Part shown: one piece after another, positions 1 to 64,000 of the stretch
How positions within the stretch are numbered: position 1 is the stretch's first letter
Layout of the letters: every line of letters starts with the position of its first letter
Assembly (NCBI GenBank): GCA_964509455.1
Contig: CAZDXS010000245.1
Span: 9,392 to 73,391 of the forward strand
Reading direction: 5' to 3'
Source of the DNA: an uncultured Enterobacteriaceae bacterium
Lineage (GTDB): Bacteria; Pseudomonadota; Gammaproteobacteria; Eutrophobiales; Eutrophobiaceae
DNA length: 64,000 nucleotides
The notes under the pieces: model-generated
Databases searched by the model: none
The model's input: the letters and a program-made list of their open reading frames with translations, nothing else
Told to the model about the DNA's origin: nothing
Position numbers and translations under genes: made by a program

Positions 1-287
1 TCCTCGATGTCGTCGTCCAGGGCGCGCACGCTGACCACCGTCGACTGTTGTCCGAAAGCGGCCGGCGCCAGGGCGACGCCGAGGAGCGCGAGCGCGACCG
101 CAAGTGCGCTTGCGGCGCGGCGCCGACGCGGCGCGGCAACGGCGGTGCGCCAACCAGCCGGTTGCTCGTTGCGGGCCGCGCCCGCCTGCGCCGGCCCGGT
201 GGATTGCGCGGCATCGGTCGCGGTGCTGGACCGCGCTCGAAAACAACGCGAATAGAGAATGCGGATGGAACGATGAACGGCTTTCAT
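1..287 (-). CDS. hypothetical exported protein, N-terminal part only (gene runs off left edge)
   Basis: Minus-strand frame is open from ATG (287-285) to the window edge. Translation MKAVHRSIRILYS...RRRRAASALAVALALLGVALAPAAFGQQ has an Arg-rich region plus a hydrophobic stretch, like a signal peptide. It is absent from the ORF track because there is no in-window stop. Confidence 0.35.
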   Translation of the reverse strand, partial: MKAVHRSIRILYSRCFRARSSTATDAAQSTGPAQAGAARNEQPAGWRTAVAAPRRRRAASALAVALALLGVALAPAAFGQQSTVVSVRALDDDIE

Positions 288-580
288 GCTGTCGTGTTTT
301 GTCATTATATTCACGTAATCCCCGCCCTGACCGCCGCGCACGGCGGTCAGGGGCAACTCAATGAAAAAAGCGCCAATTTATAAAGCATTGTCGGGATTGT
401 AACACGATTTTGGCCGGCCGGCTTTTTTGCGCCATAACTGCGTTGGCGTTGCGCTTTCACTTCGGTCGGCGTATTAGATACACGCCTCCCTTGTTCGGGC
501 GCGCGCCGCCGCGTTCTCACGCAATATCTTGCGCCAGGACTTCAATCAGGCGCCGCCGGCATCATTGGCCGGGGACAGGG

Positions 581-1696
581 TCATTCGGGGGCAACACGAA
601 CCTGTTCATACAATGCCAGGGTGCTGTCCAACATTCGCTCCAGGGTGTAGGTGCGGTTGACGGCGATGGCGGGCGGGGCGGCGAGAAACGCCAGGATCTT
701 CTCGACCACCGCCGCGACATCGCCCGGCGGGACCAGTCCTGCCGGTTGCAGCTCGCCCAGCACTTCCCGGGCGCCGCCGTGGTCGCAGGCGACGACGGGG
801 CGCCCTAGCGCCAGGGCCTCCAGCGCCGTTCTGCCGAAGGCCTCGGGGACGCGCGCCAGGGACAGGACGACGGCGGAGACCGCCAGCACCTCGCGCAGGT
901 CGTTGCGCCGCCCCAGAAACGTTATGTCGCCCGCCAGCCCCCGGGCGGCCGCCAGGCGCCGCAACCGGCGGTAAAAACGGCGGCGCGCCGGGTGGGCGGC
1001 GCCGGCGATGAGTCCGTGCGCATCGGGGTGCGCGCGCTTCACCGCGGCAATGACGTCGATGAAGTCCTCGTGGCCTTTCCAGCGGGTAATGCGCCCCGGC
1101 AAGGTGATGAGCGTCTTGCCCTCCAGGTGCGGGTAGTCGCGGCGCCGCTGCGCCTGCCAGCGCGGGTCGGGAGTGAAGCCCCGGGGGAACTGCCCGGGGT
1201 CAACGCCCCGGGGAATCACCACGACTTTTTCCGGGGACAGTTGCGGGTAGTTGCTGAGCAGGTAGTCGCGGATGAAGCCGGACACGGCGATGACCCGTTG
1301 CCCCCGGGTCATGACGCCGCTGTAGCGGTTGACGCTGTAGGGGCCGTGCGCCGTGGTGATGAACGCCGGGCGGGCGCGGGGGGACATGCCTTTCCACGCC
1401 AGGTAAGCAATCCAGGCCGGCAGGCGCGAGCGGGCGTGCACTATGTCCACCTGCTCGGCCGCCAACAGGCGGCGCAGGCGCCGCACCAACAACAGGGTGA
1501 GCGGGCTTTTCCTGCCGATGGGCCAGTCGTAATGGCGGGCGCCGGCGGCGGTCAGCGCGGCCGCCAGGGAGCCGCCCGCAGAGATCGCCAACGCCCGATG
1601 GCCGCGCCGCACCAGCTCGGCCGCCGTCTCCACGGCGCCCCGCTCCACGCCGCCCGCATCCAGGGCCGGCAGAACTTGCAACACGGTCAGCGGCAC
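581..1696 (-). CDS. glycosyltransferase family 4 (group 1)
   Basis: ORF 581..1846. The N-terminus VLQVLPALDAGGVERG and the C-terminal EAFGRTALEALALGRPVVA motif are typical of GT1/GT4 enzymes. The start was trimmed to GTG at 1696 to avoid overlap with the upstream gene, so the start is uncertain. Confidence 0.8.
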   Translation of the reverse strand: MPLTVLQVLPALDAGGVERGAVETAAELVRRGHRALAISAGGSLAAALTAAGARHYDWPIGRKSPLTLLLVRRLRRLLAAEQVDIVHARSRLPAWIAYLAWKGMSPRARPAFITTAHGPYSVNRYSGVMTRGQRVIAVSGFIRDYLLSNYPQLSPEKVVVIPRGVDPGQFPRGFTPDPRWQAQRRRDYPHLEGKTLITLPGRITRWKGHEDFIDVIAAVKRAHPDAHGLIAGAAHPARRRFYRRLRRLAAARGLAGDITFLGRRNDLREVLAVSAVVLSLARVPEAFGRTALEALALGRPVVACDHGGAREVLGELQPAGLVPPGDVAAVVEKILAFLAAPPAIAVNRTYTLERMLDSTLALYEQVRVAPE

Positions 1697-1727
1697 GGCG
1701 GCGCCGAACCTCGCCTCTGGGCGCCGC

Positions 1728-2735
1728 TCACGGGCGTTGCGGGGCGTCCAGCAAGCCCCGCTCCAACAACAGGTCCGCGCAACGCTCGGCCTCGTCCAGG
1801 GGTTGCGCGGGCGCCGCCAAGCGGCCGCGCTCTTGCCAGTCGGCAAAAGAAGACGCGAGACGCTCTTGCAACAACTGTTCTAGGGCGCGGCGCAGGCGAC
1901 CCGTGGTTTTTCCCGCCGCCGGCAACAGGCCCACGCGGCAACCCGCGGTCAGCGCCTCGTAAATCATGGAAATGCTGTCCTCGCTCACCCAGGCGTCGCC
2001 GGCGCGGGCCAACTCGCCCGCCAACCAGTCCGGCGCCTGTTCGCGCCAAGGCGCCGTGACCACGGCGGCGGAGCGCAACTCGTCCAGCCGGGCGGCCAGC
2101 GCGGCGGGCGTGCGCGGCGAAGCTGCTACGATCCAGCGGTTGCAACCGGCGGCGGCCACTACCTGCCGAATGCAGGAAAACAGGAGGTCCGCGTCAAAAT
2201 CGCAACGGCGGGACGGCCCGCCCACGAGCACCAGGCCTCGCTCCGGCTGGTGGTCCCGCCCCGGGCGCATCGCGGTGACGGCCCCGCGCGTAGGGATGAC
2301 GTTGGCGCGGGCGGGCGGGTTGTCGTGGCGCGGCGCCAGGCAGTAATCGAACCACGCCAGGGGCAGGCTGGGGCGCATCAGCACCACGGTTTTCGCGCGG
2401 CAGGCGCGGCCTGCGGCCAGCATGGGCAGGTGGGTGCCATGGCCGGCGCCGATGACGACTCGCGGCGGCGGCAACTGCCGCGCCCAGCCGCGGCGGCCGG
2501 TCAGCCAGGTCTGCAGGGACGCCCAGGGCGGCGGAATCTCCACCCGGTGCGTCTCCAGGCGCGCGCGGCGCCCCAGGGCGTTGATAAGGCCGGTGGACTG
2601 GTTCAGATGTCCCCGTTTGCCGTCGACCAGCTGCCAGACGACGACCGGCTTCGCATCGTCCCGGGGTTGGGCGCCGCAACGCAACGGGCTCAGGCGGCGG
2701 CTTCCAAAGTGAACTCCGTGCCGCAGTAGGGGCAT
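1728..2735 (-). CDS. ELM1/DUF1022-family protein (mitochondrial fission ELM1-like, putative LPS/sugar-related)
   Basis: ORF 1728..2789. VVVWQLVDGKRGHLNQSTGLINAL resembles the ELM1-family N-terminus. The start is uncertain (ATG 2735 or GTG 2714). Confidence 0.65.
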   Translation of the reverse strand: MPLLRHGVHFGSRRLSPLRCGAQPRDDAKPVVVWQLVDGKRGHLNQSTGLINALGRRARLETHRVEIPPPWASLQTWLTGRRGWARQLPPPRVVIGAGHGTHLPMLAAGRACRAKTVVLMRPSLPLAWFDYCLAPRHDNPPARANVIPTRGAVTAMRPGRDHQPERGLVLVGGPSRRCDFDADLLFSCIRQVVAAAGCNRWIVAASPRTPAALAARLDELRSAAVVTAPWREQAPDWLAGELARAGDAWVSEDSISMIYEALTAGCRVGLLPAAGKTTGRLRRALEQLLQERLASSFADWQERGRLAAPAQPLDEAERCADLLLERGLLDAPQRP

Positions 2736-2887
2736 TTCGCCCGCCCCGTCTCCTCTATGGGCAAATACACTCGCGGGTGGGAGTTCCACAGGCTCATGTC
2801 CGGCAACGGGCAGTGCAGCGGCAGGTCCCGGGCGGTGACCGCGTACTGCGTCCTGTCGCAGGGCGTGTTGTCTCCAGACTTCTTCAT
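2690..2887 (-). CDS. zinc-finger (zf-CHCC type) domain protein
   Basis: The translation ends ...LPLHCPLPDMSLWNSHPRVYLPIEETGRAKCPYCGTEFTLE. The internal ATG at 2887 forms an ATGA overlap with the ilvE stop. Confidence 0.75.
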   Translation of the reverse strand: MKKSGDNTPCDRTQYAVTARDLPLHCPLPDMSLWNSHPRVYLPIEETGRAKCPYCGTEFTLEAAA

Positions 2888-3834
2888 GCCCGGCGCCGCT
2901 CCTCGACGGGCTCTTGCACCCAGGTCAGCCATTCCCGGCAGCGGGCGCCGCGCCCGGCCGCCAGCTCGAAAAACGCGGACTGCAGGCGCTCGGTCAGGGG
3001 GCCGCGAGCGCCGTCGCCGATGATCCGCCGGTCCAGCTCGACGATGGGGGTCACCTCGGCCGCGGTGCCGGTGAAAAACGCCTCGTCCGCTATGCAGACC
3101 TCGTCCCGAGTCAGGCGTTTTTCCCGCACTTCAAGGCCCATGTCTCGCGCCAGGGTCATAATGCTGTCCCGGGTCACCCCTTCCAGCACCGCGGCAGTCT
3201 CCGGCGTATACAACACGCCGTCCCGCGCGATGAAAAGGTTCTCGCCGCTGCCCTCGGCCACGTAGCCGTCGTTGTCCAGCAACAGGGCCTCGTCGTACCC
3301 GCAATCCAGCGCTTCTTGCAACGCCAGCATGGAGTTGACGTAATGCCCGTTGACCTTGGCCTTGCACATGACGGCGTTCACGTGGTGGCGGGTGTAGGAG
3401 GAAGTCTTGACGCGAATGCCCTGCTCTAAGCTGTCTCCTCCCAGGTAGGCGCCCCATTCCCAGGCGGCGACCGCCGTGTGCGTTTTCAGGTTGTCCGCCC
3501 GCAGTCCCATGCCCTCGGGGCCGTAGAAGCACACGGGGCGGATGTAGGCTGACTCCAGTTGATTCTCGCGCACCACGTCAATGCAGGCCTGGTTGACCGC
3601 CTCCATGCTGTGGGGGATGTTCATTCTCAGAATGTGCGCCGAGCGAAACAAGCGGTGGGTGTGTTCCGGCAGGCGGAAGACGGCCGCCCCCGCCGGCGTT
3701 TCGTAAGCGCGCAGGCCTTCGAACACGCCCATGCCGTAGTGCAAGGTGTGAGTCAGTACGTGGACCCTGGCTTCGCGCCAGGGGACCAGCTCGCCGTCAA
3801 ACCAGATGACCCCGTCGCGGTCAGCCATTGTCAT
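2884..3834 (-). CDS. ilvE: branched-chain amino acid aminotransferase
   Basis: 316 aa. GVIWFDGELVPWREARVHVLTHTLHYGMGVFEGLRAY and the rest of the sequence match class IV aminotransferase IlvE. Confidence 0.95.
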   Translation of the reverse strand: MTMADRDGVIWFDGELVPWREARVHVLTHTLHYGMGVFEGLRAYETPAGAAVFRLPEHTHRLFRSAHILRMNIPHSMEAVNQACIDVVRENQLESAYIRPVCFYGPEGMGLRADNLKTHTAVAAWEWGAYLGGDSLEQGIRVKTSSYTRHHVNAVMCKAKVNGHYVNSMLALQEALDCGYDEALLLDNDGYVAEGSGENLFIARDGVLYTPETAAVLEGVTRDSIMTLARDMGLEVREKRLTRDEVCIADEAFFTGTAAEVTPIVELDRRIIGDGARGPLTERLQSAFFELAAGRGARCREWLTWVQEPVEERRRA

Positions 3835-4236
3835 GGAAAATACTCTCCGGTTGTTCCTATTGCGTTAAACATTCGTGGTAAAAACCCGCCGGCGGCGGAT
3901 GTGCTGGTGCGCGGGCGCCCCGGTGGTAATGCCTGCCGGCAACGTGCACTCGGCCCGCGAGAGTTCCCCGCCGGCGACGCCGGCCGGCGACACGCGCCCT
4001 CCCAGCGGCACCCCAGAGGCGACATCCCGCCGGCGGCACGCACCCCACAAGCGATGCCCAGAGGCAACGCTCCGGGCGCAATACTGCCTATTGTCGTTGG
4101 AAAGCAGGCCGCTGTCAAAATATAATATACTGGGCGCTCAACCGGCAACGCAACGCGGGCGCGGCATTCGGCCGGCAGCCCGCCCCTTTATCGGCGCGCG
4201 GGCGCACGAGAACATTAGACGCGAGGGCATTACACC

Positions 4237-4635
4237 ATGGTAAAAGAAGTCTCGCCGCAACAGGCCTGGCAAATATTGCAAGAGGAGCCGGGGGCCGTGT
4301 TGCTGGACGTGCGCTCCCGGATGGAGTTTGACTACGTGGGACACCCTGTCGGCGCCGTCAACATTCCCTTGCAAGACCCGCCGGGCGCGGACAATGACCC
4401 GGCGTTCGCGGACAAGGCGGCGGCGCAACTGGGCGCGGCCGCCAAGACGACGCCGGTGCTGGCGCTGTGCCGCAGCGGGCAACGCTCCATGGCCGCGGCG
4501 CAACTGCTGGAGCAGGCCGGGTTCCAGCGCGTGGTGAACATAGCCCAGGGTTTCGAGGGGGACCGGGACGAGCGCGGACAGCGCGGGCATCTGGGCGGCT
4601 GGCGCTTTCACGGCCTGCCTTGGGAGCAGACCTGA
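4237..4635 (+). CDS. rhodanese-like sulfurtransferase domain protein
   Basis: 132 aa. It has the AVLLDVRSRMEFDYVGHPVGAVNIP and LCRSGQRS active-site-loop pattern of single-domain rhodaneses. Confidence 0.85.
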   Translation: MVKEVSPQQAWQILQEEPGAVLLDVRSRMEFDYVGHPVGAVNIPLQDPPGADNDPAFADKAAAQLGAAAKTTPVLALCRSGQRSMAAAQLLEQAGFQRVVNIAQGFEGDRDERGQRGHLGGWRFHGLPWEQT

Positions 4636-4664
4636 GCGCCGGGCAACCCGCTCCGCTCATTCAA

Positions 4665-4849
4665 GGCGCCGGTGCCGGCGCTGTGTCGCAGCGGGCAACG
4701 TGCCATGGCCGCGGCGCAACTGCTGGAGCAGGCCGGGTTCCAGCGCGTGGTGAACATAGCCCAGGGCTTCGATGGGGCGGGACGAACGCGCACAGCGCGA
4801 CCGTCTGGGCGGCCGGCGCTTTCACGGCCTACCCTGGGAGCAGACCTGA
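4665..4849 (+). pseudogene. duplicated, frameshifted 3' fragment of the rhodanese gene
   Basis: Nucleotides 4665-4880 repeat 4449-4664 at a 216-bp offset. The fragment translates LCRSGQRAMAAAQLLEQAGFQRVVNIAQGF and then loses frame. Track ORF 4672..5097 is this fragment. Confidence 0.8.
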
Positions 4850-4916
4850 GTGCCTGGCAACCCGCGCAACCAAGGCAACCCGAGCGTCCGTTCAACCACA
4901 GCGCCTGGCAGCCCGC

Positions 4917-6140
4917 TCAGCCGCGGCGTCCCGGGGCTCCGTACACCCGCCGACTCTCGAATACCCGGGCGCTGAAACGGCGGCCGCCGCTGTGCAACAG
5001 GCGGTTCAGCATGAAACTGAACAGAATGGGGTTGTGGGGGCGCACCCGGTCCAGCACCGCCGCCTCGGCGGCGGTAATCAGCCCTTTTCTTTTGTAGCGG
5101 TTCAGGGGAAACAGCGGGATGACCCCGGGCAGGGGGTAATCGGAGCCGTGTATCAACCGGTGACGCCAGTCCTCGGTCTCCAGCAGCGTCCGCACCACGG
5201 AACCGGGGCGGTTGAGCATGGTGACCGCCGAGATTTCGCCAAACAGTTTCCCCCGGTAGCGCTCCTCGTTCATCAGGCGCGCGAACAGGCTGAAGTTGCT
5301 GCGCCGCGGGCCGTTGGCGCCCTGGTCCAGGTCGCGCCCCTTGCCCAGGGAGGCGCAGTGCGCCACCACCACCGTAACGCCGTGGTCCAGGGGGCGGCGC
5401 AACAGCAGGGGGTTGCCGAAGTCCTGGCGCTCGCTGCCAAACACGGCTTTTTCATCACCGGCATGGGTCAGCAGGGGGATGTCGGCGGCGGCCATGGCCG
5501 CGTAAAACCCATCGCAACGGGGGGCGCCGGGGTCCATCCCCATGACCGGCGGCAACCATTTCACAGCGCGGGCGCCGCCTTCCACGGCGCGGGCCAGGGC
5601 TTCCTCGGCGTCTTCGCGGTACGGATGGATGGACGCCACCCACTCAAAATGCTCGGGATACTGCCGGTGCAACTGCGCGGCCAGCTCGTTGGGGACGTAA
5701 AATGCGCTGCGGTCCAAGCGGCGTTGTCCGGCCTCGTCGTAACTGTAGTCAAACGCCAGCAACATGAAGCGGCTCCCCTCGGGGAACGCCTGTTTCATGA
5801 CCAGCAACCGGTCCAGGAAACTCTGGTCAATGTTGCCTTCTACCGCGCAAGCGGCGTTCAGGTAGAACCGCACCAGCGCGTTTTGCACCGGGTGCTTGAA
5901 ACTGCGCCAGCGCGGGCTCAGCCAGATGCCGTTGCCGCTGTCGCCGGTGCCCAGCAGGTGCACGTGGCCGTCCCACACCAAGTCGGCGCGCAACCCGGTG
6001 AATGCATGGCGCACCAGCTCGTGGGCCGCCAGGTCGGCCGGCAGCTGCGGCGGCTCGCAGGGGTTGAACAGCCTGGGCCCTAAGCGGCAACCGGAGGCGC
6101 CCAGGGCGGCGGCCGCGGCCAGGAAGTTACGCCGGCGCAT
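4917..6140 (-). CDS. amidohydrolase-family protein with Tat/lipoprotein-type signal
   Basis: 407 aa. The N-terminus MRRRNFLAAAAALGASGC shows a twin-Arg motif plus a lipobox Cys. The HVHLLG and DYPLP motifs fit a metal-dependent hydrolase fold. Confidence 0.75.
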   Translation of the reverse strand: MRRRNFLAAAAALGASGCRLGPRLFNPCEPPQLPADLAAHELVRHAFTGLRADLVWDGHVHLLGTGDSGNGIWLSPRWRSFKHPVQNALVRFYLNAACAVEGNIDQSFLDRLLVMKQAFPEGSRFMLLAFDYSYDEAGQRRLDRSAFYVPNELAAQLHRQYPEHFEWVASIHPYREDAEEALARAVEGGARAVKWLPPVMGMDPGAPRCDGFYAAMAAADIPLLTHAGDEKAVFGSERQDFGNPLLLRRPLDHGVTVVVAHCASLGKGRDLDQGANGPRRSNFSLFARLMNEERYRGKLFGEISAVTMLNRPGSVVRTLLETEDWRHRLIHGSDYPLPGVIPLFPLNRYKRKGLITAAEAAVLDRVRPHNPILFSFMLNRLLHSGGRRFSARVFESRRVYGAPGRRG

Positions 6141-6172
6141 GGGCGCACGCGCGGCGGCGGCCCGAACCGTCT

Positions 6173-6325
6173 GGCGGCACCGGGTCTCGCGTTCTCAATA
6201 ATGTCACGGGTGAAGTCATGGGCAAAATCATCAGCAAGGTCACAGGAGGCGGTCCCCGGACGCCGTGGTCAGCATGGCGGCGCCGGGTCTCGCAGGCTCA
6301 ACAATGTCACGGGCGAAGTCATGGA
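6173..6325. repeat. two ~49-bp direct repeats 104 bp apart
   Basis: ggcggcaccgggtctcgcgttctcaataatgtcacgggtgaagtcatgg (6173-6221) recurs as ggcggcgccgggtctcgcaggctcaacaatgtcacgggcgaagtcatgg (6277-6325). Confidence 0.8.
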
Positions 6326-6347
6326 AGTCGGCGTCAGGGCGTCGCGC

Positions 6348-7115
6348 TCAGCGGCCGCCGCTCTCCGCCTCGGGGGCGTCCTCGCGGCCGCGAGCGGCGA
6401 TGCGTCCCAACACCAGTCCCAGCTCGAACAGCAACCACACGGGCAGGGCCAGCAACACCTGGGAGATGATGTCCGGCGGGGTCAGCAACATGCCCGCCGT
6501 GAAAGCGCCGACTATTATATAGGGCCGCTTGCGCGCCAGCGAGTCCACGGAGGAGACGCCCGTCCACACCAGCAGGATGATGGCAATGGGTACCTCGAAA
6601 GCAAGCCCGAAGGCAAAGAACATTTTGAGGATGAAGTTCAGGTAATGGCCGATGTCGGTCATCATGGCGACCCCGTCCGGCGCCACTGACGCCAGGAACC
6701 CGAACAGCAGGGGGAACACGGCAAAAAAGGCGAACGCATTGCCCAGGTAAAACAACACCACGCTGCTGGCGACCAGCGGCAACACCAGGCGCCGCTCATT
6801 CTCGTAGAGGCCCGGCGCCACGAACGCCCAGCCCTGGTACAACAGGTAGGGCATGCAGACCAGCACGGCAGCGCAGAAAGCCAGCTTGAAAGGCACCAGG
6901 AACGGCGCCGCCACCTCGGTGGCGATCATCCCCCCGCTTGCCGGCAGCTGCGCCAGCAGGGGGGCGGCGACCAGGGCGTAGATGTCGCCGGCGAACAGGC
7001 TGAGCCCCAGGAACACGACAAACACGCATGCCAAGCACCGCAACAGGCGCCCGCGCAACTCGGCCAGGTGGGCAATGAGGGGTTGCTCGGAATCAGCGGC
7101 GGGAGCGGTCGGCAT
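6348..7115 (-). CDS. tatC: twin-arginine translocase subunit TatC
   Basis: 255 aa polytopic membrane protein. The N-terminus QPLIAHLAELRGRLL is the TatC signature. Confidence 0.95.
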   Translation of the reverse strand: MPTAPAADSEQPLIAHLAELRGRLLRCLACVFVVFLGLSLFAGDIYALVAAPLLAQLPASGGMIATEVAAPFLVPFKLAFCAAVLVCMPYLLYQGWAFVAPGLYENERRLVLPLVASSVVLFYLGNAFAFFAVFPLLFGFLASVAPDGVAMMTDIGHYLNFILKMFFAFGLAFEVPIAIILLVWTGVSSVDSLARKRPYIIVGAFTAGMLLTPPDIISQVLLALPVWLLFELGLVLGRIAARGREDAPEAESGGR

Positions 7116-7119
7116 CAGG

Positions 7120-7500
7120 CGCCCTGCCCGTGGTTTGAGCGTGCCGCGGCGTCCTGCCCGTGGCTTGAGCGTGCAGAGGCGCCCCGGCCGGCCGCAGGAA
7201 ACGCCGCACCCCGGCGGCCGGGTTCCCAGAATGATTGACCGGCAGGTGCGGCGACCGGCCCGTGGTTTGAGTGCGCAGAGACGCCCTGCCCGTGGTTCGA
7301 ACGTGCGGCGGCACCCCGTCCGGCCGCAAGGAACGCACGGCGGCGGCCGGGTTCCCAGAAAGATTGACCGGCAAGCGCGGCGCCCTGCCCGTGGTTTGAG
7401 CGCACAGAAGCGCCGCGGCCGGCCGCGGGGGAACGCGCCCCCGCCAGCGACAACCGCCTGTTGCCGGGGCGAGCGGGGAAGACGCCTATCATGGGCGGGG
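7120..7500. repeat. ~129-bp tandem array (about 3 units) filling the tatB-tatC spacer
   Basis: ggcggccgggttcccagaatgattgaccggca at 7213 recurs at 7342 (offset 129). The sub-motif gccctgcccgtggtttgagcg occurs about 5 times. Confidence 0.85.
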
Positions 7501-7511
7501 GACGACCCGCC

Positions 7512-7778
7512 TCAGGACTTGCCGGAGCGAGCGTCATCATCCTTGTCGGGGGCGATGTCCATCAGCGTGTCCACGTCCTGGATTTTCTCGGAGAAGTCTT
7601 TCATCTCGTCCAGGCGCAACTGCTGCTCGAACTCGTAGCGGGTCTGCGCGATGACGCGGCGCACCCTCGCCGCCCAGCGGCCCGCGTCCCGCACCAGCCC
7701 CGGCAGTTTTTCCGGGCCCGCCGCCAGCAGGGCGACCACGGCAATGACCAGCAACTCCCAGAAGCCGATGTCGAACAC
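7512..7778 (-). CDS. tatB: twin-arginine translocase subunit TatB
   Basis: MFDIGFWELLVIAVVALLAAGPEKLP is the TatA/B-family N-terminus. The gene sits between tatA and tatC. Confidence 0.9.
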   Translation of the reverse strand: MFDIGFWELLVIAVVALLAAGPEKLPGLVRDAGRWAARVRRVIAQTRYEFEQQLRLDEMKDFSEKIQDVDTLMDIAPDKDDDARSGKS

Positions 7779-7795
7779 GGGTTGCGCCCGCCGCC

Positions 7796-8029
7796 TCAGG
7801 AGTCGGGCTGCTTTGCCGGGCGGTCTTGTTCCACCTCGCCGTCGATGACCTGGCCGTCGGCGGAATTCTCCGCCGGCGCCTCCTTGTCGGGTGCGTCGTC
7901 TTTCATTGCGTTGCGAAAGCCTTTTATCGCATTGCCCAGGTCGCCCCCCATGGAGCCCAGTTTCCTGGTGCCGAACAACAGCGCGACAATCAGCAGGATG
8001 ATGCCCAGTTCCCAGATGCCAAAACTCAT
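7796..8029 (-). CDS. tatA: twin-arginine translocase subunit TatA
   Basis: [42 protein letters not shown] is a canonical TatA sequence. Confidence 0.92.
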
Positions 8030-8124
8030 AACGTGCGTGCCTCCGCTTGAATGCGTTCAGGGTAGATTATACGCCTTATCCGCCCGCCGTTGCACTGCCT
8101 TTGCGCCGGCGGGCGGGCGCCTGC

Positions 8125-8445
8125 TCACTTCTTTCGGGCGGCTTTTTCCTCGTGGCCGGAGACGCCGAAGCGCCGTTCCAGCTCCGCCAGCACTCGGGCG
8201 GGATGAACATCCAAGTGCGCCAACAATATCAGGGTGTGGAACCACAGGTCTGCGGTTTCGTGCACGACGGCGTCCGCGTTCAGGTCGGCGGCGCTGGCCG
8301 CTTCCGCCAGCTCGCCCGCCTCCTCCGCCACTTTCTCCAGGATGGCCGGCGTCCCGCGTGCGTACAGGGAAGCCGTGTAGGACTTGTCGGGGGCGGCGCG
8401 GCGGCGCTCTCTCAGCACTTCCGCCAGTTCTTCCACTATGCTCAT
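8125..8445 (-). CDS. hisE: phosphoribosyl-ATP pyrophosphatase
   Basis: 106 aa. SYTASLYARGTPAILEKVAEEAGELAEA...ETADLWFHTLILL matches HisE. Confidence 0.9.
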   Translation of the reverse strand: MSIVEELAEVLRERRRAAPDKSYTASLYARGTPAILEKVAEEAGELAEAASAADLNADAVVHETADLWFHTLILLAHLDVHPARVLAELERRFGVSGHEEKAARKK

Positions 8446-8514
8446 GGTTGTCTCCCGCCAGGGGGCGGTCCGTTGCCCGCCGCCGTTGCCGCGCCCCGCC
8501 GGACGCCGCGCAGG

Positions 8515-8931
8515 TTACTTATCAGAATCGCCATAGATGGCAACCGGGTCCTTGACGACGGGGTCCGCCTCCTCCCAGCCCGCCGCCGTTTTGCGCAGAA
8601 AAAAGCAGCTGGGGCGCCCGGTGTGGCAGGCGATGCCGCCGTCCTGCTCCACCAGCAACAACACGGCGTCGGCGTCGCAGTCCAGGCGTATTTCCCGCAC
8701 TTTCTGAACATGGCCGGACTGCTCGCCCTTGCGCCACAGCGCTTGGCGGGACCGGGACCAGTAAACGGCGCGGCCCTCCTCCCAGGTGAGCCGCAGGGCC
8801 TCGCGGTTCATCCATGCCAGCGTCAGCACGCGGCCGCCGCCGTGTTCCTGGGCGATGGCGGGAACCAGCCCCTCCGCGCTCCACTGGACGCGGTCCAGCC
8901 AGGCGGCCTGGTTGTCGGCGGCGCGGGACAC
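8515..8931 (-). CDS. hisI: phosphoribosyl-AMP cyclohydrolase
   Basis: [26 protein letters not shown]...[22 protein letters not shown]...DCDADAVLL...CHTG matches HisI. Confidence 0.92.
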
Positions 8932-8934
8932 GGC

Positions 8935-9708
8935 TCACATCCTCACCGGCAGGCGGTGCGCCGCCAGTGCCTGTTTCGCTTCCGCCACGGTGTGCCTGCC
9001 GAAGTGGAAAATGCTGGCCGCCAGCACCGCGTCGGCTTTCCCTTCGGTGACGCCTTCCACCAAGTGGCGCAACTCGCCGACACCGCCGGAGGCGATGACT
9101 GGAATCGGCACGGCAGTGCTGACCGCCCGGGTCAGGGGCAGGTCGAAGCCGTTGCAGGCGCCGTCCCGGTCCATGCTGGTCAGCAACAGCTCGCCGGCGC
9201 CGGCGGCGGCCATTCGCCGCGCCCAGTCCACGGCGTCAACGCCGGTGGCGCGCCGCCCGCCATGGGTGAACACCTGCCAGGCCGGCACCGCATCGGGGGC
9301 GCTGACTTGCTTGGCGTCCAGGGCCACGACAATGCACTGGGAGCCGAATTCCCGGGCGGCATCGCGCACGAATTCCGGGTTTTCCAGCGCCGCCGTGTTG
9401 ATGCTGATCTTGTCGGCGCCGGCGTTCAACAGGCGGCGAATGTCCTCCAGGGAGCGGATGCCGCCGCCCACGGTCAGGGGAATGAACACCTGGTCCGCCA
9501 CGGACTCCACCACCTCCTGCATGGTGTCCCGGCCCTCGTTGCTGGCGGTGATGTCGAGAAAGACCAGCTCGTCGGCGCCCTGCTCGTCATAGCCGCGCGC
9601 CGCCGCCACCGGGTCGCCTGCGTCCGTGATGTTGACGAACTGAACGCCCTTGACCACCCGGCCGGCGTCCACGTCCAGGCAGGGGATGATGCGTTTCGCC
9701 AGTCCCAT
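8935..9708 (-). CDS. hisF: imidazole glycerol phosphate synthase cyclase subunit
   Basis: [24 protein letters not shown]...[12 protein letters not shown] is canonical HisF. Confidence 0.96.
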
Positions 9709-9717
9709 GGCGTATTT

Positions 9718-10464
9718 TCAGTCGGCCGCCAGGTCGGCCGCCAGCGCCAGGCCTTCCTTGAGGTCAAGGGTCCCCTCGTAGATGGCGCGGCCGGTGATGG
9801 CGCCGATGATGTTGTCCTCGGGCACGGCGCACAGGGCCCGAATGTCTTCCAAGTCCCGGATGCCGCCGGAGGCGATGACCGACACCGCCACTTCCCCCGC
9901 CAGCTTGCGGGTGGCGTCCAGGTTGAGGCGCTCCATCATGCCGTCGCGGCCGATGTCGGTGAAAATGATGGCGGACGCCCCGTCCTGCTCGAAGCGGCGG
10001 GCCACATCGATGACGTCGTGGTGGGACTGCTTGGACCAGCCCTCTGTCGCCAGTTTCCCCTCTTTCGCGTCCAGCCCGACGATGACGTGGCCGGGAAACT
10101 CGATGCAGACGTCGGCGACAAAATGCGGCGTGGTCACCGCGCGGGTGCCGATGATCACGTAATTGACGCCGGCGTCCAGGTAGGCCTGTATCGTGTCCTC
10201 GTCGCGAATGCCGCCGCCCACCTGGATGGCGACGTCCGGACAGGCCTCGGCAATGTCGTGAATCACCGCGGCGTTCACGGGACGACCGCCGGCGGCGCCG
10301 TCCAGGTCAATGAGGTGCAGGCGGGCGGCGCCGGCCGCCGCCCACTTTTGCGCCATCGCCACCGGGTCGTCGCCGTACACGGTCGCGGCGCTCATGTCGC
10401 CCTGGCGCAGGCGCACGCATTTACCGCCTTTTATGTCAATCGCGGGAATAAGTAATTTGGTCAT
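9718..10464 (-). CDS. hisA: ProFAR isomerase (1-(5-phosphoribosyl)-5-[(5-phosphoribosylamino)methylideneamino]imidazole-4-carboxamide isomerase)
   Basis: [24 protein letters not shown]...LHLIDLDGA is canonical HisA. Confidence 0.95.
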
Positions 10465-10543
10465 GGCGGCTCAAGCCGGCGGCGGGGCGCCGAAAAACGC
10501 ATTTTTGCCGATAATAGCACACTTCGGTCGCTCCGGCAGGCGG

Positions 10544-13237
10544 TCAATGGGCCTCGTCCCAGTTGGCGCCGACGCCCACGTCCACGACCAGCGGCACGCT
10601 GAGTTCGGCCGCATCCTCCATCAGCCGGATGATTTCCCGGCGGCAGTCCTGGACCTGGGACTCCGCCGCCTCGAACACCAGCTCGTCGTGCACCTGCATG
10701 ATCATCTTGAGCTCGGCGCCGGCGCCCAGTAACTCCTGGTCAATGGCGGTCATGGCCCTCTTGATGATGTCGGCCGCAGTGCCCTGCAACGGCGCGTTGA
10801 TGGCGGTGCGCTCGGCGTAGCGGCGGCGGGCCGCGTTGCGGTCGCCGAGGCCGGGCAGGTACAGGCGGCGCTGGAACGCCGTTTCCACGTAGCCGTTTTC
10901 CCGGGCCTGCTCGCGCGTCGTGTCCATGTACCGCCGCACTCCGGGGTAGCGCTCGAAGTACTTTTCCACGTAGCGTTGCGCGGTGCCCCGGTCGGTATCC
11001 AGTTGCCGCGCCAGGCCAAACGCCGACATGCCGTACATCAGGCCGAAGTTGATGGCCTTGGCCGCCCGCCGTTGCTCGAAGCTGACCTCGTCGATGCCGC
11101 AGGAAAAGACCTCGGCCGCGGTGGCGCGGTGAATGTCTTGCCCCTGGGCGAACGCGGCCAGCAGGGTCTCATCGCCGGACAGGTGGGCCATGATGCGCAA
11201 CTCGATCTGGGAGTAATCGGCGGCCAACAACACGCTGCCGGCGGGCGCGATGAACGCTTGGCGGATTTTTCTGCCCTCCTCCGTGCGGATGGGAATGTTC
11301 TGCAGGTTGGGGTCCGACGAAGACAGGCGCCCGGTGGCGGCCACGGCTTGGTGATAAGAGGTGTGGACGCGCCCGTCGGCGGGGTTGACCTGCTCCGGCA
11401 GGCGGTCCGTGTACGTGGATTTCAGCTTGCTCAGCCCCCGGTGTTGCAGGATTAGCGCCGGCAGCTCGTGCTCGGCGGCCAGTTCCTGCAAGACGGACTC
11501 GGCGGTGGAGGGTTGCCCCTTGGGGGTTTTCTCGGTCACCGGCAGTTGCATTTTCTCGTACAGGATTTCCCGTATCTGCCCAGGGGAGCCGATGTTGAAA
11601 GCCGCCCCCGCCACACGGTGGGCCCGGCGCTCTGTCTCTCGCATCTGCTCCGCCAGCGCCGCGCTTTGCTTTTGCAACATGGCCGCGTCGATCATCACCC
11701 CGCGGCGCTCCATGCGGGCGAGGACGCTCAGCAGGGGGATCTCCAGTTCCGCATACAGCCGGCGCAACCCCTCCTGCTGACTCAACTGCGACCACAGCGC
11801 CTGGTGCAGTTGCAACGCGACGTTCGCGGCGGTGACCGCGTAGGCGGCGGCCTGCTCTATGGGGACCTGGTTGAAAGGAACCTGCCGGGCGCCCTTGCCG
11901 GCCACCTCCTCGTAACGGGCGACGGCCTGTCCCAGGTGGCGACTCGCCAGGCCGGCCAGGTCGTGACGCGAGCCGGCGCTGTCCAGCACGTAGGACTGCA
12001 ACATGACGTCATGGGCGATGCCGCCCAGGGCGACCCGGTGCCGCGCCAGCACGTTCAGGTCGTACTTCAGGTCGTGGCCGACTTTCGCGGGCTTTTCCGC
12101 TTCCAGCAGGGGGCGCAGCTTCTCCAGCGCCTTGCGCCGCGACAGCTGCCGCGGCGCGCCCTCGTAATCGTGGGCCAGGGGCAGGTATGCCGCCGCGCCC
12201 GGCGCCGCGGCGAACGACAGCCCCACCAGCTCGTCGCGCATGCAGTCCCGGGCGCTGGTTTCCGTGTGCAGGGCGAGCAACTCCGCCGCCGCCAGCCGGG
12301 GCAACCACTGCTCTAATTGCGCGGCGGTGTGAATGATCTCGCAACCGGGGGCGGCGCCGCTTTCTTCTGCGCGGCGCGGCGGCGGTGTCCCGTTGATTTC
12401 GGGCAACCAGCTGCGAAAGCCCCAGCGTTGGTAGTGGCGCTTCAGGGCCTCCTTGTCCTGCTCGGTGATCAGCAGTTGTTGCGGCGCCAGGGGCAGTTCC
12501 AGGTCCGTTTTCAGGGTCACCAGGCGGCGGCTCAGGGGGATCTGCTCCAGGTTTTCCCGCAACAGCTCGCCCACCCGGCCTTTGATCTCCGCGGCGGCGG
12601 CGACAATCGCATCCAGGCTGCCGTATTGTTGCAGCCACTTAGCCGCGGTCTTAGGGCCCACCTTGGGAATGCCTGGTACGTTGTCGGAACTGTCGCCCAC
12701 CAGCGCCAGGTAGTCGACCATGCGCTCCGGCGGCACGCCGAACTTGGCCGTCACGCCGTCGCGGTCGTAGCGGGTGTTGGTCATGGTGTTCACCAGGCGG
12801 ATGTTGTCATCGACTACCTGCGCCAAGTCCTTGTCGCCGGTGGAGATGAGGATTTTCAGCCCCTCCCGGGCGCCGGCCAGGGCCAGGGTGGCGATGACGT
12901 CATCCGCCTCCACGTTGTCGATGCACAACAACGGCACGCCCAGCGCCCGAATGATGTCGTGCAAGGGCGCTATCTGCACCGCCAGCTCGGGCGGCATCGG
13001 CGGGCGATGGGCCTTGTATTCCGGGTACAGTTCGTTGCGGAAACTCTTGCCGCTGGCGTCAAACACCACCGCGAAATAATCGGGCCGCTCCTCCCGCAAC
13101 AGTTTGCGCAACATGTTGACCACGCCGTAAATGGCGCTGGTGGGCTCGTCCTGCGAGGTGGTGAGGGACGGCATGGCGTAGTGCGCCCGAAACAAGTAAT
13201 AGGCGCCGTCCACCAGGACCAGTTGTTTTTGCGTCAT
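10544..13237 (-). CDS. polA: DNA polymerase I
   Basis: About 897 aa from ATG 13237 (MTQKQLVLVDGAYYLFRA). The 5'-3' exonuclease, 3'-5' exonuclease and Klenow polymerase motifs are present (ADYSQIELRIMAH, QVHDELVFE). Confidence 0.97.
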   Translation of the reverse strand: MTQKQLVLVDGAYYLFRAHYAMPSLTTSQDEPTSAIYGVVNMLRKLLREERPDYFAVVFDASGKSFRNELYPEYKAHRPPMPPELAVQIAPLHDIIRALGVPLLCIDNVEADDVIATLALAGAREGLKILISTGDKDLAQVVDDNIRLVNTMTNTRYDRDGVTAKFGVPPERMVDYLALVGDSSDNVPGIPKVGPKTAAKWLQQYGSLDAIVAAAAEIKGRVGELLRENLEQIPLSRRLVTLKTDLELPLAPQQLLITEQDKEALKRHYQRWGFRSWLPEINGTPPPRRAEESGAAPGCEIIHTAAQLEQWLPRLAAAELLALHTETSARDCMRDELVGLSFAAAPGAAAYLPLAHDYEGAPRQLSRRKALEKLRPLLEAEKPAKVGHDLKYDLNVLARHRVALGGIAHDVMLQSYVLDSAGSRHDLAGLASRHLGQAVARYEEVAGKGARQVPFNQVPIEQAAAYAVTAANVALQLHQALWSQLSQQEGLRRLYAELEIPLLSVLARMERRGVMIDAAMLQKQSAALAEQMRETERRAHRVAGAAFNIGSPGQIREILYEKMQLPVTEKTPKGQPSTAESVLQELAAEHELPALILQHRGLSKLKSTYTDRLPEQVNPADGRVHTSYHQAVAATGRLSSSDPNLQNIPIRTEEGRKIRQAFIAPAGSVLLAADYSQIELRIMAHLSGDETLLAAFAQGQDIHRATAAEVFSCGIDEVSFEQRRAAKAINFGLMYGMSAFGLARQLDTDRGTAQRYVEKYFERYPGVRRYMDTTREQARENGYVETAFQRRLYLPGLGDRNAARRRYAERTAINAPLQGTAADIIKRAMTAIDQELLGAGAELKMIMQVHDELVFEAAESQVQDCRREIIRLMEDAAELSVPLVVDVGVGANWDEAH

Positions 13238-13344
13238 TATGCGTTTGCGGCGTGGGGTCGTTGCCGCCCATTTTCCCATTTTTTGCTGTATTTTTCACTT
13301 GCCGGAGTATATCCTGTGGCGGCGATGCTGGAATATGAACCCTG

Positions 13345-13698
13345 ATGAGATTACTGTCCTACTTACTGTTTACGCTGGCGCTGGCGGGGGCTGTTGCGCT
13401 TCGCGGCGCCGCCGCGGAGGAGGAAGCGGGGCTTGCTCCGGTCCCTCATCCGCCGGAGTTGCCCGACCCGCTGAAAAGCGGCCAGGCTATAGAACCGCAG
13501 ATCACCATCATCCGGAAGGACGACGCCGTCATCGAGGAATACCGCCTGAACGGCAGGCTGTACATGACCAAAGTCACGCCGGCGGCGGGTCCCGCCTACT
13601 ACCTGGTGGACCGCGACGGCGACGGCCGCATGGAAAGCCGCATGAGCGGCCTGCGAGACGACATCGCCGTGCCGCAGTGGGTGTTGTTCAGCTGGTAG
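13345..13698 (+). CDS. DUF2782-family periplasmic protein
   Basis: 117 aa with a signal peptide. ITIIRKDDAVIEEYRLNGRLYMTKVTP...YYLVDRDGDG matches DUF2782. It is divergent from polA, as in many gammaproteobacteria. Confidence 0.8.
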   Translation: MRLLSYLLFTLALAGAVALRGAAAEEEAGLAPVPHPPELPDPLKSGQAIEPQITIIRKDDAVIEEYRLNGRLYMTKVTPAAGPAYYLVDRDGDGRMESRMSGLRDDIAVPQWVLFSW

Positions 13699-13717
13699 CC
13701 GGCAACGGTTGACGCCT

Positions 13718-13766
13718 CCGGCCGGGACGTCTCGGCCGGGGGCGGGCAAGGCAAGTCCTTGCCTTG
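13718..13766 (+). terminator. two GC-rich hairpins downstream of the DUF2782 gene (candidate terminator, no U-tract)
   Basis: ccggccg-N8-cggccgg (13718-13739) and caaggca-N6-tgccttg (13747-13766). Neither has a T-run, so this is weak. Confidence 0.25.
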
Positions 13767-14039
13767 GGGCAATCCCCGATTGCTTCGCGCCGGCCGGGTG
13801 CGCCGGGCCGGCGCCCGCATCCGTCCAATCCCCGGTTGAACCCCCTGCGCGGGGCGGCAAGCGTGTGCAGAGCCGGCCCCCGCATTGGTCCAGACGGCAA
13901 CTGATGCCGCCGGAACGGGCGGCGCGGTTGAAGCGCAGACAAGGCCGGTGTCTGTATCTGCCAGGCCCCGATTGGAAGCCTCTGGAAAGGGGGCGGTCTC
14001 GGGCGGGGACGCCCGGTTGACGCCGCCGACTGGGGCGGC

Positions 14040-15374
14040 TCAGGGCAACAGGAAGACGGCGGCAAGACCCAGGAAAGTCATAAAACCCACCACGTCCGTG
14101 ACAGTGGTCAGGAGCACTCCGCCGGCGATGGCCGGGTCCACGCCAAGGCGCTTCAGCGCCAGGGGGATGACGGCGCCGGCCAGCGCGGCGACCAGCAAGT
14201 TGATGAGCATGGCCAGCCCGATGACCACGCCCAGTCCCCGGTTGTCGAACCACAGGGCGGCGGCCGCTGCCACCAGCGTAGCCCAGGCGGCGCCGTTCAA
14301 CAGTCCCACGGCAAGTTCTTTCAGCACCAGCGAGCGGGCGTTCTTGCGGGAGAGCTGTCCCAGCGCCAGCCCCCGCACCGAGAGGGTCAGGGTCTGGTGG
14401 CCGGCGATGCCGCCCATGCCGGCGACAATGGGCATGAGGATGGCCAGCGCCACCAGCTCCCGGATGGTGTCCTCGAAACGACCAATCACCCAGGAGGCCA
14501 GGAACACGCTACCCAGGCTGACGCCCAGCCAGAGGGCGCGGCGGCGGACGCTGGCCAGGACCGGAGCAAAGAGCGCGTCTTCGCCCAGGCCGGCCAGGTT
14601 GCGCACGGTCTGCTCCGCTTCCTCCTGTATCACGTCCACCACGTCGTCCACCGTGATCCGCCCCAGCAGGCGCCCCTCTTCGTCCAGCACCGCCGCGGAC
14701 ACCAGGTCCCGTTGCTCAAACAGGCGCGCCACTTCCCCCGCCGGCAGGTCGGCGGCAATGCCGGCGCGCTCTGAGAGGTGTTCGCCGACGGTGTCTTCCG
14801 GACGGTTGACCAACAATCCCGCCAGCGGCAACAGTCCCAGGTAGCGATTTTCCCGGTCCACCACCACCAGGCTGTCGGTGTGCTCGGGAATGCTTCCCCG
14901 CTGGCGCAGGTAGCGGCTCACGGCGTCCAGGGACACGTCGGCGCGCACCGAGATCACGCTGGGATCCATCAGGCCGCCGGCGGTGTCTTCCGGGTAGGAC
15001 AACACCGCGGCAATGCGTTCCCGGTTTTGCAAGTCCATGGACAGCAACACGCTGTCCACCAGCTCCTCGGGCAGGTCTTGCAGGATGTCCGCGGCGTCGT
15101 CGGCTTCCAGCTCCTGGGTGACGTCCGCCACCTCTCGCGGCTGCATCTGCTCTAGCAGGCCGGCGCGAACGGCATCCTGCACATCGGACAGCACGTCTCC
15201 CTCCACCTTGCGGTCCACCAGCTCCCAGAGCAGTTCCCGGGAGGCGCGGGGCAGGCTCTCCAACAGGTCGGCTATCTCGGAGGGGTGAAAAGCCGCCAAC
15301 ATGGTCCGAACCTGGGCGAAGTCGCCGCTCTCCAGGCGGTCGACCAGAACTTCTTGCGGGGACGACTCGGTCAT
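14040..15374 (-). CDS. mgtE: magnesium transporter MgtE
   Basis: 444 aa. It has the N-domain, tandem CBS region and C-terminal membrane domain (GIAGHQTLTLSVRGLALG..., DPAIAGGVLLTTVTDVVGF). Confidence 0.95.
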   Translation of the reverse strand: MTESSPQEVLVDRLESGDFAQVRTMLAAFHPSEIADLLESLPRASRELLWELVDRKVEGDVLSDVQDAVRAGLLEQMQPREVADVTQELEADDAADILQDLPEELVDSVLLSMDLQNRERIAAVLSYPEDTAGGLMDPSVISVRADVSLDAVSRYLRQRGSIPEHTDSLVVVDRENRYLGLLPLAGLLVNRPEDTVGEHLSERAGIAADLPAGEVARLFEQRDLVSAAVLDEEGRLLGRITVDDVVDVIQEEAEQTVRNLAGLGEDALFAPVLASVRRRALWLGVSLGSVFLASWVIGRFEDTIRELVALAILMPIVAGMGGIAGHQTLTLSVRGLALGQLSRKNARSLVLKELAVGLLNGAAWATLVAAAAALWFDNRGLGVVIGLAMLINLLVAALAGAVIPLALKRLGVDPAIAGGVLLTTVTDVVGFMTFLGLAAVFLLP

Positions 15375-15490
15375 GGGGACAGGAGCGGGCTCATGGACGC
15401 AGGGTCACAGGCGCAAGAGCAGGGTCGGGGGTGCAAGAACGGGGTCATGCAAAGCAGTATAACAGGGCTTGCCGGGTTTTTAGCGGCGGC

Positions 15491-16002
15491 GGCCGCCGCG
15501 CACCGGGAAACCGCGGCCTACGCCAGGGGCTTTCCACGACAGCGGCCGCCGCGCACCAAGAAAGCGCCGGCAGGCGCCCCGCACCGGGGAAACGCCGACG
15601 GGCGCCAAGGGTGTTCCGCAACTGCGGCCGCCGCACACCGGGAAAACGCCGGCAGGCGCCGGGGCCTTTCCGCGACAGCGGCCGCCGCGCCCCAAGAAAG
15701 CACCGGCAAGCGCCAGGGGCTTTCCGCAATCGCGGCCGCCGCGCACCGGAAAAACGCCGGCAAGCGCCGGGGCCTTTCCGCGACAGCGGCCGCCGCGCAC
15801 CGGGAAACCGCGGCCTACGCCAGGGGCTTTCCACGACAGCGGCCGCCGCGCACCGGGAAAGCGCCGGCAAGCACCGGGGGCTTTCCACAACCGCGGCCGC
15901 TACGCACCGGGGAAGCGCCGGCAGGCGCCAAGGGCTTTCCACGACAGCGGCCCCCGCACCGGGAAAACGCCGGCCTACGCCAGGATTTTTTCCACGGCGG
16001 CA
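15491..16002. repeat. tandem array, 9 units of ~54 bp (one 82-bp variant), ending in the ptsP stop region
   Basis: The unit is ggccgccgcgcaccgggaaaNcgccggcaNgcgccNgggNctttccNcgacagc. Units 1 and 6 are identical and carry ctacgccagg, which copies the ptsP stop plus its last codons (real copy ctacgccaggattttttccacggcggc at 15975). Confidence 0.9.
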
Positions 16003-17699
16003 CCGGAGCGGGCCTGCAAAACAGCGTCCGCAATGGGCGTCAACTGCGACAGGTCGCTCTCCCTGATGGTCTTCTTCACTTCCAGCAAGCAGGTGGGGTG
16101 CACGCTGAACTCGCGCAGTCCCAGGGCCAGCAACAGTTTCGTGTAGCGGCTGTCGCCCGCCATTTCCCCGCACATGGCCACGGGGATGTCGGCCGCGGCG
16201 CCGGCGGCCAGGGTCATCTTGATCAGCCGCAACACGGCCGGGTGCAACGGCTCGTACAGGTAGTTCACCTCGTCATTGACCCGGTCAATGGCCATGGTGT
16301 ACTGGATCAGGTCGTTGGTGCCTATGGAGAGAAAGTCCAGTTGCTCGGCGAACATGTCCGCGCACACGGCGGCCGCCGGCACCTCCACCATGGCGCCCAC
16401 GGGAATGCGCTCATCGAAAGGCAGGCGCCGCGCCGCCAGGTCCTGCTTGAGCTCCTCTATCATCTCCAGCACCTGTCGGGTCTCTTGCAGGTTGGACAAC
16501 ATGGGAATCATCAGGCGCACTTCGCCGTGGGCGGAGGCGCGCAGGACGGCCCGCAACTGCGGCCGGAACAGGTCCGGCTCTTTCAGACACAGCCGCACGG
16601 CGCGCAACCCCAACGCCGGGTTCGATTGCACCGGCCCGTCCTGGCGGCCGCCGTCCACCTGCTTGTCGGCGCCCAGGTCGACGGTGCGAATCGTCAGCGG
16701 CAACCCCGCCATGGCGTCCAACACGCCCAGGTACGCCTGGTAATGCTCTTCTTCATCGGGCGGAGCGTCCCGGTTCATGTACAGGAACTCCGTGCGGTAC
16801 AACCCGACGCCGCCGGCCCCCACTTGCCTGACCGTGTCGAAGTCCTGGGGCAACTCGATGTTGGCTTGCAACTTGATGGGCGCCCCGTCCAGGGTTTTCG
16901 CCGGCGCTTTTTTCAGCCGCGCCAGGCTGGAGCGGTACTTGCGCTCCTCCCGTTGGCGGCGCTGGTAATAGCGCAGGCCGGCCGCGTCCGCGGCCAGCAG
17001 CATGACGCCGGCGGCGCCGTCGATGATCACCTGCTCATCCTCGCGCACCAGGCGCCCGGACTCGCGCAGGCCGACGATGGCGGGAATACCCAGGCTGCGG
17101 GCCAGGATGGCCGTGTGCGAGGTGGGGCCGCCGTATTCCGTGGCGAACGCGGCGATGCCGTGATGCTGCATCAGCACCGTGTCGGCGGGGGTGAGATCGT
17201 CCGCAATCACGATGTAGCCGTCCAGGCGGCTGTCGAGTTCTTCATGGCGCAACGGCTCTCGTTTCAACAGGATGCGCTGAATGCGGTTGACCACGTGGTC
17301 GATGTCGTCACGGCGGGTGCGCAGGTAGGCGTCGTTCATTTCCTCGAACACCTGGACCAGGGCGTCCCGTTGCAGGCGCAGGGCCCATTCCGCGTTGTAG
17401 CGAGAGGCGCGAATCAGCCGCAACGGCTCCCGAATCAGGGTCGCATCGTCCAGCATCAGCAGGTGCGCGTCTATGAAGGCGGCAATGTCCGTGGAGACGG
17501 CCGCGGGAATGTGTTCGCGAACGGCCCGCAGTTGCCGCTTGGCCTGGGCGATGGCGTCGTTGAGGCGGGCGGCTTCCGCCTCTATGGCGCCGTCCTCGAT
17601 GTAGTACTCGGGAATGGTGATGCGGTCGCGTTCAATGACGTGCGCGCGGCCGACGGCGATGCCGCGAGAGACGCCCATGCCGTGCAGCGTCAGGCTCAT
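15975..17699 (-). CDS. ptsP: phosphoenolpyruvate-protein phosphotransferase (enzyme I, no GAF domain)
   Basis: 574 aa. MSLTLHGMGVSRGIAVGRAHV...GGPTSHTAILARSLGIPAIVG...SIGTNDLIQYT are enzyme I motifs. ATGA overlap with the upstream HPr-like gene. Confidence 0.93.
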   Translation of the reverse strand: MSLTLHGMGVSRGIAVGRAHVIERDRITIPEYYIEDGAIEAEAARLNDAIAQAKRQLRAVREHIPAAVSTDIAAFIDAHLLMLDDATLIREPLRLIRASRYNAEWALRLQRDALVQVFEEMNDAYLRTRRDDIDHVVNRIQRILLKREPLRHEELDSRLDGYIVIADDLTPADTVLMQHHGIAAFATEYGGPTSHTAILARSLGIPAIVGLRESGRLVREDEQVIIDGAAGVMLLAADAAGLRYYQRRQREERKYRSSLARLKKAPAKTLDGAPIKLQANIELPQDFDTVRQVGAGGVGLYRTEFLYMNRDAPPDEEEHYQAYLGVLDAMAGLPLTIRTVDLGADKQVDGGRQDGPVQSNPALGLRAVRLCLKEPDLFRPQLRAVLRASAHGEVRLMIPMLSNLQETRQVLEMIEELKQDLAARRLPFDERIPVGAMVEVPAAAVCADMFAEQLDFLSIGTNDLIQYTMAIDRVNDEVNYLYEPLHPAVLRLIKMTLAAGAAADIPVAMCGEMAGDSRYTKLLLALGLREFSVHPTCLLEVKKTIRESDLSQLTPIADAVLQARSGAAVEKILA

Positions 17700-17965
17700 T
17701 TTTCCTCGCCAAATCGATCAAGCACCAGCTTTTCCAGGGACATTATCGCCTCCTCCTCGTCGGCGCCGCGAGCGGTCAGCTCCATGGTCGCGCCTTTTGC
17801 CGCGGCCAACATCATCAGGCCCATGATGCTTTTGCCGTTGACGGTTTTGCCGTTTGCCGCCACGTCAATCTTCGCTTCGAAAGCGGCCGCCTGCTGCACG
17901 AAACGGGCCGCGGCCCGGGCGTGCAGGCCCAGCTTGTTGATGACGACAACGCTTTTTTTTCTCAA
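17696..17965 (-). CDS. ptsO: HPr-family phosphocarrier protein (NPr)
   Basis: 89 aa. INKLGLHARAAARFVQ contains the active-site His context of HPr/NPr. Confidence 0.9.
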   Translation of the reverse strand: MRKKSVVVINKLGLHARAAARFVQQAAAFEAKIDVAANGKTVNGKSIMGLMMLAAAKGATMELTARGADEEEAIMSLEKLVLDRFGEEK

Positions 17966-18044
17966 TGCAAATACTCCGACGCGGCGCCGGGCGGGACGGC
18001 CGGCGGTTGTTTCATTCGCATGCCGCCGTGGTCTGGAGCGGGGC

Positions 18045-18518
18045 TCAGGCGGTCAGCAAGCGGTAAATCGTCTCTCCGGATTCTTCCTCCCTGAGCCGCG
18101 CTAAGAACGCCGCCTCGTTGAACCGCTCCGCCAGCTGCGACAGCACCTGCAAGTGCTCGTCGGCGGCATGTTCCGGCGCCAGCAATGCAAACAGCAGGTC
18201 CACCGGCCGCCGGTCCGCGGCGTCGTAATCCACGCCCTGCCGCAAGCGGATGAACGCGCCCACGGTGGAGTGGTTGTGCTTCAAGCGCCCGTGGGGCAAG
18301 GCGATGCCGTTGCCGAGGCCGGTGCCGCCCAGCCGCTCCCGGCTCAGCAGGCAGTCAAAAATCTCTTTTTCGCCCGCCCCGAAAGCGGCGCCGGCGAGCA
18401 GGCCGGACAGGGCTTCCAGGACCGCTTTTTTACTGGACAGCTCCACATCGCAGACCACGCGGTCCGGCGCCAGGATCTCCGCTATTTGCATTGCCGGGGT
18501 CGCGGCCTGGTTTCGCAA
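18045..18518 (-). CDS. ptsN: PTS IIA-like nitrogen regulatory protein PtsN
   Basis: 157 aa. RERLGGTGLGNGIALPHGRL is the EIIA-Ntr signature. The gene lies downstream of hpf. Confidence 0.92.
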   Translation of the reverse strand: MRNQAATPAMQIAEILAPDRVVCDVELSSKKAVLEALSGLLAGAAFGAGEKEIFDCLLSRERLGGTGLGNGIALPHGRLKHNHSTVGAFIRLRQGVDYDAADRRPVDLLFALLAPEHAADEHLQVLSQLAERFNEAAFLARLREEESGETIYRLLTA

Positions 18519-18528
18519 CGGGGCGCGG

Positions 18529-18822
18529 TCAGGGCCGGTGGTCCACCAGCTTTTCCTTGTGTTTTCTCACTTGCCGGTCCAGCCGGTCCATCATCTTGTC
18601 AATGGCCGCGTACATGTTGCCGTGCTCCGCCTCGGCAAACAGGTTGCCGCGGTTGACGTGAATGGTCGCCTCCGCCCGGTTGCGCTCCTTTTCAACGGAC
18701 AGCACCACGTGCGCGGTGGTGACGTGATCGAAGTGCCGTTCTATGCGTTGCATTTTCGTCTCGACGTAAGAACGCAACGCCGGAGTGATGTCAAGGTGAT
18801 GTCCCGCCAGGTTGATTTGCAT
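18529..18822 (-). CDS. hpf: ribosome hibernation promoting factor
   Basis: 97 aa. MQINLAGHHLDITPALRSYVETKMQRIERHFD matches the HPF/YfiA family. Confidence 0.92.
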   Translation of the reverse strand: MQINLAGHHLDITPALRSYVETKMQRIERHFDHVTTAHVVLSVEKERNRAEATIHVNRGNLFAEAEHGNMYAAIDKMMDRLDRQVRKHKEKLVDHRP

Positions 18823-18846
18823 GTCGTTTTTTCCGGTTGATGAGGT

Positions 18847-20307
18847 TCAGGCAATCTCTCTTCTGCGCTCGTTGGACGGCGGAATGGACAGCGCCTCGCG
18901 GTACTTGGCCACGGTCCTGCGGGCCACCCGAATGCCTTGGTCGCACAGCAGGGCGGCGATGCGGCTGTCGCTCAGCGGCTTGGCCGGGCTTTCGGCCTGC
19001 ACCAGCTTCCTGATCAGGGCGCGAATGGCCGTCGCCGAGCAGGCGCCGCCCCACTCCGTGTCAACATGGCTGGAGAAGAAGTATTTTAACTCGAAAATGC
19101 CGCGGGGCGTGTGCATGTACTTGCCGGTGGTGACGCGGGAGACGGTCGAATCGTGCAATTCCAGGCCGGCCGCGATGTCGCGCAACACCAGCGGCTTCAT
19201 CGCCTCCTCGCCGTATTCCAGGAACGCCCGTTGGCGCGCGACGATGGCGGCGGCGACGCGCAACAGGGTCTCGCCGCGGCTCTGCAGGCTCTTGATGAAC
19301 CAGCGGGCCTCTTGCAGGTGGCTTTTCAGCGACGCGTTGTCGGCGCTGTTGTCGGCGCGGCGAATCATGCCGGCGTAACTCGCATTGATGCGCAGGCGCG
19401 GCAGCGCGTCCTGGTTGAGCTCCACCTTCCAGGCGCCGTTGGACCGGGTCACCAGCACGTCCGGCGTGAGGTACTCGATGCCGGCGTCCTGCCCCCTGGC
19501 GCCGGGGCGCGGGTCCAGGGACTGCACCAGGTTGATTGCCTGGCGCAACGCGTCGCGCTCTAACTTCATGCGGCGCATCAGTTGCCGGTAATCGCGGGCG
19601 GCAAGCAATTGCAGGTGTTGGTCGACCAGCTCCCCGGCTTCTTTCAGCCAGGGGGTGTCGGGGTCCAGTTGCGCCAGTTGCAAGGACAGGCACTCCGCCA
19701 GGTCGCGGGCGCCGACGCCGGCAGGCTCTAAGGACTGCACGATGCGCAACACGGACTCGATTTGGTCCGCGCCGATGTTCGCCGCGGCGGGCAGGGCCTC
19801 CCGAATGTCGTCCAAGTCGGCGGCCAGGTAGCCGTCGTCATTGATCGCGTCCACCAGCGCGGCGGCAATGAGCTTGTCGGCGGCGGACAGGGTGACCAGG
19901 TTCAACTGCCACAGCAGGCGCCGGCGCAGGTCTTGCTCGTGGTTGTCCTGGCATTCATGGACGGGTTGCTCGGCGGCGGCCGCCGCGGGGGCGGGCGCGG
20001 CATCGTAGATGTCCTCCCATGCCGTATCCACCGGCAACTCCTCGGGAATGGCGTCGCTGTCAAACGGCTCGGCCTCTTCCGACTCGCGGTCGCCCGCCGC
20101 CGCGCCGTCCGCCGTCGCGCCCTCCGCCGCAACGGGCGCCGTCGTCTCATCCTCCTCGTCCAGCTCCAGCATCATGTTGGAGTCCAGCGCCTGGCGCACC
20201 TCCAGGTTCAACTCCAGGGCGGACAACTGCAACAGCCGGATGGACTGGCGCAACTGGGGCGTCATGGCCAGTCCCTGGCTGGTCTTTATGCGCAGGGATT
20301 GCTTCAT
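18847..20307 (-). CDS. rpoN: RNA polymerase sigma-54 factor
   Basis: The N-terminus is MKQSLRIKTSQGLAMTPQLRQSIRLLQLS. The C-terminus has the RpoN box ARRTVAKYRE and an acidic region II. Confidence 0.96.
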   Translation of the reverse strand: MKQSLRIKTSQGLAMTPQLRQSIRLLQLSALELNLEVRQALDSNMMLELDEEDETTAPVAAEGATADGAAAGDRESEEAEPFDSDAIPEELPVDTAWEDIYDAAPAPAAAAAEQPVHECQDNHEQDLRRRLLWQLNLVTLSAADKLIAAALVDAINDDGYLAADLDDIREALPAAANIGADQIESVLRIVQSLEPAGVGARDLAECLSLQLAQLDPDTPWLKEAGELVDQHLQLLAARDYRQLMRRMKLERDALRQAINLVQSLDPRPGARGQDAGIEYLTPDVLVTRSNGAWKVELNQDALPRLRINASYAGMIRRADNSADNASLKSHLQEARWFIKSLQSRGETLLRVAAAIVARQRAFLEYGEEAMKPLVLRDIAAGLELHDSTVSRVTTGKYMHTPRGIFELKYFFSSHVDTEWGGACSATAIRALIRKLVQAESPAKPLSDSRIAALLCDQGIRVARRTVAKYREALSIPPSNERRREIA

Positions 20308-20358
20308 GCCGGCGGCGTAACGCAAAAAACGGCGCTCATCGGGCTTGGAAAGCGGCGC

Positions 20359-21084
20359 TCACAGCCTGAAATCGGATCCCAGGTAGATGTCCCTGACGGT
20401 TTCATCCGCCAGGATTTCATCCGGCGCACCCTCGATCAACACCTCCCCGTCGTGAACGATGTAGGCCCGGTCGCAGGCGCTCAGGGCCTCTCGCACGTTG
20501 TGGTCGGTGATCAGGATGCCTATGCCCTTGTCCCGCAGGTAGCTGGTGATGCGCTGAATGTCGCTGATGGAGATGGGGTCGATGCCGGCAAACGGCTCGT
20601 CCAGCAGCAAAAAGCGCGGCTGTATGGCCAGGGCGCGGGCGATCTCCACCCGTCGGCGCTCGCCGCCGGACAGGCTCATGCCCAGGCTGTCGCGCAGGTG
20701 CGAGACGTGAAACTCGTGCAACAGCGCCTCCATGCGCTCACGCGCCTCGCTCCGGTCCATGTTCTTGCGCAACTCCAGGATGGCCATGATGTTCTCCTCC
20801 ACGGTCAGCTTGCGAAAAATGGAGGACTCCTGGGGCAGGTAGCCAAGCCCCAGCCGCGCCCTTTTTTCCATGGGCAAAAAGCCGATTTCCCGGTCGTCCA
20901 GGTAGATCCTGCCCTTGTCGCAGGGAATCAGCCCGACAATGATGTGAAAACTGGTGGTCTTGCCCGCCCCGTTGGGGCCCAGCAACCCGGTAATCTCGCC
21001 GCTGTTGACGTCCAGGCTGAGGTTGCGAACCACCTGCCGGGAGCGATAGGTCTTGGATATGCTCCGGACAGATAAAATGCTCAT
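20359..21084 (-). CDS. lptB: LPS export ABC transporter ATP-binding protein
   Basis: 241 aa. It has Walker [10 protein letters not shown], signature LSGGERRR and Walker B LLLDEP. It follows lptA. Confidence 0.96.
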
Positions 21085-21620
21085 TCGTCCTGTTTATCCC
21101 TCTTGAATATCAGCTTCACGCGGCTGTCCTCCCCGCTGCCGGGCGTACTGGTGGCTTTCACCCGGCTGAGTTCCGTGTCGTACTCGATTCTCTCGCCCGC
21201 CAGGGTCGCCGTGCCCTCGCCTTTTTTTATCCAGGCCTCCCCGATCAGCACGATCAGGTTTTTCAGGTCGTGGAACTCCATTCGCAACGCCGCCGCCTGG
21301 TCGGGCGTCTCGCTGTCGTCCGGCAACTGCTGGTAGGTGGCGGGCTTGCCCTCCAGCACCATGAGCTCCAGCAGGTCGTCCCGGGTGCTGTGCACCGTCA
21401 TGCGCTCGCCGGTCATGCGAATGGATCCCTGCTTGACCACGATATTGCCCTGGTAGGTGCTGATTCGATTCGGCTCGTCCAGTTCCACCTCGTCCGCCTC
21501 CACTTCAATGGGCTGATTCTTGTCGGTGGAAAGGGCGAACGCCGGCAGGGCGAGCGCAAGACAGAGTGCGCCGGCGAGGGCGTCAGCTGCCGGGCGCGGC
21601 GTCAAAAACAGTTTTTTCAT
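21081..21620 (-). CDS. lptA: LPS transport periplasmic protein LptA
   Basis: 179 aa. It has a signal peptide and an OstA-like sequence ([45 protein letters not shown]). Confidence 0.9.
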
Positions 21621-22203
21621 GTTCGATAATCTCCAGTCTGTCTTGTGGAAGAAACGCGCGCAACCCGATGCCGGTGACGACGGTACCGCCTCTCACTATG
21701 GTTGCGCGTTGGTCCGTCTCGGCGTATTCCTCGTCCAGAAATATGCGCACATCCGCCGTGTCGACCTCCAGCACGGCCGCGCCCGCGTCGTCGTACTCCC
21801 GTATTTTCACCGGGCCGCTCAGTACTATGGTATCACTGTTTCCCCGGCGTCGTCCCTGTTCCGCGATGATGTACAGGGGCGGCTTGTCTTCCCGAAACAG
21901 CTCCACTTCCAGTTTCAACAGCTCCGTGATGTTCTCCTCCGGATAATGGGCCATGTAGGCCGCGGTCAGCCGGTTCCGGGGGCTGCCGTCCTGTTTCATT
22001 CTCAGGGTGGTGAAGTCCTCCATGTAATAATCCGGCAGGCGCCCCTGATGTTGCCTCGCGGCGGCCGGGTCGTCCGCCAGCCACGCCAGCAATCCCGCGC
22101 TGCCGGTCACCACCAGCAACAGGGCAAGCAACGCCAGGCGGCGCCCCGACAGGCCGTTGCTGCGCCGCGCCTGGATGCGCAATAACGCGCGCCACAATCT
22201 CAT
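21583..22203 (-). CDS. lptC: LPS export system protein LptC
   Basis: 206 aa with an N-terminal membrane anchor and an LptC-like beta-jellyroll sequence. It lies immediately upstream of lptA. Confidence 0.85.
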   Translation of the reverse strand: MRLWRALLRIQARRSNGLSGRRLALLALLLVVTGSAGLLAWLADDPAAARQHQGRLPDYYMEDFTTLRMKQDGSPRNRLTAAYMAHYPEENITELLKLEVELFREDKPPLYIIAEQGRRRGNSDTIVLSGPVKIREYDDAGAAVLEVDTADVRIFLDEEYAETDQRATIVRGGTVVTGIGLRAFLPQDRLEIIEHEKTVFDAAPGS

Positions 22204-22278
22204 CGCGCCGGCCCCGGGCTTTCAACAAGGCGCTGGGGCGGTTTTTGGGGCAGGTTGCCCGCGGCCCGGTTGCCGTCG

Positions 22279-25200
22279 TTACAGGTTGTCATTCATCCCC
22301 GACATTTTTGAGCGGATTTTCTGCGTCTCCACCGAGACGTGGATGACCTGGCGAAGCAGCCGTATCAACGCGGCCCGATGGTCTTGCCACTGGTAGGGGC
22401 ATTGCCGCAGCAGTTCCGTCACCTCGTCTGAATGATGTTTCCTCTCCTTCGGCCGCCCCTCATGCTGGTGCTCCGCCAGGGGCCAGAGCATGGCGGGGTC
22501 GCCCGACAACTGGTAGTCCCAGGCCGCTTGCGGAATGTTCCGAATCTCCGTTTTCGTATCGATGCGAATGATTTTTCCACCCGTCTTGCTGACGCCGACC
22601 CGGCAGATTTTCTCGGGCGGATCGGCGGCATGCCACCGCTTTGGTCCCACCACCTTGCAATGACGGTCCTCCGGACATTCATCGAAGCGGGTGTGCAACC
22701 GGGCCAGCGCTCTGCCCGCTTCCGCCCATTCCCGGAAACGGGGGTGCAAGGGCAACCGGGGCAGGGATACGCGCAGGTTCCCGGCGAAGCGCGTGGCGTA
22801 CTCCGGATCGTTCAGCACCGCGTACGCGTAATAAAAAATATCCTCCCGGGTGATGCGCTGTTGCTTATAGTGTGCGCGAAAGCGCTCTAAGGCGAGGTCC
22901 GTGATGTTCGAGCGCTTGTTGCCGTTCTCGTCATAGACGTAGAGAGGGATATATTGGGGGGAAGGCAACACTTCACCATCCGGCACTGTGTCGCTGAGCA
23001 AGGCATCAAACGGCTTCTTTTTACCGGGGGACGTAAAACCGATGACTAGGTTGTCGGAAGCTCCCCGTATACGGAGCGGAAAAATTTTTTTCAGCTGGTA
23101 AAGGCGATGAATAAGGCGGGGGCGATAATACAGTTGCTTGCGGGTGAACGGCCGCCACAGGACGGTGCGAATGGCCTGAGAATCGTAGGCAATTCCTCCA
23201 TCGTCCCCTGCCGCATACAACGCCAGTTCGGTGGTCCACTTGATATGCGGCTTGAAGAATTCTTTAATGAGCCTGTTACCGAAGCGGGTCAGGTCTTTGC
23301 GGTTTTCCGGCGTGTTCTGCAACGCCGGCGGCAACTCGTCACGGGAAGCATGGTATCGCCTGCGCTCCTCTTCATAAATGCTCACGAAACGCCGCACCTT
23401 GATTTCCAGCGCGGCGCGGCCCAGGTCCCACATCCAGTCATCTCGTCTTGTTGCGCTTCCCATGCTGTACAACGCAAATACGGGAATTTCTCCCACTTCT
23501 TGCCGGCCTTTCTCGTATTTCTGCTTGTATTCCTTGCTGACGGCGGGCATTGGCAACCTGTCAAAGCCCGTATCAGCCTGCGTTGGACACAGGGGGCCGC
23601 CCCCGTCCCGCTCAAGAGACGTCCAGCCAGGGGTGTTGTCCTTGTCATCCAACCACCTCAGCTTGGTCTCGGCGCTCTCTCCATGCAGGACGCAGTGGTA
23701 CATCACCCGGGCGTCGGTCCCGCCGGAGTCTTTCTTGATGGCGAATATCACCTGGCAACCAACCTTGTTGGGGAACACGTTCCCATCCGAAGCCCCTTCT
23801 CCTCCCAGATCAAGAATATACAGGGCAGTGCACTGCTCGCGCAGGTATTGCCGCAACGGCGCATCGGAAACGGAGTCCAGGAAACCGCGATTGGTAATCA
23901 GCGCAACCATTCCTTGCTCCCGGATCCTGTCCAAGGACCAGACAAGAAAACGCTTGTACTGGTCCGTGGAAGACGGCTTTTGCACCCCGCTGCCCCGGTA
24001 CATGTCCGTCAACCGGGCGTCCAGGGCCGGATAGCTGGCGTTCTCATTCATCTCCATTGCATTCTTCTGGGAGGCGCGCCAGGGCGGATTCCCGATGACC
24101 AGGGTGATGTCGGTGTCGCGCTGCTTGCGTACCCGCTTGGTGTTTTCTTTCGAGAACCCGCCGCCCTCCATCTCAACCTGTTCCCCTTCCCCGGTCAGGG
24201 GCAACGCCAGGGTGTCCTGGTAGCACAGGCCGGGAAACTGCTGGTCCGTCTCACCCCCCGTCAAGTTATACAACGTGCGCTGAACGGCCACGCAGGCGAC
24301 GTAGTACGCCAGGAGCGATACCTCGTTGGCCCACAAGGCGCCGCGCCCGTCCTTGCCTTGCCCGGCCGCCAGGTACTTGGCCTGCAGTTTTTTGCTCCCG
24401 CCCTTTTTTGCGGCAATATGCCGCATGACGGCCGTCACAAAAGTTCCCGTCCCCGTGGCCGGGTCCAGGATGGGAACCTGCGGCGATTCCAGCCCCTTGC
24501 CAAAATGCTCGCGCAGCAGCGAGTCCGAGGTGCGCACCATGAAGTTCACCACCTCCTGAGGGGTATAGACAATGCCCAGCTTATCGCCGGACTTCTTTGC
24601 ATAAGCCCAGTAGAACTGCTGATAGACGTCCTTCAGCAGTTGCTCCGCCTTGTCCGGATGTTTCTCGACGCTCTTGGCCAAATCATACAAGTCCGAGTAG
24701 TAAGCTTGCACTTTCTGGGTGAGGTTTCCCCACTCTCCTGGCCCTGCCAGCTGGTTCTGTAGAGAATCCAGCTCCTTGGCGATCGGGTTGGTTCGGTCCA
24801 TGTCCTGGCCGTACAGGGAGCGGAGAAACTCTCCAGTCAGCACGTGTTGGACCAACATTTCTGTTACTTCGCTCTCTCCTACTGCTCCCTTGCCGCCCAT
24901 CAACTGGGAAATTTCCGCGGCGGCCGTTTTTACCGCGGATTCTGATGCCTTTCGCAGGAATATACCGTTCAAGTTTGCGGCAATCCTTGGAATGTCTTCA
25001 CTCAACGTTGCCCATGCCTCCTTGAATTTCCTATCGATTTGCCCGGCGCGCGTGAAAAACTCCTCCAGTAGCTGAACGAAGCCTGCCGGCTCGCCAATCT
25101 CGGCTGTTTTCGGTTTTGGAGAATCCTTTCCGCCCCCAACGCTTCCCCCTTTTGGGGACTGATGCAAGCGAACCTCCGTGCCGGAATCTTCGAACAGCAT

Positions 25201-25638
25201 ATTGGACATTTCATACTCGTCCCTCTGCTTTTGCCTGACCTTATCCATAATCTTGCCGGGACAGCAGGCCTCCCACCAGCCGATCACCATTCCCAGGCCG
25301 CCCAGCGCCTTGACTTGCCCGTCAGGACGCTTGCCGGGCGACTGCTCCACCTCCTGAAAAAAACTGCACTTGTAGTGGGGAGCGAGCTCTATCATCAGTT
25401 GAGCAAATGCGTCCCGGCGGTCCACTTCCTTGGTCCTTCGGTCTTTCGTCAGCTCCAGCTGACGCTGGTAATAGGCCGCCAGGGCCGAGACAACAGTTTC
25501 GCGGTATTTACGGGTCTTGCCGCTGAGGCTGCCGCGCAAAGCAACCCGGAGCCTGGACTCCTCGTGATACCCGGCATTCTCGATTCTGGCAGCGACAGAA
25601 TCCAGGAGCCTGATAGTTTCTTTTTTTGTAGAACGCAT
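22279..25638 (-). CDS. large N6-adenine DNA methyltransferase-like protein, paralog A (PD-ExK-like N-terminus, gamma-class MTase, type ISP-like C-terminal specificity region)
   Basis: 1119 aa. Motif X GIVYTPQEVVNFMV, motif I ILDPATGTGTF and motif IV VIGNPPW are present. The C-terminus DIFYYAYAVLNDPEYATRFAGNLRVSLPRLPL...AGRALARLHTRFDE...VIHVSVETQKI resembles type ISP/IIG TRD-C regions. The N-terminus reads RPDG-x16-WWEAC. Confidence 0.85.
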   Translation of the reverse strand: MRSTKKETIRLLDSVAARIENAGYHEESRLRVALRGSLSGKTRKYRETVVSALAAYYQRQLELTKDRRTKEVDRRDAFAQLMIELAPHYKCSFFQEVEQSPGKRPDGQVKALGGLGMVIGWWEACCPGKIMDKVRQKQRDEYEMSNMLFEDSGTEVRLHQSPKGGSVGGGKDSPKPKTAEIGEPAGFVQLLEEFFTRAGQIDRKFKEAWATLSEDIPRIAANLNGIFLRKASESAVKTAAAEISQLMGGKGAVGESEVTEMLVQHVLTGEFLRSLYGQDMDRTNPIAKELDSLQNQLAGPGEWGNLTQKVQAYYSDLYDLAKSVEKHPDKAEQLLKDVYQQFYWAYAKKSGDKLGIVYTPQEVVNFMVRTSDSLLREHFGKGLESPQVPILDPATGTGTFVTAVMRHIAAKKGGSKKLQAKYLAAGQGKDGRGALWANEVSLLAYYVACVAVQRTLYNLTGGETDQQFPGLCYQDTLALPLTGEGEQVEMEGGGFSKENTKRVRKQRDTDITLVIGNPPWRASQKNAMEMNENASYPALDARLTDMYRGSGVQKPSSTDQYKRFLVWSLDRIREQGMVALITNRGFLDSVSDAPLRQYLREQCTALYILDLGGEGASDGNVFPNKVGCQVIFAIKKDSGGTDARVMYHCVLHGESAETKLRWLDDKDNTPGWTSLERDGGGPLCPTQADTGFDRLPMPAVSKEYKQKYEKGRQEVGEIPVFALYSMGSATRRDDWMWDLGRAALEIKVRRFVSIYEEERRRYHASRDELPPALQNTPENRKDLTRFGNRLIKEFFKPHIKWTTELALYAAGDDGGIAYDSQAIRTVLWRPFTRKQLYYRPRLIHRLYQLKKIFPLRIRGASDNLVIGFTSPGKKKPFDALLSDTVPDGEVLPSPQYIPLYVYDENGNKRSNITDLALERFRAHYKQQRITREDIFYYAYAVLNDPEYATRFAGNLRVSLPRLPLHPRFREWAEAGRALARLHTRFDECPEDRHCKVVGPKRWHAADPPEKICRVGVSKTGGKIIRIDTKTEIRNIPQAAWDYQLSGDPAMLWPLAEHQHEGRPKERKHHSDEVTELLRQCPYQWQDHRAALIRLLRQVIHVSVETQKIRSKMSGMNDNL

Positions 25639-25853
25639 AACTGGGCTGGCTGACGTAGAAAATCGCTAAGGGTTCACTGGCCGCAACGGCAGAAACGATG
25701 ATGTCTTTGGCGAGTGTATCACATCAGCCGCGACAACAACGGTGCGTGCCCGCGCCTGTTGGGGCAAAACCGGTTGCTTCATCCCTGGGAATCAATAAAG
25801 TCCGCTGGATCGGGGGTTTGGGCAGGTTGCCCGCGGCCCGGTTGTCGCCGCCG

Positions 25854-28800
25854 TTACAGGTTGTCATTCATGCCGGACATTTTTGAGCGGATTTTCTGCG
25901 TCTCCACCGAGACGTGGATGACCTGGCGAAGCAGCCGTATCAACGCGGCCCGATGGTCTTGCCACTGGTAGGGGCATTGCCGCAACAGTTCCGTCACCTC
26001 GGACGAGCGATGTTGCCGCGCTTTCGGGCGCCCCTCATGCTGGTGCTCCGCCAGCGGCCAGAGCATGGCGGGGCGACCCGCCAACTGGTAGTCCCAGGCC
26101 GCTTGCGGAATGTTCCGAATCTCCGTTTTCGTATCGATGCGAATGATTTTTCCGCCCGTCTTGCTGACGCCGACCCGGCAGATTTTCTCGGGCGGGTCGG
26201 CGGCATGCCACCGCTTTGGTCCCGCCACTTCGCAATGACGGTCCTCCGGACATTCATCGAAGCGGGTGTGCAACCGGGCCAGCGCTCTGCCCGCCTCCGC
26301 CCATTCCCGGAAACGGGGGTGCAAGGGCAACCGCGGCAGGGCAACGCGCAGGTCCCCGGCGAAGCGCGTTGCGTACTCCGGATCGTTCAGCACCGCATAC
26401 GCATAGTAGAAGACGTCCTCTTGGGTGATGCGCGGCCGCTGGTAGTGCGCGCGAAAGCGCTCCAAGGCGAGGTCCGTGATGTTCGAGCGCTTTTTGCCGT
26501 GCTCGTCATAGACGTAAAGAGGGATATATTGGGCGAAAGGCAGGAAATGATGGTCCGGCACCGCGTTGCTGAGCAATGCGCCAAACGACCTCTTTTTACC
26601 GGGGGACGTAAAACCAATGACCAGGTTGTCGGAACCCCCTTGCCTGTCGAACGGGAAGATGCTTCCCATCTGGTAGGGGCGGTGAAGCAAGACGGGCCGG
26701 TAATACAGTTGCTTGCGGGTGAACGGCCGCCACAGGGCGGTGCGAATCGCCCGGGAGTCGCAGGCAAGCGTCCCGTCCTCCCTTGTTGCGTACGGCGCCA
26801 GTTCGGTGGTCCACTTGATGCGCTGGTCGAAAAATTCTTTCATCAGCCGGTGGCCGAAGCGGGTCAGGCTTTTGCGATTTTCCGGCGTGTTTTGCAACGC
26901 CGGCGGCAACTCGTCATGGGAAGCATGGTATCGCCTGCGCTCCTCTTCATAAATGCTCACGAAGCGCCGCACCTTGATTTCCAGCGCGGCGCGGCCCAGG
27001 TCCCACATCCAGTCATCCCGGTTTGATTTGCTCCCCATGCTGTACGACGCAAACACGGGGACTTCTCCCGCCTCCTGCCGGCCCTGCTTGTATTCCTTGC
27101 TGACGGCGGGCATCGGCAACCTGTCAAAGCCCGTAGCGGCAGGGGTTGGACACAGGGGGCCGCCCCCGTCCTGTTCAAGAGACGTCCAGCCGGGGGTGTT
27201 TTTCCCGTTGTCCAACCACCTCAGCTTGGTCTCGGCGCTCTCTCCATGCAGGACGCGATGGTACATCGCCCGGGCGCCGGGTGCGCCGGAGTCTTTCTTG
27301 ATGGCGAAAATCACCTGGCAACCGGTCTTGTTGCCGGAGAACACGTTGCCGTCCGCAGACCCGTTCAACCCGTCGCCGCCCAGATCAAGAATATACAGGG
27401 CAGTGCACTGCTCGCGCAGGTATTGCCGCAACGGCGCATCGGAAACGGAGTCCAGGAAACCGCGGTTGGTGATCAGCGCGACCAGCCCCTGCTTCTGGAC
27501 CCGGTCCAGGGACCAAACAAGAAAACGCTTGTACTGGTCCGTGGAAGACGGCTTTTGCACCCCGCTGCCCTGGTACATGTCCGTCAACCGGGCGTCCAGG
27601 GCCGGATAGCTGGCGTTCTCATTCATCTCCATGGCATTCTTCTGGGAGGCGCGCCAGGGCGGATTCCCGATGACCAGAGTGATGTCGGTGTCGCGTTGCC
27701 GGCGCACCCGCTTGGTGTTCTCTTTTGAGAACCCGTTGCCTTCCAACTCAACCTGCTCCCCTTCCCCGGTCAGGGGCAACGCCAGGGTGTCCTGGTAACA
27801 CAGGCCGGGAAACTGCTGGTCCGTCTCGTACTCCCCGCCCTCCGTCAGGTTGTACAGGGTGCGCTGAACGGCCACGCAGGCGACGTAGTACGCCAGGAGC
27901 GACACCTCGTTGGCCCACAGGGCGCCGCGCCCGTCCTTGCCGTGCCCGGCCGCCAGGTACTTGGCCTGCAGTTTTTTGCTCCCGCCTCTTTTTGCGGCAA
28001 TATGCCGCATGACGGCCGTTACGAAAGTTCCCGTCCCCGCGGCCGGGTCCAGGATGGGAACCTGCGGCGATTCCAGCCCCTTGCCGAAATGCTCGCGCAA
28101 CAGCGAGTCCGAGGTGCGCACCATGAAGTTCACCACCTCCCGGGGGGTATAGACAATGCCCAGCCTGTCGCCGGACTTCCTGCCGTAAGCCCAGTAGAAC
28201 TGCTGATAGACGTCTTTCAGCAACTGCTCCGCCTGGTCCGGATAATCCTCGACGCTCCGCGCCAATCCTTGCAGGCCGGAGTAGTAGTCCCGCACTTTCC
28301 GGGTGAGGTTCCCCCACTCCCGCGGCCCCGCCAGCTGGTTCTGCAGGGCGTTCAACTCCCTGGCGATCGGGTTGGTGCGGTCGATGTCCTGGCCGTACAG
28401 GGAGCGGAGGAACTCCCCGGTCAGCACGTGCTGGACCAGCATGTCGGTCACTTCCTGTCCGCTCACGGCGCCCTCGCCGCCCATCAACCGGGAGATTTCC
28501 ACGGCGGCCGCCTGTACCGCGGCCGCCGCCTCTTGCTGTTGGAAGATGCTGTTCAGGCTTGCGGCGATTTCTGGTATTTCTTTTTCCAGCGCCGACCAGG
28601 CCTCCTTGAATTTCCTGTCGATTTGCCCGGCGCGGGTGAAGAAGCGATCCAGCAACCCGATGAACTGCGCCGGGTCGTCAATCCCGACGCGTTCTTGCTG
28701 CGGGGGCGCCGCGCCGTCCGCCTGGCACAGGCAGGCCTGCGTGCCGCAATCCTCGAACAGCATGTTGGACATTTCGTACTCGTCCGCCTGTTTTTGCCTG

Positions 28801-29222
28801 ATCTTGTCCGCAATCCTGCCGGGACGGCAGGCCTCCCACCAGCCGATGACCATTCCCAGGCCGCCCAGCGCCTTGACCTGTCCGTCCGGGCGTTTGCCGG
28901 GCGACTGCTCCTGCTCTGGAATGAACCCGCACTTGTAGAGGGGGGCGAGCGCTCTCATCAGGCCAACGAATGCGTCGCGGCGGTCCAACTCTCCCGTGAC
29001 GCGGCTCTTCGTCAGCTCCAACTGACGCTGGTAATAGGCCGCCAGGGCCGAGACGACGACCCCGCGATGGTTACGGGTCTTGCCGCTGAGTCTGCCGCGC
29101 AAGGCGTCCCCGAGCCTGGACTCCTCGTGATACCCGGCCGCCCTGATCCTGGCAGCGACAGAATCCAGGCGCTTGATGGTTTCCTGGTTCGCAGAACGCA
29201 TGGCTGGATAGGTTGACGTCAA
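25854..29222 (-). CDS. large N6-adenine DNA methyltransferase-like protein, paralog B
   Basis: 1122 aa, collinear with paralog A and roughly 80-90 percent identical by eye, with the same motifs (DPAAGTGTF, VIGNPPW). By alignment with A the start may be ATG 29201 (MRSANQETIKRLD). Confidence 0.85.
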   Translation of the reverse strand: MTSTYPAMRSANQETIKRLDSVAARIRAAGYHEESRLGDALRGRLSGKTRNHRGVVVSALAAYYQRQLELTKSRVTGELDRRDAFVGLMRALAPLYKCGFIPEQEQSPGKRPDGQVKALGGLGMVIGWWEACRPGRIADKIRQKQADEYEMSNMLFEDCGTQACLCQADGAAPPQQERVGIDDPAQFIGLLDRFFTRAGQIDRKFKEAWSALEKEIPEIAASLNSIFQQQEAAAAVQAAAVEISRLMGGEGAVSGQEVTDMLVQHVLTGEFLRSLYGQDIDRTNPIARELNALQNQLAGPREWGNLTRKVRDYYSGLQGLARSVEDYPDQAEQLLKDVYQQFYWAYGRKSGDRLGIVYTPREVVNFMVRTSDSLLREHFGKGLESPQVPILDPAAGTGTFVTAVMRHIAAKRGGSKKLQAKYLAAGHGKDGRGALWANEVSLLAYYVACVAVQRTLYNLTEGGEYETDQQFPGLCYQDTLALPLTGEGEQVELEGNGFSKENTKRVRRQRDTDITLVIGNPPWRASQKNAMEMNENASYPALDARLTDMYQGSGVQKPSSTDQYKRFLVWSLDRVQKQGLVALITNRGFLDSVSDAPLRQYLREQCTALYILDLGGDGLNGSADGNVFSGNKTGCQVIFAIKKDSGAPGARAMYHRVLHGESAETKLRWLDNGKNTPGWTSLEQDGGGPLCPTPAATGFDRLPMPAVSKEYKQGRQEAGEVPVFASYSMGSKSNRDDWMWDLGRAALEIKVRRFVSIYEEERRRYHASHDELPPALQNTPENRKSLTRFGHRLMKEFFDQRIKWTTELAPYATREDGTLACDSRAIRTALWRPFTRKQLYYRPVLLHRPYQMGSIFPFDRQGGSDNLVIGFTSPGKKRSFGALLSNAVPDHHFLPFAQYIPLYVYDEHGKKRSNITDLALERFRAHYQRPRITQEDVFYYAYAVLNDPEYATRFAGDLRVALPRLPLHPRFREWAEAGRALARLHTRFDECPEDRHCEVAGPKRWHAADPPEKICRVGVSKTGGKIIRIDTKTEIRNIPQAAWDYQLAGRPAMLWPLAEHQHEGRPKARQHRSSEVTELLRQCPYQWQDHRAALIRLLRQVIHVSVETQKIRSKMSGMNDNL

Positions 29223-29268
29223 AAACTTCTATGGGTTTACATTCCGTGACATTTTAGAACGACGGCGG

Positions 29269-29850
29269 TCATGCTTCAATAAACCGCGCCGTAATCTCAT
29301 CGTATTTGCCCTGGGCTTTCAGGATGAGGTCGCATATTTGCCGCACCGCGCCGGCGCCGCCGTTGCGGGCGGTCACCCAGTCGGCGCACTGCCGCACCGC
29401 GGGATGGGCGTCCGCCGGAGCGAGGGCCAGTCCCGCCATGGCCATGGCCGCCAGGTCCAACAGGTCATCGCCGGCGTAGGCGACCGCCTCGCTTTCCAGT
29501 CCCAGCCGCTTCATCACCTGGGCCAGCGCCGCCGGCTTGTGGTCCCGCCCCTGGTACGCGTACTCTATGCCCAGCTCCTCCATGCGCACCGCCACCGCGG
29601 CGGAGGAGCGGGCGCTGATGACGGCGACCTGGCAACCGGCCTGCTTTAGCAACGTCAACCCCTGCCCGTCGCGGGCGTGAAACCGCCTGAACTCGCGGCC
29701 GTCGTCGCTGAGAAAAAGGCCGCCGTCCGTCAATACGCCGTCCACGTCGAAGACCGCCAGCCGGACGCGGGCCGCTTTTTCCATGACGGCGGGCGGCGCA
29801 CCGGGCTCGTCCCGCGCGGCGGGGCGTTCTGTTGTCGATTTTTCCGGCAT
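29269..29850 (-). CDS. kdsC: 3-deoxy-D-manno-octulosonate 8-phosphate phosphatase
   Basis: VRLAVFDVDGVLTDGGLFLSDDGREFRRFHARDGQGL is an HAD-family KdsC sequence. The start may be the internal MEKAARV. Confidence 0.9.
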   Translation of the reverse strand: MPEKSTTERPAARDEPGAPPAVMEKAARVRLAVFDVDGVLTDGGLFLSDDGREFRRFHARDGQGLTLLKQAGCQVAVISARSSAAVAVRMEELGIEYAYQGRDHKPAALAQVMKRLGLESEAVAYAGDDLLDLAAMAMAGLALAPADAHPAVRQCADWVTARNGGAGAVRQICDLILKAQGKYDEITARFIEA

Positions 29851-29913
29851 CTCAGCCGGGTCTCCCCGTGCGGCTGCGGTGCCGCAGCGTCCCGTTGCGA
29901 GCGGCCGCCATGG

Positions 29914-30906
29914 TCAGACCACCTGCGCCCGCAACAGGTCGTGCATGTTCAGGGCGCCCGCCAGCCGCCGCTCAGCGTCCAGCACCAGCAGGGCGTTGAT
30001 GCGGTGTTCTTTCATCATGCGCAACACCTCGGCTGCCGGGGCGTCCGGCGCAACAGAGCGGGCGCCCCGGGTCATCACCTGGGCCATGGTGGTCGCGCGC
30101 ACGTCATGGCCGGCGTCCAGGGCGCGGCGCAGGTCGCCGTCGGTGAAGATGCCCGCCGCTTCATCGCTTGCCGTGACCACTGCGGTCATGCCCAGTCCTT
30201 TCGCGCTCATTTCCAGCAGGGCCTGGTCCAGGGGGGCGTCTTCACGCACGCGCGGCACGTCGGCGCCGGTGCGCATTACATCGCTGACCCGCAACAGCAA
30301 CCGCCGCCCCAACGGCCCGCCGGGGTGGGAGCGGGCGAAATCCTCCTCGCCAAAGCCGCGAGCGGCCGCCACCGCCAGGGCCAGGGCGTCGCCCAATGCC
30401 AGGCAGGCCGCGGCGCTGGCCGTGGGCGCCAGGTTCAGCGGGCAGGCTTCCCTGGCGACGCTCGCGTCAAGACACACCGCGGCGGCCCTGCCCAGGGTGG
30501 AGCCGGGGTTGCCGGTCATGGCGAGCAGGGGAACGTCCAGGCGCTTGATGACGGGCAACAGGACAAGCAGTTCGGCGGCCTCGCCGGACTTGGACAGAGC
30601 TACCGCCACGTCGTTTCGGGCAATGACGCCAATGTCGCCATGGGCGGCCTCGCCCGGATGAAGGAAGAAAGACGGCGTACCGGTGCTGGCCAGGGTGGCC
30701 GCCAGCTTGCGGGCGATGTGGCCGGACTTGCCCACGCCGGTAACCACGGTCTTGCCCTTGCAGTCCAGGAGCAACCGGCAGGCCGCCGCAAAACGCTCAT
30801 CGATGCGCCGGCGCAGGGCGGCAACGGCCTGTTGCTCCGTGTCGATGACCGCCAGGGCCGACTTTATCAGCCGGTCTGGGTCGGGATGCCCGGCGCCGCC
30901 GCCCAT
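29914..30906 (-). CDS. kdsD: arabinose-5-phosphate isomerase (SIS + tandem CBS)
   Basis: The start is set to ATG 30906, just after the upstream stop at 30914. VVTGVGKSGHIARKLAATLASTGTPSFFLHPGEAAHGDIG is the KdsD/KpsF signature. Confidence 0.93.
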   Translation of the reverse strand: MGGGAGHPDPDRLIKSALAVIDTEQQAVAALRRRIDERFAAACRLLLDCKGKTVVTGVGKSGHIARKLAATLASTGTPSFFLHPGEAAHGDIGVIARNDVAVALSKSGEAAELLVLLPVIKRLDVPLLAMTGNPGSTLGRAAAVCLDASVAREACPLNLAPTASAAACLALGDALALAVAAARGFGEEDFARSHPGGPLGRRLLLRVSDVMRTGADVPRVREDAPLDQALLEMSAKGLGMTAVVTASDEAAGIFTDGDLRRALDAGHDVRATTMAQVMTRGARSVAPDAPAAEVLRMMKEHRINALLVLDAERRLAGALNMHDLLRAQVV

Positions 30907-30913
30907 GATGCTC

Positions 30914-31858
30914 TCAGCCTCGAAACAGCCAGTACTGGTAACCGACGAAACCGGCCAGCAACAGGGCCCCCTCCCAGCGGGAGAGCCGGTTTTTGCCCGC
31001 ATGAAAGATCATCCAGCCCATGGCCAGGCTCAGCGCCGCCATGACGGAAAAATCCCGCCACAGCACCTCCGCGCCGAAGCGGCCGGGATGAATCAGGGGC
31101 GGGACGCCCAACACCATCAGCATGTTGAACATGTTGGAGCCGACCACGTTGCCTATGGCGATGTCCACCTCGTTCTTGACGACGCTCGCCAGGGAAGCAG
31201 CCAGTTCCGGCAGGCTGGTGCCTACCGCCACCACGGTCAGGCCGATGACCAGTTCGCTGACGCCCAGGGCGCGGGCGATGTCGACGGCGCCGCGCACCAG
31301 CAACTCGGCGCCCAACAACAGCACCGGCAGGCCGATCAGCATCAGGACCAGCGGCCGGGCAATGCCCGACTGCGGTTTCTCCGCATCGTGGGGCGGCGCG
31401 GCTTGGGCTTCCCGCAGCGCCGGCTTGACGATCCAGCCCATCATCACCGCCAGCGCGACCAACAGCAGCAGGCCGTCCAGTCGTCCCAGCTCCCGGTCCA
31501 GCATCACCAGGAATGCGCCCAACATGGCCAGGATCATGCACAGGAACTCGCGCCGCAGGGCCTGGGACTGGACCGGCAGGGGCGCCAGCAAGGCGGTGGC
31601 GCCCAGCACCAACCCAATGTTGGCGATGTTGGAGCCTAGGGCGTTGCCGATGGCGATGGTGGTTTTTCCATCCCAGGCGGCAACGCTGCCCACCAGCACT
31701 TCCGGCATCGAGGTGGCGACTCCGACGATGGTCAAGCCGATGACCAGGGGCGGAACGCCCAGGTTGCGGGCCGTGCCGGAAGCGCCGGCGACAAACCGGT
31801 CGGCGCCCAGCACCAGCAGGGCCAGGCCGCCGGCCAACAGGATGATAGCGGTCAACAT
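30914..31858 (-). CDS. calcium/sodium antiporter (CaCA family, YrbG-like)
   Basis: From MLTAIILLAGGLALLVLGADRFV. Two alpha-repeats are present (GLTIVGVATSMPE and GLTVVAVGTSLPE). Confidence 0.88.
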   Translation of the reverse strand: MLTAIILLAGGLALLVLGADRFVAGASGTARNLGVPPLVIGLTIVGVATSMPEVLVGSVAAWDGKTTIAIGNALGSNIANIGLVLGATALLAPLPVQSQALRREFLCMILAMLGAFLVMLDRELGRLDGLLLLVALAVMMGWIVKPALREAQAAPPHDAEKPQSGIARPLVLMLIGLPVLLLGAELLVRGAVDIARALGVSELVIGLTVVAVGTSLPELAASLASVVKNEVDIAIGNVVGSNMFNMLMVLGVPPLIHPGRFGAEVLWRDFSVMAALSLAMGWMIFHAGKNRLSRWEGALLLAGFVGYQYWLFRG

Positions 31859-32016
31859 GTACTCGTTTGTTTTGCGTAAGATTGTCGGCGGCGTTGAGTG
31901 CGTCCCTGTCCCTGCCGGGAGCTCCACTTTCTCATGTCCGCGGCGGCGCCGCAAACCCGCGGCGGCGCACTGTTATAAACTATACCATTAGTTCCAATGT
32001 TATGGGGGTAAAACCG

Positions 32017-32352
32017 ATGTACTACTGGTTGCTGCTCGCCGCGGCGATTGTGTTGGAAGTCGCCGGCACCACGTTTATGAAACTGTCTTATGGGTTCACC
32101 CGCCTGGTTCCGTCGTTGCTGGTGGCGGTTTTCTACGCCGGTTCTTTCCTGGCCCTGGCGCTGTGCCTGAAAAAACTGGAAGTCAGCGTCACCTACGCCA
32201 TCTGGGCCGGAGTGGGCACCGCCTTGGTGGCGCTGATTGGCGTGGCGTATTTTCACGAGCCCATGACCCCGATGAAGCTGGCCGGCCTGGCCCTGATCAT
32301 TGCCGGGGTGGTGAGCCTGCATCTGGGCGGGACCGCCCCGCTTTCCGACTGA
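32017..32352 (+). CDS. SMR-family small multidrug resistance transporter
   Basis: About 111 aa. MYYWLLLAAAIVLEVAGTTFMKLS carries the conserved membrane Glu of EmrE/SugE. An alternative start is at 32002. Confidence 0.85.
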   Translation: MYYWLLLAAAIVLEVAGTTFMKLSYGFTRLVPSLLVAVFYAGSFLALALCLKKLEVSVTYAIWAGVGTALVALIGVAYFHEPMTPMKLAGLALIIAGVVSLHLGGTAPLSD

Positions 32353-32370
32353 GCGGCGGCGGGCAGCCTC

Positions 32371-33048
32371 ATGCGCGCGATGATCCTGGCGGCGGGGCGG
32401 GGCGAGAGAATGCGCCCGCTGACCGCAACGCTGCCCAAGCCCATGTTGGCGGCCGCCGGCAAGCCCCTGTTGCAATACCAGGTGGAGGCGCTGGCGCGGG
32501 CCGGTTTTGCCGAGCTGGTCATCAACCGGGCGCGGCTGGGCGAGAAAATAACCGCTTATTTCGGCGACGGCGCTGATTTTGGCGTGTCCATACGCTACTC
32601 CGACGAGGGCGACGAGCCGCTGGAGACCGGCGGCGGCGTCCGGCAGGCCCTGCCCCTGCTGGGCGCCGAGCCGTTCCTGGTGGTGAACGGCGACATCTGG
32701 ACCGATTTCCCCCTGGCCGCCCTGAAACAGGCGGCGCCGGCGGCGGCGCACCTGGTGCTGGCGCCCAACCCGCCCCACCATCCCCGGGGAGACTTCGCCC
32801 TGGAGGACGGGCGCGTGCTGGCTGCGGGCCGCCCCGCTTTCACGTTCAGCGGCATCGGCGTGTATCACCCCTCCCTGTTTGCCGACATTCCAGAGCGCAA
32901 CTTCCCTCTGGCGCGGGTCCTGCGGCCGGCCCTGGAACGGCGGCAGGTCACGGGCGAGCTGTATGACGGCCGCTGGTTCGACATCGGCACACCGGCGCGG
33001 CTGGCGGCGCTGGAGCAGTTGCTGGACGAGTGTGCGGCTCAGCGGTAG
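32371..33048 (+). CDS. murU: nucleotidyltransferase, MurU-like (N-acetylmuramate 1-phosphate uridylyltransferase family)
   Basis: MRAMILAAGRGERMRPLTATLPKPML is the NTP-transferase G-rich loop. The 225-aa size and sequence are like MurU. Confidence 0.8.
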   Translation: MRAMILAAGRGERMRPLTATLPKPMLAAAGKPLLQYQVEALARAGFAELVINRARLGEKITAYFGDGADFGVSIRYSDEGDEPLETGGGVRQALPLLGAEPFLVVNGDIWTDFPLAALKQAAPAAAHLVLAPNPPHHPRGDFALEDGRVLAAGRPAFTFSGIGVYHPSLFADIPERNFPLARVLRPALERRQVTGELYDGRWFDIGTPARLAALEQLLDECAAQR

Positions 33049-33215
33049 CGGGTGGGGTCGGGAATGCCGGCGGCGCTGGGCAGATCACGGGCGAGATGCG
33101 TGACGGCCGCTGGTTCGACTTAGGCGCGCCGGCGCGGCCGGCGGCGCCGGCGCGGTTGCTGGACGAGCGCGCGGCTCAACGGTAGCGGGTGGGGTCGGGA
33201 ATGCCGGCGGCGCTG
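32944..33215. repeat. 137-bp tandem duplication (2 units) of the convergent murU/queC 3' ends
   Basis: tagcgggtggggtcgggaatgccggcggcgctg occurs at 33046 and 33183. Unit 1 holds the functional murU stop. Unit 2 holds the functional queC stop. Confidence 0.9.
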
Positions 33216-33865
33216 AATCCCTGGCGACGGAAGCGGCAGGAATCGCACTCGCCGCAGGCGCGCCCCTGCTCATCCGCCTGGTAGCAGGAAACGGTGAGTG
33301 CGTAATCAACGCCCAGCGCGGCGCCGGTGCTGATAATCTCCGCCTTGCTGAGCTGGATGAGCGGCGCATGGATGGCGTACTCGGCGCCTTCGATGCCGGC
33401 CCGGGTAGCCAGTTGCGCCAGGGAAGCAAACGCCTTGATGTACTCCGGGCGGCAGTCCGGGTAACCGGAATAATCCACGGCGTTGACGCCGATGAAAATA
33501 TCCCGGGCGCCCGCCGTCTCGGCATGGGCCAGCGCAAAAGACAAGAAGATGGTGTTGCGGGCCGGCACGTAGGTTACGGGAATGTCGCTCGCCGGCGAGT
33601 CAGCGGCGTCGGCAGCCGCCGGCACATCGATAGCGGCGTCGGTCAGGGCGGAGCCGCCGAACTGTCCCAGGTCCAGGCGCACGACCCGGTGTTCCGCCGC
33701 CGCCAGGGCGCGGGCGATGCGGCGCGCCGCCGCCAGCTCGGACTGGTGGCGCTGGCCGTAATCGAAGCTCAGCGCCCGGCAACGAAAACCGGCGCGGCGC
33801 GCCAGCGCCAGGGCCGTGGCGGAATCCAACCCGCCGGAAAGCAACACCACTGCATCCCGTTGCAT
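33176..33865 (-). CDS. queC: 7-cyano-7-deazaguanine synthase
   Basis: 229 aa from [20 protein letters not shown]. It has the C-terminal CGECDSC zinc cluster. The long upstream ORF extension was rejected. Confidence 0.95.
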
Positions 33866-34545
33866 CAGACCCCCCGCCGCTCCCCCCACAGGTACTTGTG
33901 CAACTGCACCTGCAGACGCACCGGCAGGCGGTCCGCCAGGATCCAGTCGGCCAGGTCGACCGCCGCCAGTTGCTGGTGGCTGGGGGAGAACAACACCTCC
34001 ACCCGCCCCGCCAGCGCATGCTCCTCCACCAGGCGGCGGCTCCATTCGTAATCCTGCCGGTCGCAGATGACAAACTTGACCTGGTCCCGGGCGGACAGGA
34101 GGCGCAGGTTGGCAAGCCGGTTGCGGTGCGCCTCGCCGGAGCCGGGGGTTTTTACGTCTACTATCCTGGCGACCCGGGGATCTACGGACTCGATGTCCAA
34201 GGCGCCGCTGGTCTCCAGGGACGCCTGGTAGCCATGGTCGCACAGCAGGGTCAAAAGGGCCGGGCAGTTGGCCTGGGCCAGGGGCTCGCCGCCGGTAACA
34301 GTCACGTAACGGGAGCGATGGCCGGCGCAGACCTGCATGATTTCGTCCAGGGACATTGGCTTGCCTTCGTTAAAAGCATACTCCGTGTCGCAGTAGCGGC
34401 AACGCAGGGGACAACCGGTCAGGCGAATGAAAGAAGTGGGCAACCCAGCCCGGTTGGACTCGCCCTGGATGGAGTAGAAAATCTCGTTGACCACCAGGGT
34501 TTTCGCCGCGGCGGCGGTCGGGCTCTGCGGGCGTTGCGGCGTCAT
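33865..34545 (-). CDS. queE: 7-carboxy-7-deazaguanine synthase (radical SAM)
   Basis: [42 protein letters not shown] matches QueE. The stop overlaps the queC start by 1 nt. Confidence 0.92.
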
Positions 34546-34651
34546 TATGGGGGTTGTCGCGGGGTTGTCATGGGGTGGTCGTTGCGGGATGGTTGCATTC
34601 CCGCCGCCGGCCGCCGGCGTCCGTCCGCTGCGCCGGGCGCGGCCGCGAGCG

Positions 34652-35965
34652 TTAATTGACCGGCGCCATGTCGGGGAGCGTAACCGCCCTGATCTCCCTC
34701 AGACGTTCTTCCGCCAGGCGGGCAACCGTCGTGCCGGGGTGTTGCCGCGCCGCCTCTTCCAGCCGCCGGCCGGCTTGCTCCATCCGGCCCAGCTCGTAGA
34801 GACAGAACCCGGCTTTCAGTTGCGCCTGGGCGGCCTTGCGGCTGTCGGGGTGGTCCTGCAACAGCCGGGAGTATTCTTCCAGCGCCAGGTCAAACCGCCC
34901 GTTCACGTAATAGGCCTCGGCCAGCCAGAAGCGCGCGTCCGGCGCCTGTTCGGCGGTCCCATGACGCGCCAGGAACGCTCGCAAGGCCGGCACGGCTTGC
35001 TGGTAGCGGGCGCGCTTTAGCAGGTCGAAAGCGCGGCGATACTCGGCGCGGGCCTGCTCCGGGTCTGACGGGGCTGGGGGCGCGGGCCGGCCCACGCCTA
35101 AGGGCGGCCAAGCCGCTTCCTGCGGGAATGTGTCCGCGTCCGGCGGCGACAATGCCTGCTCCTGCGGGAGTGCACCCGCGCCCGGCGGCGGCAATGCCTG
35201 CTCCTGCGGGAATGCGGCCGCGCCCGACCCCGCCAACGCTTGCTCCTGCGGGAATGCACCCGTGCCCGGCCCCGACAACGCCTGCTCCTGCGGGAATGCG
35301 GCCGTGTCCGACCCCGATAACGCTTGCTCCTGCGGGAGTGTACCCGCACCCGACCCCGACAATGCCTGCTCCTGCGGGAGTGCGCCCGTGTCCGGCGGCG
35401 GCAACGCCTGCTCCTGCGGGAATGCGCCCGTGTCCGGCGGCGGCAACGCCTCTTCCCGCGAGAAGGCGCCCGTGTCCAGCGGCGGCAACGCCTCTTCCCG
35501 CGAGAAGGCGCCCGTGCCCGGCGGCGGCAACGCCTCCTCCCGCGAGAATGCGCCCGCGCCCAGCGGTTCAATGATGGGATACAGCGGGTCCAGCATCTCG
35601 TCCTCCGCGCCCGGCGCCGGGTCAAAAGCGGCGACCCGGCGCGGCGGCGCCGCCTGCAAACGGCGCAAGCGCTCATCGAGATCCGCGTACAGGTCGCGCT
35701 GTTGCTTCTTGATCTGCTCTAACAAGTGACTCTGCGTCTCCAGCTCGCCGCGCAGGCGCTCCATTTCCTGTTGCATGGCTTCCAGCTGTTGCAACATTCG
35801 CACCAGCCCCTGGTTGCTCAGCAGTCGCTCGATGCGCTCCAAGCGCGCCGCCGTGTCCGCCTCGGGAGCCGCGGCTTCCTGGGCGCGGGCGCCGTCAAAA
35901 GCCGCGACCGCCGGCAGGACCAGCGCCGGCCACAGGGCAAATCGCAACAGGCGCAAGCGCATCAT
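34652..35965 (-). CDS. cpoB: cell division coordinator CpoB (YbgF) with expanded repeat linker
   Basis: It has a signal peptide, an N-terminal coiled coil (LERIERLLSNQGLVRMLQQLEAMQQEMERLRGELE) and a C-terminal TPR (YRRAFDLLKRARYQQAV...). It follows pal. Confidence 0.9.
   Translation of the reverse strand: MMRLRLLRFALWPALVLPAVAAFDGARAQEAAAPEADTAARLERIERLLSNQGLVRMLQQLEAMQQEMERLRGELETQSHLLEQIKKQQRDLYADLDERLRRLQAAPPRRVAAFDPAPGAEDEMLDPLYPIIEPLGAGAFSREEALPPPGTGAFSREEALPPLDTGAFSREEALPPPDTGAFPQEQALPPPDTGALPQEQALSGSGAGTLPQEQALSGSDTAAFPQEQALSGPGTGAFPQEQALAGSGAAAFPQEQALPPPGAGALPQEQALSPPDADTFPQEAAWPPLGVGRPAPPAPSDPEQARAEYRRAFDLLKRARYQQAVPALRAFLARHGTAEQAPDARFWLAEAYYVNGRFDLALEEYSRLLQDHPDSRKAAQAQLKAGFCLYELGRMEQAGRRLEEAARQHPGTTVARLAEERLREIRAVTLPDMAPVN
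35105..35565 (-). repeat. in-frame 42-bp (14-aa) tandem repeat, about 10.5 units, inside cpoB
   Basis: DNA unit is ctcctgcgggaatgcNcccgNNcccgNccccgNcaaNgcNtg. Peptide units are FSREEALPPPGTGA and FPQEQALSGSGAGA. Confidence 0.9.
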
Positions 35966-36256
35966 CAGTACGCGAACTCCGCCTTTCTGCTCAGCCGCTG
36001 GGCTTCCTGGGCGCAGGCGCCGTCACAAGCCGCGGCCGCCGGCAGGACCGGCGCCGGCCACAGGGCAAGTCGCAACAGACGCAAGCGCACCATCAGTACG
36101 CGAACTCCGCCTTTCTGCTCAGCCGCCGGGCTTCCTGGGCGCGGACGCCGTCACAAGCCGCGGCCGCCGGCAGGACCGCCGCCGGCCACAGGGCAAATCG
36201 CAACAGGCGCAAGCGAATCATCAGTACGCGAACTCCACCCTTCTGTTCAACCGCCA
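35873..36256. repeat. 128-bp tandem triplication of the pal-stop/cpoB-start junction
   Basis: ATG copies are at 35965 (real cpoB), 36093 and 36221. The boundary motif GGC(T/C)TCCTGG occurs at 35873, 36001, 36129 and 36257. Confidence 0.92.
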
Positions 36257-36754
36257 GGCCTCCTGGTCATGGCCGGCAACGGCGGGACGCTCCTCGCCGT
36301 AGCTCACGGTGATGAGTTGCGCCGGGTCAACGCCCAACACCACCAGTTGCTGTTTCACCGCACGCGCCCGTTGTTCGCCAAGGGCCAGGTTGTATTCCCG
36401 GGAACCGCGCTCATCGGCGTGCCCTTCCAGGGTCGCCTCGCGGCCCGGGTTGGCTTGCAAAAAACGGGCGTGGGCATGGATGAGCGCGTTGGAGTCCAGC
36501 GGCACGGCGCTGCTGTCGTAGTCAAAATAGATGACGCGCACCGGCGGCATGCTGGCCGGGTCGCCCAGCGGCGACATACCGCCGGCGCCGTCGTCTCCCA
36601 TTCCGAAAGCGCGGGCGCTTTCGTCCTCCCCTGCTGGTTGTTCCGCGCCGGCAGGGGCGCCGCCGCGCTCTTCGACGGGCACTTTCCTGGCGGATTCGGT
36701 GCAGGCGGTGAGCATCGCGCTCAGCAGGAGCGCCGATAAGATTTTACAGGTCAT
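36221..36754 (-). CDS. pal: peptidoglycan-associated lipoprotein Pal
   Basis: It has a lipobox (LSAMLTAC) and an OmpA-like domain (VIYFDYDSSAV...LEGHADERGSREYNLALGEQRA). Confidence 0.94.
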   Translation of the reverse strand: MTCKILSALLLSAMLTACTESARKVPVEERGGAPAGAEQPAGEDESARAFGMGDDGAGGMSPLGDPASMPPVRVIYFDYDSSAVPLDSNALIHAHARFLQANPGREATLEGHADERGSREYNLALGEQRARAVKQQLVVLGVDPAQLITVSYGEERPAVAGHDQEAWRLNRRVEFAY

Positions 36755-36805
36755 AAGCAGTCTCCAATATTCAAGGTTAAAGCATAGCGGGGAACCGAGT
36801 CGTTT

Positions 36806-38128
36806 TCACCAGGGGCGGAACGGTCCCCAAGCCGGCTCCCGCGCCGCGCCGTCGTCCGGCAACGGCGCCCGCTGGTGTCGGACGCCGTCCACGGAAACTA
36901 CGCGCAACTCGGAGCCGCCGGGGCCGGCGGCGGCATAGATGATCTGGTTGCCGTCCGGCGAAAAATCAGGCGCCTCGTCCAACTGGTTGTCCGTCAGCAC
37001 CCGCAGGTGGCCGCTGTCCCGGTCCAGATGGCCCACCCGGTACGCCCGGTCTTCGCCGTACACCAAGGCGACGGCGGCGCCGTCCGGCGAATAACGCGGG
37101 CGGGCGAAATAAGTCCCGTCGAAAGTGATGCGCTGGGGCTTGCCGCCCGCCAGGCGCACTTCATAGACCTGCGGCGAACCGCCGCGGTCGGAGGTGAACA
37201 GGAGTTTTTCGCCGTCCGGCGAGAAGTCCGGCTCGGTGTCAATGGCCGGGTGGCGGGTGATGCGGCGCAGGGCGTCAGTGGCCAGGTCCAGCACGAAAAT
37301 TTCCGGATTTCCCTCCCGGGACAGGGTCAGGGCCAACCGACGGCCGTCCGGCGACCAGGCCGGCGCGCCGTTGATGCCGTCATAAGCGGCCGCTTTCTTT
37401 CTTTCCCGGGCGTACAGGTCCTGCACGAACACCGCGGAGCGCCGCTCCTCGAACGAGACATACGCCAGCCTGCGCCCGTCCGGCGACCAGGCCGGCGACA
37501 GCAACGGCGCCGGCGACTCCAGCAGGGTGCGCGGGTTGAACCCGTCCGCATCAACGACTCGCAGGGCGTAGCGCGAGCGGCCGGCCGCGTCCTGCTTCAC
37601 GGCAATGTAGGCGATGAGCGTATCGAAAGCGCTGTGCGCGCCGGTCAGCTTTTCAAAGATGACGTCGCTGGCGCGGTGGGCCGCGCGCCGCAGGTTGGCC
37701 GCCGCAACGTTCAGCCGAAAACCGGCCAGTTGCGTCTCCTTGTAGACGTCCAGCAAGCGGAACTCCACTTCAAACTCCGCCGCCGCCGTTTGCCGCAGCT
37801 TGCCGATGACGATGCTCTCCATGCGCAACAACTGCCAGTCCTTGAAGTTGACCGCCTGGTAGTCCGCCGGGCGTTGCGGCATGTCGCGCTCATCCATGGC
37901 GGAGAAACGGCCGCTTCTTTCCAGGTTGGCGACAATGATGCGGTGGGGTTCCAACGGCGGCGCCGGCGCGTCCGCCGCACCGGACCAGCGGAAAGGGACC
38001 ACGGCGATGGGCAGGGGCTTTTCCACTCCCTTGTCGATGAGGATCTCCAGCCGGCCCTGGGCCGGCAACGGCGGCGCCGCGGCCGCCAACAGCAGCAACA
38101 GGACAATGCAACAGCGACGGGTGGTCAT
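36806..38128 (-). CDS. tolB: Tol-Pal system beta-propeller protein TolB
   Basis: 440 aa. PAWSPDGRRLAY-type WD-like repeats are present, in tol cluster context. Confidence 0.96.
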   Translation of the reverse strand: MTTRRCCIVLLLLLAAAAPPLPAQGRLEILIDKGVEKPLPIAVVPFRWSGAADAPAPPLEPHRIIVANLERSGRFSAMDERDMPQRPADYQAVNFKDWQLLRMESIVIGKLRQTAAAEFEVEFRLLDVYKETQLAGFRLNVAAANLRRAAHRASDVIFEKLTGAHSAFDTLIAYIAVKQDAAGRSRYALRVVDADGFNPRTLLESPAPLLSPAWSPDGRRLAYVSFEERRSAVFVQDLYARERKKAAAYDGINGAPAWSPDGRRLALTLSREGNPEIFVLDLATDALRRITRHPAIDTEPDFSPDGEKLLFTSDRGGSPQVYEVRLAGGKPQRITFDGTYFARPRYSPDGAAVALVYGEDRAYRVGHLDRDSGHLRVLTDNQLDEAPDFSPDGNQIIYAAAGPGGSELRVVSVDGVRHQRAPLPDDGAAREPAWGPFRPW

Positions 38129-38131
38129 ACC

Positions 38132-39034
38132 TTACTCCTCGGGCTCGAATATGAAATCGAAGTTCCGAAGCCTCAGCCGGTCCAAGGTCTCCGTGTTGCG
38201 CGGCAGGGGCAACGGCGAGGCCTGCCGCACGGCGATAATGGCGCGCTTGTCAAACAGGTCGTTGCCGCTGGTTTTGCTGATCTTCACGCCAACCACCTCG
38301 CCGCCGGGCACGGTCTGCACTGTTAATACGCATTTCAGCCCCTGCGGCAAGCCGGCCTTGTTGAAATGGCCTGATACCTGGTGAGAGACGTCGGCGATGA
38401 CGCTTTTCATCAGTTTTTGGTCCCGTTCGCGCTGGGCCTGTTGCGCCGCCGCCCGGCGGCGGCGCTCCTCTTCCATGCGCTGACGCTCCTCCTCGGCTTC
38501 GCGTTTTGCCGCCTCGGCCTGGCGTTTTTGCTCCTCGGCCGCGCGTTGCTCTGCCGCCAGGCGCTTGCGCACCGCCTCCTGCTCCTGCTGGTTCGCCTCC
38601 AGGCGCTTGCGCTCTGCCGCCAGGCGCCGGTCCTCCGCCGCCTGTTTTTGTTGCGCCGCCGCCTGCTTTTTTCGCTCCGCCGCCAGGCGCCGGCGCTCGT
38701 CCGCCGCTTTTTTCTCCTCCGCCTTGCGCCGCTGCTCCGCCGCTTGGGTTTTCTTCTCTGCTTCCTTTCTTTTCCGCTCCGCCGCGCCGGCTTGTTGGTC
38801 CAGCTCCCTCAGGCGTTTTTCCCGGGTGCGCCGCTCCCTGTCTTCCAGTTCTTGGAGCCTCTTGAGCTCCTCTTCAACGGCCTGGCTGTCCACGGTAACC
38901 GCCTCCACGATGTCTTGCGGGGGCGGCGGCAACACCGGGCGGTGCGCCAGGTTAAAGTTGCTGATCAAGGCCGCGCCGATGAGCGCGTGCAACACCAGCG
39001 AGTAAAACAGGGAACGCAGCGTCAGGAAACGCAT
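38132..39034 (-). CDS. tolA: Tol-Pal system protein TolA
   Basis: It has an N-terminal anchor, a long K/E/A/R-rich helical domain II and a C-terminal domain III. It sits between tolR and tolB. Confidence 0.85.
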   Translation of the reverse strand: MRFLTLRSLFYSLVLHALIGAALISNFNLAHRPVLPPPPQDIVEAVTVDSQAVEEELKRLQELEDRERRTREKRLRELDQQAGAAERKRKEAEKKTQAAEQRRKAEEKKAADERRRLAAERKKQAAAQQKQAAEDRRLAAERKRLEANQQEQEAVRKRLAAEQRAAEEQKRQAEAAKREAEEERQRMEEERRRRAAAQQAQRERDQKLMKSVIADVSHQVSGHFNKAGLPQGLKCVLTVQTVPGGEVVGVKISKTSGNDLFDKRAIIAVRQASPLPLPRNTETLDRLRLRNFDFIFEPEE

Positions 39035-39037
39035 GAC

Positions 39038-39463
39038 TCATTGTTGCTCCGGCGGGCGGGTGACCAGTCCCACGCCTTTCGCGCCTGCGCGTTGCAACAG
39101 GACCAGGACCTGGGCGACCCGGCCGTAGTTGACCCCGGCGTCACCTTTCACCAGCACCGGCAACCGGGGGCGATACTTGACCAGGGCGCCGACCCGGTTG
39201 ACCAGCACCTCGGGCGAAACGGGCTGGTCCTGGTTCTCGCCGTAATTGATGAAAAAATTGCCCGCCGCATCCACGCTGACGATGACCGGGTCGCCGGCGC
39301 CGGCGGGCAACGGCTCCGACGGCGCGCGCGGCAGTTCAACGATGACTCCCTGGGACAGCAACGGCGCCGTGATCATGAAGATGATCAACAACACCAGCAT
39401 GACGTCGATGTAGGGGACCACGTTGATCTCCGACAGGGGGCGCTTGCGGGTGCGGGGACGCAT
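39038..39463 (-). CDS. tolR: Tol-Pal system protein TolR
   Basis: 141 aa from MRPRTRKRPLSEINVVPYIDVMLVLLIIFM (ExbD/TolR family). Confidence 0.92.
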   Translation of the reverse strand: MRPRTRKRPLSEINVVPYIDVMLVLLIIFMITAPLLSQGVIVELPRAPSEPLPAGAGDPVIVSVDAAGNFFINYGENQDQPVSPEVLVNRVGALVKYRPRLPVLVKGDAGVNYGRVAQVLVLLQRAGAKGVGLVTRPPEQQ

Positions 39464-39471
39464 GGGTGTGC

Positions 39472-40146
39472 TCAGCTGTGGGTCTGCCGATGCAAGATGG
39501 CGGAAAACTCTTCCGTGAACGTATCGTAGCGGTTGATCAGCCGCTCCACGTCGTTGGAAAACCGGTTGTAGGCAATCACCGCGGGAATGGCGGCAAACAG
39601 CCCCATGGCCGTGGCGACCAGGGCTTCCGCGATGCCGGGGGCCACCATGGAAATGGATGCCTGCTGCACGTTGCCCAGGGCGCGAAAGCTGTTCATGATG
39701 CCCCACACGGTGCCGAACAAGCCGATGTAGGGACTGGTGGAGCCCACCGTGGCGAGAAACGAAAGGTGCGTCTCCAGCTCCTCGATTTCCTTGTTCAAGG
39801 CGACGCGCATGGCCCGTTGCGCCCCTTCCATGATCACGTCCGCCACCACGCCCTCCTGTTGCTCTAAGCGAATGAACTCCCGAAAACCGGCCTCGAACAG
39901 CAACTCCATGCCGGTCGCCTTGTGGCGCTGGCTGCTGATGCGGTTGTACAGGGGCGTCAGCTCTTCTAAGGCCCAGAACCGCTCCTCGAAAGCGTCGGCG
40001 GCGCGGCGCGCCCGGTTCAGCCAGATGCGCTTTTTGAAAATCATCGTCCAGGACAGGACGGAGGCCAGGACCAGGACGGCCATCACCGCCTGGACCGGCA
40101 GGCTGGCGTTGGCAACCAGGTGAACGAAAGTCAGGTCAGGAGTCAT
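39472..40146 (-). CDS. tolQ: Tol-Pal system protein TolQ
   Basis: 224 aa of the MotA/TolQ/ExbB family (LATVGSTSPYIGLFGTVWGIMNSF). Confidence 0.94.
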   Translation of the reverse strand: MTPDLTFVHLVANASLPVQAVMAVLVLASVLSWTMIFKKRIWLNRARRAADAFEERFWALEELTPLYNRISSQRHKATGMELLFEAGFREFIRLEQQEGVVADVIMEGAQRAMRVALNKEIEELETHLSFLATVGSTSPYIGLFGTVWGIMNSFRALGNVQQASISMVAPGIAEALVATAMGLFAAIPAVIAYNRFSNDVERLINRYDTFTEEFSAILHRQTHS

Positions 40147-40182
40147 TATTGTAATCCACAGGTAGCGAAACCGGCGCGGACT

Positions 40183-41235
40183 TCATCCGCTCCGGAAAGT
40201 TTGCTCGAACAGGTCTTTTTCCACAACCCGCCCCGCCGGCGCGGGCATGCCGAAATGCTCCCAGGCGTTCCTGGTGGCGACGCGGCCGCGAGGGGTGCGC
40301 ATCACAAAACCCTGCTGTATCAGGTACGGCTCGATAACATCCTCTATGGTGTCTTTTTCTTCGCCCACGGCGGCGGCAATATTGTCCAGCCCCACGGGGC
40401 CGCCGTCAAATTTTTCGATGATGGCCAGCAGCAACCGGCGATCCATGGCGTCGAAGCCGTGCTCGTCCACTTTCATCATGTCCAGGGCCTGGGCGGCGAG
40501 CTTTGCGCTGACCCTGCCGTCCGCCCGAACCTCGCTGTAATCGCGGACGCGGCGCAACAGGCGGTTGGCGATGCGCGGCGTGCCCCGGGCGCGCACGGCG
40601 ATTTCCCGGGCGCCCGCCGCATCGATGGGCGTCTTCAATATTTGCGCCGAGCGGGCGACAATGTCCGCCAGGTCGTCCGCCGAGTAAAACTCCAGCCGTT
40701 GCACGATGCCGAAGCGGTCCCGCAACGGCGAGGTCAACATGCCGGCCCGGGTGGTGGCGCCCACCAAGGTGAAACCCGGCACGTCCAGCTTGATGGCGCG
40801 CGCCGCCGGGCCTTCGCCAATCATGATGTCGATCTGGTAGTCCTCCATGGCCGGGTAGAGGATCTCCTCCACGACCGGGCTCAGGCGATGTATCTCGTCA
40901 ACAAACAACACGGCCCTTGGCTCTAAGTTGGTGAGCAAGGCCGCCAGGTCGCCGGGGCGCTCTAACACCGGGCCCGAGGTCTGCGCCAGGGGTACGCCCA
41001 GCTCGTTGGCGATTACGTGCGCCAGGGTTGTCTTGCCGAGGCCGGGCGGGCCGAAGATCAGCACGTGATCCAGGGCTTCCTCCCGCCGGCGAGCGGCGCT
41101 GATGAAAATCTCCATCTGCTCATGCACTGCCGGTTGCCCCCGGTATTCCGCCAGCGAGCGGGGCCTCAGGCTGTTCTCGGCCAAGGCGTCCTCTTCCGAC
41201 CTGTCGGCGGAGATGACCGGGTCGGGCGCGTTCAT
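40183..41235 (-). CDS. ruvB: Holliday junction branch migration ATPase RuvB
   Basis: [23 protein letters not shown], Walker [12 protein letters not shown] and FVDEIHRL match RuvB. Confidence 0.97.
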
Positions 41236-41554
41236 GTCGTCAGGGGGCGTAGCATGGGAACCGTCGGCGCAATTGGATCATTCTACAATCCAGGGCGCGG
41301 CGATGCAAGCCGCTGTGCCGGGCCGCTGGCATGCAACGCCTGGGGCGGGGACGAGCCCGGATCGGAGCGAAAGCGGACAACGGCGGGCGGCGGGGGCCTT
41401 ATCCCCGGCGCCGTGGTTGGCGCGGCGACGGCGGGCAGGAGAGACCGCGGGCCCGGCAAGCGCCGCACATCGCCTCGCGCAACCGCCCCGGCGCCCGGGC
41501 GGACGAATAACCGGCGCGGGAATAACGGACAGGCGTTGCGGGGCAGGGTATCAG

Positions 41555-44500
41555 CTAGGCGGTAACCAGGGTTACGTCCGGGTCCACGATGAAGCTGCCG
41601 GCAACGCCGGCGTACTGCTCGTAGTCCTCGCCGGCCACAGCCACGTCATCTCCCCGGGTGAAATCGTCCAGGTCGAAACGCAGAGTGTCATCGCTGTCGC
41701 CGTCGATGCGAAGCTGATAGTTGCCGTCGCCGTCCGCCAGCACCGCCAGGGCCTCAGTAGATAGGGTCAGGTCCGTGTTGCCGGCGCCTGCGCCCGCCAG
41801 GTCGATTTGCGGCACGCCCGCCAGCAGGGTCGCATCAACGGGAAGAAGCGCATTGGCTTGACCTGTCGACACCGCGGTCTGCAACTCGGACGCGACAGCA
41901 AGATCGGCAGAGTACGCAAAACCGTCCAGGGCGCCGGGGCCGGTTCGGCTCCAGCCGGACGCCAACGGCGCTCCATTCCCACCATGGAAAGTCACCGTGT
42001 AAGCGGGCCCATCGCCAAGGAGCGTTATCGTGTGTACGACCAGGTTGCCGGCGGCGCCCCACTGCCCGTGGAACTCCAGCCGGTCCAGCATGCCGTCGTT
42101 GTCGCTGTCGCGGCCCACCCAGTCCGGGCTGCCGTTGGCGTCGTGGTCATAGTGGTGTTCGTCGATGGCGCCGTCCCCGTCCTCATCAACACTGGAGCGT
42201 TCCACGATGCCGTCATCGCCTTCATCAAAGTCGGTGCGCACCACGGCGCCGGCCGCGTTGCGCGTGTAGGTCTCGGAGCGAATGGCAACATCGTCTCCCA
42301 GATCGTCCAACATGGAATCGAACGGAGTGCGCGCGCCTGCCTCGTCAGCGGCGCCGGTTTCCTTGCCGGCAACGCCCCGCGCACCAGGAGCGCCCGCGGC
42401 AGAGCGTCCCAGGCTGTTGCCGCTCCCACCCTCGATTCCAGGCTCCTCGGCAGGGGCGTCGCCCTCGCCGCCCACCGCCATCACTTTCTTGATCAGGTTC
42501 CCGTGGGCGTCGTAGGAGTAGGTCTCGATGCGATCCAACGTGCCGTCGCCCTCGTCATCGAACGCGGCCCGGTCGATGACCCCGTCCACGTTGTCATCGT
42601 AGTACGTGCCAATAACGGCGCCGGCGGTGTTCCACGCATAGACTTCCACGCGGTCCACGGTGTTGTCCGCATCGTCGTCAAAATCCGCGCGGATGATGCG
42701 GCCGTTGACGTCCCGCACGTAGGACTCAATACGGTCCACGGTGTTGTTCGCATCGTCGTCAAACCCGGTGCGGAGGCTGTTGCCCTGGTCGTCCCGCTCG
42801 TAGTAGGTCTCGATGCGGTCCAGGACCCCGTCCCCGTTCGGGTCAAAATGGGTGCGATCCACCCGGCCGTTGCCGTTGTCGTCGTAGTCGGTGCGAATGA
42901 TGATATTGGCGCCGTTCCGCGCATACGCCACGGTGCGCTCCGGGGCGCCGTCGGCATTGGCATCGAAGACGGTGCGGTCAATATAGCCGTTCGCATCGTC
43001 ATCGACGTCTGTGCGAATAACCTGACCCTGGCCGTTCCGCACATAGACTTCAACGCGGTCCGTCGTCCCGTCCGCGTCATCGTCAAAATCAGTGCGCAAA
43101 ATATTGCCGTTGGGATACCGCAGGTAGCTTTCCGTACGATCCACCGCGCCGTCGGCGTCGTCATCGAAGTCAGTGCGCTGAATACGGCCATTGGGGAACC
43201 GCGCGTAGGCCTCGGTGCGCTCCACAGTGCCGTCCGCATTGGCGTCAAAGTGGGCGCGATCCGCCCGGTCATCCAAATCGTCATCGAAGTCGGTCTGGAT
43301 GATGTCGCCGCCGGCGTTCCGCACGTAGGCCTCGGCGCGCTCCACTGTACCGTCCTCGTCCGCATCAACCCTGGCGCGGTCGGCATTGCCATCGCCGTCG
43401 TCATCGTACTCGATGCGCTCGGCCGTGCCGTTTTCGTTGGCGTCAAACTCCACCCGGTCCACCGTGCCGTCATCGTCCGCATCCACCTCGGTGCGCTCCG
43501 CCGCGCCGTCGGCGTCCGCGTCAAACTCGCGCCGGTCGACGATGCCGTCGGCGTCGCTGTCAACATCGGTCTGGATGACGTCCCCGGCGCTGTTTCGCAC
43601 ATACGTCTCGATGCGATCCAGCGTGCTGTCCGCGTTGTCGTCAAAGGCGGTGCGGGCAATGCGACCGGCGCCGTCCAGCGTGTAAGACTCGATGCGCTCG
43701 GCCGTGCCGTCGGCGTCATCATCAAACTCGGTACGGATGATGCGCCCGTTGCCGTCCCGCCCATAGGTCTCGATGCGCTCGGCCGTGCCGTCCGCGTCAT
43801 TGTCAAACTCGGTGCGGGTGATGCGCCCATGGCCGTCCCGCCCGTAGGTCTCGATGCGGTCCGCCGTGCCGTCATCGTTCGCATCAAACTCCACCCGGTC
43901 TGCCGTGCAGTCATCGTCCGCATCCACTTCGGTGCGCTCCGCCGTACCGTCCGCGTCCGCGTCAAACTCGCGGCGGTTGACGATACCGTCGGCATCGCTG
44001 TCAACACCGGTCTCAATGGCGTCGCCGTCGCTGTTCCGCACATACGTCTCGATGCGGTCCGCCGTGCCGTCCGCATCGTCATCGAAAGCAGTGCGGGTGA
44101 TGCGGCCGTCGACGCCCCGCGTGTGGGACTCGATGCGGTCCACCGTACCGTCGGCGTCCGGGTCAAAATGGTCGCGGTCAATATGGCCGTCCGCATCGTC
44201 ATCGAAGCGGGTGCGAATGATTTCCTTGGCGCCGTTCCGCAGGTAGTTTTCAGCGCGCTCAAACGTGCCGTCGCCGTCCGAGTCGAAGAATATCCAGTCA
44301 ATATGACCATCTTGATCCGTATCGACCTCGATGTCGGCAGATTGCGTGGCGACCCCGGACTGTTGCGGCGGCGCGGCATTCCCGGGGTCTTGCTCCTGCG
44401 GCTCGATGCGGTCCACCGTGCCGTCCGCGTCGTCATCGTACTCGGTGCGCGTCACCTGCCCGGCGGTATTGCGCGTATAGAACTCGATGCGATCAACGGC

Positions 44501-45346
44501 GCCGTCGGCATTGTCATCGAAGTCGGTGCGCTCCACCTGCCCGGCGGTATTGCGCGTATGATGCTCGATGCGCTCGCTGATCCCGTCATCGTTGTCATCG
44601 AACACCACCCTGACCAGGCGACCCTGCCCATCGTAAGCGTATATCTCCAGCCCCTCCGCAACACCGTCCGCATCGCCGTCAACCGCCGCCCGGGACGGCA
44701 ACCCGGCCGCATTGAAAAAGTTGTAGCGCAGGATCCTATCCGCCGTTCCATCGGCGTCGCTGTCCGTGGAGAGACGGACTACGCGCCCTTGGGCATCGTA
44801 GCCGTACTGTTCGATTCGATCCGCGGCGAACGCGGTCCCGTCGTAATCGTCATCGAACTGCACTTCAATCCGTTGCCCCACGTCCGCCTGGGAAATAGCG
44901 CCGGCATTGGCCTGCGCCTGGGCGCCATAGACATAGCGCTCCACACGGTCTACTGTGCCGTCCGCATTGTCGTCAAAGTCGGTGCGGACGATGCGGCTGT
45001 CGGCATCCTGCGTGTGTACCTCGGGGGGATTGACGGCATCGCTACCAGCATCGCCGGAACCTCCGGAATCATCAGAGCTTCCGGTGTCGCCGGAACTTCC
45101 CGTCTCATCGGGAACAGCGGGAGGTGCGTCAAAAAACCCGGGGGACAGCGTAGAAAGCAAGTCCAAGCTCGAGTAATAGCGATAGATCACATCTTCGTAT
45201 GTCACCTCCGAGGGAAAGATCTCGGGAAACAGCCAAAAAGCATCGGGCGTATAAACAGCGGGATCATAATGATCGTAAAAACGGGACGCCAGCCCAGCGC
45301 TTCCGTCCGGGATCAAGAAATCTCTTGTGTTCATTTCAGTCGTCAT
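41555..45346 (-). CDS. giant secreted-type repeat protein (~41 D-x-D-x-D-G calcium-loop/YD-like repeats; T1SS-like C-terminus)
   Basis: ORF 41555..45361 has a GTG start. ATG 45346 gives MTTEMNTRDFL. The ~28-30-aa unit DDDADGTVDRIETYxRxxxGxIxRTxF repeats throughout. The C-terminus is acidic and Gly-rich and ends DPDVTLVTA. Confidence 0.8.
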   Translation of the reverse strand: MTTEMNTRDFLIPDGSAGLASRFYDHYDPAVYTPDAFWLFPEIFPSEVTYEDVIYRYYSSLDLLSTLSPGFFDAPPAVPDETGSSGDTGSSDDSGGSGDAGSDAVNPPEVHTQDADSRIVRTDFDDNADGTVDRVERYVYGAQAQANAGAISQADVGQRIEVQFDDDYDGTAFAADRIEQYGYDAQGRVVRLSTDSDADGTADRILRYNFFNAAGLPSRAAVDGDADGVAEGLEIYAYDGQGRLVRVVFDDNDDGISERIEHHTRNTAGQVERTDFDDNADGAVDRIEFYTRNTAGQVTRTEYDDDADGTVDRIEPQEQDPGNAAPPQQSGVATQSADIEVDTDQDGHIDWIFFDSDGDGTFERAENYLRNGAKEIIRTRFDDDADGHIDRDHFDPDADGTVDRIESHTRGVDGRITRTAFDDDADGTADRIETYVRNSDGDAIETGVDSDADGIVNRREFDADADGTAERTEVDADDDCTADRVEFDANDDGTADRIETYGRDGHGRITRTEFDNDADGTAERIETYGRDGNGRIIRTEFDDDADGTAERIESYTLDGAGRIARTAFDDNADSTLDRIETYVRNSAGDVIQTDVDSDADGIVDRREFDADADGAAERTEVDADDDGTVDRVEFDANENGTAERIEYDDDGDGNADRARVDADEDGTVERAEAYVRNAGGDIIQTDFDDDLDDRADRAHFDANADGTVERTEAYARFPNGRIQRTDFDDDADGAVDRTESYLRYPNGNILRTDFDDDADGTTDRVEVYVRNGQGQVIRTDVDDDANGYIDRTVFDANADGAPERTVAYARNGANIIIRTDYDDNGNGRVDRTHFDPNGDGVLDRIETYYERDDQGNSLRTGFDDDANNTVDRIESYVRDVNGRIIRADFDDDADNTVDRVEVYAWNTAGAVIGTYYDDNVDGVIDRAAFDDEGDGTLDRIETYSYDAHGNLIKKVMAVGGEGDAPAEEPGIEGGSGNSLGRSAAGAPGARGVAGKETGAADEAGARTPFDSMLDDLGDDVAIRSETYTRNAAGAVVRTDFDEGDDGIVERSSVDEDGDGAIDEHHYDHDANGSPDWVGRDSDNDGMLDRLEFHGQWGAAGNLVVHTITLLGDGPAYTVTFHGGNGAPLASGWSRTGPGALDGFAYSADLAVASELQTAVSTGQANALLPVDATLLAGVPQIDLAGAGAGNTDLTLSTEALAVLADGDGNYQLRIDGDSDDTLRFDLDDFTRGDDVAVAGEDYEQYAGVAGSFIVDPDVTLVTA

Positions 45347-45606
45347 AAGTACCTCAGCCACGGCTCAATCAGTACGCCGGCCAGGATGTGTGACACTCGC
45401 ATTATGGCAAAAGTTCAAACAATTGTCAAGCGTGCGCGGGTTCATTACGCATTGAAATCCGGGAGTTGCTCAAGCAACGCTCGGGCCTAAGGACTCTTTT
45501 GTGTTCGTTTCAGTCGTCATAAGTACCTCCACTACAGCTCAATTAGCACGCCAGCCAAGACGTGTGACACCCGCATTATGGCAAAAGTTCAAACGGTCGT
45601 CAAGGA
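45322..45606. repeat. ~110-bp direct repeat at 174-bp offset covering the start codon and upstream region of the giant gene
   Basis: ttcagtcgtcataagtacctc occurs at 45335 and 45509. cattatggcaaaagttcaaac occurs at ~45400 and ~45574. Confidence 0.88.
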
Positions 45607-45813
45607 ATATGCACCGGCTCGCAACATACAACGTTTGGGGAGGGCGGGCAAGGCCTTGCATGGGTTCATATCATATTGGAATCCGGTAGTTAATCAAGTA
45701 GTGCCTGAGGCCGGGGACTTCAATCCCCGGCATCTGGGCGGGAGAGCTGGGTGGAGGGCGCACCAGGCAGGCAGGCGCGGGTAGGCAGCCGCGGCCGTGG
45801 GCAGACGCCACGG

Positions 45814-46419
45814 TCAGGCGACCGCCGCTTTCAGGGCGGCGCGGATCAAGTCCTCGCTGCTCATGCCCTCCCCCGCCGCACCGCGCACCAGGCGGCCGGC
45901 TTCCCTGGGGTTGTAGCCCAGGGCCACCAGGGCGGCGATGGCTTCGTTGACCGGCGCCGCTGCGCTCGTTGCGGGGGCGGCGCCCTTCCCGCCGGCGGCA
46001 GGCTCTGCCGCTGGGCGGTCTTTCAGGCGGTCGCTCATCTCCACGAGCAGGCGCTCCGCCATCTTCTTGCCGACGCCCGGCAGGCGGGTGAGACGCGCCG
46101 CGTTGCCGGTTTCTATGCATTGCACGAACTCGTCGGCGCCGATGCCGGACAGTATCGCCAGCGCTGTCTTGGCGCCTACGCCGCTGACCTTGATCAGGGC
46201 GCGAAACACGTAGCGCTCGTCCCCGGAGGCGAAACCGTACAGCAAGTGGGCGTCGTCCCGCACCACCAGGTGCGTCAACAGCTCAACCTCCTCGCCGGCG
46301 GGCGGCAGGACGTAAAACGTGTTCATGGACGCTTCCAGTTCGTACCCCACGCCTTGCACGTCCAGGGTCAGCGTCGGCGGTTGGCGGGCGATGATCCTGC
46401 CGCGCAGAAACCCGATCAT
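45814..46419 (-). CDS. ruvA: Holliday junction DNA helicase subunit RuvA
   Basis: 201 aa from MIGFLRGRIIARQPPTLTLDVQGVGYELEASMNTFY. The HhH motifs are LIKVSGVGAKTALAILS and LPGVGKKMAERL. Confidence 0.95.
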   Translation of the reverse strand: MIGFLRGRIIARQPPTLTLDVQGVGYELEASMNTFYVLPPAGEEVELLTHLVVRDDAHLLYGFASGDERYVFRALIKVSGVGAKTALAILSGIGADEFVQCIETGNAARLTRLPGVGKKMAERLLVEMSDRLKDRPAAEPAAGGKGAAPATSAAAPVNEAIAALVALGYNPREAGRLVRGAAGEGMSSEDLIRAALKAAVA

Positions 46420-46888
46420 GGCCGCAGCGCCGGGGTCTGCGGCTGGACGAGCGCCAGGGGGCGCCGCGAATGACCGCAGCGCAGGGCAACGTCCAGGGCC
46501 GGCGGCGGTTGGCGGGTGATGATCCTGCCGCGCAGAAACCCGATCATGGCCGCAACGCCGAGGTCTGCGGCCGGCCGGGCGCCGGGGGGCGCCGCGAATG
46601 ACCGCAACGCAGGGCAACGTCCAAGGCCGGCGTCGGCGGTTGGCGGGCGATGAGCCTGCCGCGCAGAAATCCGATCATGGTCGCGGCGCCGGGGTCTGCG
46701 GCTGGACGGGCGCCAGGGGGCGCCGCGAATGACCGCAATGCAGGGCAACGTCCAGGGTCAGCGTCGGCGGTTGGCGGGCGATGATCCTGCCGCGCAGGAA
46801 TCCGATCATGGTCGCCGCGCCAAGGTCTGCGGCTGGACGGGCGCCAGGGGGCGCCGCGAATGGCCGTGACACAGGGCAACGGCCAGGG
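46358..46888. repeat. tandem array, 4 units (128/131/131/131 bp), of the ruvC-stop/ruvA-start junction
   Basis: ATG copies are at 46419 (real ruvA), 46547, 46678 and 46809. Boundary motifs are ACGTCCAGGG (ruvA side, 46358) and ACGGCCAGGG (ruvC side, 46879). Confidence 0.92.
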
Positions 46889-47378
46889 CGTCGGCGGCAT
46901 CCTCCTGGGGCGGCTCCGCCAGGCACAGCAGGACCTTGACCATGTACTGCACCTGGGTTTTCTGCGCGTGTCCCTTGCCCACGGCAGCCTGCTTGACCTG
47001 GTTCGCCGTGTACTCAAAAACCGGCAGGCGCAGTTCGGCGCAGGCGGTGACGGCGGCGCCGCGGGCTTGCCCCAGCTTCAGCGCGGAATCGGCATTGCGG
47101 TACATGAATATTTTTTCGACGGCGGCCTCGGCCGGGCGGAATTCGCGTATTACTCCGGCAATTTCATGGAAAATTCGCCCTAGGCGCTCCGCCAGGGCTT
47201 CTCCTTGCACCGCGACGTGACCGTGGGTCACGTGCACGGCGTGATTGCCGGCAATGTCAATGACGCCGTACCCCGTTTGGCGAAAGCCCGGGTCAATCCC
47301 CAGGATGCGCACCACAGGCGCGGCGCCGGCCCGAGGCCGCGCCGGCGGCCGCTCAGTCCGGGCGGCGCCGGGCGTCAT
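46806..47378 (-). CDS. ruvC: crossover junction endodeoxyribonuclease RuvC
   Basis: RILGIDPGFRQTGYGVIDIAG...KIFMYRNADSALKLGQARG...DAADALAVALCHGH matches RuvC. The true start may be downstream of ATG 47378. Confidence 0.92.
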   Translation of the reverse strand: MTPGAARTERPPARPRAGAAPVVRILGIDPGFRQTGYGVIDIAGNHAVHVTHGHVAVQGEALAERLGRIFHEIAGVIREFRPAEAAVEKIFMYRNADSALKLGQARGAAVTACAELRLPVFEYTANQVKQAAVGKGHAQKTQVQYMVKVLLCLAEPPQEDAADALAVALCHGHSRRPLAPVQPQTLARRP

Positions 47379-47420
47379 GCATCCGGTCCCGGATCGCGGC
47401 GGCGCACGGCAACGCCCGGC

Positions 47421-48167
47421 TTACTCCATCTGGGCGAGAACCGCATCGGGGATTTCCGCGTTGGAATACACTTTCTGCACGTCGTTCAGGTCCTCCAGGG
47501 CCCCCAGCAGGCGCACCATGGTCTGGGCGCCGGACAGGTCCAGGGCGACGCCGCTGGCCGCGCGCATCGTCACTTCCGCCGTCTCGGGCGCGTAACCGGC
47601 CTTGAGCAGCGCGTCTTTCACGCGGACGAAATCATCCGGCGCCGTGAGCACGTCCAGGGAGCCGTCCTCGTTGCTCACCACGTCATCCGCCCCGGCTTCC
47701 AGGGCCGCCTCCAGCAGGGCGTCCTCCTCAACGCCGGGCGCACAGGCAAACAGGCCCACCTTGGTGAACAGGTAGGAGACCGAGCCGTCGGTGCCCAGGT
47801 TGCCGCCGTAACGGGTGAGGACATGACGCACCTCCGCCACGGTGCGGTTGCGGTTGTCGGTCAGACAATCCACCATGACGGCGACGCCGTTGGGGCCGTA
47901 GCCCTCGTAGCGCGCTTCTTCCAGGTTTTCGCCCTCGCCGCCGCCGGCGCCGCGCTTGACGGCGCGTTCAATGGCGTCCTTGGGCACGTTGCTGGAAAGG
48001 GCGTGATCCACCGCGGTGCGCAGGCGGGGATTGCCGTCGGGATCGGCGCCGCCCAGGCGCGCCGCCACCGTGAGTTCGCGGATCAGCCTGCTGAACAGGC
48101 GCCCGCGCTTGGCGTCCTGGCGCCCCTTGCGGTGCTGAATGTTCGCCCACTTGCTGTGTCCCGCCAT
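47421..48167 (-). CDS. YebC/PmpR-family DNA-binding transcriptional regulator
   Basis: [40 protein letters not shown] is the canonical YebC N-terminus. Confidence 0.95.
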
Positions 48168-48248
48168 GATGATTGCCTGGTCCTGTTTCGTAAGTCGCAA
48201 CGCTGGTTGGAATGTCCCGCGCCCCGGAGGACGGCGGCGGGTGGCGCC

Positions 48249-49325
48249 TCAGGCGTCGCCGGCGCCGTATATGGGTTGTTGTCGCTGGGCGGCGAAATCC
48301 AGCAACCGCTCTATGGGCGCCCGGGCCCGCTTGATGACGTCCGCGTCAACGAAAATCTCGGTAGCGCCGGACTCCAGCGCGGCTTGCAGCTTTGTGAGGC
48401 TGTTCATGGCCATCCAGGGGCAGTGGCCGCAACTTTTGCAGGCGGCGCCCTTGCCCGCGGTGGGCGCTTCCAGCAGGGTCTTGCCGGGCGCGGCCCGTTG
48501 CATCTGGTGGAAAATGCCGCGGTCGGTGGCGATGATGAACGTATCCGCGTCCAGTTTCTCGACCGCCCGTATGAGGCCCGAGGTGGAGCTCACCACGTCA
48601 GCTTGTTCGATCACCGCGGCGGGCGATTCCGGGTGCGCCAGCACCGCCGCCCGGGGATGTTGCCGCCGCAACTCCGCCAGTTCCTTGCCCTTGAACTCCT
48701 CGTGCACCACGCAACTGCCCTGCCACAGCACCATTTCGGCGCCGGTGCGGGCTTGCACGTATTCGCCCAAGTACTTGTCCGGGGCCCAGAGGATTTTTTC
48801 CCCTTGCGCCGCCAGGTGCTTCACCACGTCCACCGCGCTGCCCGAGGTGACCATCCAGTCGGCGCGGGCTTTCACCGCGGCGCTGGTATTGGCATAGACC
48901 ACCACGGTATGGTCCGGATGACGGTCGCAAAAAGCGCTGAAAGCGTCAATGGGACAGCCCAGGTCCAGGGAACATTCCGCCTGCAGGTCGGGCATCAACA
49001 CGCGCTTTTCGGGATTCAGAATCTTCGCGGTCTCGCCCATGAAGCGCACCCCGCAGACCACCAACACGGCCGCGCCCGATTCGTGGCCGAATCGGGCCAT
49101 GTCCAGGGAGTCGGAGACGCAACCGCCGGTCTCGTCCGCCAGCAACTGTATGTCCGGCTCGGTGTAGTAGTGCGCCACCAGCACGGCGTTGCGCTCGCGC
49201 AACAACTGCTTGATGCGGCGAATGCACTGGTCCCGTTCCTCGAGACCCAAGGCCTCGACGACGGTTTCCGGCACCCGCTCCGACGGTAGCCGATAGTCCT
49301 GACTGGTTGTTGCTGTGTTCATCAT
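48249..49325 (-). CDS. nadA: quinolinate synthase
   Basis: 358 aa. [28 protein letters not shown] and the downstream Cys ligands match NadA. Confidence 0.95.
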
Positions 49326-49375
49326 TTACAAGCAGTCATTGTAAGCGTTCAGGCGCGGCGCTTCAATGCGTATCG

Positions 49376-49800
49376 CGCAACGTTGCGGGACAACCGCTCG
49401 CAGGAAGCCGCCCAACGTTTGCCCCGCCGCGGGGTCCGGCATAGTCGCGACAGGCGACGCGGAGCGGACGCTCGCAGGCGGCCGCGGCAACATCCGTCCC
49501 GCCGCGGGGCCCGACCTGGTCGCGACAGGCGACGCGGAGCGGACACCCGCAGGCGGCTACGGCAACATCCGTCCCGCCGCGGGGCCCGGCACGGTCGCGA
49601 CAAGCGACGCGGAGCGGACATCCGCAGGCGGCCGCAACTCCGTTTGCCCCGCCGCGGGGCCCGGCATCGTTACGGCGGGCGCCGTGGTCAGCGGGCAGGA
49701 GGCGGTCTGGGTCCTTGGGCAAAGCGATCACGTCCCGAATCCCCGCGGCGCCGGCCAGGATCATGGCGATGCGATCCAGGTCGAAAACAATGCCGGGGCG
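49376..49800. repeat. 75-bp tandem array (about 4 units) plus a ~125-bp pseudo-copy of an internal aspS 3' segment
   Basis: gcgacaggcgacgcggagcgg occurs at 49447, 49522 and 49597. gatcacgtcccgaatccccgcggcgccggccaggatcatg at 49726 copies aspS 49920 (offset 194). Confidence 0.88.
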
Positions 49801-49802
49801 GG

Positions 49803-51569
49803 TTACGGTTTTGGCGGCTTTGCGGCAGGCCGGATGCCCAGTTCGCGCAACTGGCGCGGCGATGCCGGGGACGGCGCCGCGGTCAGCGGGCAGGAAGCGG
49901 TCTGGGTCTTGGGGAAGGCGATCACGTCCCGAATCCCCGCGGCGCCGGCCAGGATCATGACGATGCGGTCCAGACCGAAAGCGATGCCGCCGTGGGGCGG
50001 GCAACCGTACGCCAGGGCGTCAATGAGAAAGCCGAATTTTTCCCGGGCCTGGGCCTCGTCGAAACCCGACAACTCCAGGACTTTCAACTGCGTCTCCTGA
50101 TCATGGATGCGGATGGACCCGCCGCCCAGCTCCAGGCCGTTCAACACCAGGTCGTAGGCCCGCGACAGGCCGTGTTGCAGGTCGGCGGCCGCCGCCGGTT
50201 GCGGGGCGGTGAACGGATGGTGCAGGGCCTCCCAGCGCTGTTCGTCCTCCTTGTATTCAAACAGCGGGAAGTTCACCACCCACAGCGGCGCCCAGTCCCC
50301 TTCCTGCAACTGCTGGTCTTCTCCCAGCCGCTCCCGCAATGCGCCCAGCGAGTTGTTGACGATGCGCGCCTTGCCGGCGCCGAAGAACACGACATCGCCG
50401 GTGCGCGCGCCGGTGCGTTGCAACACGGACTGCACCATCTCCCCGGGCAGGAATTTCAGAATGGGCGACTGCAGTCCGTCAATGCCTTTCTCAAGATCAT
50501 TGACCTTGATGTACGCCAGGCCGCGAGCGCCGTACTTGCCGACGTAGGCGGTATATTCGTCAATCTGCCCGCGGCTGAGCGCGGCGCCGCCGGGCAGGCG
50601 CAGGGCGGCAACCCGGCCGTCGGGGTCGGCGGCCGGTTCGGAAAACACCTTGAACTCCACCTGTTGCGCCAGGTCGGCCGCTTCCACCAGCTCCAGCGGG
50701 TTGCGCAGGTCCGGCTTGTCCGTGCCGTAGCGGCGCATGGCGTCGGCATAGGACAGGCGGGGAAACGGCTGCGGCAACTCGATGTCTTTCACCTGCTGGA
50801 ACAAGGTGCGCAACAATCCCTCCGCCAGGTTGATGACGTCCTCTTCCTCGACGAAAGACATCTCCAGGTCCAGCTGGGTGAATTCGGGCTGGCGGTCGGC
50901 CCGCAGGTCCTCGTCGCGAAAACAGCGGGCCACCTGGTAGTAGCGCTCCATGCCCCCCATCATCAACAGTTGCTTGAACAGTTGCGGCGACTGGGGCAGG
51001 GCAAAGAAATCGCCCGGGTGGGTGCGGCTGGGCACCAAGTAATCGCGGGCGCCTTCGGGCGTGGCGCGGGTCAGGAAAGGCGTTTCAATCTCGAGGAATC
51101 CCTGCGGCTCCAGGTAGTCGCGAACGGCGCGGGTGACGCGGCTGCGCAACACTAGGTTGTCCCGCATGGCGTCGCGGCGCAGGTCAACGTAGCGGTAGCG
51201 CAGGCGAATGTCGTCCTGCACGTTGTCGTCGTCCAGTTGGAACGGCGGGGTCCTGGCCGGGTTCAGGATGTCGATGGCGCGGCCCGCCACCTCCACCTCG
51301 CCGGTGGCCATGTTGGGGTTGATGGTGCCTTCCGGGCGCCGCCGCACCGTGCCGCGAATGCGAATGACGTACTCGTTTCGGACCGCGTCCGCAACGGCGA
51401 AAGAAGCAGCCTGGTCCGGATTGAAAACGACCTGCGCCAATCCTTCCCGGTCGCGCAGGTCGATGAAGATCACGCCCCCGTGGTCGCGCCGCCGGTGCAC
51501 CCAGCCGCACAGGGTCACCTCCGCATCGATCAGGTCGGCGGTTAGTTGGCCGCAATAATGGCTGCGCAT
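49803..51569 (-). CDS. aspS: aspartate--tRNA ligase
   Basis: 588 aa. [43 protein letters not shown] is present, along with the class II motifs and the C-terminal FPKT. Confidence 0.97.
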
Positions 51570-51968
51570 GGGTGCGTTTCCGGCGGCGTCAGGCGCACGG
51601 GGCGCGGTGCGCCAAGTCGCTGCTTGCCGGCAACGCCGCGCCGGCCGGCGTCAGTGCCGGGGCCGTACCGGCGCCGGCAAGGTTAACGCCCGGCAACGCG
51701 GCCGGTCGAGGCGCCGGCGACAATAACCGCAGGGAACCGACCGGGCCGGCGCCGTCACACCGGGCGCCGGTTGCCGGGAGCGGCAACGGCGACCGCGCCG
51801 CCGGTCCGGAGTCAATGTGTTTTCGCAACGCAGTCATTATGTTAAAGGCAACAGGCCCGGCAACGGCAAACATTCCGCCGTCAAGGCGCCGGCGGCGGGA
51901 TTTACGACCGCAACGGCGTCTGGGCCGGACGAGTTCAAGCTCCGGAGTAAACGGCGGCGCGGCGCAGG

Positions 51969-52379
51969 TCAGGATGCCGACCTTGCCGCATTTGCACCGG
52001 CGGCGGTGTTTTGCTTAGGTTTGGCAACGTCGCCCGACTCGGCGGACGCCGTCTTGTCCGGTTTTTTCGCCGCCTTGTCGCCGGACTTGCCGGTTTTGTC
52101 GGTTTTGGCGTCCTTGGCGCCCTTGGCATCCTTGCCCTCCTTGGCGTCCTTGTCCTTGGGGCCGTCATCCCCGGAAGCCAGATTTTTCTGGGACTTCCCG
52201 TCCTTGAAATCCGTTTCATACCAGCCGCTGCCTTTCAGACGAAAAGCGGCGGCGGACACCAGTTTTCGCAGGGCGGGCTCGCGGCAGGCGGGGCAGTCCG
52301 CCAGGGGAGCGTCGCCCAGCTTTTGCAGTTTCTCCAGCCGGTGGCCGCAGCTGCCGCAGGTGTATTCATAAATCGGCAA
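51969..52379 (-). CDS. FmdB-family zinc-ribbon protein with Lys-rich tail
   Basis: MPIYEYTCGSCGHRLEKLQKLGDAPLADCPACREPALRKL is the CxxC..CxxC zinc ribbon. It is followed by a KDAKEGKDAKGAKDAK low-complexity tail. Confidence 0.85.
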   Translation of the reverse strand: MPIYEYTCGSCGHRLEKLQKLGDAPLADCPACREPALRKLVSAAAFRLKGSGWYETDFKDGKSQKNLASGDDGPKDKDAKEGKDAKGAKDAKTDKTGKSGDKAAKKPDKTASAESGDVAKPKQNTAAGANAARSAS

Positions 52380-52461
52380 GGCAACCTCTCCTCATGCGGG
52401 GCTTCTCAGCAACTGAAAAACAGCGGCTGACTGATGAAATTTCAAGCAGCGTCGGGCGCAC

Positions 52462-53016
52462 TCATGCCTCCGACTTCATGCCGAACGTCATGCGCCGCAA
52501 AGTGTTGTCTTTCAAGTAAAAATGATGGTACAGGGCGGCCGCGATGTGCAAGACCAGCAACGCCAGGATCAGGATGGGGAACAATTCGTGCAGGGCGCCG
52601 GCCGTTTCTTTCAGGGCCTCGTCCTTGCCCAGCGGCAGGGGAATTTCCAGGCCGAAGAACGGCGCCGGGTACCCCGCGGCGGCGAACCGCATCAGCCCGC
52701 TGAGCGCCTGGGCGAACAACAGCAGGTACAGCCCGTAGTGAACGACCCGCGACAGCACGTGCAGGCGCATCGACAGGTGCGGCATTTTCTCGGGAGTGAT
52801 GTTGCGCCGGCGCCACAGCAAGCGCACCGCCAGCAGGAGCAACAACAGCAAGCCGAACGAGGCGTGCAACAACACCAGCTCCCGCTTCTCCGGGCCCCTG
52901 GGCAACTCGTCGGACATCGCGGCGATAACCGCCAGCACGACCACGACGGCCGCTGTCAGCCAGTGCAACGCCTTGCTCACGGCGCCGTATTCTTGTGCAG
53001 TATTTTTGAGCGGCAT
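52462..53016 (-). CDS. cytochrome b561-family protein
   Basis: 184 aa from MPLKNTAQEYGAVSKALHWLTA. It has four helices with conserved His residues (LHW, LLHASFG, VHYGLY, LHIAAALYHH). The longer track ORF runs through the tRNA and was trimmed. Confidence 0.85.
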   Translation of the reverse strand: MPLKNTAQEYGAVSKALHWLTAAVVVVLAVIAAMSDELPRGPEKRELVLLHASFGLLLLLLLAVRLLWRRRNITPEKMPHLSMRLHVLSRVVHYGLYLLLFAQALSGLMRFAAAGYPAPFFGLEIPLPLGKDEALKETAGALHELFPILILALLVLHIAAALYHHFYLKDNTLRRMTFGMKSEA

Positions 53017-53039
53017 AATGTAACTCCCCCCTGTGATTA

Positions 53040-53115
53040 TGGTGGGTCGTGCAGGAATCGAACCTGCGACATGCTGATTAAAAGTCAGCTGCTCTGCCGA
53101 CTGAGCTAACGACCC
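53040..53115 (-). tRNA. tRNA-Lys (anticodon UUU)
   Basis: The reverse complement GGGTCGTTAGCTCAGTCGGCAGAGCAGCTGACTTTTAATCAGCATGTCGCAGGTTCGATTCCTGCACGACCCACCA folds as a cloverleaf. It has a 7-bp acceptor stem, anticodon loop CTTTTAA, T-loop TTCGATT and an encoded CCA. Confidence 0.93.
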
Positions 53116-53844
53116 GGGCAAGCCCTTCGGCGACAGCCTCTTGGCTGAAAACGCAACAAGCGGAACGGTCCCGCCGGCGGCTGGGAGGCAACCCCGGCGA
53201 ACGCGGTGCGACCCGCGCCCGCCCCTGGCGGGAGCCCCCGCTCCGCCTCTTCGCCATGGGAGTTCGCAACCGCGCACCGCCGCGACAGCTATTGTTGGGG
53301 CATGGTAACACAACGGCGCTGAAACGCAAGCGCCTGTACGGCCCCCGGCGACGGGCGCGCGCGCTGCTTGCGATGATATCCGGCGCAGAGGTTTACCGGA
53401 GGGTCGGCGACCCGGCCGGCCGTCGTGCGGAGGTCGGGACGGCGCCCCTTCTTGCCGGCAACGCTTCACCAGCCGCCGCAACCGGCACAGGCACACGCCA
53501 GCCGCGCCGCCCGGCCGCGCGATGCGCCGGCGCAACTCTTTGTGCGCCGCCCGCAGGACCGCTCCCCGTCGGGCCCTGGTTCGTTGCCCCCGCGCCAGGC
53601 CTCTCCTTGCGCACGACGGCGTCTTCGCTCCGCCTAGAAGCCCATCGCGGCGCAACGAGAAGGGGGCGTCCGGCAACGCGCTTGCAAAAACACGCACGGG
53701 TTATGTACTTTTGCGGGCTTGTTCTTTATACTTACCGGAATTTGAACGCGTATCGCCGCGGCGCTGAACGAGCGGGGAGCCGCTTGGCGCCCGGTGCGTT
53801 TCACCTTTGAACAGAAGCATAACAATGACAAGCAAGACAACCTG

Positions 53845-54990
53845 ATGGGCGTACCGTTACTCCAACAGTACCGCATCACCAAGTACATCCTGGGCAAAAA
53901 GCTGAGCGGCGAACGGCGCTATCCCCTGGTGTTGATGTTGGAACCCCTGTTTCGTTGCAACCTGGCGTGCTCCGGTTGCGGGAAGATTGACTACGCAGAA
54001 GACGTCCTGGACAAGCGCCTCAGCGTCGAGGAGTGCATGCAGTCCGTTGATGAGTGCGGTGCGCCGGTCGTCTCCATCGCCGGCGGCGAGCCGCTGATTC
54101 ACCGGGACATGCCGGAAATCGTGCGGGGCTTCATCGCCAGGAAGAAGTTCGTTTACTTGTGCACCAACGCCCTGTTGCTGGAGCGGCGCATGGATGATTA
54201 TTCCCCCTCGGTTTACCTGACGTTCTCCATTCACCTGGACGGCAACCGCGAGCGGCACGACGCCTCCGTCTGCCGCGACGGCGTGTTTGACAAGTGCATC
54301 GAGGTCATCAGGAAAGCGCGGGGAAAAGGCTTTCGGGTCACCATCAACTGCACCCTGTTTCAGGGCGAGGCGGCGCAGGAAGTGGCGGAGTTCATGGACA
54401 TGGCCATGGCCCTGGGCGTGGAAGGCGTCACCATCTCCCCCGGCTACAGCTACGAAAGGGCGCCGCGCCAGGACGTGTTTCTGAAACGCCGCGAGAGCAA
54501 GCAGTTGTTTCGAGACATCTTCAAACTGGGCGCGGGGAAGAAATGGCGCTTTAACCAGTCGTCCCTGTACCTGGATTTTCTGGCGGGCAACCAGCAGTAC
54601 CAATGTACGCCCTGGGGCAACCCCACCCGCAACGTTTTCGGCTGGCAGAAACCCTGCTACCTGCTGGTGGGCGAGGGCTACGCCCCCACGTTCAGGCAGT
54701 TGATGGAAGAAACCGAGTGGCATCGATACGGCACCGGCAACAACCCGAAATGCGCCAACTGCATGGTGCATTCCGGCTACGAGGCGTCGGCGGTGGATGA
54801 TGCGTTCCGACGACCGTGGAAGGCGTTGAAAGTGTTCCTGTCGGGGCCCGCAACAGAGGGCGAGATGGCGCCCGAGTTGCCGGTCATGTACGACGAGGCG
54901 GCGCCGCCGCCGACACCCGAGATTGCCGCATCCGGCAACCCGGTCCCAATCATAATCCACCGCGACAACAGCAACAAGCAAGCGGCCTGA
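53845..54990 (+). CDS. hpnH: adenosyl-hopene transferase (radical SAM)
   Basis: MGVPLLQQYRITKYILGKKLSGERRYPLVLMLEPLFRCNLACSGCGKIDY matches the HpnH N-terminus and its CxxxCxxC cluster. Confidence 0.92.
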   Translation: MGVPLLQQYRITKYILGKKLSGERRYPLVLMLEPLFRCNLACSGCGKIDYAEDVLDKRLSVEECMQSVDECGAPVVSIAGGEPLIHRDMPEIVRGFIARKKFVYLCTNALLLERRMDDYSPSVYLTFSIHLDGNRERHDASVCRDGVFDKCIEVIRKARGKGFRVTINCTLFQGEAAQEVAEFMDMAMALGVEGVTISPGYSYERAPRQDVFLKRRESKQLFRDIFKLGAGKKWRFNQSSLYLDFLAGNQQYQCTPWGNPTRNVFGWQKPCYLLVGEGYAPTFRQLMEETEWHRYGTGNNPKCANCMVHSGYEASAVDDAFRRPWKALKVFLSGPATEGEMAPELPVMYDEAAPPPTPEIAASGNPVPIIIHRDNSNKQAA

Positions 54991-56147
54991 TGGAGACGGC
55001 GTGGCTGGTCCTGCCGGGGCTTTTCATCTGGGCCGCGGTACCGGCGCTTCCCTGGCAACCCTGCCGCATTCGCGAACAACTGGACTCGACCGGCGATCAA
55101 TCCGCCGACCTGCGGGACGTGACCGTGTTGATGCCGGCCCGCAACGAGGCTGCGGTGATTGCCGACGTGTTGCGCGCCCTGGGCCGCCAGGGGCGGGGAT
55201 TGCGGGTCGTCCTGGTCAACGACCAGTCGACGGACGCCACCGCGGCCGCGGCGCGGCAGGCGGGGCTTGAAAACCTGGACATTGTCGACGGCAAACCGCC
55301 GCCGCCGGGCTGGAGCGGCAAGTTGTGGGCGTTGCACCAGGGGCTGTCCCGTGTGAAAACGGAGCACGTGTTGTTGCTGGACGCCGACATTCAACTGGCG
55401 CCCGGCACGGCGGCCGTCCTGAAAACCAAGATGCAAGAGGACGACTTGCACCTGGCGTCCTTGATGGCGCTGTTGCCGGCGCAGTCTTTCTGGGAGAAGT
55501 TGCTGTTGCCCGCTTTTGTCTATTTCTTCAAGTTGCTTTACCCGTTTCATCTGTCGAACTCCGGCTCCCGCCGGGTCGCCGCGGCGGCCGGCGGTTGCAT
55601 CCTGTTGCGCACCGCCGCGCTGGCCCGGGTCGGCGGTTTCGAGTCCATTAAAGACCGACTCATCGACGACTGCGCCCTGGCGCGGCGCTTCAGGGACGCC
55701 GGGCTCGCCACCTGGATCGGGCTGACGCGCTCGGTGCGCAGCCTGCGGCGCTATCACGGTCCCGGCGGCATCTGGCGCATGACGGCCAGGACCGCGTTCA
55801 CCCAGTTGCGCTATTCCTACGCCCTGCTGGTCTTGTGCAGCATCCTGATGACGGCCGCTTTCGCCGCGCCGGCGGCGGGATTGTTGTGGGGCGCCCCGGG
55901 CGACCGCCTGCTCGCAGGCATCGCCGTCCTGCTGATGGCGGGCAGCTACCTGCCCATCCTGCGCTACTACCGTCTCAATCCGCTGTGGGCCCTGGCGTTG
56001 CCGGCGGCCGGCATGCTGTACCTGCTGATGACCTGGGACTCCGCGCGGCGCTACCGGAGCGGCGTCGCGGCGACCTGGAAAAACCGCAACTACGGCACCC
56101 CGGGTATTACGGCGGAAGCGCCCGAAAAACGCGGCGCCCCCGGCTGA
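54990..56147 (+). CDS. family 2 glycosyltransferase, hopene-associated (HpnB-like)
   Basis: TGATG overlap with hpnH. VLMPARNEAAVI...VLVNDQSTD...PGWSGKLWALHQG...LLLDADIQL...AAGGCILLR...LIDDCALA fits a membrane GT2 of the HpnB type. Confidence 0.78.
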   Translation: METAWLVLPGLFIWAAVPALPWQPCRIREQLDSTGDQSADLRDVTVLMPARNEAAVIADVLRALGRQGRGLRVVLVNDQSTDATAAAARQAGLENLDIVDGKPPPPGWSGKLWALHQGLSRVKTEHVLLLDADIQLAPGTAAVLKTKMQEDDLHLASLMALLPAQSFWEKLLLPAFVYFFKLLYPFHLSNSGSRRVAAAAGGCILLRTAALARVGGFESIKDRLIDDCALARRFRDAGLATWIGLTRSVRSLRRYHGPGGIWRMTARTAFTQLRYSYALLVLCSILMTAAFAAPAAGLLWGAPGDRLLAGIAVLLMAGSYLPILRYYRLNPLWALALPAAGMLYLLMTWDSARRYRSGVAATWKNRNYGTPGITAEAPEKRGAPG

Positions 56148-56152
56148 GCGCC

Positions 56153-56833
56153 ATGGGCGGAAGATGTCTCAGCGCCGCCCTGGTTGCCTGGTTGTTGTCG
56201 GGCGCCGGCGCGGCGGTGCCCAACGGCGCAAACGCGGCGGCCCCCAACGGCGCGGACGCGGCGGCGGAACTGGACGCGCCCGCCCTGGTGGTGCAAGAGT
56301 TGCACGAAAAATTGCTGTCCGTAATGCAACGCGCCGCGCAACTGGGATACCCGGGGCGCTACCGGGAGCTGGAGCCGTTCATCAACAGCCGGTTCGACTT
56401 CCCTTTCATGTCCAGGGTGATATTGGGGCGTTACCGGCAAGAGCTGGATGAGGCGCAGACCCGCGAGTTCATACGCCTGTTCAGCCGCCTCAGCACGGCC
56501 GTGTACGCCCGCCGCTTCAACGGCCACAACGGCGAGGTTTTTCTGGAAGTCTCGCGCCGCCCGTTGAGAAAGGGCCGGGCGCTGGTGAAAACCGAGTTGC
56601 GCCGCCCCGCTGAACCGCCGGCGTCATTGGACTACCTGCTGCACGAGCGGGACGGAAAGTGGTATATTATTGGCGTCAGCGCCAACGGCGTGAATGATCT
56701 CTCGTTGAAACGCGCCGAGTACGCCGCCGTTATCAAGGCGCAGGGCTACCCCGGACTCATCGAGGAGATGCGGGCAAAAATCCAGGACCTGGAAGCCCCG
56801 GCTGACGGGGCGGGCAACCCGGGTGACACGTAA
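56153..56833 (+). CDS. MlaC/Ttg2D-family lipid-binding periplasmic protein (HpnM-like)
   Basis: It has a signal peptide. FINSRFDFPFMSRVILGRYRQELDEAQTREFIRLFSRL is typical of the toluene-tolerance Ttg2D/MlaC family. Confidence 0.8.
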   Translation: MGGRCLSAALVAWLLSGAGAAVPNGANAAAPNGADAAAELDAPALVVQELHEKLLSVMQRAAQLGYPGRYRELEPFINSRFDFPFMSRVILGRYRQELDEAQTREFIRLFSRLSTAVYARRFNGHNGEVFLEVSRRPLRKGRALVKTELRRPAEPPASLDYLLHERDGKWYIIGVSANGVNDLSLKRAEYAAVIKAQGYPGLIEEMRAKIQDLEAPADGAGNPGDT

Positions 56834-56869
56834 TGCGCCGGTTCCGACAACCGGCGCGGAGTTGAGAAC

Positions 56870-57655
56870 ATGAAATCCAACAGGCAACAGGAAAAACAAC
56901 CGGCTTTTTTGCTTCCAGCGTTGCTGCTGGCGGGACTGCTCGCCGGTTGCGCCGGCGCCCCGACGGCGGACGGGGAACCCAACCCGGACCCCGCCGAGGG
57001 TATGAACCGGGCTTTCTACAAGTTCAACGACGCGCTGGACCGGCGCGTAATGAAGCCGGCCGCGAAAGGCTATATCAAGGTCACCTCGGCGCCGATGCGC
57101 AGCGGCGTAACAAGCTTTTTTGACAACCTGAGATACCTGAACGTGGTCCTGCACTCGTTCTTGCAGGGGAAAGTCGGCCAGGGCTTTGCCGACGCCTCCC
57201 GCTTCGTTGTCAACTCCTCGGTGGGCGTGGGCGGCTTGTTTGATCCGGCCGCGTCCATGGGGCTGGAAAAACACCAGGAGGACTTCGGCCAGACGCTGGC
57301 AACCTGGGGCGTGGGACGCGGCGCCTACTTGTACTTCCCCTTTTTCGGCCCGAACACCGCGCGCAACACGCCGGATTTCGCCGGCAGCTATTTCACCAAT
57401 CCCCTCTCCTATTTTTCCACCGTGCTCCTGTTTCCGGTCACGGCGCTGAACCTGGTCAACACCCGGGCGAACCTGCTGGAGACCACGGAGTTCGTGGACG
57501 AGGCCGCCCTGGACCCGTACTCATTCACGCGGGAGGCCTACTTGCAACGGCGCGAGTACCTCATCCACGACGGCGACCCGCCCGCCGAGGACTTCGACGA
57601 AATGTTTGACGCGGGTCTGGATGAGCTGGAAGACCTGGAGGACCTGGAGGAATAG
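56870..57655 (+). CDS. MlaA/VacJ-family outer-membrane lipoprotein
   Basis: It has a lipobox (LLAGC). DPAEGMNRAFYKFNDALDRRVMKPAAKGY...FFDNLRYLNVVLHSFLQGK...VNSSVGVGGLFDPA is canonical VacJ. Confidence 0.9.
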   Translation: MKSNRQQEKQPAFLLPALLLAGLLAGCAGAPTADGEPNPDPAEGMNRAFYKFNDALDRRVMKPAAKGYIKVTSAPMRSGVTSFFDNLRYLNVVLHSFLQGKVGQGFADASRFVVNSSVGVGGLFDPAASMGLEKHQEDFGQTLATWGVGRGAYLYFPFFGPNTARNTPDFAGSYFTNPLSYFSTVLLFPVTALNLVNTRANLLETTEFVDEAALDPYSFTREAYLQRREYLIHDGDPPAEDFDEMFDAGLDELEDLEDLEE

Positions 57656-57694
57656 ACCCTCCAGCCGCCCCCCTGCCCGCCGCCGGACGGAACC

Positions 57695-58516
57695 TCAGGC
57701 GGACGGGTGCCAGCCCGCATCGGCCCACAGCTGGCCCGACACGATCGAGTTGGTGATCATGAAGCAAATCGCGTCTGCTATTTCCTCCGGCCGGATCAAC
57801 CGGCTGAGCTGGGTGTCCGGCAGTATGTGCTGTTCGATATAGTCGTCCCCCAGGGCCCGCACCATGGGAGTGTCGGTGAACCCGGGATGGATGACGCTGC
57901 AACGAATGCCGTGAAAAATCGCCTCCTTGGACAGGGTGGATGCGGCGCCTTCCAGTCCCGCCTTGGTGGAAGCGTAGGACACTTGACCCTTCACCCCCTG
58001 GGACGACACGGAGCCAATGAAGATGACGGCGCCTTGCACCTCTTCTTCCGGACTCCACTTTTTCAGGCCGCGCCCGGCCCGGTCTTCTGCGGTGCGGGCA
58101 ATCATTTCCATCGCCCAATACACCGCGGCGGTCAGGTTGATGCGCACCACCAGTTCGAAGTCGTCCCGGGAATAGATGCGGGCTTTGCCCGTCTCGCCGT
58201 CTACTCGAACGGCCAGGGCGTCCCGGGTAATGCCCGCGGCGGGAATGCATATATTGACCAGCCCCTGGCGGGCGATTATGTCGTCATAGACGCGCGTGCG
58301 GAAGCTGTCGTCGGCGACGTCGCCCTGGTAAGGCACGGCGACTTGCCGATCCACCTCGCTGTTGACCTGCCCGGCGGCAATATCCACCTGCTCCGACTGG
58401 TCCACCAGGGCAATGCCCCGGGCGCCGCGGCGCGCCAATTCGATGGATACGGCGCGGCCGATGCCGCTGGCCCCGCCCGTAACAACCGCTATTTTATCTT
58501 GTATGTGCATGTACAT
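57695..58516 (-). CDS. SDR-family oxidoreductase
   Basis: It has the KIAVVTGGASGIGRA Rossmann motif and a YASTKAGL catalytic motif. Confidence 0.85.
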   Translation of the reverse strand: MYMHIQDKIAVVTGGASGIGRAVSIELARRGARGIALVDQSEQVDIAAGQVNSEVDRQVAVPYQGDVADDSFRTRVYDDIIARQGLVNICIPAAGITRDALAVRVDGETGKARIYSRDDFELVVRINLTAAVYWAMEMIARTAEDRAGRGLKKWSPEEEVQGAVIFIGSVSSQGVKGQVSYASTKAGLEGAASTLSKEAIFHGIRCSVIHPGFTDTPMVRALGDDYIEQHILPDTQLSRLIRPEEIADAICFMITNSIVSGQLWADAGWHPSA

Positions 58517-58576
58517 TAATATCTCCTGCGTAACGCAATCCGGCTACTAATAAAAATGCCATCATAGCGGATTTTA

Positions 58577-59310
58577 TGCGGCGCAACAACAACTTTTTGC
58601 GGCGCATAAGCGAGTTGTCTGAAGACGGCGGGGAAACGACCCGCCGCGCCACCGGGGGAGTGCGGCGCAGAGGGCGCGGCGCACAGTGCGGGAAAGCGGC
58701 GCACGCCACGGGACAGAGGCGGCGCGGGAGTGCGGCGCGGCGGGAAGCGCGGCGCAAGGGGCGCGAGGCGGCATAACGCAAGGACACAGCAGAGCGCGGA
58801 GCGCACGGGACGCAGGCCGCGGCGCGGCGGGAAGCGCGGCGCATAAACGGGTTGCCTTATGACGGCGAGGAGGCGCCCAGTCGCGGCGCGGAGGCGCGAC
58901 GCAGGCCGCAGCGCGGCGCGGGAAGTGCGGAGCATACCATGGGGCGCGGGTGGAACATGCGCTACGCGGCGCTGGGAGCGGCGCAAGATGCGCGGAGAGC
59001 GCGAAGCGCACGGGACGCAGACCTCGGTGCGGCAGGGAAACGACCAGCCGCGGCACCGGGGGAGTGCGGCGCAGAGGCCGCGGCGCACAGTGCGGGAAGG
59101 CGGCGCACGCCACGGGACAGAGGCGGCGCGGGAGTGCGGCGCAGCGGGGGAAACGCGGCGCAAGAGGCGCGAGGCGGCATAGCGCAAGGGCAAAGCAGAG
59201 CGCGGAGCGCACGGGACGTAGGCCGCGGCGCGGCGGGAGGCGCGGTGCATAAACGGGTTGCCTTATGACGGCGAGGAGGCGCCCAGTCACGGCGCGGAGG
59301 CGCGGCGCAA
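58577..59310. repeat. complex GC-rich repeat region (~270-bp segment repeated at ~405-bp offset, plus shorter internal repeats)
   Basis: gcggcgcataaacgggttgccttatgacggcgaggaggcgcccagtc occurs at 58838 and 59243. ggaaacgacc...ccgggggagtgcggcgcagagg occurs at ~58630 and ~59036. Confidence 0.8.
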
Positions 59311-59316
59311 GCGGCG

Positions 59317-60321
59317 CTACTCGGCAAACTGGGGGATGATGCGCTCTGCGTACCCGGCAATAATCTCCTCCTCGTTGCCGTTGTCCAGGTAAATATTGAA
59401 CTGCGTCACACCCGCGTCACGCAACCGGCGCAACCGGGCGATGTGATCGGCGGGGTTGCCCAGCACGCAGAAGCCCTGGACAATGTCGTCGGTGATAAAA
59501 TCCAAAAACGGGTTGTCGGCGGCGCCGTGTTTCTTGTAGTCGTAACCGCGCCGCTTTGCGATGTACGCGGTCAGACTCCGGGGCGCCTTGTCCGTGTCCG
59601 CGCCGTATTTTTCCACGATGTCGGCAACATGGTTCCCCACCATGGCGGGAAACCACCGGACGGCCGCGATGCACTCGTCCATTGAGCCGAAATACGCCGG
59701 CGCCGCCGCCATTACCCGAAACGCCGCCGGGTCCCGCCCGGCGTCCCGGACCGCCGCATGGCACTGCTGGACGAACCAGCGCACCAGGGCCGGCTCGGCA
59801 ATCTGCAGTACCACCCCGTCGCCGCATTCACCCGCCACGGCCAGCGCTCGCGGCCCATAGGCGGCGATCCACACGGGCAACTCGTATCCCTCAGCCCAGC
59901 TGAATTGCACCGGCGCCGGGCAATCCGGGTACGTCGCTTCCTCGCCGCGCACCAGGGCTTTGACCGTGCGGGCAAACTCGGCAACGCGCGCCAGGGTCGC
60001 CGGTTTCCTGCCCATCACCCGCATGGAGCTGTCGCCCCTGCCCAGCCCCAGATCGAAGCGCCCGCCGCTTTGCCGGGCCAGGCTCGCAAACATGCTTGCC
60101 GCCACGGACCAGTCGCGCACGTTCGGGTTGGTAACGCAGGGGCCAAAACGCATGGTCGTCGTGTGCTCCATGCCCAGGGCGATGGCGGCGTAGCAGTCGC
60201 GCCAGAGGATGTGCGAGTCGTAGAACCAGCAGTAGGCGAACCCGCCGGTCTCCGCCTGGCGCACCAGGCGGCGCAACCGGCCGGGACTGACAACGCCCTT
60301 GAAGCAGACGCCGAACTCCAT
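59317..60321 (-). CDS. LLM-class (luciferase-like) flavin/F420-dependent oxidoreductase
   Basis: MEFGVCFKG...GGFAYCWFYDSHILWRD...FDLGLGRGDS matches the luciferase-like monooxygenase fold. The track start is GTG 60330. Confidence 0.82.
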   Translation of the reverse strand: MEFGVCFKGVVSPGRLRRLVRQAETGGFAYCWFYDSHILWRDCYAAIALGMEHTTTMRFGPCVTNPNVRDWSVAASMFASLARQSGGRFDLGLGRGDSSMRVMGRKPATLARVAEFARTVKALVRGEEATYPDCPAPVQFSWAEGYELPVWIAAYGPRALAVAGECGDGVVLQIAEPALVRWFVQQCHAAVRDAGRDPAAFRVMAAAPAYFGSMDECIAAVRWFPAMVGNHVADIVEKYGADTDKAPRSLTAYIAKRRGYDYKKHGAADNPFLDFITDDIVQGFCVLGNPADHIARLRRLRDAGVTQFNIYLDNGNEEEIIAGYAERIIPQFAE

Positions 60322-60746
60322 CCGGCTCACCCTCCCGGGGCGGCGCCCGGCGGCTCAACCGGCGCCGAACCTCCGGGTGAAACGAACGCCGAACTCACTG
60401 CGATCATTGTTGCGAATGGTACGCGCGAAAGGATTGCCAAAGGCGCCCGAGGCATCATCATACACCTTGTTGAACACATGCCCACCGCAACCAGCAACGC
60501 TCCAGGCGGCGCAACCGGCCGGGGCCAACAACGCCCTTGAAGCAGACGCCGAACTCCATCCGGCTCACCCTCCCGGGGCGGCGCCCGGCGGCTCAGCCGG
60601 CGCCGAACCTCCGGGTGAAACGAATGCCGAACTCACTGCGATCATTGTTGCGAATGGTAAGCGCGAAAGGGTTGCCAAAGGCGCCCGAGGCAGTATCATA
60701 CACCTTGTTGAACACATTCTCACCATAGACGGCAACGCTCCAGGCG
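60271..60746. repeat. 238-bp tandem duplication (2 units) of the TonB-receptor-stop/LLM-start boundary
   Basis: CCAGGCG occurs at 60264, 60502 and 60740. The pseudo-stop at 60355 corresponds to the real stop at 60593, and the real ATG at 60321 to the pseudo-ATG at 60559. Confidence 0.93.
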
Positions 60747-62812
60747 CCGTTGTCGGGCTGGTAGCGCACGTTGAAACCCAACAAGTCGCGGGCGGCAATC
60801 CGGTTCAACGGGTTGTTGTCCGCCTCGCCGTACAGCGCGCTCCGGTAATGGTAGTTGAGACTGCAAGCAACGATGCCGCCGCCCAACGGCAACCTCAGCT
60901 CGGGCGCAACGGACACAGTCCATTTCGGCGCCAGCTGCGGCACGGCCCCTTCCCTGGTTCCTGCAACGCCCGGCCCCACCTTGGTGAACTCGGCGTCCAG
61001 GTAGCCCACGGCAAACTGTACGCTGAAATAATCCGCCAGGCGCCACAGGCCTTCCAGCTCCGCGCCCCGGGCGCGGGAGGCGCCGGCGTTTTCAGTGATG
61101 GTGAGAAACCCTGCGCCGGCGCGGGCGTTGAAGCGGTTCGTCTGCAGTTGCAGATCGGTGTACTCGGTCCAGAACAGGGCCGCCGCCAGCCGCCACTGGT
61201 CAAGAAACACGCCCTTGACGCCCGCTTCGTAGTTCATGGCAAACTGCGGGTCGAAAGCCGTGAACGCATCGGCGCCGCCAAAAGGCCGCGCCGGAAACCC
61301 ACCGCTTTGGTAGCCGCGAGACGCCGCCAGGTAGGCGTTCACCTCCTCGGTGAGAGCATACGTCGCAGACAGCTCCCAGGTCGCCTCCGTCCAATCCGCC
61401 TGCCGCGGCACGGGAACGGCCGGCGGGGCCGTCGCCGCCGCGCCGGCGGCGTCTTTCTCATCCCGGGTGATGCGCGCGCCGCCGCCCAGGGACAGGGCGT
61501 CGGTGACGGCATAATCGACGGAGGCGAACAGTGCCATGCTGTCCGTCTCCTGGGAGATGTTGAGCTCTCCTGCGACGCCGCCCAGGGTCTTGAACGGCGC
61601 GGATACGGTGCGCCCGGATTCGGCGAAATAATACGCCCCCGCGACAAAATCCCAGGCGCCGAACCCGCCGGCCAGCTGCAACTCGGCGGAGAACTGCTCG
61701 GCTTCGCCCCATTCCGGAAAAACCACGCTGCCGGCACTGTCCTGCTGGTCCAGGCCGCCGCGGTATTCGCTGAAACGATAACTGCCGATGGCTTTCAAGG
61801 AAAGATCCTCCCCCAAGCGGTGCGTTGCCGTGGCGGAGAAACCGTAGGCGCGGCTGGTCTGCCTGGCCACGTGCTCGTGGGGGGATGCGTTGTCGTCCGG
61901 ATCAGCGGCAAACAGCCGCCCCGGCAGGTCGTTGGGGAACTTCCCCGGCGCGGCGTTGAAGTGCGTGGGCGACTGGCCGTGGGCGGCGTCCGCCAGGTCC
62001 GCGGCCAGCAACAGGGAAAAATCCGCGGACGGGGCAAAGTCAAACATGATCCGGCCGCCGGCCTCCCGCACCTGCCCCACCTCGACTTCCGTGTGCGGCT
62101 GGTTAATGAACTCGCCGACGCCGTTGCGCCGGTTGTAGAACCCGGCAACGGACGCCGCCAGGGTTTCGGACAGGGGCGCCGCGCCGTAAAAATCAAATCT
62201 CCCGCGGCCGCGGGAGCCGCCTTGCAGGGTCAGCGTCGCCGCGGGGGCGGCGCCCGGCTTCTTCGTGATGACGTTGATTGCGCCGCCTATGGCGTTGCGC
62301 CCGTACAAGACGCCTTGGGGGCCGCGCGCCGCTTCCACCCGCTCGATGTTGGCAAGCCCCAGGTTGGCGCCGACCTGGCGCCCCAGGTAAACGCCGTCAA
62401 GGTAGAGGGCGACTGCCGAATCCACCGTGATGATGTGGTCTTGCACGCCCACGCCGCGCATGAACACGCTGACGTGGTTCTGGTTGCCGTTGCCGTAGTT
62501 GCCGATGAACAGGTTGGGCGCATGGTTGCCGACGGCGAACAGGTCGTCCGCGTTGCGGCGGGCAAGGTCCGCGGCGGTCAAGGCCGTCACGGCAACGGGA
62601 ACGTCCGCCAGGCGCTCTTCCCGCTTGCGCGCGGTCACGACCATTTCTTCCACGGCGGCGGCCGCGGCAACCACCGGGGCGGCGCTGCCGCCCGCGCCGG
62701 CGGCGCACAACGCCAGGACCAGGGGCGCCGCGGCGGCGCCTGCCAGGCGCTCCCGGCGCGGCGCCGGCCGGGTCCGGGCCGGGGGGCGAGCTTTCTCCCG
62801 TTTCAAGAACAT
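60593..62812 (-). CDS. TonB-dependent outer-membrane receptor
   Basis: 739 aa. It has a signal peptide, a plug (EEMVVTARKREERLADVPVAVTALTA...IERVEAARGPQGVLYGRNAIGGAINVITKKP) and a beta-barrel. Confidence 0.9.
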   Translation of the reverse strand: MFLKREKARPPARTRPAPRRERLAGAAAAPLVLALCAAGAGGSAAPVVAAAAAVEEMVVTARKREERLADVPVAVTALTAADLARRNADDLFAVGNHAPNLFIGNYGNGNQNHVSVFMRGVGVQDHIITVDSAVALYLDGVYLGRQVGANLGLANIERVEAARGPQGVLYGRNAIGGAINVITKKPGAAPAATLTLQGGSRGRGRFDFYGAAPLSETLAASVAGFYNRRNGVGEFINQPHTEVEVGQVREAGGRIMFDFAPSADFSLLLAADLADAAHGQSPTHFNAAPGKFPNDLPGRLFAADPDDNASPHEHVARQTSRAYGFSATATHRLGEDLSLKAIGSYRFSEYRGGLDQQDSAGSVVFPEWGEAEQFSAELQLAGGFGAWDFVAGAYYFAESGRTVSAPFKTLGGVAGELNISQETDSMALFASVDYAVTDALSLGGGARITRDEKDAAGAAATAPPAVPVPRQADWTEATWELSATYALTEEVNAYLAASRGYQSGGFPARPFGGADAFTAFDPQFAMNYEAGVKGVFLDQWRLAAALFWTEYTDLQLQTNRFNARAGAGFLTITENAGASRARGAELEGLWRLADYFSVQFAVGYLDAEFTKVGPGVAGTREGAVPQLAPKWTVSVAPELRLPLGGGIVACSLNYHYRSALYGEADNNPLNRIAARDLLGFNVRYQPDNGAWSVAVYGENVFNKVYDTASGAFGNPFALTIRNNDRSEFGIRFTRRFGAG

Positions 62813-62917
62813 TGCGTTATACTACACCGTTGATGCCGGGCGGGCGCGGCGCCCCGCCGGCGAAGCCGTGGACAACATTCAGGCCCGGCCCCCTGCCGCC
62901 GGGCGTTCAGAGCAATC

Positions 62918-64000
62918 ATGACAACAATCAGACAGCGCGACCTGATAGACAGCGTGGCCGACGCCCTGCAATTCATCTCCTATTACCATCCCCGGGACTT
63001 CATCGAGGCGGTGCATGCCGCCTACCAGCGGGAAGAATCCCCCGCGGCCCGGGACGCGCTGGCGCAGATACTGGTCAATTCCCGCATGTGCGCCCAGGGG
63101 CGGCGGCCCTTGTGCCAGGACACGGGCATTGTAACGGTATTTATGAAAATCGGCATGGACGCGCGCTGGGACGCCGCCGACCTGAGCATAGCGGAGATGG
63201 TTGACGAGGGCGTGCGGCGCGCCTACACCCATCCGGACAACGTGTTGCGCGCTTCCATCATGTCCGACCCGGCCGGCGAGCGCCGCAACACCGGCGACAA
63301 CACGCCGGCGGTCACCCACGTGGAGATGGTGCCGGGCGACCGGGTGGAGGCGCACCTGGCGGCGAAGGGCGGCGGCTCGGAGAACAAGGCCAGGATGGCG
63401 ATGCTGAACCCCGCCGACGACATTGCCGACTGGGTCGTTGACGTGCTGCCGACCCTGGGGGCCGGCTGGTGCCCGCCCGGCATCCTGGGTCTGGGCATAG
63501 GCGGCACGGCGGAAAAAGCGGTGTTGCTGGCCAAGGAGTCCCTGCTGGCGCCCATAGACATACAGGCGTTGCAGCAACGCGGCCCCGGCTCGCGGCTGGA
63601 GGAGTTGCGCCTGGAAATTTTTCAGCGGGTTAACGACCTGGGCATAGGCGCCCAGGGACTGGGGGGACTGACCACGGCGCTGGACGTGAAAATCCTCGAT
63701 TATCCCACCCACGCCGCCTCCCTGCCCGTGGCGCTGATTCCCAACTGCGCGGCCACCCGCCACGCGCATTTTGTGCTGGACGGCAACGGGCCGGCCCGGC
63801 AAACGCCGCCCAGCCTGGACGACTGGCCCGACGTGGAGTGGGCGGCGGGGCCCGACGCCCGCCGCGTCGACCTGGACGCCGTTGACCGCGACCAAGTCGC
63901 CGCTTGGCGCCCCGGCGAGACCCTGCTTCTGAGCGGCAAGTTGCTGACCGGCCGGGACGCGGCCCACAAGCGCATCACCGACCTGCTGGCCCAGGGGAAA
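62918..64000 (+). CDS. class I fumarate hydratase (Fe-S type), N-terminal 361 codons; runs off right edge
   Basis: The frame is open from ATG 62918 to the window end. MTTIRQRDLIDSVADALQFISYYHP...RPLCQDTGIVTVFMKIGMD...AKGGGSENKA...LLSGKLLTGRDAAHKR matches FumA/TtdAB-type hydro-lyases. Confidence 0.9.
   Translation, partial: MTTIRQRDLIDSVADALQFISYYHPRDFIEAVHAAYQREESPAARDALAQILVNSRMCAQGRRPLCQDTGIVTVFMKIGMDARWDAADLSIAEMVDEGVRRAYTHPDNVLRASIMSDPAGERRNTGDNTPAVTHVEMVPGDRVEAHLAAKGGGSENKARMAMLNPADDIADWVVDVLPTLGAGWCPPGILGLGIGGTAEKAVLLAKESLLAPIDIQALQQRGPGSRLEELRLEIFQRVNDLGIGAQGLGGLTTALDVKILDYPTHAASLPVALIPNCAATRHAHFVLDGNGPARQTPPSLDDWPDVEWAAGPDARRVDLDAVDRDQVAAWRPGETLLLSGKLLTGRDAAHKRITDLLAQGK

Follow-up and report, generated by a model that had tools for sequence, protein, structure and literature searches.

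Short direct repeats flank the tandem duplications found in yeast rad27 mutants. Rad27, the yeast FEN1, prevents sequence duplications (PMC4608483), and in E. coli the duplications with microhomology at their junctions involve DNA polymerase I (Pol I) and lagging-strand processing (PMC1428787). Microhomology-mediated tandem duplication (MTD) is the dominant source of bacterial tandem duplications, and long G+C-rich arms strongly favor it (bioRxiv 10.64898/2026.02.28.708716). For exonuclease-dead Pol gamma (a family-A enzyme) and Pol delta, two reports describe excess strand displacement that leaves unligatable flaps (PMC4557304, PMC4417170), and -4 coupling has been described in the MIRUs of mycobacteria (PMC12548453). 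Here, we describe the tandem arrays of a single 64-kb window (the whole stretch of DNA analyzed) of one metagenome-assembled contig from an uncultured gammaproteobacterium. With a probability of roughly three in four, we read them as real, locus-specific microhomology-mediated tandem duplications that have been filtered by purifying selection.

Repeats were detected with Tandem Repeats Finder and self-BLASTN, and the surrounding genes were identified with NCBIfam and Pfam (Table 1). These searches recovered all ten loci listed in an earlier note where it had placed them, and three more that were absent from its list, namely, the repeat between tatC and an amidohydrolase gene, the long spacer repeat separating the LLM oxidoreductase gene from the SDR gene, and the array inside cpoB. 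All repeats are direct, and self-BLAST gave no inverted hits in the window. The rhodanese unit comprises the last ~60 codons, the stop, and 16 nt, and its downstream copy is a decayed, frameshifted pseudo-fragment. The downstream copy of the aspS 3' end (49678-49795) is likewise frameshifted; this duplication was borne out with an offset of 195 instead of the 194 given before, and the neighboring 75-bp array, located upstream of the nadA promoter, with 3.3 copies instead of 4. The ptsI/ptsP-like unit holds the last 8 codons and the stop, which three units preserve as TAG, together with a weak hairpin carrying a T-run. Where murU (+) and queC (-) converge, their overlapping 3' ends are duplicated, with copy 1 completing murU and copy 2 queC. 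At the giant gene, a Ca-binding repeat gene of 1268 aa, the unit contains promoter, 5' UTR, Shine-Dalgarno site, and first codons, with a sigma-70-like promoter match in both copies (11/12 and 10/12). The TBDR/LLM unit runs from the 3' end of the TonB-dependent receptor gene through a 33-nt spacer, which contains a Shine-Dalgarno site, into the first 19 LLM codons, and its chimeric ORF is out of frame.

Other repeats occupy spacers. One is flanked by the tatC stop (6348) and the amidohydrolase gene start (6140), another fills the ~800 bp that separate the LLM oxidoreductase and SDR genes, and a third fills the 396 bp between the short tatB (7512-7778) and tatC (6348-7115), ending at a TGATG that holds the tatC start and abutting its ATG. 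This last array had been described as ~3 units of 129 bp carrying boundary codons; the array is there, with the unit size and copy number in Table 1, but its units contain neither a start nor a stop codon. TatB itself is unusually short (88 aa). Across the arrays, copy identity is 78 to 94%, none having copies above 94%, and divergence by substitutions and a 3-bp indel was confirmed (6 to 22%, the indel lying in copy 3 at ruvC/A).

Table 1. Tandem repeats and associated features of the 64-kb window
Feature	Position	Strand	Description
Rhodanese 3' end	4451-4651 / 4667-4865	+	offset 216, 91% identity
Direct repeat between genes	6172..6324	-	50 bp, offset 103, 88% identity
tatB-tatC spacer array	7118..7426	-	132 bp x2.2-2.4, 82%, with 30-bp sub-repeat
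polA (DNA polymerase I)	10544..13279	-	putative cause of the duplication excess
ptsI/ptsP-like 3' end	15482..15984	-	54 bp x~9, about 80%
Tandem paralogous gene pair	22248..29222	-	repeat 22248-25638 / 25820-29201, 83-87% identity
murU/queC convergent 3' ends	32942..33215	.	137 bp x2, 89%
CpoB linker repeat	35103..35566	-	42 bp x11 (14 aa x11), in-frame
pal/cpoB junction	35868..36266	-	128 bp x3.1, 91%
Giant-gene 5' end	45321-45430 / 45495-45604	-	offset 174, 86%
ruvC/ruvA junction	46358..46889	-	x4.1, units 131, 131, 128, 131 bp, 88-92%
Array between genes, downstream of aspS	49395..49667	-	75 bp x3.3
aspS 3' end	49678-49795 / 49873-49989	-	offset 195, 91%
Spacer repeat, LLM oxidoreductase stop to SDR gene start	58626..59309	-	offset 404, x1.7, 93.6%
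TBDR/LLM	60260..60746	-	238 bp x2, 93%

The window contains 15 near-tandem loci, whereas the 1,046 kb compared from other genomes contains 18, equivalent to 1.1 per 64 kb; this excess of about 15-fold is far above chance and agrees with the unusual density noted before. There were none in about 91 kb from the closest relatives (AspS 78 to 80% identity) and 0 to 1 per 21 kb in the syntenic relatives (aspS..yebC-ruvC-ruvA..tolB-pal-cpoB-queC/murU). At the orthologous loci of related genomes the junctions are single-copy and the arrays absent; the closest relatives have a single-copy 4-nt ATGA overlap at ruvC/ruvA. Judged from this sequence comparison, the unusual feature is the density of arrays, and the trait appears lineage-specific. 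Its gains are neither polarized at the species level nor dated, because no close relative was found in the collections searched (nearest AspS match, 80%).

Eight of the 13 small arrays include a CDS start or stop, so the description of the units as copies of gene boundaries holds for these but not for the four that lie purely between genes or the in-frame coding repeat in cpoB, the only small array wholly within a CDS. Within the window, the enrichment relative to genes that had been suspected was found, placement being non-random (probability of at most 1 of 13 units falling wholly inside a CDS, P = 3e-7). Each flanking gene retains one complete copy, no array disrupts a gene, and the window has no disrupted genes; coding density is 85% (89% once the arrays are removed), G+C is 66%, and the biosynthetic operons are complete. 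Since a duplication spanning a gene end spares the genes and a gene-internal one disrupts them, no special process has to be invoked for the boundary association; survivorship would be the simplest reason for it, with no boundary-seeking mechanism required. The 3.57-kb methyltransferase tandem, previously assigned to the same pattern, consists of whole-gene paralogues (22279-25638 and 25854-29222) coding for type IIG/ISP-like N6-methyltransferase and specificity-domain proteins. Its 180-bp spacer is non-homologous and a clean junction is absent, so the pair is not attributable to the small arrays' process, of which this whole-gene duplication is probably not part.

When units were compared across the window, different loci had no sequence in common beyond chance words of 9 to 14 nt, and no Rfam family was found in the arrays. 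The units consist of the adjacent genes' own ends, that is, conserved coding sequence. The view that they are local and not REP or MITE elements therefore holds within the window and, since there is no similarity across loci, they are not a MIRU family either. Imperfect microhomology arms of 9 to 12 nt were found at the three cleanest arrays, ruvC/ruvA (ACGTCCAGGG), pal/cpoB (GGCyTCCTGG), and TBDR/LLM (CCAGGCG), where self-alignments extend 10 to 11 nt past n x unit; microhomology is clear at these three junctions only, older ones being too decayed to read. Such arms are the hallmark of microhomology-mediated tandem duplication, a process that is both known and universal. The lineage-specific microhomology-mediated process suggested in the earlier note is thus upheld as regards the arms and the lineage specificity (relatives being single-copy), but a special boundary process is not needed.

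For the origin of the arrays, we infer that replication slipped or switched template where short, imperfect direct repeats rich in G+C lie 50 to 400 bp apart. Duplications of this kind would arise or be retained about 15 times as often in this lineage as in its relatives. Purifying selection would then decide the survivors. A duplication wholly inside a gene would disrupt it, and the tolerated units would be those spanning a stop or start codon or the junction of two genes, those between genes, and those with an in-frame multiple of three; this filter, and not a boundary-seeking mechanism, would leave arrays at gene ends. Some arrays may later have expanded (up to 4, 9, and 11 copies) while copies drifted to their present identity and pseudo-copies past a stop codon decayed through frameshift. 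Where operon genes overlap at a junction, the units happen to give relays of in-frame mini-ORFs in which the stop/start overlaps are retained. If the process were ongoing, some copies above 94% identity would be expected, and their absence is odd unless assembly fails on near-identical copies.

The polA product might contribute to this excess. Its 5' nuclease and polymerase domains are intact by sequence, and its 3'-5' exonuclease site is degenerate (D355H, N420D, D501A, and D503N, E. coli numbering), D355H and D501A being unique to this genome among its 120 closest homologues. Changes affect 17% of the near-invariant columns within the exonuclease domain, compared with 3.7% of those in the two remaining domains of Pol I (p = 1.5e-4) and 6.3% of those in AspS (p = 0.004). 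We tentatively suggest, by analogy, that a Pol I without proofreading may raise the duplication rate via faulty Okazaki-fragment maturation. The link is a single-genome correlation, and the activity to which duplications are tied most directly, that of the 5' flap nuclease, appears intact. Many bacteria naturally lack Pol I proofreading, and we know of no reported tandem-repeat excess in them.

At pal/cpoB, two chained mini-ORFs of 42 aa (36093-36221 and 35965-36093) join the signal peptide of CpoB to the final 11 residues of Pal, with a TGATG overlap with each neighbor; at ruvC/ruvA, three (46675-46809, 46544-46678, and 46416-46547) fuse the first 20 to 21 RuvA residues to the last ~23 of RuvC, with ATGA overlaps. 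They are chained in frame because unit lengths at both overlapping junctions (131/128 and 128) are all 2 mod 3. Selection for spacing or decoupling of overlapping genes had been proposed, but each unit reproduces the ATGA or TGATG, and decoupling is irrelevant to the other arrays (lone 3' ends, a convergent pair, a promoter, and plain spacers). Translational coupling at these two junctions would be relayed, not broken.

Retention of the arrays as useful, whether as mini-ORFs tuning or preserving operon coupling, terminators multiplied after the ptsP-like gene and aspS, a doubled promoter of the giant gene, or decoupling spacers, seems unlikely. All five chimeric mini-ORFs are open with their overlaps and 2 mod 3 units kept, but the prior for an in-frame unit is 1/3 per founding event and the joint chance about 1/9 to 1/27. 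Similarly, the sole indel in the ruvC/A and pal/cpoB arrays is of 3 bp and frameshifts are limited to 3'-end pseudo-copies, yet this contrast is not significant (about p = 0.1), and the ruvC/A copies give a dN/dS of about 1 in the RuvC tail and about 0.5 in the RuvA head, on tiny counts. The strong sigma-70-like promoter is preserved in both giant-gene copies and some ptsP-like units have terminator-like hairpins, but the RNAs of the units are no more stably folded than shuffled sequence (z -1.0 to +0.3), one function cannot cover such diverse locations, and single-copy junctions suffice in relatives. It is also somewhat unlikely, though less so, that selection weakened by drift in a small effective population keeps slightly harmful duplications without any rise in the duplication rate, with the decay of the Pol I exonuclease as another symptom. 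The long persistence implied by the age of the copies (78 to 94% identity), the changes at 6.3% of near-invariant columns in AspS, and the short TatB would fit; normal coding density, the lack of disrupted genes, the domain-specific nature of the Pol I decay, and a high G+C with complete biosynthetic operons, unlike typical reduced, drift-dominated genomes, would not. A raised duplication rate is indistinguishable from weaker removal.

An assembly artefact, by stutter or by strain variants joined in tandem, is highly improbable even though the sequence comes from just one metagenome-assembled contig (82,753 bp) and the junction pattern was not found among JGI metagenome contigs: substitutions and a 3-bp indel separate the copies, their placement spares every gene, the junctions carry microhomology, pseudo-copies decay as biologically expected, and two strain variants cannot yield 9 and 11 diverged units. 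A dispersed mobile family (REP/BIME, MITE, or MIRU-like) inserting at gene ends would explain the similar size of several units (128 to 137 bp) and a location between cistrons like that of MIRUs (PMC12548453). It is almost certainly not the source, given the chance-level matches between loci, the derivation of each unit from its neighbors' conserved coding sequence, and the lack of inverted repeats and Rfam matches. Within the window, where units are unshared between loci, such a family is refuted.

Three described systems come closest to these arrays. One comprises yeast rad27 mutants, with their duplication mutator phenotype, and exonuclease-deficient Pol delta and Pol gamma; Pol I, like Pol gamma, belongs to family A, and it matures Okazaki fragments. 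Here, however, the flap nuclease domain appears intact, with only the proofreading site lost, in a correlation from one genome, and no experiment is known to connect tandem duplications with loss of the Pol I exonuclease in bacteria. The mycobacterial MIRU-VNTRs are also tandem units of ~50 to 130 bp between co-oriented genes, with a small ORF per unit whose start and stop overlap those of the neighbors (-4 or -1 nt), permitting translation relay. By analogy, the ruvC/ruvA and pal/cpoB arrays resemble such relays, which argues against decoupling. MIRUs, however, form a single dispersed family that is apparently mobile and has a common consensus, whereas these arrays are built from the flanking genes' own ends with nothing shared across loci. 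With MTD (bioRxiv 10.64898/2026.02.28.708716; PMC1428787) they have in common head-to-tail direct copies of formerly single-copy local sequence, short G+C-rich junction arms, later multi-copy expansion, and a link to lagging-strand or Okazaki-fragment processing. They differ from it in a density about 15 times that of relatives, with units of 50 to 400 bp, in copies that are old and diverged where those of MTD are segregating variants, in the position of nearly all survivors on gene ends of housekeeping operons, and in the co-occurrence of the trait with a natural Pol I predicted to be proofreading-dead.

Tandem Repeats Finder and self-BLASTN, run over the whole window, recovered every locus at which an earlier note had described tandem copies of gene-boundary sequence, and three further arrays were found. 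With these, there are 13 small arrays, apart from a 3.57-kb gene pair. Every repeat is direct, in head-to-tail orientation by both methods, and self-BLASTN gave no inverted self-matches in the window. Gene identities were checked against NCBIfam and Pfam; the window has 66% G+C, and the minus strand carries most genes. No copies >94% identical were seen in any array window-wide, and the missing young copies could reflect an old burst or an assembly limit on near-identical repeats. Four unit sizes (a unit being one copy in an array) fall together at 128 to 137 bp, which could represent a preferred length scale.

Tandem arrays and neighboring features in the window ("-", minus strand; blank, no strand given)
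Feature	Position	Strand	Unit or offset	Identity
Rhodanese 3' end	4451-4865		216 bp x2	91%
Extra array	6172-6324		offset 103	
tatB-tatC spacer ORF	7115-7540			
tatB-tatC spacer	7118-7426		132 bp x2.2-2.4	82%
polA	10544-13279	-		
ptsI/ptsP-like 3' end	15482-15984		54 bp x~9	~80%
Gene pair	22248-29201		3.57 kb	83-87%
Type IIG/ISP-like paralogue	22279-25638	-		83-87% (DNA)
Type IIG/ISP-like paralogue	25854-29222	-		83-87% (DNA)
HAD-family hydrolase gene	29269-29850	-		
murU/queC	32942-33215		137 bp x2	89%
Extra array, inside cpoB	35103-35566	-	42 bp x11, in frame	
pal/cpoB	35868-36266		128 bp x3.1	91%
TolA-like coding repeats	38491-38684	-	21 bp	
Giant-gene flank	41236-41554			
Giant gene	41555-45361	-		
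Giant-gene 5' end	45321-45604		offset 174	86%
Giant-gene flank	45362-45813			
ruvC/ruvA	46358-46889		131, 131, 128, 131 bp	88-92%
aspS downstream	49395-49667		75 bp x3.3	85%
aspS 3' end	49678-49989		offset 195	91%
Long ORF	52462-53697			
tRNA gene	53043-53115	-		
Extra array	58626-59309		offset 404	93.6%
TBDR/LLM	60260-60746		238 bp x2	93%

None of the genes in the window is interrupted by an array. On the coding strand, the ruvC/ruvA unit joins the final 24 codons of ruvC to the initial 20 of ruvA through the ATGA stop/start overlap. The three additional units produce as many open chimeric small ORFs (mini-ORFs) of 43 to 44 aa, in each of which the RuvA N-terminus is fused in frame with the tail of RuvC and the stop overlaps the next ATG. 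In the pal/cpoB unit, the final 11 codons of pal lead through a TGATG overlap into the CpoB signal peptide (31 codons), giving two chained mini-ORFs of 42 aa each. At the boundary of the TonB-dependent receptor and LLM oxidoreductase genes (TBDR/LLM), the final ~60 codons of the receptor are duplicated together with a 33-nt spacer, which includes a Shine-Dalgarno site, and with 19 codons of LLM; the chimera is out of frame. The genes murU and queC are convergent with overlapping tails; the first 137-bp copy completes murU and the second completes queC. The rhodanese and aspS duplications comprise the 3' end plus the stop, with the downstream copy frameshifted in both, and in the ptsP-like unit the final 8 codons and the stop are followed by a weak hairpin that has a T-run. 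At the giant gene (encoding a Ca-binding repeat protein), the unit carries a sigma-70-like promoter, matched at 11/12 and 10/12 positions in the two copies, the 5' UTR, a Shine-Dalgarno site, and the first codons. Four arrays are purely intergenic (the tatB-tatC spacer, the one downstream of aspS, and the extra arrays with offsets of 103 and 404).

In the region 7116-7778 (minus strand), TatB is only 88 aa long, and the 396-bp repeat-filled spacer after tatB forms one open frame, at the end of which a TGATG overlaps the start of tatC. The resulting 141-aa ORF has no family match and may be the leftover of a longer TatB tail. CpoB (437 aa) has a lineage-specific linker repeat of 14 aa x11, and a TolA-like protein also contains coding repeats; these in-frame arrays fit the same duplication-prone background.

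Placement was assessed on a curated gene map, with a coding fraction of 0.89 after removal of array DNA. For randomly placed units of the sizes seen here, the probability of lying entirely within one CDS is 0.55 to 0.85, and at most 1 of 13 did so (random-placement test, P = 3e-7), in agreement with the earlier proposal that repeats in the window are enriched at CDS boundaries. The single CDS-internal array (cpoB) is an exact multiple of three. Tandem duplication across a stop, start, or junction would leave one complete copy of each gene, and duplication internal to a gene would disrupt it. Purifying selection alone thus yields the pattern, no boundary-seeking mechanism being needed, and survivorship is the best reading of the enrichment. 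The extra gene-end copies past stop codons (pseudo-copies) have decayed, which fits the purifying-selection view. The genome is a clean natural record of the duplications tolerated by selection, only those that bracket gene ends.

When all units were compared with each other and with the remaining window sequence, nothing beyond chance words of 9 to 14 nt was shared and no further occurrence of any unit was seen, which rules out a dispersed repeat family in the window. No Rfam family was found in the arrays, and the folding of unit RNAs does not surpass that of shuffled sequence. These results identify the units as local duplications, as had been claimed, rather than REP, MITE, or MIRU elements; REP/BIME or MITE identity is further opposed by the lack of inverted self-matches and by the locus-specific units. 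A structured RNA or terminator function was discarded for the ptsP-like and aspS units, given their shuffle-level folding; the terminator scan gave weak hairpins in 2 of 9 ptsP-like units and none at aspS. The sole Rfam match in the window, a tRNA gene (75 bits), lies inside a long ORF of which the real gene is likely the C-terminal part only (cytochrome b561 domain, residues 237 to 406).

The window contains 15 near-tandem loci per 64 kb, compared with 18 in 1,046 kb of other genomes (1.1 per 64 kb, or 0.75 at loci with at least 60% G+C), an excess that is ~15-fold and lineage-specific. None was detected in ~91 kb of the closest relatives, in which ruvC/ruvA is single copy with a 4-nt overlap, and syntenic relatives, keeping the order aspS..yebC-ruvC-ruvA..tolB-pal-cpoB-queC/murU, have 0 to 1 per 21 kb. 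In these relatives, all of them distant (AspS identity of 80% or less), the junctions at orthologous loci are single copy and free of arrays. The nearest homologues among 5.8 billion proteins have 80% (AspS) and 71% (PolA) identity, and the array-junction pattern was not found in JGI metagenome contigs. The giant gene lies between ruvA and ruvB, which adjoin in the closest relatives, and the spacer upstream of it is relatively A+T-rich (56% G+C). Its 1268-aa product has dozens of DxDxDG/EF-hand-like Ca-binding loops and matches lanmodulin weakly (E = 1e-8), and its coding sequence includes 81-bp repeats.

In the three best-preserved arrays, self-alignment extends 10 to 11 nt past a whole number of units (n x unit). 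At ruvC/ruvA, pal/cpoB, and TBDR/LLM, flank and unit end have in common arms of 9 to 12 nt with at most one mismatch (ACGTCCAGGG, GGCyTCCTGG, and CCAGGCG(g/c)CG, respectively); the remaining, older junctions are weak or too decayed for scoring. As read from the sequence, these arms are the signature of microhomology-mediated tandem duplication (MTD). Together with the relatives' single-copy junctions, they support the first of two causes suggested in the earlier note, a lineage-specific microhomology-mediated process. The mechanism itself is of a known kind: a 2026 preprint describes MTD as the leading source of bacterial tandem duplications, far more frequent with long G+C-rich arms and tied to Okazaki-fragment maturation (10.64898/2026.02.28.708716). 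In MTD, repeats arise de novo through replication slippage or template switching, as would probably be the case here. A CCWGG pentamer (Dcm/Vsr-type site) is present inside three of the readable microhomologies (46348-46357, 60498-60508, and 35873-35886); ~4.7% of all window 10-mers contain one, and the excess at junctions is marginal.

The 3.57-kb pair, previously assigned to the same pattern, has to be set apart, with a non-homologous spacer and no clean junction. It encodes tandem type IIG/ISP-like paralogues of ~1120 aa with coupler, N6-methyltransferase, and Type_ISP_C specificity domains and no detected nuclease or helicase domain in either. The two genes form an insertion that separates lptC from a HAD-family hydrolase gene, and the specificities of the pair may be diverging.

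The arrays come from a single NCBI metagenome contig, the one assembly found. Their origin as an assembly artefact is unlikely, given that copies within arrays differ by 6 to 22%, placement spares all genes, junctions show microhomology, pseudo-copies have decayed as expected, and diverged arrays of 9 or 11 units are impossible to obtain from joined strain variants; the earlier view that they are not assembly stutter probably stands. The second suggested cause, selection for spacing or decoupling of overlapping genes, is contradicted at both overlapping junctions, since every unit of ruvC/ruvA and pal/cpoB reproduces the overlap. The unit lengths there (131/128 and 128 bp) are all 2 mod 3, so the mini-ORFs stay open. 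Translation would be relayed through them, much like in MIRUs, for which such relay has been described (PMC12548453). Selection for this in-frame property is only suggestive. Its prior is 1/3 per founding event, the sole indel in the two arrays is of 3 bp, and frameshifts occur only in 3'-end pseudo-copies (contrast with the mini-ORF arrays, about p = 0.1). Among ruvC/ruvA mini-ORF copies, pN/pS is ~1 for the RuvC tail and ~0.5 for the RuvA head, with 2 to 8 changes per comparison. The genome shows how relay ORFs and VNTR-like intercistronic arrays can arise from neighboring genes.

The window also supplies a concrete genetic candidate for the cause. The 3'-5' exonuclease of Pol I coordinates metals through the carboxylates of D355, E357, D424, and D501 (E. 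coli numbering), and the Taq and Bst enzymes are proofreading deficient. As in these, carboxylate ligands are lost from the Pol I sequence of the window (D355H and D501A), the degenerate site also carrying N420D and D503N, with E357, D424, and Y497 kept; D355, E357, D424, Y497, and D501 are all kept in 119/119 other closest homologues. Near-invariant columns were changed at 13 of 76 positions (17%) in the exonuclease domain, versus 5/113 in the 5'-nuclease and 6/184 in the well-conserved polymerase domain (Fisher p = 1.5e-4 against these two) and 24/382 in AspS (p = 0.004). From these substitutions and domain-specific changes, proofreading by Pol I is predicted to have been lost, almost certainly and in this lineage alone among 120 close homologues. 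A defective 5' flap nuclease was rejected, as its acidic residues are all kept in alignment with Taq and M. smegmatis Pol I.

A link between this loss and the duplications is made plausible by work in other systems, together with the connection of MTD to Okazaki-fragment maturation. Exonuclease-deficient Pol gamma, also of family A, overruns the downstream 5' end and leaves unligatable flaps (PMC4557304), and exonuclease-deficient Pol delta displaces strands freely (PMC4417170). Rad27/FEN1 guards against sequence duplications (PMC4608483), and Pol I takes part in microhomology-junction duplications in E. coli (PMC1428787). That the proofreading loss explains the excess is nevertheless a tentative and rather doubtful proposal from one genome, and the excess could alternatively derive from weak selection alone, or from the loss, at another place in the genome, of mismatch repair or of a different exonuclease. 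If the Pol I link is true, the eukaryotic connection between Okazaki maturation and duplication (Rad27, Pol delta exonuclease) reaches bacteria; if false, the genome is unusually repeat rich and mechanistically ordinary.

The fullest reading, a natural tandem-duplication mutator combining predicted proofreading loss with in-frame relay survival at junctions, is unlikely as it stands (probability of about 0.2). Okazaki-fragment maturation by a Pol I without 3'-5' proofreading would leave flaps, which would re-anneal at microhomologies and duplicate 50 to 400 bp; at overlapping operon junctions, only lengths keeping the mini-ORF in frame would survive, because coupling is relayed. If true, MIRU-like intercistronic elements and new small ORFs would be born directly from gene ends. 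New here are the density of repeats within housekeeping operons, the chains of relay mini-ORFs built from the ends of the genes concerned, and the co-occurrence of a Pol I predicted to be proofreading dead. MTD is now regarded as the seed of most tandem repeats, and we know of no described natural lineage in which it runs high.

Like MTD repeats, the arrays repeat a single local segment directly and head to tail, have a microhomology arm common to flank and unit end at the three readable junctions, and derive from an ancestral single-copy segment, judging by distant syntenic relatives. MIRU-VNTRs are dispersed over many loci as one family and have a shared consensus, which the window arrays lack. 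The ORF of the MIRU-VNTR unit overlaps the flanking stop and start (by -4 or -1 nt), and the same arrangement is seen here at ruvC/ruvA and pal/cpoB only.

What the first reader, a model, noticed from the sequence alone, without database searches (positions are those of the whole stretch)
22204..29268. Tandem pair of ~1120-aa methyltransferase-like proteins inserted between kdsC and lptC: candidate uncharacterised single-polypeptide R-M/defence module
The kdsD-kdsC-lptC-lptA-lptB-rpoN block is among the most conserved gene strings in Proteobacteria. Here 7 kb is inserted at the kdsC/lptC junction on the same strand. It encodes two collinear paralogs. Each has (i) an N-terminal PD-(D/E)xK-like segment, (ii) a ~200-aa helical region, (iii) a gamma-class N6-adenine MTase (motif X GIVYTPQEVV, motif I DPAxGTGTF, motif IV NPPW), and (iv) a C-terminal region with sequences I recall from type ISP / type IIG specificity domains (IFYYAYAVLNDPEYATRFAGNLRVSLPRLPL, AGRALARLHTRF, VSVETQKI). 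There is no helicase/translocase motor, no separate nuclease or specificity subunit, and no integrase or transposase. The architecture resembles an MmeI-like type IIL/IIG enzyme or the MTase-TRD half of a type ISP enzyme. The duplicated, diverged arrangement inside an essential LPS operon is not a described system. The two copies may recognise different targets, act as a heteromer, or form an active/decoy pair.
Basis: partly seen in the sequence, partly recalled or inferred. Interest (0 to 1): 0.8.

Follow-up and report, generated by a model that had tools for sequence, protein, structure and literature searches.

The report
Two tandem DrdV-like restriction-modification genes
Two 83%-identical copies of a single-protein restriction-modification enzyme of an already characterised type (DrdV-like, Type IIL) sit between two lipopolysaccharide genes; this is an ordinary mobile defence gene in an unusual place, with one unusual substitution in its DNA-cutting site.

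Summary
Two intact collinear genes lie on the minus strand: copy A at 25854-29201 (1115 aa) and copy B at 22279-25638 (1119 aa). They fill the 7.1 kb between kdsC and lptC.

The claim that this is not a described system is not supported. Both proteins align end to end with DrdV (PDB 7LO5, E 1e-121, best Foldseek hit). DrdV is a structurally and biochemically characterised Type IIL enzyme built as nuclease, helical connector, gamma-class N6-adenine methyltransferase and Type-ISP-like recognition domain.

The insert is flanked by a 45-nt duplication of the kdsC-3'/lptC-5' overlap and carries no mobility gene. This matches the known "R-M insertion with long target duplication". One ~90%-identical relative has a single copy at the same site. 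None of 51 more distant relatives has any.

Copies A and B and the relative's allele are equally diverged mosaics (dS ~0.33, about three times the flanks; dN/dS ~0.3). They differ most in a recognition-domain loop that contacts bases in DrdV, so different target sequences are likely.

The real oddity is the nuclease site. This rare subclade (six sequences) replaces the canonical PD-ExK lysine, essential in DrdV, with Cys, Ser or Gly, so cleavage activity is uncertain. Interest is modest.

The parts
29269..29850 (-). kdsC (KDO-8-phosphate phosphatase), the gene upstream of the insert. Its last ~45 nt form the left copy of the flanking direct repeat.
   Evidence: NCBIfam KdsC families NF007019 (E 4e-54) and TIGR01670 (E 5e-44, above cut-off)
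29277..29321 (-). Left copy of the 45-nt direct repeat: the functional kdsC 3' end. It contains a remnant of the lptC start (MRLRRGLL... against the true MRLWRALL...).
   Evidence: the repeat finder family D13, 78% identity. 35/45 identical, P about 4e-12; translations of the remnants. The same structure is present in L001.
29251..29279 (-). Sigma-70-like promoter match (TTGAAG-17-TAAAAT) just upstream of copy A, overlapping the kdsC stop codon.
   Evidence: Consensus scan only: 3 sites found against 1.7 expected, so this is weak evidence.
25854..29201 (-). Copy A, a DrdV-like Type IIL R-M gene (1115 aa). Approximate domains: N-terminal extension, aa 1-60; nuclease, aa 61-168 (28698-29021); connector, aa 169-323 (28233-28697); MTase, aa 324-646 (27264-28232); TRD, aa 647-1115 (25857-27263).
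   Evidence: AF2 model has mean pLDDT 72. Best Foldseek hit is 7LO5 DrdV, E 2e-49.
28827..28835 (-). Copy A codons E123-A124-C125: the position of the canonical ExK motif, with Cys in place of Lys.
   Evidence: Alignment A1, alignment to DrdV and the DrdV active site described in bioRxiv 10.1101/2021.01.06.425610.
26517..26570 (-). Copy A hypervariable TRD loop (SNAVPDHHFLPFAQYIPL). It is homologous to DrdV residues 796-812, which include the base-contacting residues D803 and K807.
25639..25853 (-). Spacer between A and B. Its first ~48 nt are homologous to the sequence downstream of B, followed by a degenerate start of the direct repeat. About 150 nt of unique sequence follow. The last ~25 nt resemble the sequence upstream of A.
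   Evidence: the repeat finder family D9, alignments, no credible ORF or RNA family.
22279..25638 (-). Copy B, a DrdV-like Type IIL R-M gene (1119 aa). Approximate domains: nuclease, aa 61-175 (25114-25458); connector, aa 176-330 (24649-25113); MTase, aa 331-650 (23689-24648); TRD, aa 651-1119 (22282-23688). Its GC content is 0.58, against 0.66 for the whole window.
25264..25272 (-). Copy B codons E123-A124-C125 (ExK position, Lys replaced by Cys). The PD motif Asp, D106, is at 25321-25323.
22942..22995 (-). Copy B hypervariable TRD loop (SDTVPDGEVLPSPQYIPL), homologous to the DrdV base-contact loop containing D803 and K807.
22180..22224 (-). Right copy of the 45-nt direct repeat. It holds the true lptC start codon (22203) and a remnant of a kdsC 3' end (LKARGRRDEIVARVIA...).
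21583..22203 (-). lptC, the gene downstream of the insert. It starts 75 nt after the stop of copy B, and no convincing terminator lies between them.
   Evidence: NCBIfam TIGR04409, E 9e-33; terminator scan.

Best explanation
The 7.1-kb insert is a small mobile restriction-modification unit made of two allelic copies of one gene. Each copy encodes a DrdV-like Type IIL (Type IIG) single-chain enzyme.

By homology with DrdV, each protein would work as follows:
- It binds its own short asymmetric DNA site with the C-terminal TRD and the MTase domain.
- It flips one adenine into the NPPW pocket and methylates it (m6A, one strand). This marks host DNA as self.
[quoted passage not shown] In DrdV this happens only after several site-bound molecules come together through their connector and nuclease domains.

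The two copies most likely recognise different sequences. Their largest differences fall in the TRD loop that contacts bases in DrdV, and in an MTase loop next to the flipped base. The pair would therefore give two restriction specificities.

The unit entered the overlap between the kdsC 3' end and the lptC 5' end by 'insertion with long target duplication'. It is probably transcribed together with the LPS-transport genes.

Status of each step:
- Shown: the homology, the architecture, the boundaries of the insert, the restriction of the insert to this lineage, and purifying selection on both copies.
- Inferred: methylation (very likely), different specificities (likely), and cleavage (uncertain, about even odds). 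Cleavage is uncertain because the canonical PD-ExK lysine, whose mutation abolishes catalysis in DrdV, is Cys here.
For: Architecture and homology:
- Pfam finds Type_ISP_C (E 3e-69), N6_Mtase and Eco57I.
- The PADLOC Type IIG model PDLC03621 matches over its full length, E 2e-114.
- DrdV (7LO5) matches at E 1e-121. Copy B residues 70-757 and 816-1112 align to DrdV residues 24-699 and 733-1024.
- The AF2 model's best Foldseek hits are all DrdV chains (E 2e-49, 1113 columns), followed by LlaBIII and LlaGI.
- The N-terminal domain is modelled with confidence (pLDDT 74-94) and has the alpha-beta-beta-beta-alpha-beta topology.

Conserved functional residues:
- Four of the five DrdV nuclease active-site residues are kept (E25, D64, E79 and K94 correspond to E71, D106, E123 and K137). 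They are invariant across the subclade even at ~50% overall identity.
- The N-terminal 215 aa are 44% identical to P0004, against 49% for the whole protein, so this domain is not decaying.
- MTase residues equivalent to DrdV N448, F562, K567 and K486 are present.

Selection:
- Both copies are intact. dN/dS is 0.27-0.32.

Likely different specificity:
- The hypervariable segments include B 882-899, which corresponds to DrdV 796-812 with the base contacts D803 and K807. The three alleles read DGEVLPSP, DHHFLPFA and DLDVLPTA.
- They also include B 608-624, the loop before the NVF motif.
- TaqII and TaqIII are 93% identical yet recognise different sites (PMC5587805).

Mobility:
- The insert is flanked by a 45-nt direct repeat.
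- Its GC content is 0.58-0.63, against 0.66 for the window.
- One relative with ~90% identical flanks carries a single allele at the identical site.
- None of 51 species-representative relatives has anything at the kdsC/kdsD-lptC junction.
- R-M insertions flanked by 46-bp target duplications that overlap gene 3' ends are documented (PMC2853133).
Against: [quoted passage not shown] It is Lys in 108 of 114 scored family members. Restriction activity may therefore be lost or altered.
- There is no methylome, transcript or phenotype data.
- Different specificity is inferred from only two DrdV-defined contact regions. The modelled TRD has low confidence in exactly those loops (pLDDT below 50 at residues 884-889).
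- No 'empty site' genome from the same genus is available. Only two genomes of this lineage exist in the collections searched.
- Co-transcription with lptC is inferred only from the absence of a predicted terminator.
Confidence: 0.6

Rival explanations
1. The proteins are nuclease-inactive descendants of a Type IIL enzyme. They would act only as two sequence-specific m6A DNA methyltransferases (orphan or epigenetic, or protective against other cells' enzymes). The N-terminal domain would be kept for folding, autoinhibition or oligomerisation.
For: - The canonical ExK lysine is replaced in every member of the subclade, by three different residues (C, S and G). This suggests no chemical role is required at that position.
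- Mutation of the equivalent DrdV K81 abolishes catalysis.
- The genes sit inside an essential housekeeping operon on the same strand, with no terminator before lptC.
- The N-terminal region has the highest dN of the protein, 0.18-0.20 against 0.03-0.09 in the MTase domain.
Against: - The other four active-site residues (E71, D106, E123, K137) and about 35 further positions of the nuclease domain are invariant across lineages that are only ~50% identical.
- dN/dS of the N-terminal 200 codons stays at 0.22-0.44. A dead domain would be expected to decay or be deleted.
- Active PD-(D/E)xK enzymes without this lysine exist: BamHI has Glu and BglII has Gln at that position (my own knowledge, not tested here).
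- A Lys three residues before the Asp (KRPDG or KKPDA) is present in 6 of 6 subclade members, against 11 of 110 others. It could substitute for the lost Lys, but this is one clade, so the evidence is weak.
- The alleles are as diverse and mosaic as is typical of defence genes.
Confidence: 0.27
2. The two copies are functionally coupled. DrdV-type cleavage needs three or four site-bound protomers, so A bound at its site and B bound at a different site could assemble into mixed complexes. This would raise the effective number of usable sites on foreign DNA. Alternatively, one copy could regulate the other as an active/decoy pair.
For: - DrdV cleaves only after connector-connector and nuclease-nuclease contacts form between several DNA-bound molecules.
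- A and B are adjacent, probably co-transcribed, and 83% identical.
- Patches of 95-98% nucleotide identity between A and B suggest ongoing gene conversion.
Against: - The connector (70% identity) and the nuclease/linker region (45-77%) are the most diverged parts between A and B.
- The closest relative manages with one copy.
- The other subclade members occur singly.
- Neither copy shows decay that would mark it as a decoy.
Confidence: 0.08
3. The tandem arrangement is an assembly artefact: two strain-level alleles of a single-copy gene joined head to tail in a metagenome-assembled contig.
For: - The lineage is known only from assemblies of uncultured bacteria.
- The relative L001 has one copy, with the same outer boundaries.
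Against: - The copies are only 86% identical at the nucleotide level and differ in GC content (0.63 against 0.58). They would assemble as separate sequences.
- They are joined by a 215-nt spacer with ~150 nt of unique sequence, not by a repeat collapse.
- Both proteins are recorded on the same 82.7-kb NCBI contig.
Confidence: 0.04

Closest known systems
DrdV (Deinococcus; Type IIL/IIG R-M enzyme, PDB 7LO5/7LVV, 1029 aa, recognises CATGNAC and cuts 10/8 nt downstream)
   Same: - The proteins align end to end in the same order: nuclease, helical connector, gamma-class N6A MTase, Type_ISP_C TRD (E 1e-121; best Foldseek hit).
- Conserved nuclease residues: E25, D64, E79 and K94.
- Conserved MTase pocket residues: N448, F562 and K567.
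- No ATPase motor.
   Different: - Only ~28-32% identity.
- The canonical K81 is Cys.
- NPPW replaces NPPY.
- There is an extra ~50-aa helical N-terminal extension and several insertions (for example AAGxGKDGRGALW in the MTase, and ELPPALQNTPENRK... in the TRD).
- The C-terminal KEKKPKDPTI...YRF motif of the family is replaced.
- The base-contact residues D803 and K807 are not conserved, so a different target is expected.
[quoted passage not shown]
   Same: Homologous coupler, MTase and TRD half: E 1e-74 to 8e-83; the Pfam Type_ISP_C and ISP_coupler models derive from these enzymes.
   Different: Type ISP enzymes carry a ~500-aa SF2 helicase-like ATPase between the nuclease and the MTase, and cut after translocation and collision. 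No such domain is present here: the PADLOC long-form model PDLC03597 matches only from its position 729 onward.
MmeI and BpuSI family (Type IIL/IIG)
   Same: The same functional class: single chain, N-terminal PD-ExK nuclease, gamma-class MTase, C-terminal TRD, one-strand methylation.
   Different: - The relationship is only distant: MmeI_Mtase E 0.09; BpuSI Foldseek E 6e-11 with TM 0.25.
- The TRD belongs to a different family.
TaqII and TaqIII (Thermus Type IIC/IIL paralog pair)
   Same: Two highly similar (93%) single-chain R-M paralogs in one strain that recognise different sequences (PMC5587805).
   Different: - TaqII and TaqIII lie on separate plasmids, not in tandem in a chromosomal operon.
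- They belong to a different subfamily.
R-M 'insertion with long target duplication' (Nobusato/Furuta/Kobayashi; PMC2853133)
   Same: A small R-M unit (under 20 kb) with no mobility genes, flanked by a direct duplication of more than 30 bp of the target that overlaps a gene's 3' end. The published Haemophilus influenzae cases have 46-bp repeats; this one has 45 nt.
   Different: - Here the repeat copies are only 78% identical.
- The unit holds two alleles of one gene.
- The target lies inside the kdsC-lptC overlap of the LPS-transport operon.
- No same-species empty site is available for comparison.

Membership tests
DrdV-like Type IIL (Type IIG) single-chain R-M enzymes | One polypeptide with collinear nuclease, helical connector, MTase and TRD, homologous over its full length to a characterised member | tested here: met
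   - 7LO5: E 1e-121, covering DrdV residues 24-699 and 733-1024.
- Foldseek: E 2e-49 over 1113 columns.
- PADLOC PDLC03621: profile positions 62-1010 of 1024.
DrdV-like Type IIL (Type IIG) single-chain R-M enzymes | Gamma-class N6-adenine MTase motifs (motif X xxVYTP, motif I DPAxGTGxF, motif IV NPP[YFW]) and the residues of the flipped-base pocket | tested here: met
   - GIVYTPQEVV, DPA[TA]GTGTF and NPPW are present.
- Equivalents of DrdV F562 and K567 (NVF...K) and of K486 are present.
- Pfam N6_Mtase E 1.5e-12 and Eco57I E 4e-6.
DrdV-like Type IIL (Type IIG) single-chain R-M enzymes | C-terminal TRD of the Type_ISP_C family | tested here: met
   PF18135: E 3e-69 and 5e-68, profile positions 2-327 of 342.
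DrdV-like Type IIL (Type IIG) single-chain R-M enzymes | Complete PD-ExK nuclease active site (DrdV E25, D64, E79, K81, K94; K81 is essential) | tested here: not met
   - E71, D106, E123 and K137 are present.
- The K81 equivalent is C125 in both copies, and S or G in the other subclade members.
- It is Lys in 108 of 114 scored homologues.
DrdV-like Type IIL (Type IIG) single-chain R-M enzymes | No ATP-dependent motor and no separate R, M or S subunit | tested here: met
   No helicase or ATPase domain in Pfam, PADLOC or NCBIfam. No other credible ORF in the insert.
DrdV-like Type IIL (Type IIG) single-chain R-M enzymes | Methylates one strand of an asymmetric site, and cleaves at a fixed distance after several sites come together | not testable with these tools
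   Needs methylome data and biochemical assays.
Type ISP R-M enzymes (LlaGI/LlaBIII) | SF2 helicase-like ATPase domain between the nuclease and the MTase | tested here: not met
   - Only the coupler, MTase and TRD align (LlaBIII residues 712-1271; LlaGI residues 548-1395).
- PADLOC PDLC03597 and PDLC03051 match only from profile position ~730-760 onward.
BREX PglX/BrxX or MADS MAD2 methyltransferases | Score above the family cut-off, and the companion brx or mad genes nearby | tested here: not met
   - NCBIfam BREX_6_MTaseX scores 11.6 bits against a cut-off of 900.
- MAD2 scores 23.8 bits against a cut-off of 720.
- The neighbours are kdsC and lptC.
R-M insertion with long target duplication (PMC2853133 criteria) | Insert under 20 kb carrying R and M functions, direct target duplication over 30 bp, no mobility gene, and absent from related genomes | tested here: met
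   - 7097-bp unit with a 45-nt direct repeat (35/45 identical).
- No integrase or transposase.
- Absent at this junction in 51 relatives.
- Caveat: no same-species empty site is available, and the R function is uncertain.

The most novel reading that the evidence does not exclude
The rare Lys-less subclade (Ex[C/S/G], NPPW, ~50-aa N-terminal extension) may be a functionally distinct offshoot of Type IIL enzymes. Two readings are open:
- It could be a pair of sequence-specific epigenetic m6A methyltransferases that have become fixed in, and are co-transcribed with, the essential lptCAB LPS-transport operon. Loss or polar disruption would then be counter-selected, so operon embedding would stabilise the genes.
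- It could be a nuclease with a rearranged catalytic site (for example, using K103 of KRPDG) whose two alleles cooperate in mixed cleavage complexes.
Probability: 0.15. Interest if true: 0.55.

Novelty: new variant of a known kind. Interest (0 to 1): 0.3.

Why it matters
In practical terms this adds two, and with the relative three, new alleles to the DrdV-like Type IIL family. These enzymes are useful because one recognition module sets both cutting and methylation. Naturally diverged alleles that are 83% identical, with differences concentrated in known contact loops, are good material for mapping recognition-code residues, as was done for MmeI and for TaqII/TaqIII.

Biologically there are three points:
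- An R-M unit can lodge inside the kdsC-lptC overlap of an otherwise very conserved essential operon and persist there across a split between related lineages.
- The alleles at this site are older than the split of their hosts (dS ~0.33 against ~0.12) and are mosaic. This fits long-term diversifying exchange at a defence locus.
- A whole subclade has lost the 'essential' PD-ExK lysine while keeping the rest of the active site. This gives a simple experimental test of how indispensable that residue is in Type IIL enzymes.

None of this changes current understanding of R-M systems.

Tried and rejected
- **Exact look-up of protein B (P0001):** not on record, so the source genome could not be named.
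- **Scan of 185,579 species-representative genomes with the subclade alignment A2:** no relative found. The same scan of JGI metagenomes found none. The scan of IMG/VR gave one irrelevant hit at 20% identity. The subclade is therefore known only from the window, one Logan contig, two ENA contigs and one fragment, P0121.
- **Searching for an empty site in the same genus with LptC:** only the L001 protein is closer than 60% identity.
- **Possible second pair in Spirosoma jeollabukense (P0088 and P0089 on one contig):** the alignment shows the same protein with two annotated starts, not a pair.
- **Lysine relocation:** K at D-3 is present in 6 of 6 subclade members against 11 of 110 others. This is a single clade and model coordinates cannot be inspected, so I kept it only as a lead.
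- **Type ISP structure paper (PMC4872093):** searched for named recognition loops to map the A/B differences; nothing usable was retrieved.
- **Rfam, tRNA, small-ORF and terminator scans of the insert and spacer:** nothing credible.
- **L001's single gene as a simple A/B recombinant produced by deletion:** rejected. It is ~83% identical to both copies, with dS of 0.31-0.36 to each, and its pattern of closest relative switches more than ten times along the gene.
- **BREX, MADS and Type I assignments:** rejected on score cut-offs and gene context.

Full report
**1. What is there**

The interval 22204-29268 is exactly the gap between the stop of kdsC (29269-29850) and the start of lptC (21583-22203). 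Both genes are on the minus strand, within a kdsD-kdsC-[insert]-lptC-lptA-lptB-rpoN-...-ptsN string confirmed by NCBIfam.

The gap holds two long minus-strand ORFs:
- Copy A, 25854-29201, 1115 aa from the ATG that matches the start of the other copies.
- Copy B, 22279-25638, 1119 aa.

They are collinear. Protein identity is 82-83% and nucleotide identity 86.4%. A 215-nt spacer with no credible ORF or Rfam match separates them. The other ORFs in the interval are the overlapping out-of-frame ORFs expected in DNA of ~60% GC.

**2. What the proteins are**

Pfam finds Type_ISP_C (E 3e-69 and 5e-68), N6_Mtase, Eco57I and a sub-threshold ISP_coupler match. The PADLOC model of a ~1024-aa Type IIG 'REase_MTase' family (PDLC03621) matches essentially end to end (E 2e-114). 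The longer Type ISP-like models match only from about profile position 730 onward, that is, without their ATPase.

Against PDB sequences the best hit is 7LO5/7LVV (1029 aa, E 1e-121), covering residues 24-699 and 733-1024 of that chain. LlaBIII and LlaGI follow, matching only the coupler-MTase-TRD half.

An AlphaFold2 model of copy A has mean pLDDT 72. Its N-terminal 175 residues score 74-94 and show the alpha-beta-beta-beta-alpha-beta core of PD-(D/E)xK nucleases. The model retrieves the six DrdV chains as its top Foldseek hits (E 2e-49, 1113 aligned columns), then LlaBIII and LlaGI, then BpuSI far behind.

7LO5 is the cryo-EM structure of DrdV. DrdV is a 1029-residue single-chain Type IIL enzyme that recognises CATGNAC, methylates one adenine and cuts 10/8 nt downstream. 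It has an N-terminal nuclease, a helical connector, an MTase and a C-terminal TRD. It cleaves only when several DNA-bound molecules assemble (bioRxiv 10.1101/2021.01.06.425610).

The family is also large: more than 1500 homologues at E below 1e-10, typically ~1000-1070 aa, many named 'type ISP restriction/modification enzyme' by NCBI.

**3. How this subclade differs from the rest of the family**

In an alignment of 24 family members and a motif census of the 120 best hits, the family's nuclease signature is PDG...G(Y)WE(A/S)K. Lys is present in 108 of 114 scored sequences.

Copies A and B and the close relative P0002 have GWWEAC. P0004 and P0005, 48-49% identical, have GWWEAS. An exhaustive HMMER search of 1.84 billion representatives with the N-terminal 215 residues found only four hits at E of 1e-3 or better. 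One is a fragment, P0121, with KKPDA...GSWEGG.

[quoted passage not shown] Here the equivalents of E25, D64, E79 and K94 (E71, D106, E123 and K137) are invariant, but the K81 equivalent is Cys, Ser or Gly.

The subclade also has:
- NPPW instead of NPPY (5 of 120).
- A ~50-aa helical N-terminal extension.
- Several insertions.

It is rare. It is absent from 185,579 species-representative genomes, from the JGI metagenome contigs and from IMG/VR.

The nuclease domain does not look abandoned. About 35 of its ~105 positions are invariant between lineages that are ~50% identical overall. Its identity to P0004 (44%) is close to the whole-protein value (49%). Its dN/dS among A, B and C is 0.22-0.44.

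A Lys at D-3 (KRPDG or KKPDA) accompanies the loss in 6 of 6 subclade members, against 11 of 110 others. This is one clade and I could not inspect coordinates, so it is only a lead. I therefore rate methylation as very likely and cleavage as roughly even odds.

**4. The two copies relative to each other**

A relative assembled from a different sample (L001, Logan SRR23238410) has flanks ~90% identical. It carries a single gene, C (P0002, 1121 aa), at exactly the same junction with the same outer boundaries.

A, B and C are mutually equidistant (83-84% protein identity). dS is 0.31-0.36, against 0.11-0.14 for kdsD, kdsC, lptC and lptA between the two genomes. dN/dS is 0.27-0.32.

Along the gene the closest pair switches repeatedly between AB, AC and BC in 150-nt windows. 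Some A-B stretches reach 95-98% identity. These are old, recombining alleles, not a recent in-place duplication, and C is not a simple A/B crossover product. GC content is 0.63 for A, 0.58 for B and 0.61 for C, against 0.66 for the window.

The segments where all three alleles differ include:
- B 882-899 (SDTVPDGEVLPSPQYIPL in B, SNAVPDHHFLPFAQYIPL in A, SNVVPDLDVLPTAQHIPL in C). It aligns to DrdV 796-812, which contains the base-contacting D803 and K807.
- B 608-624, the loop just before the NVF...K element (DrdV F562 and K567) that lines the flipped-adenine site.

TaqII and TaqIII are 93% identical and recognise different sequences (PMC5587805). Different specificities for A and B are therefore the most economical reading, though untested.

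**5. How the insert got there**

The 7097-bp unit is bracketed by a 45-nt direct repeat (29277-29321 and 22180-22224; 35/45 identical; chance P about 4e-12).
- The left copy is the working 3' end of kdsC and contains a remnant of the lptC start (MRLRRGLL...).
- The right copy carries the real lptC start (MRLWRALL...) and a remnant of a kdsC 3' end.

The target was therefore the kdsC/lptC overlap, and it was duplicated on insertion. L001 has the same repeat.

There is no integrase, transposase or tRNA gene in or beside the insert. This matches the class described by Furuta et al. as R-M 'insertion with long target duplication', including Haemophilus cases with 46-bp repeats that overlap gene 3' ends (PMC2853133).

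The A-B spacer begins with 48 nt homologous to the sequence downstream of B, plus a degenerate start of the repeat. This is compatible with a second insertion next to the first, or with unequal exchange between alleles. That is inference.

Among 51 species-representative relatives found through LptC (at most 63% identity, all uncultured Gammaproteobacteria), none has a gene between kdsC (or kdsD) and lptC. The insert is therefore specific to this lineage and not an ancient housekeeping feature. Only two genomes of the lineage exist in the collections, so presence/absence polymorphism within the genus could not be assessed.

**6. Expression context**

A weak sigma-70-like match lies just upstream of A (29279-29251). 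No convincing terminator separates A from B or B from lptC. lptC starts 75 nt after B and keeps its native 5' region within the repeat. Co-transcription with the LPS-transport genes is plausible but unproven.

**7. Verdict**

The finding is a real feature that can be clearly assigned: two tandem alleles of a DrdV-like Type IIL R-M gene, inserted by a known R-M mobility route into an unusual, conserved site.

- What remains unusual is the lysine-less nuclease site shared by a very rare subclade, together with the N-terminal extension, the NPPW motif and the tandem allelic arrangement. On that basis I class it as a variant of a known kind.
- Interest is modest at 0.3.

Noticed in passing
L004-L024 (loci), compared with window 29269-31002: In the 21 closest species-representative relatives, kdsD lies directly upstream of lptC and no kdsC homologue is found in the locus. 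More distant relatives and the window have kdsD-kdsC-lptC. The 'most conserved gene string' is therefore itself variable in this group.
   Followed up: partly
window 41555-45490: Two overlapping ORFs of more than 1200 aa lie on opposite strands (41555-45361 minus, 41807-45490 plus). Neither has a Pfam match at E of 1e-5 or better. One may be a real, large, unannotated gene.
   Followed up: no
window 8047-10455 (+), 47205-49289 (+), 31852-32868 (-): Long ORFs of 802, 694 and 338 aa have no Pfam or NCBIfam match. They may be spurious high-GC ORFs or unknown genes.
   Followed up: no
L002 3995-11339: The 49%-identical subclade member P0004 lies just downstream of a 233-aa unknown gene and a 1047-aa MmeI-like Type IIG gene (N6_Mtase, MmeI_Mtase, Eco57I). 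This is a small R-M island next to cytochrome c maturation genes, a different context from the window.
   Followed up: partly
L003 2614-8014: The subclade member P0005 is preceded by three transposase genes (DDE_3, DDE_Tnp_1 and IS1595-like). This suggests a different, IS-linked route of mobility for the same gene family.
   Followed up: no
window 22279-22660 vs 25854-26235, and 23794-24540 vs 27369-28124: Patches of 93-98% nucleotide identity between the two copies stand out against an 86% average. This suggests gene conversion between the tandem copies.
   Followed up: partly
whole window; record titles of L004-L054: The host lineage is very poorly sampled. The nearest LptC outside L001 is about 60% identical. 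Several related MAG names (APA_bin, RHO3_bin, SB0675_bin, Plut_) look like sponge or coral metagenome bins. That reading of the names comes from memory and is not verified.
   Followed up: no
protein P0035 (main family): One otherwise typical family member has GYWENQ in place of GYWE[AS]K. This is an independent loss of the canonical lysine outside the subclade.
   Followed up: no

Follow-up and report, generated by a model that had tools for sequence, protein, structure and literature searches.

Tandem repeats between co-transcribed genes have been described in Mycobacterium, where MIRU and MIRU-VNTR loci such as senX3-regX3 consist of units of tens to ~100 bp (PMC2734929). The short ORF of such a unit is coupled by a start/stop overlap to the neighbouring gene, and the insert is thought to persist with little downstream effect; MIRUs are seemingly tolerated since their ORF couples at -4 to the following gene (Brown and Wade review, PMC12548453). 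According to the same review, spacings of -4 and -1 show the strongest enrichment and the most efficient coupling, and coupling drops 3- to 10-fold at larger spacing. MIRUs are dispersed and apparently mobile, with related sequence at about 41 loci. Tandem copies also arise by microhomology-mediated (RecA-independent, slippage-type) duplication and unequal crossing-over, and the usual products are large, unstable amplifications. In the literature that we searched for junction duplications with coupling, the MIRUs were the only analogy.

Here we analysed a 64-kb stretch of DNA (the window), in which the junction between pal and cpoB, and likewise that between ruvC and ruvA, carries such an array. 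Like the MIRUs, both have tandem units between co-transcribed genes and short ORFs joined to their neighbours by start/stop overlaps. In contrast to the MIRUs, they are built from their own flanking gene ends, and their ORFs are chimeras of two real proteins. The joints lie at imperfect direct repeats of 7-10 nt, the copies are head-to-tail and their number has grown to 3-4, as in microhomology-mediated duplication. Unlike the usual amplifications, the duplications here are short (128-238 bp), lie at gene boundaries and are unusually frequent, with about ten cases in 64 kb; at 6-12% divergence they are also old. As in termination-reinitiation coupling at -1 (TGATG) or -4 (NTGA), the native overlap is kept at all junctions of both arrays, although coupling here would have to pass two or three relay ORFs that appear to be non-functional. 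Judged from its sequence, the pal/cpoB array is therefore likened to an operon minisatellite of the MIRU type and to a microhomology-mediated tandem duplication, and not to a dispersed family or a DGR-like system.

The genes around the array run on the minus strand in the order TonB_2-domain (TolA-like) gene, tolB, pal, cpoB, queE and queC. Pal, CpoB and QueC were identified by Pfam, and the TolA-like gene and tolB by Pfam families on an identical Logan contig. The order tolA-like, tolB, pal, cpoB, the terminal position of cpoB (ybgF) and the coiled coil and TPR of CpoB are those of the tol-pal operon (PMC7391070). The locus differs from that operon by two extra ORFs between pal and cpoB and by the linker of CpoB, in which a 14-residue repeat occurs 11 times (42 bp x11 by TRF). 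The features of the junction are as follows:

36221..36754, minus strand: pal, peptidoglycan-associated lipoprotein, 177 aa, intact, holding the original copy of the tail (ORF list; Pfam OmpA, E=7e-18; lipobox Cys18)
36257..36266, minus strand: microhomology CCAGGAGGCC inside pal (QEA codons), left edge of the repeated segment (alignment)
36222..36256, minus strand: original 35-nt pal tail (WRLNRRVEFAY-stop), source for each extra unit
36093..36221, minus strand: unit 1, 42-codon chimeric ORF MIRLRLLRFALWPAAVLPAAAACDGVRAQEARRLSRKAEFAY, whose start overlaps the pal stop and whose stop overlaps the next start
35965..36093, minus strand: unit 2, 42-codon chimeric ORF MVRLRLLRLALWPAPVLPAAAACDGACAQEAQRLSRKAEFAY, whose stop overlaps the cpoB start
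35963..35980, minus strand: invariant 18-nt core GGAGTTCGCGTACTGATG before cpoB (SD-like GGAG, 11-nt spacer, stop/start overlap)
34652..35965, minus strand: cpoB (ybgF), 437 aa, intact, with the original head copy, nt 1-93, at 35873-35965 (Pfam TolA_bind_tri, E=6e-23, and TPR)
35873..35882, minus strand: microhomology CCAGGAAGCC inside cpoB, right edge of the repeated segment

The junction between pal and cpoB is tandemly triplicated at an imperfect 10-nt microhomology. TRF reported the array at 35868-36266 with a unit of 128 bp, 3.1 copies, 91% matches, 0% indels and a score of 670. The ORF list and an independent translation gave the minus-strand order pal (36754..36221), ORF (36221..36093), ORF (36093..35965) and cpoB (35965..34652). 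The unit length, the coordinates and the 42-aa peptides that a first, sequence-only reading had described were thus all reproduced. That reading had also called the extra copies fusions of the CpoB signal peptide to the C-terminus of Pal, and indeed each consists of the first 93 nt of cpoB, which encode the signal peptide up to AQEA, and the last 35 nt of pal. The microhomology that it had pointed out, CCAGGA(G/A)GCC, has one mismatch in 10 nt, codes for QEA in both genes and was seen at all four copies of the motif, as CCAGGAGGCC in pal and as CCAGGAAGCC in unit 1 (36129-36138), unit 2 (36001-36010) and cpoB. At all three junctions of the array (36219-36223, 36091-36095 and 35963-35967) the sequence is TGATG, so that stop and next start share one base, and every unit retains this overlap together with the SD-like GGAG 11 nt upstream. 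Identical copies of the 18-nt core GGAGTTCGCGTACTGATG lie at 36091-36108 and 36219-36236; for any given 18-nt block of the array, the probability of having no variable columns is P=0.075. No promoter or terminator was found inside the array, and its RNA fold was ordinary (z-score 0.17).

The same type of duplication was found at several other sites. TRF and self-BLAST detected about ten short local tandem duplications in the window, among them:

46358-46889: ruvC/ruvA array, unit 131 bp x4.1, the closest twin of the pal/cpoB array
46416..46809, minus strand: three chimeric ORFs of 44, 44 and 43 aa (RuvA head and RuvC tail) between ruvC and ruvA
32942-33215: convergent, overlapping 3' ends of a nucleotidyltransferase gene and queC, 137 bp x2
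60260-60749: 3' end of a TonB-dependent receptor gene and 5' end of a luciferase-like oxidoreductase gene, 238 bp x2
4451-4865: 3' end of a rhodanese gene, 216 bp x2, second copy frameshifted
further arrays: tatB/tatC, ptsI/mgtE, downstream of aspS, and between SDR (short-chain dehydrogenase) and oxidoreductase genes

In the ruvC/ruvA array (Pfam RuvC and RuvA_N) all joins are ATGA overlaps, and the joint is again a 10-nt sequence with one mismatch, CCCTGG(A/C)CGT. The chimeric ORF at the TonB-dependent receptor/oxidoreductase duplication is out of frame and meets a stop after 36 codons. Self-BLAST of the window showed no similarity between different arrays, which argues for independent local events and not for a mobile family. 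A dispersed repeat family was accordingly ruled out, also because the pal/cpoB chimeras match only themselves. Since the duplications recur at several other sites, their cause is not specific to pal and cpoB but a general mutational habit. The natural reading is that this lineage, as a genome-wide habit, makes short microhomology-mediated duplications (75-400 bp, in tandem) at the ends of genes. Where such a duplication crosses a gene boundary it persists, because the outermost copies leave each gene complete once.

Relatives were compared, as the sequence-only reading had proposed. The closest relative found, obtained by protein search and subsequent contig look-up, has a Pal that is 86% identical and shares 92-94% nucleotide identity over 8.9 kb (dS 0.15-0.29). 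It contains a single pal-TGATG-cpoB junction and a single ruvC-GTGA-ruvA junction. Searches of GTDB genomes and JGI metagenomes gave Pal proteins of at most 49-51% identity. Of 151 additional pal loci (GTDB genomes and metagenomes), nine had the TGATG overlap and none an array across the pal stop. Together, these comparisons indicate that the overlap is ancestral and that the triplication is specific to this lineage.

The two units preserve some of their history. Unit 1 differs from the parental sequence at 11 positions, and unit 2 at 13 positions from the parent and at 8 from unit 1. Relative to the parental sequences, 7 derived changes are common to both units, four of them in the 35-nt pal tail (W>R, N>S, R>K and V>A). 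The combination of common derived changes and differing sites points to two successive rounds of duplication. The pal/cpoB chimeras diverge from their parents by 8.6-10% and those of the ruv array by 8-12%. As this equals or exceeds the part of the synonymous divergence from the relative that falls to this lineage (about 0.08-0.14), the arrays must be old. They may date to about the split from the relative, or predate it with a collapse in the relative; alternatively, the arrays may evolve faster than dS.

We then asked how the chimeric ORFs have evolved, and substitution events were counted against reconstructed parental sequences. The pal/cpoB chimeras had undergone 15 events, of which 14 were non-synonymous and 1 synonymous, and the ruvC/ruvA chimeras 23 (16 non-synonymous and 7 synonymous). 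Pooled over both arrays the ratio was 30:8, at a neutral expectation of ~30% synonymous. Compared with an omega of 0.19-0.29 for the real genes tolB, pal, tolA and ruvC, these counts show no purifying selection on the peptides. The 38 changes comprised 31 transitions, with all four kinds represented, and 7 transversions. They had an AT-to-GC bias of 3.25-fold per site and were concentrated at the AT-richer second codon positions, and it is this combination that accounts for the 14:1 skew. Positive selection on the pal/cpoB chimeras was thus rejected as an explanation of the skew, which is a composition or mutation-bias effect and is absent from the ruv chimeras. Antisense or alternative-frame coding was considered as well, as 18 and 17 of the 38 changes are synonymous in two other frames; these numbers are explained by the concentration at second codon positions. 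Mutagenesis of the DGR type was discarded, since the changes are not confined to adenines.

The sequence-only reading had pointed out that both ORFs remained open despite substitutions, and had suggested that their stop-free status be compared with chance. Only 7.5% of the possible substitutions in the pal/cpoB chimeras, and 5.5% in the ruv chimeras, are able to destroy a start or stop or to create a stop. The probability that all ORFs stay intact through the events counted is P ~0.31 in the pal/cpoB array and ~0.27 in the ruv array (product 0.085). With P ~0.3 per array, the open state is neither improbable nor remarkable. The chimeras had no Pfam match, and in a search of 5.8 billion proteins their sole matches were the two ORFs themselves, which are called genes of the 82,753-bp NCBI contig. 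Exact look-ups in a contig index with both 42-aa ORFs, CpoB and RuvC gave no match.

A chimera can end at the stop of the upstream gene only if the unit length is 2 mod 3, and both 128 and 131 are (chance 1/9). In the other frames the pal tail would either stop 27 nt early (GGC GGT TGA) or be read through into the cpoB frame, and the latter would place an additional signal peptide ahead of CpoB. All five chimeras of the pal/cpoB and ruv arrays keep start, frame and overlapping stop, and the sole indel across the two arrays is an in-frame deletion of 3 nt. The two frame-broken duplications, at the TonB-dependent receptor/oxidoreductase boundary and in the rhodanese gene, both lie at junctions without a stop/start overlap. 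A filter at birth, perhaps followed by later maintenance, likely favours versions that would keep the coupling chain. The invariance of the 18-nt core points in the same direction, and the -1 and -4 spacings of the two arrays are those at which coupling works best. The signals of frame maintenance are each weak and not fully independent, and as there are only two arrays, chance could account for the in-frame joints.

Taken together, we consider it probable that the array arose by microhomology-mediated tandem duplication, as one case of the genome-wide habit, and has persisted because the outer copies and the overlap are intact, with the chimeras as probable passive relays. In the proposed course of events, slipped or illegitimate recombination at the imperfect microhomology would have duplicated in tandem the 128-bp segment that begins at the QEA codons of pal, crosses the stop/start and ends at the QEA codons of cpoB. 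The single chimeric unit would then have drifted and been duplicated again, probably by unequal exchange, after which the two resulting chimeras drifted further. The array could persist because a duplication that spans the boundary leaves a complete pal upstream and a complete cpoB downstream. Moreover, the 2 mod 3 unit length puts the frame of the cpoB head in register with the pal stop, so that each extra unit is a closed 42-codon ORF with the native SD-like GGAG and the TGATG overlap. Ribosomes that finish pal are probably passed from ORF to ORF until they reach the cpoB start in its native context, and the chimeric peptides themselves would be by-products.

The sequence-only reading had proposed that translational coupling from pal to cpoB could run through the chimeras; of this proposal the architecture held up (TGATG and GGAG kept, units in frame, ORFs intact), but the survival of the ORFs, at the probabilities given above, says little by itself. 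We regard a ribosome relay through the chimeras to cpoB as plausible but weakly supported. It could be irrelevant, since the GGAG 11 nt upstream could let cpoB initiate alone. In the extreme case the whole array would be junk, a neutral duplication whose ORFs owe their open state to geometry and luck, with cpoB translated from its own GGAG-ATG independently of the units. The presence of GGAG ahead of every ATG, the neutral evolution of the peptides, the unremarkable survival of the ORFs and the fact that both the out-of-frame receptor/oxidoreductase chimera and the frameshifted rhodanese copy are tolerated would all suit this explanation. However, 11 nt is a long spacing for an SD sequence, both overlap-coupled arrays are in frame and free of indels bar the one 3-nt deletion, and the two frame-broken examples sit at non-overlap junctions; we therefore judge it unlikely. 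Less probable still is a copy-number-variable attenuator, in which each reinitiation step would lower cpoB translation relative to pal and unequal exchange would make the tuning heritable. Such a role has been suggested for MIRU-VNTR loci, with an effect on how strongly the genes of a polycistronic operon are translated relative to one another (PMC2734929); the identical stretches of 36-37 nt in tandem units could support recombination, and the arrays did reach 3 and 4 copies. Yet the copies are 6-10% diverged, which means that their number was reached long ago and does not change rapidly, and similar duplications occur at convergent gene ends, where such tuning is impossible.

The chimeras might also be functional small envelope peptides, and the sequence-only reading had expected each of them to be exported. 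By a simple rule scan they keep a signal-peptide-like N-terminus, with the basic n-region and the hydrophobic h-region retained and, for the small residues at -3 and -1, VRA/ACA at positions 26-28 where CpoB has ARA. Both share the change F23C, and a PROSITE-style lipobox pattern, which asks for a Cys at residues 15-35 behind a basic or hydrophobic leader, hits, as a pattern match only, Cys23 in both chimeras and Cys18 in Pal, which served as the control; the same pattern had no match in CpoB or in the CpoB of the relative. The peptides would accordingly be exported via the CpoB signal peptide or, after F23C, be lipid-modified peptides of 20 residues that end in the Pal C-terminus. The deficit of synonymous changes (14:1, P 0.02-0.05) would agree with a function. 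This deficit is, however, explained by the AT-to-GC-biased change at second codon positions, and the ruv chimeras are exactly neutral. The absence of purifying selection in both arrays and the database matches to themselves only, with none in Pfam, likewise speak against exported peptides. In addition, 5 of the 11 residues of the Pal tail have changed, and this tail is presumably just the last strand of the folded OmpA-like domain and not a known motif. Given the neutral evolution, the lack of relatives and the nature of the tail, we hold a peptide function to be very improbable. Hardly credible at all is that the repeat is an assembly artefact, in which strain variants of a single junction were strung together. 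The source is evidently a metagenome-assembled contig and all three units are present in one assembly only; the copy number of three thus rests on this assembly and on one contig that reaches only nt 36 of unit 1. That contig, from Logan (SRR16090826), is identical over tolB-pal, runs on straight after pal into the unit-1-specific ATGATT variant (ATGATTCGC...) and terminates at nt 36 of unit 1. Unit 1 and the head of cpoB are identical at nt 7-42 and differ at nt 6, so that a 31-mer graph would be expected to branch at nt 36 if a second copy were present, and it is at this point that the contig ends. Strain variation cannot create chimeric joints, and the variants that link the units lie within ~22 nt of one another; neither is explicable by strain mixing. 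Furthermore, indels are absent, the substitutions are transition-biased and the same pattern is seen at many loci.

With the preferred account, microhomology-mediated duplication with the chimeras as probable passive relays, the pal/cpoB array would be a mutational by-product and not a new system. Along with the ruvC/ruvA array it shows cleanly, and in nature, how inserted DNA can be accommodated at an operon junction with tight coupling. The insert would be tolerated when it forms a closed ORF and leaves the native stop/start overlap in place, as has been argued for the mycobacterial MIRUs. With 0, 2 and 3 relay ORFs in near-identical genomes, the efficiency of chained termination-reinitiation could be tested on ready-made material. 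The larger question is why so many gene-boundary duplications occur here and whether the frame-preserving ones are selectively retained. A more far-reaching possibility, to which we give only tentative credence, is that an unusually active process makes short tandem gene-boundary duplications (75-400 bp, often ~130 bp) all over the genome, of which only in-frame ones would survive at stop/start-overlapping gene pairs, giving chains of coupled chimeric micro-ORFs. If true, MIRU-like operon minisatellites would have an endogenous way of arising, and new small proteins would find a nursery in such chains; the two pal/cpoB chimeras, with the lipobox-like Cys that they gained, are an example. For annotation, orphan ORFs of 42-44 aa are to be expected in this lineage and should not be taken for genes. 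Finally, the neutrally drifting copies read out GC-biased substitution in a genome of 68% GC.

Chimeric units, i.e. extra junction copies in which the head of the downstream gene is joined to the tail of the upstream gene, are found at ruvC/ruvA as well as at pal/cpoB.

46358-46889, minus strand: ruvC/ruvA junction array, 131 bp x 4.1, 89% identity
46809..46675, 46678..46544 and 46547..46416, minus strand: chimeric ORFs in this array
35966-36221 (pal/cpoB) and 46420-46809 (ruvC/ruvA): chimeric units compared for GC content

All three chimeric ORFs of the ruvC/ruvA array are open, join a RuvA head to a RuvC tail and are linked successively by ATGA overlaps; the array contains a single, in-frame deletion of 3 nt. 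In the closest relative found (92-94% nucleotide identity), the ruvC/ruvA junction is present in one copy. Compared to the flanking parental sequences, the GC content rises from 0.68 to 0.70-0.71 in the pal/cpoB units and from 0.72 to 0.73-0.75 in the ruvC/ruvA units. In the units of both arrays, transitions outnumber transversions (31:7), and the per-site rate of AT-to-GC changes is 3.25 times that of GC-to-AT changes. The chimeric units are neutrally evolving copies, and their GC rise and rate bias hint at GC-biased fixation or mutation in the source genome.

An array was also present between tatB and tatC.

7118-7414: tatB/tatC array, 132 bp x 2.2, 82%, with sub-repeats of 30 bp
7512 and 7115: tatB end and tatC start, respectively, with the 132-bp array between them

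The repeats make up an ORF of 141 codons (7540..7115) that shares a TGATG overlap with the start of tatC. With only 88 aa, TatB is short, which may reflect a disrupted C-terminus.

Further duplications were found at gene ends, and long-period arrays in co-directional intergenic regions.

32942-33215: nucleotidyltransferase/queC 3'-end duplication, 137 bp x 2, 89%; convergent genes with overlapping 3' ends
32371..33048, plus strand: nucleotidyltransferase gene
33176, minus strand: queC 3' end
60260-60749: TonB-dependent receptor/luciferase-like oxidoreductase duplication, 238 bp x 2, 93%
4451-4865: rhodanese-domain gene 3'-part duplication, 216 bp x 2, 91%
4237..4635, plus strand: rhodanese-domain gene
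15483-15984: ptsI-like/mgtE intergenic tandem array, long-period, units of 54/161 bp
58599-59315: oxidoreductase/SDR (short-chain dehydrogenase) intergenic array, 404-bp offset, 93%
49395-49989: array downstream of aspS, units of 75 bp and, in addition, a decayed copy of the C-terminal codons of aspS
45315-45604: array upstream of a giant repeat protein, 174-bp offset

The nucleotidyltransferase/queC duplication leaves each gene one intact end and a decaying copy of the other gene's tail. The 238-bp unit spans the receptor 3' end, the spacer and the oxidoreductase 5' end; its chimeric ORF begins at 60568, is not in frame and meets a stop after 36 codons. The second rhodanese-gene copy carries a frameshift.

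Repeats and paralogues also occur within coding regions.

35103-35566: cpoB internal repeat, 42 bp x 11, in-frame
41452-45791: 4.3-kb segment between ruvA and ruvB
22231-25677 and 25803-29240, minus strand: tandem paralogues, adjacent 3.4-kb segments, 85% identical

The cpoB units encode 14 residues (e.g. GAFPQEQALPPPDT) and separate the coiled-coil from the TPR domain; the repeat brings CpoB to 437 aa. The relative's contig ends exactly where this repeat begins, and therefore the relative probably carries it as well. The 4.3-kb segment, not present in the relative, codes for a 1268-aa protein composed of Asp/Gly-rich repeats of 81 bp (27 residues). Each tandem paralogue segment holds one ORF of about 1120 codons, and the GC content nearby falls to 58-62%.
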